Shown: positions 1 to 32,000, numbered from the stretch's first letter. The stretch is 32,000 nt of DNA from Candidatus Scalindua sp. (GCA_031316235.1 JALDRA010000001.1:2340001-2372000), one strand, 5' to 3'. Translations and numbers: made by a program. The notes: generated by a model not told the origin, from the sequence alone.

Positions 1-64
1 CGTACTATACCAAAGCAGGCTGACTCCTTTCGCGTAATTAACACACAAGCGTAGCCGTTTACAC

Positions 65-90
65 AAGTGTACCTGGGTACACTTTTCTTT
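65..90 (+). terminator. Candidate intrinsic terminator for a gene upstream of the window
   Basis: The 8-bp stem AAGTGTAC (65-72) pairs with GTACACTT (77-84) around a CTGG loop, followed by the T-rich tail TTTTCTTT. The stem is AT-rich, so support is weak. Confidence 0.3.
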
Positions 91-541
91 AAACTGTGGA
101 ATAGTTACGTTGAGAAACCAGAGAAACAGTAAAATAATTTACCTGTTACTGGTACTTTTCAGGGCCATGCTTTCACTTTCGCTATAGTACGTTTTTCCCC
201 TTCCTGTCCTGTTTAATCACCTCTATCTGTAAGATCCTCAGATTCATTAACTTATACACGGACAAGGAGTTAAAAAACAATAATGACAGTTATATTCCAT
301 ATAACTCATCCATTTCATATTTTCCACATGTGATCAAGTTTCCCATTCGATATAATGTTATCGTACACTTTTTTTCTCATAGTGATTTTAAATTCAGAAA
401 CATGTCATCTCTGGTATAAAATTTGTTATATATACATATATAGAGTGCATACTGCTTTATCGTGTTCGGAAGCTGGTTTTCCAGTCGGGTTTAAGTTAGC
501 AAGCAGGGCATTCTTTCTACAGGCGTAGTAAGATATATACT

Positions 542-650
542 TATACTCATCTCATAATGGTTTTCGGATAAAATCCGAGAAAAAACGGAGCGAGTATATC
601 TTCACCAGGATTTGGTTTCCGGTAAAACCGAAAACCAAATCGGTTTTATA
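542..650 (+). repeat. Family-A mosaic palindromic repeat, copy A1 (short form, canonical orientation)
   Basis: The sequence TATACTCATCTCATAATGGTTTTCGGATAAAATCCGAGAAAAAACGGAGCGAGTATATCTTCACCAGGATTTGGTTTCCGGTAAAACCGAAAACCAAATCGGTTTTATA is near-identical to 11 other loci in the window. It lies about 110 nt upstream of the 760 CDS. Confidence 0.9.
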
Positions 651-759
651 ATTGATCTCTCCTCGCATTTTTGATTTTTTATTTACGTTTCCACCGCAAT
701 AAGTATCATACAAAAAATCGAACTGTTAGTTGTTTGTTGATGAGATGAGCTTTTCATTT

Positions 760-1737
760 ATGAAAAAAATAGTTATTTTATCAACAGGTATCGTTCTTGG
801 TTTGATTATTCTGCTGGCCATTCTGATAACCGTCAAAGACCGCATCATTAAATCCACTATAGAGATTGTTTCCAGGCAGGTTATGGGTGTTGAAACTGTT
901 GTCGATCAGGTTTCTCTGGGCATTATAAAGCAGTCAGTTTCCATCAGGGGTTTGCGGCTGTATCAGCCTGAATCGTTTCCTGAAGGGATATTTATTGATG
1001 TCACGGAGATCAGTGGGTCCTGTAGGATAGCATCGTTTCTAAGAAAAAAAAATCATATTCCCAAACTGGTTCTGAATATCAAAGAAGTAATCTTGATAAA
1101 GGATAAATCCGGAAATCTTAATGTCGATGCTTTAAAAATTGTCCGGGAAAAGGAAATCAAGACTCAGGATGAAAAAGCAGAAATAGCTTTCCAGATTGAT
1201 GAAATGATCCTTACAATTGATAAGGTTATCTACAAACAGTACAGTCAGGATGACAAGCCGGTCATTAAAGCTTTTGACATAGGAGTTAAGGACGAGAAAT
1301 ACGAAAATATTACCAGCCCGCAACAACTTGCCGGCAAAATTTTACAGACAGTTTTGGAGCCTATGGCAGCCAGGGCAGGATTGAAAAGCGCAGCTATCTA
1401 CGGTATTGCCTCGATAACCGGTATAGGAATGATCCCTGTGGCGGCAGGTGCTGTTCTTTTTGGCAAAGACCATGCCCTTACAGAGCTAGATCAGGATTCT
1501 CGGGTAGTATATGAAGCCTGTGTGGCAACGCTAAGGAAATTGGGAGATGTGAGCAAAGAGAATAAAGAGAACGGGATAATTAAAGGGAATGCAAGCGGTT
1601 GCAGCATTAGCATAGAGCTGACAAAAACAAAACATGACAAGATACAGGTAAAGGTGTCCGCCCGGAAACTACTTTGGCCGAAACCAAAGATTGCCGGTGG
1701 TATCCTGTACGAGATAACTCAAAACCTGAAGGATTAA
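760..1737 (+). CDS. Membrane-anchored hypothetical protein (AsmA/DUF748-like N-terminal region, DUF3568-like C-terminal region)
   Basis: Track ORF 730..1737. The ATG at 760 gives MKKIVILSTGIVLGLIILLAILI, an N-terminal TM helix; ATG 745 is an alternative. Family resemblance was judged by eye only. Confidence 0.7.
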   Translation: MKKIVILSTGIVLGLIILLAILITVKDRIIKSTIEIVSRQVMGVETVVDQVSLGIIKQSVSIRGLRLYQPESFPEGIFIDVTEISGSCRIASFLRKKNHIPKLVLNIKEVILIKDKSGNLNVDALKIVREKEIKTQDEKAEIAFQIDEMILTIDKVIYKQYSQDDKPVIKAFDIGVKDEKYENITSPQQLAGKILQTVLEPMAARAGLKSAAIYGIASITGIGMIPVAAGAVLFGKDHALTELDQDSRVVYEACVATLRKLGDVSKENKENGIIKGNASGCSISIELTKTKHDKIQVKVSARKLLWPKPKIAGGILYEITQNLKD

Positions 1738-1833
1738 AAAGCACTGTGTGGAATACTTAAGGCTACCGGTACGCATCACAGGTAAAACGGATCTTGCATT
1801 ATTTATAGTTTCGTAAAACTTAAAACATCAGAA

Positions 1834-1915
1834 TTCACCGGGATATTATCGGTTTTAGTATACTCACTCCGTTTTTTCTCGGATTTTATCCGAAACCCCT
1901 TATGAAATGAGTATA
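1834..1915 (-). repeat. Family-A repeat, copy A2 (rearranged: hairpin-deleted M2 module abutting an inverted M1 module)
   Basis: Positions 1834-1863 read TTCACCGGGATATTATCGGTTTTAGTATA. This is M2 in + orientation lacking the central hairpin. It is fused at the shared TATA to the reverse complement of M1 (TATACTCACTCCGTTTTTTCTCGGATTTTATCCGAAACCCCTTATGAAATGAGTATA, to 1915). Confidence 0.8.
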
Positions 1916-2097
1916 GTATGATGGGTGAGATGTGTTCTGCCCGGATGGATTATTGAGGATAAAACAAATTGGTGGGTTTGAAAATCATCAAAATTGTGGT
2001 AATTAATATGATATACATACAAAACGACTTATGTGCGTAAAAAGACCGTTTGAAATACTAGTGACTACTCTGTATTTATTGGAGATAAAAATGAAAT

Positions 2098-2406
2098 TTG
2101 ATCAGGCGTTTTTTTGTGGCCCTTTTTCTGGCTGCATGGATTGTCGGCGGTCCAGGCTGTGCGGGGTCATCTAAGCATGCAAGCACCGGGGAGTATATGG
2201 ATGATTCTATCATTACGACCAAGGTAAAGGCGGCAATATTTAATGATCCTGTGGCCAAGGTGTTCCAGGTGAATGTTGAAACTTTCAAGGGAGTCGTACA
2301 GTTGAGCGGCTTCGTGGATTCTCCGGAGGTAGCCGCCAGGGCCGTGGAAGCAGCGAGATCTGTCGGGGGAGTAAAGGAAGTTATAAACAAAATGTCCGTG
2401 AAATGA
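2098..2406 (+). CDS. BON-domain lipoprotein (OsmY-like)
   Basis: The TTG start gives MIRRFFVALFLAAWIVGGPGC, a lipoprotein-type signal with a Cys. The BON signature is DDSIITTKVKAAIFNDPVAKVFQVNVETFKGVVQLSGFVDSPEVAARAVEAARSVGGVKEV. The start codon is uncertain because ATG 2091 is out of frame. Confidence 0.85.
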   Translation: MIRRFFVALFLAAWIVGGPGCAGSSKHASTGEYMDDSIITTKVKAAIFNDPVAKVFQVNVETFKGVVQLSGFVDSPEVAARAVEAARSVGGVKEVINKMSVK

Positions 2407-2476
2407 ACCGGCTAAAAGCCAATGTGTTTTTGAATGTACTTTAATTTCTTATTCTTTTTTTAACGGAAGGATGAAT

Positions 2477-2635
2477 ATGCCAATTGGCACAATCTTAATC
2501 ATAGCTCTGGTACTGATCCTTTTGGGTGTAATCCCAACCTGGCCGCACAGCCGGTCTTGGGGTTATACACCCAGCGGCGTGATCACGGTGGTGGTGGTAA
2601 TCTTACTGATACTGCTCGTATTGGGCAGAATATAG
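2477..2635 (+). CDS. DUF3309 family small membrane protein
   Basis: This ORF is absent from the track because it is under 60 aa. GGAAGG at 2465-2470 lies 6 nt before ATG 2477, and the stop is TAG 2633-2635. The translation MPIGTILIIALVLILLGVIPTWPHSRSWGYTPSGVITVVVVILLILLVLGRI has two hydrophobic helices flanking the PTWPxSRxWGYxPSG motif typical of DUF3309. Confidence 0.8.
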   Translation: MPIGTILIIALVLILLGVIPTWPHSRSWGYTPSGVITVVVVILLILLVLGRI

Positions 2636-2746
2636 TCGCAAGGGCAGAAGATTGAAAATGAGGCGGTGAACCATGACATTTCTATCACCAAGTGGCCGGG
2701 AAAGGCCACACCTTGTGAGGAACCATTTTAAGGAAAGGGATATATT

Positions 2747-3034
2747 ATGGAAACGAAAGACGCATATAAGCAAAAGATGAAGAAGCAACTGCAAGAGGCG
2801 AAGGCGCAGATTGACCTATTGGCTGCAAAGGCTGAGAATGCAGGAGCAGACGTTAAGCTCAAGTACGCCCAGGATCTCGATAAATTACGTGATAAACAGC
2901 GTATGGCCTCTGAAAAGCTGAAGGCGGTGGAAGAAGCAGGTGACGATGTGTGGGAGAAGGTCAAAGATACCACAGATAAGGTCGTGGATGATCTTAAGGC
3001 GGGCATAGCCAACGTCGTTTCCTATTTCAAGTAA
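2747..3034 (+). CDS. Small coiled-coil protein (paralog 1 of 3; cytoplasmic form, no signal peptide)
   Basis: A 95-aa Lys/Glu/Ala-rich helical protein. Its C-terminal motif DDVWEKVKDTTDKVVDDLKAGIANVVSYFK is shared with the C-terminus of 3989..4435 (ADAWEDVKSGMDAALENLNNSYNEAVSHFK). Confidence 0.75.
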   Translation: METKDAYKQKMKKQLQEAKAQIDLLAAKAENAGADVKLKYAQDLDKLRDKQRMASEKLKAVEEAGDDVWEKVKDTTDKVVDDLKAGIANVVSYFK

Positions 3035-3203
3035 AGCAATGGCTGTGCGTCGGGGAACGAAACCCAACATACATGGCTGAAGTATAAGTTCCCTGAATAC
3101 GCATTTAATTTTCAAGGTTGTGAATTCTGTGTAAGCCCGGCAACTTTACTGAGAGTGTTCTCGGGAGTTCGGGTTAAACTTTTTAAGAAGAGGAGAGACG
3201 GAA

Positions 3204-3770
3204 ATGGTAAAGAAATTTGTGTTAGGTCTGGCTTTTATTGGTGCATTGGTATTCGGTGTTTGTGCAGTAAATACTTTGTTGGTTGGCTCTGTTATGGCAA
3301 GTCATGAAGAGGGACATAAATGCGAAAAATGCGGACACTTGCCAACTGAACCAGAAAATGATTGTAAATGTGTATGTCACGCGAAGTGTAATAAGGTCGA
3401 TATTGTTCAGGTACCGGCTGTAGTTAAGTCTGCAATTGAGAAGGAAACTGCTGGCGGCACCGTCAAGGAAATAGTAAAAAAAGAGGCTGATGGCAAAGTG
3501 TGTTATGCGGTCAAGTATGTAGAGGACGGTATGGAAAAAACAGCCAAATTCACAGAAGAGGGCGCTGTTGTGGAATGCACGGGGGAAAAGGTCGAGATTG
3601 CTCAAGTACCGGCTGTGGTCAAGGCAGCGATCGAGAAGGAAACTGCTGGCGGCACCGTCAAGGAAATAGTGAAAAAAGAGGCCGATGGCAAAGTGTGCTA
3701 TGCAGTCAAGTATGTAGAGGATGGTATGGAAAAAACACTCAAACTCACAGAAGAAGGAAAAAGACAATAA
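3204..3770 (+). CDS. Secreted protein with Cys/His-rich segment and two tandem PepSY-like domains
   Basis: AGGAG RBS and a signal/TM segment (MVKKFVLGLAFIGALVFGVCAV). This is followed by HEEGHKCEKCGHLPTEPENDCKCVCHAKC and then two 65-aa units (VPAVVK.AIEKETAGGTVKEIVKKEADGKVCYAVKYVEDGMEKT) typical of PepSY-like/DUF2874 domains. Confidence 0.8.
   Translation: MVKKFVLGLAFIGALVFGVCAVNTLLVGSVMASHEEGHKCEKCGHLPTEPENDCKCVCHAKCNKVDIVQVPAVVKSAIEKETAGGTVKEIVKKEADGKVCYAVKYVEDGMEKTAKFTEEGAVVECTGEKVEIAQVPAVVKAAIEKETAGGTVKEIVKKEADGKVCYAVKYVEDGMEKTLKLTEEGKRQ
3396..3767 (+). repeat. Intragenic tandem duplication, period 195 bp (units 3396-3590 and 3591-3767)
   Basis: GTACCGGCTGT at 3411 recurs at 3606. The two units are highly similar at the DNA level, with scattered substitutions of all types. 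Confidence 0.9.
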
Positions 3771-3813
3771 ATGTAGACCGATTGCAAGCGTTTTCTCAAT
3801 ATCAATATATCCA

Positions 3814-3854
3814 CTTTATCCTGCAATCAGTCGATAACCGATTGCAGGATAAAG
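3814..3854. promoter_or_regulatory. Perfect 15-bp inverted repeat (stem-loop; terminator-like or protein-binding palindrome)
   Basis: CTTTATCCTGCAATC (3814-3828) pairs with GATTGCAGGATAAAG (3840-3854) across an 11-nt spacer. No U-tract follows on either strand. ACCGATTGCA also occurs as a direct repeat at 3777 and 3837. Confidence 0.5.
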
Positions 3855-3988
3855 GTTGAAACCGGATATAGCAAGAAAGATTTTTGTAGACAGGGGAAAG
3901 AGTTGTTTTGTGGATTAATCGAGTGTGAAGTGAAGTGCTTAAATAATTTTTAGTGGTGCGCCGGTGCGCCAGATAAGGATGTAAAAGT

Positions 3989-4435
3989 ATGAAAAAGATT
4001 GAATTTGTGGCAGCAATATTTATCCCTCTGTTTTTTATAACTTCTTGTGGTAGCAAGGAGACCCCTGAAAAAGCAGAAACCCATGTGTCGTCAGAGGATG
4101 TCAAACGTGAAACAGGAGAAGCTCTTGAAACGCAAAAAACTTACCTGGAACAGCAAAAAGAGAAATACCAGAAGGGTGCTGAATCAACATTGAACGATCT
4201 CAACGATAAGATAAAAGGCCTACAGGCAAAGGCCGGGCAAGCAGGGTCGGATGCTAAGGCCAAGTACAATGAGATAATTGAAGGATTACAAAAGAAGCAA
4301 GGAGAAGCACAAAACAGATTAAATGATCTCAAATCTAAAAGCGCTGACGCCTGGGAGGACGTTAAATCCGGAATGGATGCAGCCCTGGAAAATTTGAATA
4401 ATTCTTATAACGAGGCTGTTTCTCATTTCAAATAA
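3989..4435 (+). CDS. Coiled-coil lipoprotein (paralog 2 of 3)
   Basis: Lipobox in MKKIEFVAAIFIPLFFITSC. The remainder is a long Lys/Glu/Gln-rich helical region, and the C-terminus is homologous to 2747..3034. Confidence 0.8.
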   Translation: MKKIEFVAAIFIPLFFITSCGSKETPEKAETHVSSEDVKRETGEALETQKTYLEQQKEKYQKGAESTLNDLNDKIKGLQAKAGQAGSDAKAKYNEIIEGLQKKQGEAQNRLNDLKSKSADAWEDVKSGMDAALENLNNSYNEAVSHFK

Positions 4436-4486
4436 TCTTTGTACAGGCAAGGGAAGATTATTAAAATCAAAAGGGAGGATTTTTCT

Positions 4487-4693
4487 ATGAACAAAGTAGT
4501 CTCACTTGCAATTCTTGGCGGGGGTATCCTGCTTATAATCCTTGGCGTCAGTGCATCGAAGTCATTCAGCTCCGACATTTCCCGGTTTTTCACCGGCTCA
4601 CCTACCGACAAGGCGATATGGATGCTGATCGGCGGCGCTGTCGCAGCTGGTATCGGGCTGGCGGGACTGTTGCGTTGGACAAAGGGAAGTTGA
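4487..4693 (+). CDS. DUF3185 family small membrane protein
   Basis: A GGGAGG RBS precedes ATG 4487. The translation MNKVVSLAILGGGILLIILGVSASKSFSSDISRFFTGSPTDKAIWMLIGGAVAAGIGLAGLL has two TM helices and the FTGSPTDK motif, which I recall as DUF3185. Confidence 0.7.
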   Translation: MNKVVSLAILGGGILLIILGVSASKSFSSDISRFFTGSPTDKAIWMLIGGAVAAGIGLAGLLRWTKGS

Positions 4694-4694
4694 G

Positions 4695-4718
4695 GGTGTT
4701 GGCCCTGTTTTTATAGCG
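4695..4718 (+). terminator. Candidate intrinsic terminator
   Basis: AGGGTGTTGGCCCT forms a short GC stem, followed by GTTTTTAT immediately after the 4693 stop. Confidence 0.4.
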
Positions 4719-4859
4719 ATAATTGATGTGAAATCGGCTATTTCGCAGTTCGAGTGAACCATTGTTAAAGGAGTATCGAGTCCGGAGAGAAAGCCCGGCC
4801 TCAATGGCCTTGAACGCATGACAATTCCAATTAACCACATACTTAGAGGAGAATGGTAA

Positions 4860-5312
4860 ATGAAATCTCAAAGAATTTTCTGCCCGGTAATCATGGTTGC
4901 GGCGATTGCGATACTCGGTATTTCGTCAATATGTTTCGCTGAAACCTCAACTGACAAGACTACCATGGAAGAGGTGAAACAAGAGATGCAAGACGCGATT
5001 CGGGCGCTTAAAGAGTATGGTATTGATCAGCGTGATGAAGCGGTCAAGGACACGAAAGCCGCTTTAAACAGACTGGATAACCGTATCGAAGCGCTGGAAA
5101 CGCGTATCGACGACAACTGGGACACTATGAACGAGGCTGTTCGGGAAAAAACCCGCGCTACCCTGAAATCACTTCGAAAGCAGCGAACTCAGATGGCAGA
5201 ATGGTACGGCAGCCTGAAAAGCAGTTCGGCCGCTCTTCACTCTCAGCATCCTCGCTGTAGCTTAGGCTACACCTGCGGTCCTGGTCGGTCAGATCGACCA
5301 AATCTGACATAA
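4860..5312 (+). CDS. Secreted coiled-coil protein (paralog 3 of 3), C-terminus apparently replaced
   Basis: GGAGA RBS and the signal peptide MKSQRIFCPVIMVAAIAILGISSICFA. The helical region is related to the other two paralogs up to ...EWYGSLKSSSAA. The last ~28 aa (LHSQHPRCSLGYTCGPGRSDRPNLT) are unlike the family. Confidence 0.65.
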   Translation: MKSQRIFCPVIMVAAIAILGISSICFAETSTDKTTMEEVKQEMQDAIRALKEYGIDQRDEAVKDTKAALNRLDNRIEALETRIDDNWDTMNEAVREKTRATLKSLRKQRTQMAEWYGSLKSSSAALHSQHPRCSLGYTCGPGRSDRPNLT

Positions 5313-5426
5313 AACTGAGCGCGATAAAACAACAAGTTATTTTTTCCTGCACCCTAAGAGTTTTTTACATGAAGTCTGTATAAATCATTATTTAAACCGT
5401 TTGGTAAAATTGAAGGAGGCAATAGT

Positions 5427-5603
5427 ATGCTTTACTGGGCTGCGGTTTTTTTTATCATATCAATCGTTGCTGCTTTATTCGGATTTGCCGGGATTGCTGT
5501 CGCGGCGGCAGAGATAGCGAAAATACTTTTCTTTATTTTTTTCATTATATTTGTCTTCTTTTTGGTAACCGGCTTATTTAGGAGACGACGACCTCCGGTT
5601 TGA
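5427..5603 (+). CDS. DUF1328 / UPF0391 (YtjA-like) small membrane protein
   Basis: This ORF is absent from the track (58 aa). A GAAGGAGG RBS precedes ATG 5427, and the stop is TGA 5601-5603. [58 protein letters not shown] matches the UPF0391 pattern. Confidence 0.8.
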
Positions 5604-5701
5604 AATATTTTCCATCTAATTCTTTTTTTAAAGAAGAAACAAATTCTGAACCGATTTTATTATAAATGCATTTTAAACAGTTTAAACGACAGGAGCGTGA
5701 A

Positions 5702-7054
5702 ATGAAAAATATATTATTGAAGTATATTGGGGTCGTATTTGTGACTTTCGTTACGATGCCGGCTGTACGAGGTGGGACGGATGCGAAAGAGATGAAAAAG
5801 CAGGAATCCAGCTATATGCCGGTAATGATTACAGAACCATTTGAGACAGTTAGGGAACGGGATGTGGCAGAAAAACCCAAAGTGATGAGTAGACACATGA
5901 CGCTGCTTAGAGAAAGGTTTGATTTATTAGAGAAAACTGACTCGAACGCCACTATGTCCGGTGGTAAGCCGTTGCCTGTCGGTCCTACAGCAAAGTTAAG
6001 GAACGGCATGACCTGGGAGAGTTTAGGTTCATTGTCACCTGGAGAGATCAAGCAGAAGGGTGCTTTCCCTTATCCCCCACTGCCGCATGTCAAGCATGCT
6101 GTCGGTGGAATGGTCGTGGCTCCGATGCAACTGAAAACACACCCGGAACTTATCCGTTTTGATGTAGACTTTGATCTGCCGGAGGTTTATTTACCGGAAT
6201 TCCCACCTCCATTATATCTGATCTCACGGCCTGATCTGGGGGACGTTTCCGGTGGTGAAGAGATTACGATCAACAACTATTATGAGAAGCTGAACGGTAT
6301 ACTTACGCCGTTTCAGTTGGAAGGATTACGCCTTCTGGTCACGCCGGTGGCACAGCAGCAGTTTAACATTTCGGAAGACCGTAAGGCGGACACTGCGCAG
6401 GATGCCGTCTCATGCTTTACGTGTCACCCAAACGGTCATACCAGCGGTGTCTTTCATCTCAATCCTGACAACCGGCCTCAGGAGACGCGTTTCCGTATCG
6501 ATACCGTCAGCCTGCGCGGTGTGAATATCCAACATTTTTTTGGTTCCAAACGTGCTTTGAGATCGCTGGAGGACTTCAGTGAGGTTGAAGCAAAAACAGC
6601 CTATTTTGACGGTGATCTTGTAATTGCGATGAAAAAAGGTGCCCGTCGTTTCACACGGGAAGAAATCGTGGCCATGGCCGCGATGCAAAATATGATCGCT
6701 TTTCCACCGGCTCCAAAGCTTGATATCCAGGGCCGCTTGAATCCGGAGAAGGCCACAGAATCTGAGTTGCGTGGTGAAAAGATTTTTATGATGTCCTGTG
6801 CCTCCTGCCATCCGGCTCCATATTATACGGACAACCTCGCGCATGACCTCCAGGTGGAACGCTTCTACGATGGACGCGCCGAGGGTCTGATAAAGACCTT
6901 TGCCCTGCGCGGAATCAAGGACTCTCCTCCGTACATGCACGATGGGAGGTGTCTGACCCTGGAAGATACAGTCGAGTTTTTCAACCTGATTCAAGGGCTT
7001 AAACTGTCAGCACAGCAGAAAACTGATCTGGTGGCTTTCATGCGAACGCTATAA
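5702..7054 (+). CDS. Di-haem cytochrome c peroxidase / MauG-family protein
   Basis: An AGGAG RBS lies 6 nt before ATG 5702, with a signal peptide. There are two CXXCH motifs (CFTCH, CASCH). The family-typical C-terminal block is LRGIKDSPPYMHDGRCLTLEDTVEFFN. Confidence 0.8.
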   Translation: MKNILLKYIGVVFVTFVTMPAVRGGTDAKEMKKQESSYMPVMITEPFETVRERDVAEKPKVMSRHMTLLRERFDLLEKTDSNATMSGGKPLPVGPTAKLRNGMTWESLGSLSPGEIKQKGAFPYPPLPHVKHAVGGMVVAPMQLKTHPELIRFDVDFDLPEVYLPEFPPPLYLISRPDLGDVSGGEEITINNYYEKLNGILTPFQLEGLRLLVTPVAQQQFNISEDRKADTAQDAVSCFTCHPNGHTSGVFHLNPDNRPQETRFRIDTVSLRGVNIQHFFGSKRALRSLEDFSEVEAKTAYFDGDLVIAMKKGARRFTREEIVAMAAMQNMIAFPPAPKLDIQGRLNPEKATESELRGEKIFMMSCASCHPAPYYTDNLAHDLQVERFYDGRAEGLIKTFALRGIKDSPPYMHDGRCLTLEDTVEFFNLIQGLKLSAQQKTDLVAFMRTL

Positions 7055-7112
7055 TTGAAACAGTATTTGTTGACAGAAAATCCATTGTCCACGAATAATA
7101 AATGCCTGACGC

Positions 7113-7183
7113 GGCTTTGGTTTTAGAATTTTCTAAAACCAAAGCCTGATTGCTGGTATCCCCGGACAAAAGACGTTGAAGAA
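7113..7183 (-). repeat. Family-A repeat, partial copy A12 (variant M2 hairpin + 27-nt insert module)
   Basis: GGCTTTGGTTTTAGAA-TT-TTCTAAAACCAAAGCC is a perfect 34-bp palindrome at 7113-7146. It is followed by TGATTGCTGGTATCCCCGGACAAAAGACGTTGAAG, matching the reverse complement of the A11 segment GGGGATACCGGCAATCAGGCTCTGGTTTT. It lies between convergent genes. Confidence 0.7.
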
Positions 7184-7357
7184 TTTCTTATGATGATGTT
7201 TTGGAAAAGCAATAAATATAGCTATCAAAGCCATTTACGGGGCTTACTTTAACATTTTGTTTGGGAGGGTTACTTGATAGCTTTTTTAAAGGTTCCGGGA
7301 TAGTTGCCTTATTATTTATGATATTTACCGTAACAGTCTATCTTTGTCGAAGTAGTA

Positions 7358-7831
7358 TCAGAATCCATATACTGGTCGCAATTGTTCATGCGTTGGTATA
7401 TCATTGTAAGCTTCTCCTCTTGGGCCAACCCACTGATTACCGGAACGGTGTAAATATACTGGGGTAGTGCTTCCATTCGTATTTGTAATGTTTACGACCG
7501 TCGAATTCGCATCCCGATCCACTGCGTCCAATCGCCTGTTCACCGACGCATTCTGTTGTTTCATCGCGTCTTTCTGATTACCCATGACACCCCCTAAAAG
7601 ACCGCCTATGAGAGCACCGGCTATAGCACCCTCAGCCGTAGATATACCCTCAATCTTGTTTCCGGCAAGAGCACCGGTAAGAGCACCGGCTCCTGCTCCA
7701 ACTCCAGCTCCTGTTCCCGTAGCTGAACCAGGATGTTCATACACGCAGCCGGTAAAAAGTGAAAAAAGTAACCATATACAACAGCCAGATGATATATACT
7801 TTTTAAGAAGCTGTAGATTCATTATTTTCAT
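7358..7831 (-). CDS. Glycine-zipper (YMGG-like) lipoprotein
   Basis: Lipobox LFSLFTGC. Gly-zipper tract GTGAGVGAGAGALTGALAGN...GAIAGALIGGLLGGVMG. The gene sits 2 nt downstream of the EF-hand gene and is likely co-transcribed with it. Confidence 0.8.
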   Translation of the reverse strand: MKIMNLQLLKKYISSGCCIWLLFSLFTGCVYEHPGSATGTGAGVGAGAGALTGALAGNKIEGISTAEGAIAGALIGGLLGGVMGNQKDAMKQQNASVNRRLDAVDRDANSTVVNITNTNGSTTPVYLHRSGNQWVGPRGEAYNDIPTHEQLRPVYGF

Positions 7832-7833
7832 CT

Positions 7834-8304
7834 TTATTCCTCCAAATCAAATTCAAATAACTGAAGAGATCCATCATCATCGGTATCCAGAGTCTTAAAC
7901 ACGTTATCCAGTATCATCTTACTACGACGATTAGGATTTTTGAACTCCTCCAATGTCAGCTTTCCGTCCTGATTCACATCTATGCGAGTAAACATCTCAT
8001 CTCCTTGTTGACCGATTTCAACAGCATCCCATTCTTCGCGGGAGATACTGTTATCGCCATTTGTGTCGAGGTATCTGAAGGAAAACACTTCGATATAGTT
8101 AAAAAATTCTACATTTGTGATTTTTCCATCATGATCTTGATCAACTAAAGCGAAAGTATTGGCAATAACTATATCTGCATCTTTAGACGCTCGGACCTTG
8201 TGACGTTTTTTTTGTAGGGTTTTAGCGTCAACCGACATACTTGCCGCGATGCAAAGACAAACCAGAATGCCAATGATTCTCAAAATAATCAATTTATGTC
8301 GCAT
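7834..8304 (-). CDS. Secreted EF-hand calcium-binding protein (4 EF-hand loops)
   Basis: GGAGA RBS and a signal peptide. The four canonical loops are DQDHDGKITNVEF, DTNGDNSISREEW, DVNQDGKLTLEEF and DTDDDGSLQLFEF. Confidence 0.85.
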   Translation of the reverse strand: MRHKLIILRIIGILVCLCIAASMSVDAKTLQKKRHKVRASKDADIVIANTFALVDQDHDGKITNVEFFNYIEVFSFRYLDTNGDNSISREEWDAVEIGQQGDEMFTRIDVNQDGKLTLEEFKNPNRRSKMILDNVFKTLDTDDDGSLQLFEFDLEE

Positions 8305-8707
8305 GATTCTTCTCCTCTCTGAAATTCAGGCAAATGTATTAAGTAGCAAGCACTTCTGTATAACATTTACACAATCATAGACTAAATAACTTTGTTATCA
8401 ACCAATACTTTACGTTATAAGATTAAACGAAACAAAGTATAAAACCAATAAAGTCTTGCTGTTGTCGCTCATAACTTATCAGTGTCATATGGATAAAAAA
8501 CACACGACCTTTTCTTGATTACTGTACACCACCCTTTAATATATTGAAGTTGGTAACTTCGCCAGTATGATAAAACAAAAAAAAGAAGGGAAAATGCACC
8601 GGTTCCTCAGATGTTCAATCTGTAACAATCATTCGGATTACTCTAACCATTCTATCATTGATTGTCAATAGTGAACTGCTTCCCGAAAACTGATACAGTT
8701 GTAAGGT

Positions 8708-8819
8708 TATACTCATCTCATACTGGATTTCGGATAAAATCCGAGATAAAAATGAGCGAGGATACCTTCACCAGGATTTGATTTCCGGTAAAACCGAAAA
8801 CCAAATCGGTTTTAGTATA
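8708..8819 (+). repeat. Family-A repeat, copy A3 (short form)
   Basis: Full-length 112-nt match running TATACTCATCTCATACTGGATTTCGGATAAAATCCGAG...CCAAATCGGTTTTAGTATA. Confidence 0.9.
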
Positions 8820-8910
8820 GCATTACGTTATATACCTGGATTAAGAAAGAGGGAAAAACCGTTTCCGTTTCATTGAGTTGCTTGCAATGATTTAGCACTA
8901 TTTTATTTGA

Positions 8911-9052
8911 TATCCAGAGACTTGTTTCATCATAGATTTCCGCTAAAAACATGCCTGCCCGAAAAGGTACCCGTTCGAACGGAGGAGCCGGGCGGAAATG
9001 ACAGCTTTGATGCAATAGATTAAACGCGCAAAAACCTAACCGGACGTTACTG
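8911..9052 (+). mobile_element. Family-B MITE, copy B1 (left end truncated)
   Basis: Shares TATCCAGAGAC.TGTTTCATCATAGATT.CCGCTAAAAACATGC and the right TIR GCAAAAACCTAACCGGACGTTACTG with B2. No left TIR is present. Confidence 0.75.
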
Positions 9053-9097
9053 ATTATAGATAAGAAAATGAGACAAGGAAGGATAGTTTGAGAATTC

Positions 9098-9150
9098 ACA
9101 AAATGTGTAACTCCTCTCGCCCTATCGGTTCCCGCCGTTACACATTTTGT
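9098..9150. promoter_or_regulatory. 14-bp inverted repeat ACAAAATGTGTAAC / GTTACACATTTTGT with 25-nt spacer
   Basis: The arms are perfect complements. The repeat lies in the long ORF-poor spacer, upstream of a TTGACA hexamer at 9195. Confidence 0.4.
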
Positions 9151-9194
9151 ATTGTACATTAAGTAATGCATCTAAAAAATAACAAAAAATGGTC

Positions 9195-9222
9195 TTGACA
9201 AACCCAGCTACCGTATTATACC
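9195..9222 (+). promoter_or_regulatory. Weak sigma70-like promoter candidate
   Basis: TTGACA (9195-9200), a 16-nt spacer, then TATACC (9217-9222). The -10 lacks the final T, so support is low. Confidence 0.25.
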
Positions 9223-9422
9223 CTACTATGTGGTTTTTTTAACGCAATATATCTTCTCCATTTTCGTGTACTATTTGAAAAATAATCAATTAGCTGCCGT
9301 TTCGGGTAAGGACAAGTTACGCGAGTTATGCATCATCGAAGAGTGTATCAGATTACATACGTTGCCGTCAGTTGAAAGCATCAGAAAGAGAGAAGTCGAT
9401 TGGGAGAAAGTTTATAAAAATT

Positions 9423-9588
9423 CAGTAGTGTCCGGTTAGGTTTTTGCCTAGACGACTTTTGTCATACCCGAACGTCTTTATCGGGTATCCAGAGACTCGT
9501 TTCATCATAGATTCCCGCTAAAAACATGCGGGAATAACAGTTTTTGGGCAATAAATTAAATACGCAAAAACCTAACCAGACACTGTTG
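9423..9588 (+). mobile_element. Family-B MITE, copy B2 (complete, 166 bp)
   Basis: The left TIR CAGTAGTGTCCGGTTAGGTTTTTGC is the near-perfect reverse complement of the right TIR GCAAAAACCTAACCAGACACTGTTG. A perfect 9-bp direct repeat ATAAAAATT flanks it (9414-9422 and 9589-9597). There is no ORF. Internal hairpins are ATACCCGA...TCGGGTAT and ATTCCCGC...GCGGGAAT. Confidence 0.9.
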
Positions 9589-9634
9589 ATAAAAATTAAC
9601 CTTTTTAAGAGTTCAGAAATGGAGAAAAATACCC

Positions 9635-10183
9635 ATGAGAGAGATGACAGAACAGAATATGATTAATGCTTTTGGTGGTGAAAGTCAGGCCTTCATGCGC
9701 TATACCCATTTTGCGGATCTAGCCGATAGTGAAGGCTATCCGAATGTTTCTCGATTATTCAGGGCAATTGCCCATGCAGAAACGATTCATGCGAGAAGCC
9801 ATTATGAAACGTTAAAATATTTGAACGGTGGCTTTGTGGCGAATAGTGCCGCTACGTTTGGCCCTGGTGAAACGAAGAAAAATCTGGAACTTGCTATTAT
9901 GGGGGAAGAGTTTGAAATCAATGAGATGTACCCTGTTTTTATTGAAGTTGCAAAATTTCAGAATGAAAATGATGCCCAACTGAGTTTTGAAAGGGCTTTT
10001 GGAACAGAAAAAATGCATAAAAAACTGTTTGATAAGGCGAAAGAAGCAGTTAATAACAACAGTGATCCAAAACTTGACGCAATCCAGGTATGTTCCGTTT
10101 GCGGCTACACTTTGGAGGGTGATGCTCCTGATACGTGCCCTCTTTGTAACGCTACCAAAGAAAAATTTGAAACATTTGTTTAA
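9635..10183 (+). CDS. rbr: Rubrerythrin
   Basis: The ferritin-like di-iron domain (E..ESQAFMRY...AHAETIHA...EEFEINEMYP...EKMH) is followed by a C-terminal rubredoxin-like motif, CSVCGY...CPLCN. Confidence 0.9.
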   Translation: MREMTEQNMINAFGGESQAFMRYTHFADLADSEGYPNVSRLFRAIAHAETIHARSHYETLKYLNGGFVANSAATFGPGETKKNLELAIMGEEFEINEMYPVFIEVAKFQNENDAQLSFERAFGTEKMHKKLFDKAKEAVNNNSDPKLDAIQVCSVCGYTLEGDAPDTCPLCNATKEKFETFV

Positions 10184-10280
10184 AACGAGTCACGTAGGGG
10201 AGGCAATGCCTGTCGCCATTTATAATTTATAGTGAGACGAGAAATTTAGAAGGTGTGAATTATGGAAATGTGTCAACATA

Positions 10281-10299
10281 GTCCGGTCAGGTTTTTTCG
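10281..10299 (+). repeat. Possible solo family-B TIR fragment
   Basis: GTCCGGTCAGGTTTTTTCG resembles the B left TIR core GTCCGGTTAGGTTTTTGC. The match is short. Confidence 0.3.
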
Positions 10300-10495
10300 T
10301 AATAAGTTATTGACAAAATAAATCCTGGGTTACATTTATTCACCCGGACATTTCTGTGATCGCCTCAAGAGCTTCTTCCGGGAATATAAGCCTCAAAAAA
10401 CTGAAACTCTCCGGAACTTCGAGTATATTCCGGTATTGTTTCGTTCAATCTCAGATGATATCGAACTTCTTCAACCTGTGAGAAATTTGAAGCAT

Positions 10496-11104
10496 TCAAT
10501 TCTTAAGGGTTTTCTCCCTCATACTTTGAATCAGCAAATTGAAAGGTGATTTCATCAGGAAACTGTTAAATTGGCTACGATAATTGTTTACGAGACTAAC
10601 CCCTTCAATGGTAACATCATAAATCTGTAATTTTCCATCGTTGTTTGTCAGGCTGAAGTCAACGGCGAGTGCTTTTCCTGCGCCTGCAATAAAATTGGTC
10701 TGGACTTTATAGTATCTACCGTCCTGCCTTTCCCGTAAAAACTCTACCCTTTCGCCGGAATAGGTATCTGTTTTCTCTAAATAACTGCTTTTAACAAGTT
10801 CGGTAAATAATTCCACATACTCCTTTATTTCTTCAGGAGAGCGGTCTTTCCAGTACCGGCCGAGTGCCCTCTTCGCCATCTCTTCCATATTAAAGATAGA
10901 CCTGATCTCCTCCCATAATTTTTTCCTGCGTTCCGGTGCCTTATCTTTCCCTGCCAATGAGGGGTCTTTAATGATTTGTAAGCCGTTTTCAATGGTCTGC
11001 TTGACAAGGTCTCCCGCCTCTCCCGCCCATACAAAGGTTGATGTTACGGACATCATGATGAATAGAGCGACAGTAATGGTAAATATTTTTTTCCTGTTCT
11101 TCAT
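10496..11104 (-). CDS. mlaC: Phospholipid-binding periplasmic protein MlaC (Ttg2D family)
   Basis: A signal peptide is present. The motifs ALGRYWKDRSPEEIKEYVELFTELVKSSY and YDVTIEGVSLVNNYRSQF are typical of MlaC. It is the last gene of the mlaEFDC cluster. Confidence 0.85.
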   Translation of the reverse strand: MKNRKKIFTITVALFIMMSVTSTFVWAGEAGDLVKQTIENGLQIIKDPSLAGKDKAPERRKKLWEEIRSIFNMEEMAKRALGRYWKDRSPEEIKEYVELFTELVKSSYLEKTDTYSGERVEFLRERQDGRYYKVQTNFIAGAGKALAVDFSLTNNDGKLQIYDVTIEGVSLVNNYRSQFNSFLMKSPFNLLIQSMREKTLKN

Positions 11105-11156
11105 GTCTTGAATTCCTTTTATTTAAATTGTCTGGGTAAACACAGCTTTCTTCATA

Positions 11157-11295
11157 TATACTAAAACCGATCTGGTTTTCGGTTTTACCGGAAACCAGAT
11201 CCTGGTAAAGGTATCCCCGGACAAAAAACGCCGAGGACTTTACTCGCTCCGCTTTTACCCGGATTTTATCCGAAAACCATTATGAGATGAGTATA
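11157..11295 (-). repeat. Family-A repeat, copy A4 (long form with 27-nt insert), between mlaD and mlaC
   Basis: The reverse complement reads TATACTCATCTCATAATGGTTTTCGGATAAAATCCGGGTAAAAGCGGAGCGAGTAAAGTCCTCGGCGTTTTTTGTCCGGGGATACCTTTACCAGGATCTGGTTTCCGGTAAAACCGAAAACCAGATCGGTTTTAGTATA. Confidence 0.9.
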
Positions 11296-11392
11296 CATAA
11301 GGGTACTTCAATTATACATGCCCTGAAATTTCAGGAATCATTTTGCAATTTTATCGCTGCCATCAAAAACCAGACCGGGGCTATCATCCAGA

Positions 11393-11842
11393 TTATTCAA
11401 CCCTTCCGAAGGCAATATTTCCTATCAACTTCTTCAAATCAACAGGTGGTACTGTCTCACGTATCATACCTCCCGGTTGAATTATCACATCTGACCCGCC
11501 AGGTGAGAGATCGACATAGGCATCTCCCAGAAGTCCCATGGTGTTTATGGAGGCAATACAGTCATCCTGTAATTCAATACCGTTTCGAATTTTCATGGTA
11601 ACTACGGCCTCATAATTATCAAGGGTGATACTGGTAACCATGCCCACACTGACGCCTGCTATTTTAATCTCAGTATCTTTTTTCAACCCTGTGGCTGAGC
11701 TGAATATCGCCTTTACCTCATACGTATTATTACCCATGCCAAGAAGATTAATCTTTCCAAGATAGACAGAGATATACGCAAGACAAAGCAGTCCGGTTAT
11801 AATAAAGATTCCAACACTGATTTCAACACCAATCTTTTTCAT
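11393..11842 (-). CDS. mlaD: MCE-domain protein MlaD
   Basis: An N-terminal TM helix is followed by an MCE domain (YEVKAIFSSATGLKKDTEIKIAGVSVGMVTSITLD). It sits in the mla operon. Confidence 0.85.
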   Translation of the reverse strand: MKKIGVEISVGIFIITGLLCLAYISVYLGKINLLGMGNNTYEVKAIFSSATGLKKDTEIKIAGVSVGMVTSITLDNYEAVVTMKIRNGIELQDDCIASINTMGLLGDAYVDLSPGGSDVIIQPGGMIRETVPPVDLKKLIGNIAFGRVE

Positions 11843-11871
11843 AATTATTCTCTTTCTGTCATCACATTATG

Positions 11872-11983
11872 TATACTAAAAACGATCTGGTTTCCGGTTT
11901 TACCGGATACCAGATCCTGGTGAAGGTATACTCGCTCAAATTTATCTCGGATTTTATCCGAAATCCAGTATGAGATGAGTATA
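11872..11983 (-). repeat. Family-A repeat, copy A5 (short form), between mlaF and mlaD
   Basis: Full-length copy. Its M1 end (11983) abuts the mlaF stop codon (11984-11986). Its M2 end is 29 nt from the mlaD ATG. Confidence 0.9.
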
Positions 11984-12739
11984 CTATATGGATATGGGGC
12001 CTTCCAGTTCCCCGTGGATAAACTGATGTATAACAGGGTCTTTTGAATTCTGTATTTCCTCCGGAGTACCTTCGGCAAGAATCTCTCCATTATATATCAT
12101 GGCAACCCGGTCTACTAGAGAAAAGATGGCAGGTATTTCATGCGTTACCATGATTGAGGTAAATTTAAAACTCTTCTGGCATGATCTTATCATAGTATGA
12201 ATTGCTTTGCCAGTTAAGGGATCAAGGCCTGTTGTCGGTTCATCAAACAGGATGATCTCAGGGTTCATAACCAGGCAACGGGCAAGCGCTACCCTTTTTT
12301 TCATGCCCCCGCTTATTTCAGCCGGATACTTGTTTTCCGCACCTGACAAACCTACCGCTGCCAGATCTTCACGTACCGTTTTCCTGATTTGTAAAGCCTT
12401 CATCCTTGTTTTTTCTCTGAGCGGAAAGGCCACATTTTCAAAGACCGTAAGTGAATCAAAGAGGGCTCCACCCTGAAAGACCATACCAAATCGTTCTTTC
12501 AGCCGTTTAAGTTTCCGGCCTCTGAGTTTACTGATATCCTCACTGTCAATTAATATCCTGCCGCTATCCGGTTTAAGCAGACCAATTATGTGTTTTAACA
12601 GCACTGATTTACCACTTCCGCTGCCTCCTATCAAAGCCAGGGATTGCCCGTTATCAACCTTCAGGTCAACACCGCGGAGAATTTCCTGCCCGTTAAAACT
12701 CTTACGTAGATTCATTACTTCAATCATCTCAGGCAACAA
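11984..12739 (-). CDS. mlaF: ABC transporter ATP-binding protein MlaF
   Basis: Walker A GGSGSGKS, signature ISGGMKKRVALAR, Walker B ILFDEPTTGLD. The start could instead be the ATG at 12727. Confidence 0.9.
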   Translation of the reverse strand: MLPEMIEVMNLRKSFNGQEILRGVDLKVDNGQSLALIGGSGSGKSVLLKHIIGLLKPDSGRILIDSEDISKLRGRKLKRLKERFGMVFQGGALFDSLTVFENVAFPLREKTRMKALQIRKTVREDLAAVGLSGAENKYPAEISGGMKKRVALARCLVMNPEIILFDEPTTGLDPLTGKAIHTMIRSCQKSFKFTSIMVTHEIPAIFSLVDRVAMIYNGEILAEGTPEEIQNSKDPVIHQFIHGELEGPISI

Positions 12740-13520
12740 GAATAGACGTGAGAAAATAATTCCATATCAATATGCTGACAGAAGAGAGGACGACAGCCTG
12801 TGTTGTTGATTTGCTTACGCCTTCTGCTCCGTATCCGGTAAAATATCCTTCGTAGCAGCTTATCCATGTTATGAGCATTCCAAAACTTAAAGATTTATAT
12901 AACCCTTCAAGGATATCTGCACCGGTAACAAAATCTGTGATATTTCCAAAATAGGTCCCGGGAGATAAGCCCATGAGCCCTACACCCACGCTGTATCCAC
13001 CCCAGACTCCTACAAAGACGAAAATAAAATTTAAGAGCGGGAGTGATAGTATGCCCGCAATAAGGTTAGGGATTATGAGGTATTTATATGGATTGAGCGC
13101 CATGGTATCCAGGGCGTCAATCTGCTCGGTTATTCTCATTATGCCGATCTCAGCCGCCAGGGCAGAGCCTGCCCGCCCGGTAACCATCAAAGCACAGATA
13201 ACTGGTCCTAATTCCTTTATCAGTGACAATGCGACTATTGGGCCCAGCCTGGATTCAGCGCCAAATTCGGACAAGGTGAAAAAGATCTGCAGGGCAAGAA
13301 CCATCCCGGTAAAGGTTCCGGTCAGCAGGATTACGAGTGTTGTCTTCACACCGATAAAATTGATCTGCCTGATAACTCTTCCGAATAAGTAGGGCGGGAA
13401 GGGAATCCAGAATACGGCCTCGGAGAGAAATATTCCCATCCTTCCTGTTTCCCGGATTACAAAGATAACAAAGGCCCCAATTATTCTAAACGGAGTAAGT
13501 ATTTGAATCATTGATGACAT
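12729..13520 (-). CDS. mlaE: ABC transporter permease MlaE
   Basis: A 263-aa polytopic membrane protein. The block GPVICALMVTGRAGSALAAEIGIMRITEQIDALDTMALNP is typical of MlaE/Ttg2B. It overlaps the mlaF start. Confidence 0.9.
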   Translation of the reverse strand: MSSMIQILTPFRIIGAFVIFVIRETGRMGIFLSEAVFWIPFPPYLFGRVIRQINFIGVKTTLVILLTGTFTGMVLALQIFFTLSEFGAESRLGPIVALSLIKELGPVICALMVTGRAGSALAAEIGIMRITEQIDALDTMALNPYKYLIIPNLIAGILSLPLLNFIFVFVGVWGGYSVGVGLMGLSPGTYFGNITDFVTGADILEGLYKSLSFGMLITWISCYEGYFTGYGAEGVSKSTTQAVVLSSVSILIWNYFLTSILVA

Positions 13521-13612
13521 ACAATTTTCCCCAGTACCTTAATTAAACCATTAAATATGAGAGCTGTCAAGTTGGGCAAATGACTTACCGGTCTTCCCTA
13601 AACCTGTTGAGA

Positions 13613-13724
13613 TATACTAAAACCGATTTGGTTTTCGGTTTTACCGGAAACCAAATCTTGGTGAAGGTATACTCGCACAATTTTATCTCGGATTTTATCC
13701 GAAAACCATTATGAGATGAGTATA
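13613..13724 (-). repeat. Family-A repeat, copy A6 (short form), between xfp and mlaE
   Basis: A full-length 112-nt copy, lying 64 nt after the xfp stop and 92 nt before the mlaE ATG. Confidence 0.9.
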
Positions 13725-13788
13725 AAATTGATCGCAATTGCAACCGGCAATAATCCTGTAACGCGGGTTATTACCAGAGCAGTGTTCC

Positions 13789-16161
13789 TTATTCCTCATT
13801 CCACTTCCATTCCCAATTCCGAATTTCCGGCATGTCCTGCCCGTGTTTTGATATATACTGCTTATGTTCAATAATTTTATCGCGTACGAACTGCCTGGTA
13901 TAGGCGGCTATATATCCGAGTTTCGGCACACGGTCAATGACGTCTGCCACGAGGTGAAAACGGTCCAGATCGTTGAGGACAACCATGTCAAACGGTGTTG
14001 TGGTTGTGCCCTCCTCCTTGTATCCTCTGACATGGAGATTTTTGTGATTTGTCCGCCTGTACGTCAATCGGTGAATGAGCCATGGGTATCCGTGATATGC
14101 AAAGATGATGGGTTTATCCGTGGTAAATAACACATCGAAGTCCCTGTCCGATAGACCATGCGGGTGTTCTTCCCTTGACTGGAGAGTCATGAGGTCAACA
14201 ACATTGATTACGCGTATTTTGAGGTCCGGCACCTGCTGACGGAGCAGATCTACGGCAGCGAGAGTTTCCAGAGTAGGAATGTCACCGGCGCATGCCATTA
14301 CAACATCCGGCTCAGTCCCCCTGTCATTGCTCGCCCATTCCCAGATGCCGATTCCATACGTGCAATGCTTAATGGCGGCATCCATGTCAAGCCACTGCTG
14401 CTGCATCTGCTTCCCCGCTACAATTACGTTGACAAAATCACGGCTCCGGAGGCATTTGTCCGTTACAAATAGTAATGTGTTTGCGTCAGGAGGAAGGTAT
14501 ACGCGGATGATGTCCGCTTTCTTGTTACAGACATGATCGATAAAGCCCGGATCCTGATGGCTGAATCCATTATGGTCCTGACGCCAGACATGTGAAGTGA
14601 GAAGATAATTGAGTGACGCGATCGGGCGGCGCCAGGGTATCTCTTTTGACGTTACCTTAAGCCATTTGGCATGCTGGTTAAACATTGAGTCCACAATGTG
14701 GATAAATGCCTCGTAGCTGGAGAAGAGGCCGTGACGTCCGGTAAGCAGGTAACCTTCAAGCCAGCCCTGGCAGGTATGTTCGCTGAGGATTTCCATCACC
14801 CGGCCGTCAGGGGCAAGATGGTCATCTTCCGGTATGGTCTTTTCCATCCATGTGCGGCCTGTCACTTCAAAAAGAGCTCCGAGCCGGTTGGATTCCGTCT
14901 CATCCGGGCCGAAGATCCGGAAATTCCTGGACTCTAGGTTGAGTTTCATAATGTCCCGTAAAAAACGGCCCATGATTCGTGTGGCTTCCGCCATAGCCTG
15001 ACCCGGCCTGGGCACTTCCACCGCATTGTCCCTGTAGTCAGGCATTTTCAGACTTTTAAGGAGAAGTCCACCGTTGGCATGAGGATTGTCTCCCATGCGC
15101 CTTTTCCCCTTGGGGGCCAATTCAGCCAGTTCTGGCTTCAGTTGCCCGCTTTCGTCAAAGAGCTCTTCCGGTTTATAACTCTTCATCCAGTCCTCAAGGA
15201 GTTGTACATGATCCGGCCTGTTAACCATCTCAGAGAAAGGAACCTGGTGCGATCTCCAGAAATCCTCTGTCTTTTTCCCATCCACCTCTTTTGGCCCCGT
15301 CCAGCCTTTGGGTGATCGCAGTATGATCATAGGCCAAATGGGACGTTTCATAACGCCTTCTGAACGGGCGTGGGCCTGGATCGACTGTATGTCGCCAATC
15401 ACCGTATCCATGGTTGAAGCCATCAGCTCATGCATCGCCTCCGGTTCTGAGCCCTCTACAAAATAGGGTTTATAACCGTATCCGATAAATAATTTCTCAA
15501 GCTCCTCCTTTCCGATCCTTGCAAGGATCGTTGGATTCGCTATCTTATAGCCGTTCAGGTGCAGAATAGGCAGGACAGCGCCATCCTGAGCGGGGTTGAG
15601 GAACTTGTTTGAATGCCAGGCAGCAGCGAGAGGACCGGTCTCAGCTTCGCCGTCTCCGACAACACATGCAACTATCAGGTCAGGATTATCGAAAGCCGCT
15701 CCGAAGGCATGGGATACGGCGTAACCAAGCTCACCTCCTTCATTAATAGAACCGGGTGTTTCCGGTGCCACGTGGCTGGAAATTCCACCCGGGAAAGAAA
15801 ACTGTTTAAAGAGTCTTCTCATACCATCCGCATTCTGTGAAATGTTAGGGTAGGTTTCACTGTACGTGCCTTCAAGATAGGTATTTGCAACCATGGCGGG
15901 GCCTCCGTGACCGGGCCCGGCTATATAGATCATATTCAAATCCTGTTCCCTGATTACACGATTGAGGTGAACGTAGATAAAATTAAGTCCCGGAGTAGTT
16001 CCCCAATGTCCCAGAAGCCTGGGTTTGATATGTTCCAGTGTAAGAGGTTCTTTCAGGAGCGGATTATCATAAAGATAGATCTGGCCGACAGAAAGATAAT
16101 TTGCTGCACGCCAGTAGGCATTAATACGTTCCATCTGTTTGTGAGGAAGCGGGTTTTTCAT
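13789..16161 (-). CDS. xfp: Xylulose-5-phosphate/fructose-6-phosphate phosphoketolase
   Basis: The ~790-aa protein contains [33 protein letters not shown] and GDGEAETGP (ThDP motif), which are diagnostic of phosphoketolase. The start was chosen at ATG 16161 (MKNPLPHK), preceded by AAGGA. Confidence 0.92.
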
Positions 16162-16378
16162 GGTATTTTCCTTATCTAAAGTTGAGTTTTGGGCATTTAT
16201 TACCATTGGTAACAGTCAGCTGAATCTCTCTGGTCGGGGCTGGTTTGCATCAAAGATATAATAGCATGTTTTTTTTATGATGAGAAGGACAATTTATTTT
16301 TCATATCCGGCTGGTTGTAATTCTCCCCATACTCCATACAGCGCTGTTATCGTAGGCGGTGAGTCAGGATGAGAGCCG

Positions 16379-16987
16379 TTAGGGTTGAGGAGATGTTTCA
16401 CTATTACGTGAATCTGTACCGGCTGTTTTCGTTATCATTTCTTCAGTAAATCGTGCGTTTCTTTCAGTGAAAGCAGGATGCTCTCTCTTTCGATGGTGCG
16501 TAATTATTTTCAATATAAGTACATATGAAAGACCTCCGGCAAAAACTCCTGTAATAGTCCCACCAATTGACAAGGGGATAAAAATCTCTTTTCCAAGAGA
16601 AAGAAAAATTTTTAATTTATCATAAAAATCCCAGATACTGTAATTTTCTAATGTGTATTCAGCTTTCAGGAGAGATTGTTTAACTTCCATGAGAGAAGGT
16701 CCTCCCCAGAAAAAGTTACCAATCCTATAGGTAAATCCATAAATAAAAAGCATTGTGAGTGGATTGGTAATCCAGACAGATGCGATAGCTACCGGTCGGT
16801 TGGCATTAAAGAGAGTGGAAAAAAATACAGCGATAAATATTTGAGCCCCAAGAGTTGGTGTAAAAGCGATAAAGACGCCGATTGCGACTCCGAGACTGAC
16901 AGCTTTCGGGGAACCCTGTAATTTAATTAACCATGAGAGACCGTGTGATATTTTCTGCCAGATGTATCCTTGTCTGTGTTTTTTCAT
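16379..16987 (-). CDS. DUF2062 domain membrane protein
   Basis: GSPKAVSLGVAIGVFIAFTPTLGAQIFIAVFFSTLFNANRPVAIASVWITNPLT matches the DUF2062 pattern. The protein has multiple TM helices. Confidence 0.75.
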   Translation of the reverse strand: MKKHRQGYIWQKISHGLSWLIKLQGSPKAVSLGVAIGVFIAFTPTLGAQIFIAVFFSTLFNANRPVAIASVWITNPLTMLFIYGFTYRIGNFFWGGPSLMEVKQSLLKAEYTLENYSIWDFYDKLKIFLSLGKEIFIPLSIGGTITGVFAGGLSYVLILKIITHHRKREHPAFTERNARFTEEMITKTAGTDSRNSETSPQP

Positions 16988-17025
16988 TTATCGTAATCTA
17001 TTGGATCAAAAAGGGTAAAAATACT

Positions 17026-17195
17026 CAGAAGTGTCGGGGTAGTTTTCTGCAGAGGCCGATTCTGTCATCCCCGAACGCCCGTTCATTTCCGATTCCAGCT
17101 GAAAACATGCCTGCCCGAACAGATACAGACGGGCGGTAATGACAGTTTTGGGAGAATAATTATAAAACATGCAAAAAACTAATCGGACACTGTTT
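17026..17195 (+). mobile_element. Family-B MITE, copy B3 (complete, ~170 bp)
   Basis: Left TIR CAGAAGTGTCGGGGTAGTTTTCTGC and right TIR GCAAAAAACTAATCGGACACTGTTT. The flanking 9-bp repeats are AAAAATACT (17017-17025) and AAAAATATT (17196-17204), with one mismatch. The internal sequence is shared with B1. Confidence 0.8.
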
Positions 17196-17349
17196 AAAAA
17201 TATTGCGTTTTGTGATTTTGATGGTATTTTAAATTTCTTGAACGGTAAGGGCATTATTGTACCAGACAGAATTCCTAATACGGAGTACAATATATCTCAA
17301 ACTGGGTAACTTATCAAGTGGCTCTGTAATCATTTCTATTGATATGAAG

Positions 17350-17462
17350 TATACTCATCTTATAAGGGTTTTTCGATAAAATCAGAGAAAAAAGGGAACA
17401 GGTATACAGGTAACCAGGCTTTGGTTTGGTGAAAAAACTAAAACCAAATCGGTTTTAGTATA
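17350..17462 (+). repeat. Family-A repeat, copy A7 (diverged, variant M2 hairpin)
   Basis: The sequence runs TATACTCATCTTATAAGGGTTTTTCGATAAAATCAGAGAAAAAAGGGAACAGGTATACAGGTAACCAGGCTTTGGTTTGGTGAAAAAACTAAAACCAAATCGGTTTTAGTATA. It ends 32 nt before the ATPase GTG start. Confidence 0.8.
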
Positions 17463-17494
17463 TCTATCAATAGGGGTTTAAAGGAGGATTTTCT

Positions 17495-20212
17495 GTGGCT
17501 GACGTAAATCAGATAGATGACAGAAAGAGTATCCCCTGGCATGCCAGGGGCATCGAGACGGTATTTTCCGATAGTGCGAGTCAGCCAGAAGGACTGGCGG
17601 AGGCGGAGGCAGAGCAGCGTTTGTTAAAACACGGGCCTAATAAACTGACACCTCCCGGGAAACGGAGCCTGGTATCACGGCTTTTCGCGCAGATAAACAA
17701 TGTACTCATCTACGTGCTTCTCGGTTCAGCACTTATTACTGCATTGCTTCGCCACTGGTTTGATTCAGGGATTATCTTTGGCGTGGTTATCTTAAACGCG
17801 CTCATCGGATTCATTCAGGAGGGTAAAGCGGAAAAGGCCCTGGATGCTATTCGGGACATGCTCTCTCTCCAGGCATCCGTATTGAGAGATAAAAAACGTA
17901 TCATGCTTCCCGCAGACCGCGTAGTACCGGGTGACATAGTGTTTCTGCAATCCGGGGATAAGGTTCCGGCAGATATCCGGTTATTTAAGGTGAGGGATCT
18001 GCGTATTGATGAATCTGCGCTCACCGGGGAGTCTGTTCCGGTAGAAAAGACAACGCTCCCTGTGGACAGGGATAAAACGGTGGGCGACAGAACCTGCATG
18101 GCTTTTTCCGGTACCTTTGTAACCTATGGCCAGGGGCAGGGAGTTGTTGTCGGCACCGGTGATGATACAGAGATCGGAAGAATCAGCTCAATGCTTGCAC
18201 AGGTTGCGCCTTTAACCACCCGATTACTCAAACAGATGTCAGAATTCGGGCGTCAATTGACCGTGGCAATTGTCTCCATAGCTATCGCAACGTTTCTCTT
18301 CGGTATGTTTGTAAGAAGTTACTCCTTTGTGGATATGTTCATGGCAAGTGTCGGCCTTTTTGTCGCGGCAATTCCCGAGGGACTGCCCGCAATCATTTCC
18401 ATAGCACTGGCAATTGGTGTCCAGTCGATGGCACGGAGGAAGGCCATTATACGGCGTCTTCCGGCAGTGGAAACCCTCGGTTCCGTTACGGTTATCTGTT
18501 CTGACAAGACAGGAACCTTGACACGTAATGAGATGACGGTTCAGACGGTTGTTACGGTGAACAATACCTTTGATGTCAGCGGGGTTGGCTATGACCCCCA
18601 TGGGGGCTTTTCCTTGAAGGGAAAAGAGGCCTCCTTAAAGGATTACCCTGAAATAGGAGATATAGCGCGTTCCGTCCTTCTCTGTAATGATGCGACATTG
18701 AATGAAATTGAGGGAAAATGGTGCATGCAGGGTGACCCTACCGAGGGAGCGTTGATTACCCTGGCGAAAAAGGCGGGTATAGAACACTCATTTGAAAATG
18801 AAAATGAAAATGTACCGCGTGTCGATACCATTCCGTTTGAATCGGAGCACCGCTTCATGGCAACGCTGCATCACGACCATACCGGTCACCGGTTTATCTA
18901 CCTGAAAGGTGCCCCGGAGCGGGTATTAGAACTCTGTACTCATCAGCGGTGTTACGGTAAAAAAGCAGCCATAAACAATTCCTACTGGCAGGATAAAATT
19001 CTGGATATTGCTAGCAGGGGACAACGAGTGATCGCCGTGGCATATAAAGCCGTCAAAAGGGACAAACAACAGATCAATTTTGCTGATGTAGAGGAAGGTA
19101 TGACACTGCTCGGATTTATCGGAATAATTGATCCTCCCAGTGAAGAGGCAATGGCAGCGATAAAACAGTGTAAAAATGCGGGTATCAGGGTGAAAATGAT
19201 CACCGGCGACCACGCGTTGACAGCACAGGTCATAGGTGCTCAGCTGGGTATCGGGGATAATAAGATGGTACTGACGGGAAATGAATTAGATACATTCACG
19301 GATGATCAGTTAAGTGAGAAAGTACAGACCGTGGATATATTTGCCCGGGTAAGTCCGGCGCACAAGTTACGTCTCGTAGAGATATTACAGCGTAATGGCG
19401 AAGTGGTGGCAATGACGGGAGACGGAGTGAATGATGCGCCTGCACTGAAACGGGCGGATGTTGGTATTGCCATGGGTATCAAGGGTACCGAGGTATCGAA
19501 AGAGGCTTCAGAAATGGTGTTGACAGATGATAATTTCTCTTCCATTGTAAGTGCCGTGGAAGAAGGCAGGAGAGTTTATGATAACATAAAAAAATCGATT
19601 GTCTTTATTCTGCCTACCAATGTTGGTGAAGCAGGAATGATTATTGTTGCCATACTGTCAGGTCGAATGCTGCCGATCACTCCTATTCAGATCCTCTGGG
19701 TTAATATGATTACGGCTGTTACCCTTTGCTTATCGCTGGTATTTGAGCAACCTGAACATGGAACAATGAATAAACCGCCACGGGACCCCAGAGAACCGAT
19801 TCTCTCGCTTTTCTTAGCCTGGAGAATCCTCTTTGTCTCTTTCATCATTATCCTGGGTACCTTCGGTCTCTTTTTATGGGATAGCCTCCACAGTGCTTCC
19901 CTCGAAGAGTCAAGAACCATGGCGGTAAATACCCTTGTGATGTTTGAGGTCTTTTATCTCTTCAATATCCGTTATCTGAGAAGATCAGTTTTGAGCGTAA
20001 ACGGATTATTCGGGAATCGGTACGTCTTGATTGCAGTCGCGGCAACGATCGTAATCCAGATGGGATTTACGTATGCCCCTCCGATGCAGCACATTTTCGG
20101 GACTGCTCCCCTTACGTGGAAAAACTGGATATTTATCGTTATGGTCGCGTCTTCAGTGTTTATTTTTGTAGAATTGGAAAAGATATTACTCAAAAAAAGG
20201 AGTAACGGTTAA
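17495..20212 (+). CDS. P2-type cation-transporting ATPase (Ca2+-ATPase-like)
   Basis: An AAAGGAGGA RBS precedes the GTG start. Motifs are TGES, the IPEGLP TM4 motif, CSDKTGTLT, MITGD and TGDGVNDAPALK, across 905 aa. Confidence 0.9.
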   Translation: MADVNQIDDRKSIPWHARGIETVFSDSASQPEGLAEAEAEQRLLKHGPNKLTPPGKRSLVSRLFAQINNVLIYVLLGSALITALLRHWFDSGIIFGVVILNALIGFIQEGKAEKALDAIRDMLSLQASVLRDKKRIMLPADRVVPGDIVFLQSGDKVPADIRLFKVRDLRIDESALTGESVPVEKTTLPVDRDKTVGDRTCMAFSGTFVTYGQGQGVVVGTGDDTEIGRISSMLAQVAPLTTRLLKQMSEFGRQLTVAIVSIAIATFLFGMFVRSYSFVDMFMASVGLFVAAIPEGLPAIISIALAIGVQSMARRKAIIRRLPAVETLGSVTVICSDKTGTLTRNEMTVQTVVTVNNTFDVSGVGYDPHGGFSLKGKEASLKDYPEIGDIARSVLLCNDATLNEIEGKWCMQGDPTEGALITLAKKAGIEHSFENENENVPRVDTIPFESEHRFMATLHHDHTGHRFIYLKGAPERVLELCTHQRCYGKKAAINNSYWQDKILDIASRGQRVIAVAYKAVKRDKQQINFADVEEGMTLLGFIGIIDPPSEEAMAAIKQCKNAGIRVKMITGDHALTAQVIGAQLGIGDNKMVLTGNELDTFTDDQLSEKVQTVDIFARVSPAHKLRLVEILQRNGEVVAMTGDGVNDAPALKRADVGIAMGIKGTEVSKEASEMVLTDDNFSSIVSAVEEGRRVYDNIKKSIVFILPTNVGEAGMIIVAILSGRMLPITPIQILWVNMITAVTLCLSLVFEQPEHGTMNKPPRDPREPILSLFLAWRILFVSFIIILGTFGLFLWDSLHSASLEESRTMAVNTLVMFEVFYLFNIRYLRRSVLSVNGLFGNRYVLIAVAATIVIQMGFTYAPPMQHIFGTAPLTWKNWIFIVMVASSVFIFVELEKILLKKRSNG

Positions 20213-20281
20213 GAAAAAACGGTCCTGAAATCTTAGTGTTCAGGATCGCTGAAGACCTGCTTCAGGAAAACCAATTTATTC

Positions 20282-21274
20282 ATGACATACAGCATATTCC
20301 TTTTAATAACCGGCCTGGGTTTGCTCCTTGGAGGGGGGAGTGTATTGGTACGGGGATCATCCTCATTAGCAAAAAACCTTGGTGTTTCTCCCCTCGTGAT
20401 TGGTTTGACTGTGGTTGCCTTTGGTACCAGTGCCCCTGAATTGACGGTAAACATGCTGGCAGCTATCAAAGGTAGCGGAGATATCTCATTCGGCAATATA
20501 ATCGGGTCGAATATTGCGAACATAGGCCTGGTGCTTGCCTGCGCAGCCATTATCAAACCTCTGAAAATTGAAAGTTCTGTAATTACCCGGGAAATCCCCA
20601 TGATGCTTCTCGCCTCAATAGCAGCAGTTATTATGGGATGTGATATCTTTTTTAGAAATGCCGGGGAGATGTATGACCGGTCAGATGGATTACTGCTTTT
20701 ATTGTTTTTTGGGGTGTTTATTTATTACACCATAAGCGGTGTCTTGAAGCAAAAATCAACTGACCTGTTTGTCGTACAGGCAGAGGGACAGGGTGAACAA
20801 TACGTTCTGCCGGTACGATGGAGGTTGATAGGTATCGATCTTTCTCTTACCCTTGCCGGTCTGGCACTATTAATTATTGGCGGTAAAATTTCTGTAGATT
20901 CAGCCATAAAACTTGCTCAATTATTCGGTGTGCCTGAGGTCATCATTGGATTAACCATTATTGCAGTAGGGACCAGCTTGCCGGAATTGATTACCTCCGT
21001 TATCGCCGCCTGGCGCGGACAGGCAGAACTGGCAGTTGGAAATGTGGTTGGTTCAAACATCTTCAATCTCCTTTTTGTGACAGGTCTTGGTGCATCGATA
21101 AAACCCATTGGAATTCCTTCATCAGGTCAGACAGACCTCTTCATGATGCTTTTTCTGGCTGTCATATTACTTCCGCTCTCCATCAGCAATCAGCGTCGTA
21201 TCGTTCGGCTGGAGGGTATATTTTTACTAGCCCTCTATGCCGGCTATACCCTGTGGCGAATTTTCCATGTATGA
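20282..21274 (+). CDS. Ca2+/Na+ antiporter (CaCA family, YrbG-like)
   Basis: It has two alpha-repeat motifs, GTSAPEL and GTSLPEL, each followed by GNIIGSNI or GNVVGSNI, and about 10 TM helices. Confidence 0.88.
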
Positions 21275-21448
21275 TAAAGAACCTGCTGTATCTGAAAAAC
21301 AGCGGAGATCCGGTCGTAAAAACTCTGCTCCGCTTTACACAGTACCCGGGGAAAATCTCGTCATTCATAAGGATATTTATGGAAAAGGGAACTGAATAGT
21401 CAGGCTCCTGAAATTGAGTATCGGGTGCTCTAGTGAAAGAAGAAAGAG

Positions 21449-21477
21449 TTGAAATAGTGCAGCTTTTGTTTTATAAT
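21449..21477 (+). promoter_or_regulatory. Strong sigma70-type promoter candidate upstream of A8 and sodB
   Basis: TTGAAA (21449-21454), an exactly 17-nt spacer, then TATAAT (21472-21477). Confidence 0.55.
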
Positions 21478-21512
21478 GAAGCACCTTTCTTACAAAGAGT
21501 GAGTGCCTGTAC

Positions 21513-21638
21513 TATGCTAAAACCGATTTGGTTTCCGGTTTTACCGGAAACCAAATCTTGGTGAAGGTATCTCCGGACAAAAAGCGTCGAGGACTTTACT
21601 CGCTCAATTTTTTCTCGGATTTTATCCGAAAACCATTA
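21513..21638 (-). repeat. Family-A repeat, copy A8 (long form, M1 terminus missing), in sodB leader
   Basis: The sequence is TATGCTAAAACCGATTTGGTTTCCGGTTTTACCGGAAACCAAATCTTGGTGAAGGTATCTCCGGACAAAAAGCGTCGAGGACTTTACTCGCTCAATTTTTTCTCGGATTTTATCCGAAAACCATTA. Homology stops about 23 nt before the sodB ATG, where the RBS GGAGG begins. Confidence 0.85.
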
Positions 21639-21661
21639 ATTGTGAAATGGAGGATAATTAA

Positions 21662-22252
21662 ATGATTACACTGCCTGAATTACCATATACAAAAGACGCA
21701 TTGGAACCTTATATCAGTTCAAAAACGCTGGATTTTCATTATGGAAAGCACCATAATGCATATGTTGTTAATACCAATAAGTTACTTGAAAACCATGCGT
21801 TGAAAGACAAAACTCTTGAAGAGATCATAAAGGATACCACGGGAGACTCTTCACAGGCAGGGCTATTCAACAACGCAGCACAGGTATGGAATCATACTTT
21901 TTACTGGAACAGTATAAAACCGAAGGGAGGCGGACAACCCGCAGGCAGAATAGCTGACAGGATAAAGAGTGATCTGGGTGGATATGATAAATTTGTTGAG
22001 GCTCTCCAGACGGCCGGGGCCGGTCAGTTTGGAAGCGGGTGGGCATGGCTGGTTGTGAATAAAGAGGGAAAACTTGAGGTTACAAAGACAGCCAATGCTG
22101 ATACGCCCCTGGCGCACGGATTAAAGCCGGTGCTCACAGTGGATGTATGGGAGCATGCATATTATCTGGATTATCAAAACCGAAGACCTGATTATCTTAA
22201 AAGTTTTATTGAAAATCTCATAAATTGGGATTTTGCGAATTCAAATATATAA
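21662..22252 (+). CDS. sodB: Fe-type superoxide dismutase
   Basis: LPELPY, HHNAYV, FNNAAQVWNHTFYW and DVWEHAYYLDYQNRRPDY are canonical Fe/Mn-SOD motifs with Fe-type residues. Confidence 0.92.
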   Translation: MITLPELPYTKDALEPYISSKTLDFHYGKHHNAYVVNTNKLLENHALKDKTLEEIIKDTTGDSSQAGLFNNAAQVWNHTFYWNSIKPKGGGQPAGRIADRIKSDLGGYDKFVEALQTAGAGQFGSGWAWLVVNKEGKLEVTKTANADTPLAHGLKPVLTVDVWEHAYYLDYQNRRPDYLKSFIENLINWDFANSNI

Positions 22253-22305
22253 CGAGATAGATCCATAAATGAAAAAAGCAGCGTGATTATTTTTCGCTCT
22301 TCGGA

Positions 22306-22340
22306 GCCGTCCATCCTCACTGAACGCTGGGGTGGACGGC
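22306..22340. terminator. Stem-loop between convergent sodB and octahaem cytochrome genes (possible terminator)
   Basis: GCCGTCCATCC pairs with GGGTGGACGGC in an 11-bp stem containing one G-U pair, with a 13-nt loop. No clear U-tract follows. Confidence 0.3.
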
Positions 22341-22441
22341 AGAGGATGCAGGAAAGATATTCCTTTTAGAGAGCCTTCCGTCAAATGAATTGATATTTTC
22401 CCTATTTTTATTCACGGATTCTGATACAGAGCCTTATTTTT

Positions 22442-23950
22442 TTATTCCATTTTTTTAAGCAGCTTCTTCAAGGCCATCATTTCACGCATCTCCTCAAGAT
22501 TTTCTATTAACTGGAACCAGCCATTTTTAAAGGCGATATAGTCGTAGCCTCCCATGGCAGAACCAAATCGTATAGAGTTGGCGTTGAAGAACCATTGTTT
22601 TAACCACCTACGCTCAATCATTTCGTCAAAAGGATTAGATGGATCTTCCAGTCCTTCATTCCAGACGTTTAAAAGCAGGTTTGTAGCGGTCAAGGTCATC
22701 CTGTCTGTTTCCGCTATGGTTGAATCCAATTTTTTAAAGTGCTGATTTGTTAAATCAGAATTGTGACAGGATTTACATACCTTTTTCATTATATTTTGAC
22801 GCTCTGTCTGCTCGTCTTTGTCAATAAGGTATCCGGTACTTGGTTCACCATCGAGAGCGGTAGGAAGCGGCAGACCGTCTTTGTTCCTGATTAAATATGT
22901 CTTGCCGCTTTTCGGTTGAGGATGGGAGTAGGGTAGTCCGAATAATCTTACCCATGACCTCGATCCAAAATTATGTGTCCTCGATACGATGACCTTGTTA
23001 TCTTCCGTAACTATCAGACTGTTGTGACACACCGCACAGGTAGGTGCGGTAAAATCTTTACCGACTCTCCAGGGAACATTATCCCAGTTCCATTCATGCT
23101 GCTTTGAGCTGAAAATGTTTCCATGTTTACTATCTTTATAAACCTCAAACCCGGGGACATCCGGTTCAAGATGGCACTGGGAGCACGTATAAGGTTTTCT
23201 GGCTATTTCTATGGAAAAGCTGTGTCTTGGATGGCACGGGGTGCATGCCCCACGGCTTCCATCAGGATTAATCCTCCCTACCCCCTGATTTGGCCAGTTT
23301 ATGAGATCAGGGACATTAATATCTCCGGAGCTGGTGGAGATCTTCTTTGTTCCGTTTACGCTGACCATACTGCCGTGACAGGAATAGCATGCCTCAAGTT
23401 TTGCGTTTTCAGATGACTTAAGATCGGTTATCTCATTACCTTCGATTTCTTTGCTGCTTGTAAGCGTCTCAACAAGGGTATGATAAAGAGGGTTTTTCTG
23501 AATGTTGTCTAACGCATATGCTTTTTTACTATCTGAATACTGCTCTACCTCAACAGAATGACAGGTCTTGCAGTCATTTGGTGAAACTATCACATTGATT
23601 TGAAACCCGAAGTGTTCGAAATTGTCCTTGTGAAGGGTAGGGTTCTGACTATGACATTCATAGCAGCCAACTGCTACAGCTCTTAATGCTTCCGGAATTG
23701 AATCACTTGAAACCCTTCTCTCCAGGGCAGGTTTTTTCATTGCCATATCCGGGGTTATTTTTGAGTGTCTGCTTGTCAACCAATCTGCAACTATTCCCGG
23801 AGTAGATTCCTTGTGACACAGAACGCATATTTGTGTCTGCTCGCTTACATCAGGTGTTGCAGACAGGAACGATTTCTCTTCCGCATCAACTTGAATACTA
23901 TTCAAAAACGCCATACCTATACAAAACAGTGCAACAGACATTTGCTTCAT
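22442..23950 (-). CDS. Octahaem cytochrome c, hydroxylamine oxidoreductase (HAO) family
   Basis: A signal peptide is present. The eight CXXCH motifs are CVLCH, CYECH, CKTCH, CYSCH, CTPCH, CSQCH, CAVCH and CKSCH. By eye it is collinear with the Nitrosomonas HAO blocks CVECH...W..S.H, C.NCH.RH.FS..E.RKP..C..CH and APTCA.CH. Confidence 0.85.
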   Translation of the reverse strand: MKQMSVALFCIGMAFLNSIQVDAEEKSFLSATPDVSEQTQICVLCHKESTPGIVADWLTSRHSKITPDMAMKKPALERRVSSDSIPEALRAVAVGCYECHSQNPTLHKDNFEHFGFQINVIVSPNDCKTCHSVEVEQYSDSKKAYALDNIQKNPLYHTLVETLTSSKEIEGNEITDLKSSENAKLEACYSCHGSMVSVNGTKKISTSSGDINVPDLINWPNQGVGRINPDGSRGACTPCHPRHSFSIEIARKPYTCSQCHLEPDVPGFEVYKDSKHGNIFSSKQHEWNWDNVPWRVGKDFTAPTCAVCHNSLIVTEDNKVIVSRTHNFGSRSWVRLFGLPYSHPQPKSGKTYLIRNKDGLPLPTALDGEPSTGYLIDKDEQTERQNIMKKVCKSCHNSDLTNQHFKKLDSTIAETDRMTLTATNLLLNVWNEGLEDPSNPFDEMIERRWLKQWFFNANSIRFGSAMGGYDYIAFKNGWFQLIENLEEMREMMALKKLLKKME

Positions 23951-24186
23951 TTTTTTATCTCCCTATTGATTATTGAGACGGTTAATAAAAGGCATTGTGT
24001 TTACATTAAACCATCGCGATACCGTACCGTGCATTCACACGGCCCATTTCCTTATCCCCTCTTTTTTACAGGAGAAACAGGGATGTGAGAACCGTACTGT
24101 TGAACAGAACCGGTCGAAATTCCTCGGTTCAGAGATACTCAGTGTCTGAAATTCTGATCGTGAAAGGAGGACAGATTTTCACCCTT

Positions 24187-25200
24187 CTATCTCAAGTGAA
24201 TTATTATTCCTCTTAATAAACGTCCAAGTATATCAGCTCCGGTAATTACCCGTTTTTCATCGCACCAGACAAGGATAACATCATGGTCAATAACATCATC
24301 ACCCGCACGTTCCGGCCTCACTCGCAATTTTAATATTACATTACCCAGCTCAATATGAGGATCTTTTACAATAATAGGGCGATGACAGTAAGCATATGGA
24401 TGGTCACTCATCTTATTAAATAAGACAGACCTGAGAAATCCATCTGAATCAAGGACAAGGTGGGGTTCGTCTGACTCATCTATTATAATGACCCACTTTT
24501 TGCCGGATGACTGGATTTGCTGAAGGAAAGGGTCAGAGGGGCTTCTTTCAAACGCGGGGAAAACAGGTAACCCTCTGGAAAGAGGTAATTTGATAATACT
24601 TTTCGGATCAACAGGCTCCCCTTCATGGGACACAAGAAGATCGTCAATATCCAGAAAATTCAGAGCCCCCAGCCCTTCGAGCCGGTCTACATCGACATCA
24701 CTGGCCTCTACGTGTTTTTTTATTATTTCACGCAGACCCCTTTCACGGAAATACTGTATATTCTCCTGCCCGAGCCAGAGATCAAGAAGTTTTGCGGAAG
24801 GTTTTACGATCGGATAAAGAATTATTTGATATATCTTAAAGAGGGGCATGAGAAGTGAGGCCATCTTGAGGGCGTTTCGCGAAAAATACGCCTGCGGCAT
24901 GATTTCACCAAAGATAGTGATGACAAAAGTGGAAAAAATGAATGCCCAGAGTCCAGTGAGAATAGAGCCTGATAAGAGTGTCATAAGGACATTAACTCCC
25001 ACATTTCCCCATAAGACAGTAGTTAGTAAATAGTTTGAATCTTTTCTGAGTGCAAGGACTTTTTTAGCGTTGTTGTTTCCTGTTAAAGCCTCAACCTCCA
25101 GGCTTAGTCTTGTCACGCTGAAAAAAGCGAGATTGAGACCTGAAAACATGGCTGACTGAGATATGCAGAAAGCTATGGCTATCCATATTAAAGTTTCCAT
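24187..25200 (-). CDS. DUF21/CNNM-domain membrane protein
   Basis: The N-terminal domain shows the DUF21 pattern: AFCISQSAMFSGLNLAFFS, LLTTVLWGNVGVNV and GEIMPQAYF. The C-terminal half is not a clear CBS-pair/CorC. Confidence 0.75.
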   Translation of the reverse strand: METLIWIAIAFCISQSAMFSGLNLAFFSVTRLSLEVEALTGNNNAKKVLALRKDSNYLLTTVLWGNVGVNVLMTLLSGSILTGLWAFIFSTFVITIFGEIMPQAYFSRNALKMASLLMPLFKIYQIILYPIVKPSAKLLDLWLGQENIQYFRERGLREIIKKHVEASDVDVDRLEGLGALNFLDIDDLLVSHEGEPVDPKSIIKLPLSRGLPVFPAFERSPSDPFLQQIQSSGKKWVIIIDESDEPHLVLDSDGFLRSVLFNKMSDHPYAYCHRPIIVKDPHIELGNVILKLRVRPERAGDDVIDHDVILVWCDEKRVITGADILGRLLRGIIIHLR

Positions 25201-25351
25201 TGTTAGAATTTCGGTTTAGGCAATAGGTATACAGTTCATTTAATTTGAATACTCGTTATCATAATTAGTGTTTTGACGAAAACTACCTGTCTGCGGCGTT
25301 GCTGCAATATGGTATCATATGTACTTACAGGATTTCAACGGGCTTTTTTAT

Positions 25352-27937
25352 TCAGAATCCGGGGGCCCCGGGGAGTCCGTTTCCTGGTTTTTCAGTTTGT
25401 ATACCCATCTTATTCGCACTTCTGGCAGCATCATCTGCTTTAGCTTTCAGTCTGGCAGACCTTCTCGTTGAGGTTTCTGCCCGTTTCTCGGCTTCCTTAT
25501 CTACTTTTTTAAGATCGGCAATGAGAGAGGCATCAACCTCAGATTCAGCACTCTTTTTCTCCATCTGTCTTAATTTTTCTTTTGAATCTGTTAATGCCTT
25601 CGTTGCATTAATCGACTCTTTCTCCGCCTTGTGAGCCAGTTTCTCTGTATCAGCCACGGCATCAGATGTTGCTGCAATCTCTCCTGCTTTTCCCTCCTCC
25701 GGTTCAGCATCTAAAACTATGTCTTCCGCCGCCAGAACCAAAGCCGTGATCGGCAGAGACTCAAGAATTTGGTCAATGGGTTTGCCAAATGGACACAGGG
25801 GCTTATTACGGCTCAGGCGGAATGGAAGAAATACAAGAGCCGCATCTGCAGACTGGTTTATAATAACATCAGTGTCAACATCGAAAACTACCTCTGGCTC
25901 GGCATCGATACGCACTTCTTCCAGTTTTTGTTGAAGCTGTTTTTTCGTTTCATCTTTACTATGAGCCAGACATGGTGCCATTACCCTGATCTTTGATCCT
26001 TCCCAGGCATCACTTCGGGTCATCAGGTACGCCAGCAGCAGCATGAGATGGCTGCTGTTATCATTCCACCACCAGACATCTATGCGACGCTCCCCGGATG
26101 ATAACAGCAGGAGTTTCTGCCATTCATCAAGTCTTGCATCCAGAGTAATAATGTTGCAGCCCAGCCTGAAAGCGGTTTTCAAATGACGGACATAAATCAA
26201 CTCTCGAATATCTCTCCCCTCAGGCTTCGTATCCAGCCAGTTTAATAGAATCGTATTTGCCTTAAGGGGACCGATCCCGTGAGCTTGTACAAGTATGTGA
26301 ATTCCCTGGTTAAAGTCTGCGGCTGCAATAACCAGGGGAAATGCTTCAATATTATTCTCACGAATGTCGTTCTGCAGCTCCGTCTCAGCTTCTTCCCTGA
26401 GTTCAGGTAGTATTATTCTCTCTCCACAGAGTATCTTAACGGCAGTTATGAATCCACATTCACCTTCAAACCATGATGCAAAATAAAGAAGCTGCTTCCG
26501 GCGTTGAGAATTATCAGAGAACAGAAGGATCTGAGGACGCCAATTGAGAGGATGCTCCTGCTCCTTTGATGCGGCGAGAAGATGCTCCCGAATACGCTCA
26601 ATATGGTGTGAGCGGCGACTGTCTGCCCAGCGTGCAGGGCCGGCAGTCCGTTTAAGATATTGATAAATTGCAAATAACATAGCAGCCGAAATCACACCTG
26701 AGTTTAAATCTATGGCCAGCATGACGAAGAGACATGCCACTGCACCAGCGAGACTTATGTAAGGATTGTACAGTTTGAACCTTGGTCGAAACGATGGGCT
26801 GGCTGTCCTGGCTTCAAAAAAAGCAGCATAATTTAAGAGTCCATATGATATCAGGAAAAACATGGATACGACCGGCGCAATAATGTTCAGTTTACCCAGA
26901 CCTATGGCGGCAAAAGCTATTCCGGCAGAGAGCAAAACTCCTCGTCGAGGGTTTCCGCTGGAACCGTATCCTTTGGCGAAAGGGAGTAAAAATGGAAAAA
27001 TACGATCGGAAGAAAGAGACTGAAGTATGCGGGGAGCTCCAAGGAATGAAGCCATAGCAGAAGATAACGTTGCGGCAATAACACCGGCCAAGACAAGAAA
27101 TTCAACAATGGCCACATGCCTGATTACACCATAGTCACTCATTAAGACATCAGCGGGCCGGGACGCAGCCAGGACAATTCCGGCAAGGTAGTATATCAAT
27201 ATCGAGATGCCGACTGCCAGGAAGGTGCCAAGCGGTAAACTTTTTCCTGCATCCTTTAAATCTCCCGACATGCTTACACCCTGAGTAAAACCAGTGACTG
27301 CCGGAAAAAAGATCGCAAAAAGAGTCCAGAAAGGTAACCCTTTATCAGGATATGACCAGTTTTGTATTAAGAGAGAGTTGTCCCATTGAGTTAAACCACC
27401 CCAGAAAAAAGATATGAGAGCGGCAGTAAGTATACCCATAACTACATACTGAAAACGTGAAGCCCAATTGGTTCCCAGCCAGGCAAACATGAACAGAAAA
27501 GCTACTGACGCGGCGGCGATTATCTGGGGAAGAATTTCCATGTCAGGAGAAACAAACTCCGCTATCACTTCTCCAAAGCCGATACAGTAAAATGCGATGG
27601 AAAGCGACTGGGCAAGGAAAAGTACTATGCCGATAGCTCCTCCGAATTCAAGCCCGAGTGTGCGGGAGATAATATAGTAATCTCCGCCACCCTTGACTTT
27701 CAGGTTCGTGGCAATGGCAGACAGGGAAAAAGTGGTCAGGAGAGAGATCCCGTTGGCCAGCGCCAGAATGACCAGAGCACGTCCCAGGCCGGCATTGCCC
27801 ACTACATAACCCAATCGGAGGAAGAGGATAATACCAAGAATCGTCAGGATACTGGGGGTGAATACCCCGGTAAACATGCCCATCGTTCCTGTTTTTTCAC
27901 CAGTTACGTATGCCTTAGTCCGGTCTTGAACTGTCAT
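25352..27937 (-). CDS. SLC12-like cation-chloride cotransporter (APC superfamily) with long charged C-terminal tail
   Basis: The N-terminus GTMGMFTGVFTPSILTILGIILFLRLGYVVGNAGL is typical of the CCC family. It has about 12 TM helices and a large cytoplasmic C-terminal domain, followed by about 110 aa of Lys/Glu/Ala-rich sequence. Confidence 0.8.
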   Translation of the reverse strand: MTVQDRTKAYVTGEKTGTMGMFTGVFTPSILTILGIILFLRLGYVVGNAGLGRALVILALANGISLLTTFSLSAIATNLKVKGGGDYYIISRTLGLEFGGAIGIVLFLAQSLSIAFYCIGFGEVIAEFVSPDMEILPQIIAAASVAFLFMFAWLGTNWASRFQYVVMGILTAALISFFWGGLTQWDNSLLIQNWSYPDKGLPFWTLFAIFFPAVTGFTQGVSMSGDLKDAGKSLPLGTFLAVGISILIYYLAGIVLAASRPADVLMSDYGVIRHVAIVEFLVLAGVIAATLSSAMASFLGAPRILQSLSSDRIFPFLLPFAKGYGSSGNPRRGVLLSAGIAFAAIGLGKLNIIAPVVSMFFLISYGLLNYAAFFEARTASPSFRPRFKLYNPYISLAGAVACLFVMLAIDLNSGVISAAMLFAIYQYLKRTAGPARWADSRRSHHIERIREHLLAASKEQEHPLNWRPQILLFSDNSQRRKQLLYFASWFEGECGFITAVKILCGERIILPELREEAETELQNDIRENNIEAFPLVIAAADFNQGIHILVQAHGIGPLKANTILLNWLDTKPEGRDIRELIYVRHLKTAFRLGCNIITLDARLDEWQKLLLLSSGERRIDVWWWNDNSSHLMLLLAYLMTRSDAWEGSKIRVMAPCLAHSKDETKKQLQQKLEEVRIDAEPEVVFDVDTDVIINQSADAALVFLPFRLSRNKPLCPFGKPIDQILESLPITALVLAAEDIVLDAEPEEGKAGEIAATSDAVADTEKLAHKAEKESINATKALTDSKEKLRQMEKKSAESEVDASLIADLKKVDKEAEKRAETSTRRSARLKAKADDAARSANKMGIQTEKPGNGLPGAPGF

Positions 27938-27960
27938 TGATTAACGGGTCGCAGAGCAGG

Positions 27961-27985
27961 TATACTCATTTTATAATGGTTTTCG
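27961..27985 (+). repeat. Family-A repeat fragment A9 (left terminus only)
   Basis: TATACTCATTTTATAATGGTTTTCG matches the first 25 nt of the family-A consensus. It lies in the 64-bp spacer between gltA and the CCC gene. Confidence 0.6.
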
Positions 27986-28001
27986 TTCACGCACTGATTC
28001 T

Positions 28002-29300
28002 TTACTTTCTTTTTCCTAGAGAGACATATTTTCTCAATGTATGACCTGTATAAAGCTGACGCGGACGTCCGATTTTCTGTTTCGGGTCTTCAATCATTTC
28101 TTTCCACTGGGCAACCCATCCAATCGTTCTTGCAATTGCAAAAAGAACCGTATACAGATTTGAAGGTATACCAATTGCCTTAAATATTATACCCGAATAA
28201 AAATCCACATTCGGATAGAGTTTGTGTTCTATGAAGTAGGTATCATTTAATGCGATTTCTTCTAATTTTACCGCAATCCTGAGTAATGAATTATCCTGCA
28301 TGCCAAGCTCCGTAAGAACCTTATGGCAGGTATCCTTCAGCACACTGGCTCTTGGATCATAATTCTTATATACCCGGTGACCAAACCCCATAAGCCTGAA
28401 AGGATCAGCCTTGTCTTTAGCCCTTTTAATGAATTTGGGGATATTTTTTATATCACCGATCTCCTCCAGCATATGGATAACGGCTTCATTGGCACCCCCG
28501 TGAGCAGGCCCCCAAAGCGAAGCAATGCCTGCACTGATACATGCAAATGGGTTTGCTCCGGAAGATCCCGCAAGCCTTACCGTAGAGGTGGAAGCATTTT
28601 GTTCGTGATCAGCATGTAAAATAAAAATCGTATCCATTGCCTGTGCAATAACCTTATTAACCTTATACTCTTCAGAAGGTACCGCAAATAACATATGTAA
28701 AAAATTGGCAGTATAATCAAGATCGTTTCTTGGGTAAATAAAAGGTTTGCCAATCGAATATTTATGGGCCATTGCTGCAAGTGTCGGCGTTTTTGCAATC
28801 ATTCTTAACGCAGCAATTTTTCTCTGTTCTTCATCGTAAATATTCAAGGAATCATGATAAAACGCTGAAAGGGAAGCAAATGCCCCGCACATTATCGCCA
28901 TCGGGTGTGAAAAACGAGGAAACCCCCTGTAGAGGAATTGCAGCTGTTCATGCACAAGTGTACGACGCTTTATTTCTGAAACAAAAAGGTCAAATTCTTT
29001 TTTATCAGGCAATTCTCCATTTAACAACAGGTAGCAAACTTCCATAAAGTTACTCTTTTCAGCCAGTTCCGTAGTGTCATAGCCTCTATATCGGAGGATA
29101 CCTTTTTCACCATCAACATACGTTATACTTGATTCACAGGATGCGGTGGACATGAAACCGGGATCATAAGTAAATAGTTCCGCCTCCCTGTAGAGTGCGG
29201 TTATATCAATTGCTTCAGGACCCTCAGTCCCCGTATAAACAGGAAGCGATATATTTTTTTTGCTTTTTTCAATTATCAGTGTGGCTTTTTTACTAGTCAT
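28002..29300 (-). CDS. gltA: Citrate synthase
   Basis: 432 aa with the catalytic motifs [10 protein letters not shown] and [14 protein letters not shown]. Confidence 0.92.
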
Positions 29301-29398
29301 TTTTAATAACCTTTTGTGATTTTGCGTTATACTAATGATAAGTTAAGAGGTTGATTATTGAACAGATACGGATATTCCTTTACAAATTTTTTACACTA

Positions 29399-29538
29399 TG
29401 TACTCATCTTACGATGGTTTTCGGATAAAATCCGAGATAAAATTGAGCGAGCACAAGTCCTCGGCGTTTTTTGTCCGGGGTTACCTTCACCACGGTTTGG
29501 TTTCCGGTAAAACCGGAAACCAAACCGGTTTCAGTATA
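29399..29538 (+). repeat. Family-A repeat, copy A10 (long form)
   Basis: The sequence is TGTACTCATCTTACGATGGTTTTCGGATAAAATCCGAGATAAAATTGAGCGAGCACAAGTCCTCGGCGTTTTTTGTCCGGGGTTACCTTCACCACGGTTTGGTTTCCGGTAAAACCGGAAACCAAACCGGTTTCAGTATA. It contains a perfect 16-bp M2 stem. Confidence 0.9.
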
Positions 29539-29727
29539 GCATAGATATTTTTATCCTGGTAGTTAAATCGGAGTTCACCCTCTTTACGATAGAGGTAAAA
29601 GGGAGATGTCTGGATTCCACGGACCGGCAAAATTCCTGAATGTTTTCATTCCCTGTCACTTGATATCATGGCTTTGCCTGTAGCAGATTTTAGCGTGTTA
29701 TCCCGGTATAGACAATTAATTTTTTAT

Positions 29728-29756
29728 TTGAAAGATAACAGGCTACAAGGTACTAT
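29728..29756 (+). promoter_or_regulatory. Sigma70-like promoter candidate for the ankyrin gene
   Basis: TTGAAA (29728-29733), a 17-nt spacer, then TACTAT (29751-29756). An AT-rich tract lies upstream. Confidence 0.35.
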
Positions 29757-29830
29757 GCTGGAGAGTTCTGTAAATGAATAGTCAGTTACGGAAGCCTTCC
29801 GGAAAAAGAGGAGTTTTTAGAGGAGAAATC

Positions 29831-30913
29831 ATGTCCTTTGTTGAAATAGCTCAGACAGGGAATATCGATCAATTAAAAAGACTTATTGCCAAAGGGGTCG
29901 ATGTCAATGACAGAGACGAATACGGTAATACGGCTTTACATAAAGCCGTTCAAATGGGCCCTAAAGCATTGATTAAATTCCTTGTAGCAAATGGTGCTGA
30001 TGTAAATGCGCGAAATAAAAAGAATGAAGTACCCTTACACCTTATTACAGAAGGGCCCCTGGACATCCTTAAGATGGCAAAATTATTACTATCTGCAGGT
30101 GCGGATGTGAATGCCAGTGATGCACAGGAAAAAACACCATTACACTGGGCAGTTGAACGGAATTACTACGACATGGTTAAGGTGCTCGTGAAAAAAGGAG
30201 CTGGGGTAAATGTAAAGGACAAAAGTGGTGATGCACCCCTGCATCAAGCAGCTCAAGGGGGTAATAAGGCCATAGCCAAGTTTCTCATTAAAAAGGGAGC
30301 TGATATCAATTTACAGAATAATAATGGCAAGGCCCCGATAGAGAATGCTGTTCATAATAAACATAAGCGTTTGATCAAATTGTTTATTGCATATGGTGTA
30401 GATATAAATACCAAATTTAAGGATGGACAAACAATGCTCCATCTGGCTGCTCAGGAAAATATGTCAAGGATTGTTAAACTCCTTATTTCCAGAGGAGCTG
30501 ATGTTCAAGGGCAGGATAAAAACGGCAAGACCCCTTTGCATATAGCGGCTTACGAGGGACATGAGAGTATGATCAAATTGCTGTTGAACAGAGGGGCGGA
30601 CATTAATGCGGAGGATGAACAGGGCAACACCCCTTTATATTTCGTGATCAAGCAGGGGAATTATGACATAATGAAATTACTCATTATTAAGGGCGCGGAC
30701 ATAAACCACAGAAACAAGAGCGGCGAAACACCATTACACTGGTCGGTTGATTGTGGGACAAAGGATCAACAAAAATTGATAAAGGTGCTTTTAAAGTATA
30801 AAGTTCATATTAACGTAAAAGATGTGAATGGCGAAACACCTCTCTACTGGGCAAACCAGAGAGGCCATAACGACATTGTTAAAATACTCGAGAGATCAGG
30901 AGCTAAAGAGTAG
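29831..30913 (+). CDS. Ankyrin-repeat protein (about 10-11 ANK repeats)
   Basis: An AGGAG RBS lies 5 nt before ATG 29831. A 33-aa periodicity carries G.TPLH.A...G....V..LL..GADVN throughout. No signal peptide is evident. Confidence 0.88.
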   Translation: MSFVEIAQTGNIDQLKRLIAKGVDVNDRDEYGNTALHKAVQMGPKALIKFLVANGADVNARNKKNEVPLHLITEGPLDILKMAKLLLSAGADVNASDAQEKTPLHWAVERNYYDMVKVLVKKGAGVNVKDKSGDAPLHQAAQGGNKAIAKFLIKKGADINLQNNNGKAPIENAVHNKHKRLIKLFIAYGVDINTKFKDGQTMLHLAAQENMSRIVKLLISRGADVQGQDKNGKTPLHIAAYEGHESMIKLLLNRGADINAEDEQGNTPLYFVIKQGNYDIMKLLIIKGADINHRNKSGETPLHWSVDCGTKDQQKLIKVLLKYKVHINVKDVNGETPLYWANQRGHNDIVKILERSGAKE

Positions 30914-30914
30914 T

Positions 30915-31026
30915 TATACTCATCTCATAATGGTTTTCGGACAAAATCCGGCGAAAAAAGGAGCGAGTAAGGTCCTCGGCGTTTTTTGTCCGGGGATACC
31001 GGCAATCAGGCTCTGGTTTTGGTACA
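30915..31026 (+). repeat. Family-A repeat, copy A11 (long form M1 + insert; variant/degenerate M2)
   Basis: It starts 1 nt after the ankyrin TAG stop. The sequence is TATACTCATCTCATAATGGTTTTCGGACAAAATCCGGCGAAAAAAGGAGCGAGTAAGGTCCTCGGCGTTTTTTGTCCGGGGATACCGGCAATCAGGCTCTGGTTTTGG. The right boundary is uncertain. Confidence 0.8.
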
Positions 31027-31147
31027 AATGAATTAAGCCTTGGTCTTTTAGCCTGGGGGCGTGTAAGATTTCAACACGGGTTTGCGCCTCAAATATTCTC
31101 TCCTGCCTCCTGGATACCTTCTCACAAGCTCTCTGCAGCACCCTTTT

Positions 31148-32000
31148 TTACAGACCCAGGACCAGAGAAATACTGTACTTGAAATCGTATCGTTCATCTT
31201 CGGATGAATCAAGTTCGTTGTATAAGCCAAATTTTACGCCCATGTTACGGTAGTGATTTAAATCAAACTTCCAATCGAGCGTAGTCACGTTACGGTACTC
31301 ACCCTTGTTTGATAGGCTTGGGTAGAAATCGTTAGTGAACCCAAGCGTATGTTTATCCCGGATTTTCCACATCATTTCAACACCCAGGTCCGCTTCAATA
31401 ACCGTTGTATCATTCTCATCGCCTTCAGTATGGTACGTGCTTGGTCCGAACCTGCTGAGGAGCTTCAAATTGTCTTTTTTTATAAATTCATAACCGAGCC
31501 CGGCTGAAGATCTTGTACGATAATCCCAATCCTTGAATCGATCCCAGTCGTAACCGAATTTGGAAAAATAGAACCATTTCGAATTTGGAAGGAGCCAGTC
31601 TCGAATCAGGTTGGCAGTTAAACGATTTTCTTCGACCTCGCTATTCTCCTCTGTCAGAAGGTAAAACATGGAAAAATGCCAGCGCCTTTTATGATCCTTG
31701 TATCTCATTTCGTACAATGAACGAAACTTCGAATTATTCGAGACACCGACCGCCCCGTTGAGGCCGACTTCAAGGGAACGTTTCCAGTTACGAAAGAGTC
31801 TTGAATAGAAAAGACCTTTATCAACATGGGGGATAGCGGTAACCTTTTCACCAGGTGCTGTTTTACCCTCGTAATTGATTGAAGCGATGTGTTCCCATAG
31901 AATGGTAAAGGAGCCAAGATTTGTGTGTTTAATATATAACTCTTTATCGGTTCGCTTTGTAACAATGGCGTGTAACGTGTCGCCATTTTGAAGGGTAATT
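31148..32000 (-). CDS. DUF481-family outer-membrane beta-barrel protein (5' end beyond window)
   Basis: The C-terminus ends in alternating aromatic and hydrophobic strands (...YDFKYSISLVLGL). My manual translation shows the frame of ORF 31148..31717 stays open upstream through position 32000 (...KELYIKHTNLGSFTILWEHIASINYEGK...GLNGAVGVSNNSKFRS...). Confidence 0.7.
   Translation of the reverse strand, partial: ITLQNGDTLHAIVTKRTDKELYIKHTNLGSFTILWEHIASINYEGKTAPGEKVTAIPHVDKGLFYSRLFRNWKRSLEVGLNGAVGVSNNSKFRSLYEMRYKDHKRRWHFSMFYLLTEENSEVEENRLTANLIRDWLLPNSKWFYFSKFGYDWDRFKDWDYRTRSSAGLGYEFIKKDNLKLLSRFGPSTYHTEGDENDTTVIEADLGVEMMWKIRDKHTLGFTNDFYPSLSNKGEYRNVTTLDWKFDLNHYRNMGVKFGLYNELDSSEDERYDFKYSISLVLGL

Follow-up and report, generated by a model that had tools for sequence, protein, structure and literature searches.

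A dispersed repeat of Candidatus Scalindua, a marine anammox member of the Planctomycetota, which we refer to as family A, is best explained as a non-autonomous DNA transposon, namely a bacterial MITE (probability roughly 0.8). We draw this conclusion from its terminal inverted repeats (TIRs), the lack of ORFs, its intergenic bias and the TA duplication seen when filled and empty sites are compared. Bacterial MITEs are defined as elements of <200 bp with TIRs, TA termini, a target-site duplication and stable stem-loops (PMC2229807), and family A is of this size, non-coding, bounded by TIRs with TA, accompanied by a target-site duplication, dispersed in multiple copies and variable between genomes. 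The initial annotation had not recognized the family, and we likewise found no match to it in Rfam or the literature, nor among plasmids or viral contigs; it is a previously undescribed representative of a well-known kind of element.

Distribution of family A

The window, that is, the whole stretch of 32,000 nucleotides of a Scalindua genome analyzed here, contains 12 copies per 32 kb, and 10 of its 20 spacers longer than 100 nt hold a copy, in agreement with the density and the share of spacers initially reported. All twelve loci of the initial annotation were recovered, either exactly where it had placed them or a few bases off. The repeat search of the window yielded arms of 107–113 nt with 89–94% identity, and the nhmmer family profile detected 11 loci at E < 1e-3 and a 25-nt fragment (27961–27985) at E = 0.26; nothing else in the window was significant by nhmmer, even at E ≤ 10. 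The 23-nt core of module M2 matched seven loci with at most three mismatches, compared with 0 expected (100 shuffles); these loci gave nine matches, since two perfect palindromes were hit on both strands. The copy number outside the window is not negligible: 189 elements were counted in approximately 1 Mb of sampled DNA, and the family was found in at least five Scalinduaceae genomes. An intergenic position was observed for 132 of 143 full copies, in DNA that is approximately 69% coding.

Full-length short forms, comprising modules M1 and M2, are located at 542..653 (+), 8708..8819 (+, TA-flanked), 11872..11983 (–), 13613..13724 (–) and, in a diverged state, 17350..17462 (+). The first of these lies 80 nt upstream of an AsmA/DUF748-like gene (730–1737), has a degenerate right terminus (TTTTATAATT in place of TTTTAGTATA) and is ~90% identical to its orthologue (L201:18953-19065), with patchy differences. 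The copy at 11872 occupies the mlaF–mlaD spacer, immediately behind the stop codon of mlaF; that at 13613, between mlaE and a phosphoketolase gene, is 98% identical to its orthologue (L201:9579-9690); and that at 17350, in the divergent spacer upstream of a Ca-type P-type ATPase gene, is ~96% identical to its orthologue (L201:5815-5926) and has an M1 inner stem of TTCGAT/ATCAGA and an M2 top of GGTG-AAAAA-ACTA. A 27-nt insert, the I1 hairpin (AAGTCCTCGGCGTTTTTTGTCCGGGGA), is present in exactly those copies for which it had been claimed. These are the full-length long forms at 11157..11295 (–), between mlaD and mlaC and with patchy differences from the L201 orthologue, and at 29399..29538 (+), in the divergent spacer of citrate synthase and ankyrin-repeat genes; the long form at 21513..21638 (–), which is located 24 nt upstream of a superoxide dismutase gene and has an M1 terminus shortened by ~13 nt; the long form at 30915..31026 (+), which begins one base past the stop codon of an ankyrin-repeat gene and has a degenerate or truncated M2; and a partial copy at 7111..7186 (–), which consists of the 3' part of I1 and an M2 hairpin remade as a perfect 16-bp stem (GGCTTTGGTTTTAGAA/TTCTAAAACCAAAGCC), without M1 and without either terminus. 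The remaining two are a 57-nt M1-only unit (TATACTC...GAGTATA) at 1851..1915 (–), which abuts an M2 right-end remnant (+, about 1845–1861) via a common TATA, and the 25-nt left-terminus fragment (TATACTCATTTTATAATGGTTTTCG) at 27961..27985 (+).

Architecture of family A

The element proper is ~108 nt long (TACTCATC...TTTTAGTA), and copies typically measure about 110–140 bases, within a total span of 57–172 nt. None of the copies contains an ORF, as had been noted. The imperfect 28-nt TIR combines TACT with a conserved TGGTTTTCGG box (positions 17–26), and the two ends agree at 21/28 positions by inspection and at 19/30 by alignment. Every copy reads TATACT...AGTATA at its ends because insertion at a TA duplicates that TA.

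The consensus, the modules M1 and M2 and their hairpins were borne out, with z-scores of –4.9 to –6.7 for DNA folds of –21 to –23 kcal/mol. The two modules are homologous to each other (alignment score of 47, compared with 18.3 ± 5.8 for shuffled sequences, 0 of 2000 of which reached 47), and family A consists of two ~57-nt palindromic units joined head to tail. A 57-nt mini form has lost the sequence between the two TGGTTTYCGG-TAAAA boxes, and other derivatives are the M1-only form and the long form, in which the I1 hairpin lies at the M1/M2 junction. The M1 and M2 hairpins have loops (TAAAA in both) that point in the same direction; such an arrangement would also fit a single-strand transposase that recognizes hairpins.

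Filled and empty sites

At least 12 comparisons of filled and empty sites were obtained, in each of which the filled site was longer by the element and one additional TA, and the TA/TATA brackets, initially regarded as compatible with TA-target insertion, are accordingly real target-site duplications. Relative to an uninterrupted host repeat or an orthologous site, this difference was observed at L114:2748, L060:515, L006:7587, L013:6937, L050:5565, L010:5995, L113:6827 and L086:5265, and the L050 and L010 insertions are independent, since they occupy different TAs, 3 bp apart, in one host repeat. Nested insertions of family A into the repeat families B and C were also found. In the window and in L201, the mlaF–mlaD and mlaD–mlaC spacers each carry a copy, whereas both are empty in L202, L203 and L205; at the mlaF–mlaD spacer, L202 has the empty sequence AAAG-TA-AATAATGT, as opposed to ATAG-TA[element]TA-CATAATGT at the filled site. 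The site of the 13613 copy is empty in L020:1312-1387 (RBC_AMX3). Even between the window and the L201 contig, which are 95–96% identical, there are two presence/absence differences in 20 kb: the 21513–21638 copy is missing at the orthologous L201 site (1758–1770), and the site of the copy at L201:6201-6312 is empty in the window (TTTCATT-TA-TCGTAATC). Among the options originally listed for this family, these results directly demonstrate that of a non-autonomous mobile element, and family A has been active recently, jumping into intergenic TA sites.

We compared 70 distinct insertions and found that TA alone is invariant, within an AT-rich and weakly palindromic context in which C is depleted at position –2 and G at position +2. 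The TA might alternatively represent the 2-nt donor/target core of an IS110-type bridge-RNA-guided recombinase, with family A as its non-autonomous partner, and not a duplication arising from a staggered cut. IS110 insertion leaves the insert flanked on each side by a 2-nt core, and IS110 elements in these genomes sit in the I1 loop of family A with CT on both sides. However, with a single bridge RNA, an IS110 recombinase recognizes one specific target of about 11–14 nt, whereas family A sites have nothing in common but TA; moreover, family A is not long enough to code for a bridge RNA, and the IS110 found here uses another core (CT) and another, fixed target. The diversity of target sites leaves this explanation close to refuted.

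Candidate transposase

For the MITE, the TA target in a weakly palindromic, AT-rich context points to mobilization in trans by a Tc1/mariner/IS630-type DDE transposase. Such an enzyme would bind both ends in double-stranded form, cut the element out and insert it into a TA of AT-rich intergenic DNA. The hairpins would then be chiefly a by-product of the palindromic, transposase-box architecture, and in intra-operon copies (e.g. mlaFEDC) they would be transcribed into the mRNA, whose processing or stability they may alter. No transposase gene or IS with family A termini was found in ~1 Mb of sampled Scalindua DNA, where the only insertion sequences seen (IS110, ISL3 and IS481/IS3-like) have ends unrelated to family A; nor did the sampled loci contain an IS630-like ORF flanked by TIRs. 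As no transposase was found, the putative link to IS630 is drawn from the duplicated TA, the TIRs and the symmetry of the target. Evidence of a similar kind underlies the attribution of the pneumococcal RUP to IS630-Spn1 (PMC2229807), and family A shows TA-specific insertion with duplication of the 2-bp TA, as well as a symmetric target.

The two homologous subterminal hairpins with like-pointing loops could also be read by an HUH (Y1) single-strand transposase, e.g. a RAYT, if family A were a REP/BIME-like or IS200/IS605-derived palindrome in which TA is a cleavage or target motif. The modular mosaic, the GC-rich REP-like mini-hairpins nested within it and the lack of a DDE partner in the sampled DNA are in line with this possibility, which we nevertheless consider very unlikely, because the termini are 28-nt inverted repeats, TA occurs on both sides of the element compared with a single TA in the empty site, the target context is symmetric, both orientations are interleaved over 32 kb without strand bias, and a conserved GTAG-type head is lacking. 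A Y1 transposase was not seen in the sampled DNA either, but this counts for little, since seven of the listed ORFs with a flanking inverted repeat of ≥18 nt were scanned and RAYTs typically have shorter repeats at their flanks. IS200/IS605 elements insert, with strand bias, 3' of a fixed asymmetric tetra- or pentanucleotide and show neither TIR nor duplication; derivation from them is ruled against by the symmetric TA context, the TIRs and the interleaved orientations.

Stem changes and gene conversion

From paired substitutions in the M2 stem, the initial annotation had argued that the structure itself is maintained. The paired changes are real, namely ATCTGG..CCAGAT at 11157 and 11872, GGTTTGG..CCAAACC at 29399, in an M2 stem paired throughout, and a perfect stem of 16 bp at 7113–7146. 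They are also few, although more frequent than by chance: among 105 distinct copies, both-sided changes occurred in 21 cells, compared with 8.5 ± 2.3 after shuffling (0/500 shuffles reached this value). Maintenance, however, is weakly supported. One-sided stem changes are mostly uncompensated, the top of the stem is imperfect in the most frequent M2 form, and family-wide covariation is weak, in a test that has little power because the family is 94% identical. Furthermore, a distance of 700 nt separates the two copies with ATCTGG..CCAGAT, the change is absent from their orthologues in the sister contig, and the two copies carry clustered, subfamily-type patches; therefore, gene conversion rather than independent compensation explains at least part of the paired pattern. 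Judging from such patches, family A copies evidently exchange sequence by gene conversion. U-G wobbles are kept on the + strand in M1 and I1, whereas the M2 wobble position favors the opposite strand. Some of the paired changes and G-T wobbles hint at selection on a folded strand, which a purely double-strand mechanism would not require.

We considered whether family A is chiefly a functional structured RNA or cis-acting module (for stability, RNase III processing or termination), with selected hairpins and secondary mobility. Besides the excess of double-sided changes and the wobbles in M1 and I1, stable folds (hairpin z-scores of –4 to –7) and the presence of copies within operons, with a weak orientation bias (39 co-oriented, 22 anti-oriented), speak for such a role, and Correia elements are known RNase III substrates (work cited in PMC2229807). 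However, a third of the operon copies are anti-oriented, many copies lie in divergent or convergent spacers, and terminator- or promoter-like signals are not predicted consistently in the copies. The uncompensated changes, the imperfect M2 top and the opposing M2 wobble also argue against it, and Rfam covariance models gave 0 matches at the gathering score in the whole window and 0 even at E ≤ 1 in 11100–13800. Finally, the presence/absence differences between near-identical genomes show that copies are dispensable. We regard a primary RNA function as highly improbable.

Likeness to known elements

The closest analogues of family A are the Correia elements of Neisseria and the pneumococcal RUP. 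Correia elements (NEMIS, CREE) measure about 107 and 155 bp in short and long forms that differ by an internal segment, have TIRs that start with a duplicated TA (TATAG...), duplicate a TA target and occur in hundreds of intergenic copies, often co-transcribed, whose transcripts fold into a long stem-loop, with no cognate transposase known (PMC2229807). Family A is alike in all of these respects (its TIR begins TATACT...), and the analogy initially drawn with the long and short Correia forms is apt. The sequences are dissimilar, however, and the host phylum differs (Planctomycetota, anammox); family A is a tandem dimer with two separate hairpins, whereas Correia elements form one long TIR-paired stem, and it also differs in its nested GC-rich mini-hairpins and in being the target of an IS110 element. 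Membership in Correia/NEMIS was rejected, as the consensus and TIR (TATAGYGGATTAA...) of these elements of the genus Neisseria were not matched beyond the terminal TATA and the host is Scalindua.

RUP is likewise ~107 bp, non-coding and TA-inserted with TIRs, is highly conserved, suggesting recent activity, and tends to insert into other mobile or repeated elements (PMC2229807), as family A does into families B and C; unlike family A, for which none was found in the sampled DNA, it has a known IS630-family IS with matching TIRs, and the sequences are dissimilar. REP/BIME elements with RAYTs (E. coli, Pseudomonas) share with family A dense intergenic palindromes in mosaics, hairpins in mRNAs and a role as targets of IS110-family insertion sequences. 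REPs, however, are imperfect palindromes of 20–40 nt with a conserved head and an associated RAYT gene and have neither TIR nor target-site duplication, both of which family A has; membership was rejected on this ground, and the earlier comparison with BIMEs is not supported.

Nested mini-hairpins

GC-rich hairpins of 27–45 nt (I2a, I2b and I2c), with ends CCYGCC...GRCRGG, are placed precisely within the M1 and M2 hairpin loops, and also within the linker, unrelated repeat families and each other. They show no target duplication, adjoin YAA and resemble REPs more closely than family A does. Tentatively, and with considerable doubt, one might envisage a layered community of hairpin elements of which family A is the most visible tier, with I2 hairpins as independently mobile 'nano-elements' that would enter extruded loops by a novel mechanism and I1 as a dedicated landing site for a bridge-RNA-type IS110 recombinase. 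Elhai et al. (2008) reportedly described small dispersed repeats (SDRs) nested in MITE-like elements of Nostocaceae, and we know of no other parallel to such nested hairpins. Like the I2 hairpins, SDRs are hairpin-forming inserts of about 21–45 nt in the loops of larger repeats and have several unrelated host repeats, although their hosts are cyanobacterial and their sequences are different.

Family A copies in the window and their anatomy

Using five full copies as the basis of a profile, we recovered 11 window loci at E < 1e-3; relaxing the threshold to E ≤ 10 added the 25-nt fragment at 27961–27985 alone, and therefore the twelve family A loci listed in the initial annotation were all borne out and the list is complete. 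The 23-nt core of M2, one of the two palindromic modules of the element, was found at 7 window loci with ≤3 mismatches, against 0 expected from 100 dinucleotide-preserving shuffles (9 rows were returned because two perfect palindromes also match the other strand). A repeat search of the window gave paired arms of 107–113 nt with 89–94% identity in direct and inverted orientations. The alignment confirmed the ~112-nt consensus, the modules M1 (1–57) and M2 (56–112), the paired changes in the M2 stem, and the 27-nt hairpin insert I1 (AAGTCCTCGGCGTTTTTTGTCCGGGGA) of the long form, which is present in copies 11157, 21513, 29399 and 30915 and in the partial copy 7113 (labelled A4, A8, A10, A11 and A12 in the annotation). 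Likewise, 10 of the 20 spacers longer than 100 nt hold a copy, as the claim of about half had stated. As single-stranded DNA, the copies fold far better than shuffled sequences (z from –3.9 to –6.7; short form on both strands, long and mini forms on one strand), and promoter and terminator scans of the copies gave no consistent signal.

The element begins with TATACT and ends with AGTATA. Aligned with the right end in reverse complement, the left end shows an imperfect 28-nt terminal inverted repeat (TIR), in which 21 of 28 positions match, comprising TATACT and a perfectly shared TGGTTTTCGG box. M1 and M2 align with a score of 47 (shuffles, 18.3 ± 5.8; 0/2000 reaching 47) and have diverged from a single ~57-nt palindromic unit; as both carry the TAAAA loop in the same direction, the element is built as a head-to-tail dimer. 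Further forms were found in the window and in the sampled loci matching the family A core (8-kb blocks, designated by L numbers). In a mini form of 57 nt (L001:2896, L001:2558, L059:2682), the M2 hairpin is joined to the left terminus, as a deletion running from one TGGTTTYCGG-TAAAA box to the other could produce; M1-only units also exist (window 1859–1915). The linker has two variants (CCTTCACC and AACTGCAACC), the I1 loop of long forms is full or shortened, and the largest copies, of up to 172 nt, contain GC-rich hairpins of 27–45 nt (I2) placed exactly in the M2 loop, the M1 loop or the linker.

Filled and empty insertion sites

Queries made by fusing the 70-nt sequences on either side of each full copy were run against the sampled loci and matched insertion sites in their uninterrupted state. 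In all clean cases, the empty site contained one TA and the filled site read TA-[TACT...AGTA]-TA. Four insertions (L006, L013, L060, L114) had occurred at the palindromic site ccttgTAcctggg of family B, and a fifth (L112:544) lay at another family B site and was not clean, in that uninterrupted copies read CA rather than TA. Family B is a separate ~120-nt repeat (...GTTGCTGCAACAATTACGTAATCCTCACGTACTTGAGTACGCTCCGGTTACGTAATTATTTCGCGCCTTGTACCTGGGCAG...) that is abundant in Scalindua sp. SCAELEC01 (L001:314–434, L018:4571–4693, L073:1084–1204 and ~60 further places in the sampled loci) and absent from the window. Two further insertions in another repeat, family C (L050, L010), used different TAs 3 bp apart, and two lay in unique DNA (L113, compared with L033, and L086, compared with L107).

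Loci orthologous to the window were retrieved via MlaE homologues. The mlaF–mlaD spacer is filled in the window and in the syntenic sister contig L201 and is empty in the more distant relatives L202 (AAAG-TA-AATAATGT), L203 and L205. The mlaD–mlaC spacer has the same pattern, the empty site of L202 reading TG at the position of the window's duplicated TA, and Scalindua sp. RBC_AMX3 has an empty site where the window has copy 13613. Between the window and L201, which are 95–96% identical, copy 21513–21638 is present in the window only and the copy at L201:6201–6312 in L201 only, the empty window site of the latter being TTTCATT-TA-TCGTAATC; family A has therefore been active recently. The TA duplication at filled compared with empty sites and the recent insertion polymorphism demonstrate that family A is a non-autonomous mobile element, one of the readings initially proposed.

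Among 70 distinct insertions, TA alone was invariant; the surrounding bases are rich in A and T and form a weak palindrome, in which C is under-represented at –2 and G at +2. Full copies were intergenic in 132 of 143 cases, in DNA that is ~69% coding, and the spacers that hold them were tandem (61), divergent (24) or convergent (16). Relative to transcription, 39 copies were co-oriented and 22 anti-oriented, a weak bias. Copies are also found inside operons, e.g. mlaFEDC.

Distribution and comparison with known families

The window contains genes for a phosphoketolase, an octahaem HAO-like protein, citrate synthase, the mlaFEDC operon and a Ca-ATPase, among others. In a scan of one genome per species, the 21-nt M1 core matched more than 120 blocks of 8 kb among the matches listed, in which Scalindua sp. 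SCAELEC01, Scalindua sp. RBC_AMX3, a Scalinduaceae MAG (CBDCUS01), Ca. Anammoxibacter OFTM134 and Scalindua sp. OFTM1 appeared; by these matches, the window is assigned to Candidatus Scalindua (anammox Planctomycetota). A Parcubacteria match to the 21-mer (L035) was rejected as chance, as no element is present at that locus.

In 950 kb of loci plus the window, 219 nhmmer segments were merged into 189 elements, 143 of which span the whole profile (full-length single hits, n = 115). Its density is 0.34 per kb in the window and ~0.06–0.08 per kb outside the seed hits in SCAELEC01 and RBC_AMX3; L201 contains 8 full copies in 20.5 kb. No copies were found in the sampled regions of L202, L203, L205 and L206, more distant Scalindua relatives, nor in the metagenome contigs matching the phosphoketolase protein, which are ≤80% identical, come from unrelated organisms and lack synteny with the window.

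No described repeat or ncRNA family matched: Rfam gave no hit (gathering score over the window; E ≤ 1 over 11100–13800), the viral contigs and plasmids searched lacked family A, and no description of repeat families of Scalindua or anammox genomes was found in the literature searched. Family A shows TIRs, TA duplication, varied TA targets of symmetric context, no coding capacity, dispersal in many copies and recent insertion polymorphism, the traits by which bacterial MITEs are defined (PMC2229807). It is not a REP/BIME or an IS200/IS605-type element, because TIRs and a target-site duplication are present, nor is it IS110-like, because its targets have only TA in common. The Correia/NEMIS elements of Neisseria and the pneumococcal RUP are closest to it in working and in long/short anatomy, although their sequences are unlike that of family A, which is a member of neither. 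Family A behaves as Correia- and RUP-type MITEs do and so extends a known class and opens no new one. We conclude that Scalinduaceae carry a new MITE family, family A, which has been active recently and is unusually dense and modular.

Family A is a very dense and recently active MITE of anammox bacteria, organisms that are important in the global nitrogen cycle and have become known almost exclusively through metagenome-assembled genomes. Since its copies differ between near-identical strains, they are usable as strain markers. The repeats probably also interrupt assemblies made from short reads. Only one public contig encodes the exact citrate synthase of the window (Logan SRR28338161_387933, 2174 nt); it ends ~140 bp upstream of that gene, on the side of window copy 29399–29538, which is consistent with such fragmentation.

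Candidate mobilising enzyme

TA duplication with TA-only specificity is a hallmark of Tc1/mariner/IS630 transposases, and on this ground we infer that family A is mobilised by an IS630-type DDE transposase. Such an enzyme would act in trans, recognise the 28-nt ends and move the element by cut-and-paste. RUP was assigned to IS630-Spn1 on the same grounds (PMC2229807).

We found no insertion sequence (IS) with family A termini in the ~1 Mb of Scalindua DNA sampled, where the ISs found were of IS110, ISL3 and IS481/IS3-like types only. A scan of ORFs of 220–520 aa in the sampled DNA for flanking inverted repeats of at least 18 nt, with seven of the listed ORFs examined by domain, gave MITE-flanked genes, one ISL3 and one IS481/IS3-like IS, the ends of which are unrelated. 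The ORF at 730–1737, between inverted copies, was rejected as a transposase (AsmA/DUF748-like). M1-only and M2-only hits ~1.7 kb apart (L065, L104) were also rejected as an autonomous element, because an IS110-family IS, inserted into the I1 loop of a normal long-form copy, makes up the interior.

IS110-family insertions and nested mini-hairpins

This IS of ~1.7 kb (Pfam DEDD_Tnp_IS110 and Transposase_20) occurs in Scalindua sp. RBC_AMX3 at L065:4510–6215 and L104:3243–4950. Its two copies are 99.7% identical, each lies in a different family A copy, and the insertion point in the I1 hairpin loop is identical in both (GGCGC-CT|IS|CT-TTTGTCC), which suggests site-specific, bridge-RNA-type targeting of the MITE. 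IS621 similarly targets REPs. Family A may be described as the natural target of an IS110-family recombinase, and the I1 module is also present in window copies 11157–11295, 21513–21638, 29399–29538 and 30915–31026.

The I2 hairpins (27–45 nt, ends CCYGCC...GRCRGG) comprise at least three sequence types. They lie precisely in the M1 or M2 hairpin loops, in the linker, in unrelated repeat families or in other I2 hairpins, both within family A (L079:5305–5446, L044:196–337, L032:999–1138, L050:4659–4824, L039:300–471, L040:3494–3659, L016:6374, L042:4527) and outside it (L007:2977, L040:4040, L106:5667, L057:494, L086:5496, L084:1385). They adjoin YAA with no visible target duplication and may be independently mobile 'nano-elements'.

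Stem substitutions and gene conversion

The paired changes in M2 had been taken to argue that the structure itself is maintained. We scored pairing in 105 distinct copies on a hand-defined structure of M1, I1 and M2, because RNAalifold alone missed the M2 stem, the top of which is variable. Pairing was retained in 92.5% of cells. Both-sided changes were seen in 21 cells, compared with 8.5 ± 2.3 in shuffles (0/500 reaching 21), and 9 pairs had a both-sided change, compared with 5.1 expected (3/500 shuffles). With the family at 94% identity, this covariation signal is weak to moderate; an excess of this kind can also arise from the relatedness of the sequences when no structural constraint operates.

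In the haplotype table, the top of the M2 stem is imperfect in the most frequent form (CCAG/ACCG), and the 5΄-arm change GCTTTGG is uncompensated in 8 of 9 copies. Compensated M2 stems are few (window 11157, 11872, 29399 and 7113; L092:1977; L009:5685). In L201, the T-A to C-G change is missing from the orthologues of both 11157 and 11872, and their differences from the window copies are clustered in patches of subfamily type; at every patch position, M1 of the 11157 orthologue agrees with M1 of window copy 11872. These patchy differences indicate that copies exchange sequence by gene conversion, and thus that the ATCTGG..CCAGAT change did not arise independently in its two carriers; family A copies evolve in concert. 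Hairpin-templated repair of palindromes could, in our view, be another source of paired changes without selection. Of the original claim, the conserved fold and the excess of both-sided changes stand, and the fold is a real, conserved property of family A; the mostly uncompensated GCTTTGG changes and gene conversion between copies weaken the case for maintenance, which is weakly supported overall; selection may act on the fold as RNA or single-stranded DNA.

Other repeats and polymorphisms

Other dispersed repeats in the window, unrelated to family A, lie at 5225–5359 (96–98% identity to places in L036, L081 and L033), at 9429–9581 with 8902–8954 (15 matches of 9429–9581 in sampled loci), and at 8926–9063, 9501–9599 and 17082–17126. 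A duplicated 170-nt segment (3393–3562 and 3588–3757; 195 nt apart, 89% identity) within ORF 3204–3770 looks like an internal repeat of coding sequence. Small insertion polymorphisms between the window and L201 include a ~165-nt element with an I1-like hairpin (GTCCCTGGACAAAAAATACCAGGGAC) in the mlaD–mlaC spacer (L201:11989–12153), a 44-nt hairpin (TAGGGCCCAGG...CTGGGCCTA) at about L201:6130–6175 on the reverse strand, and a ~130-nt insert present in the window only (about 17085–17215); several small-element families are therefore currently active. On a larger scale, ~5 kb of the window is missing from L201 (window 5234–10313 compared with L201:13157–14024), including a di-haem peroxidase-like gene (5666–7054) and copies 7111 and 8708, and the breakpoints fall in repeat-rich spacers.
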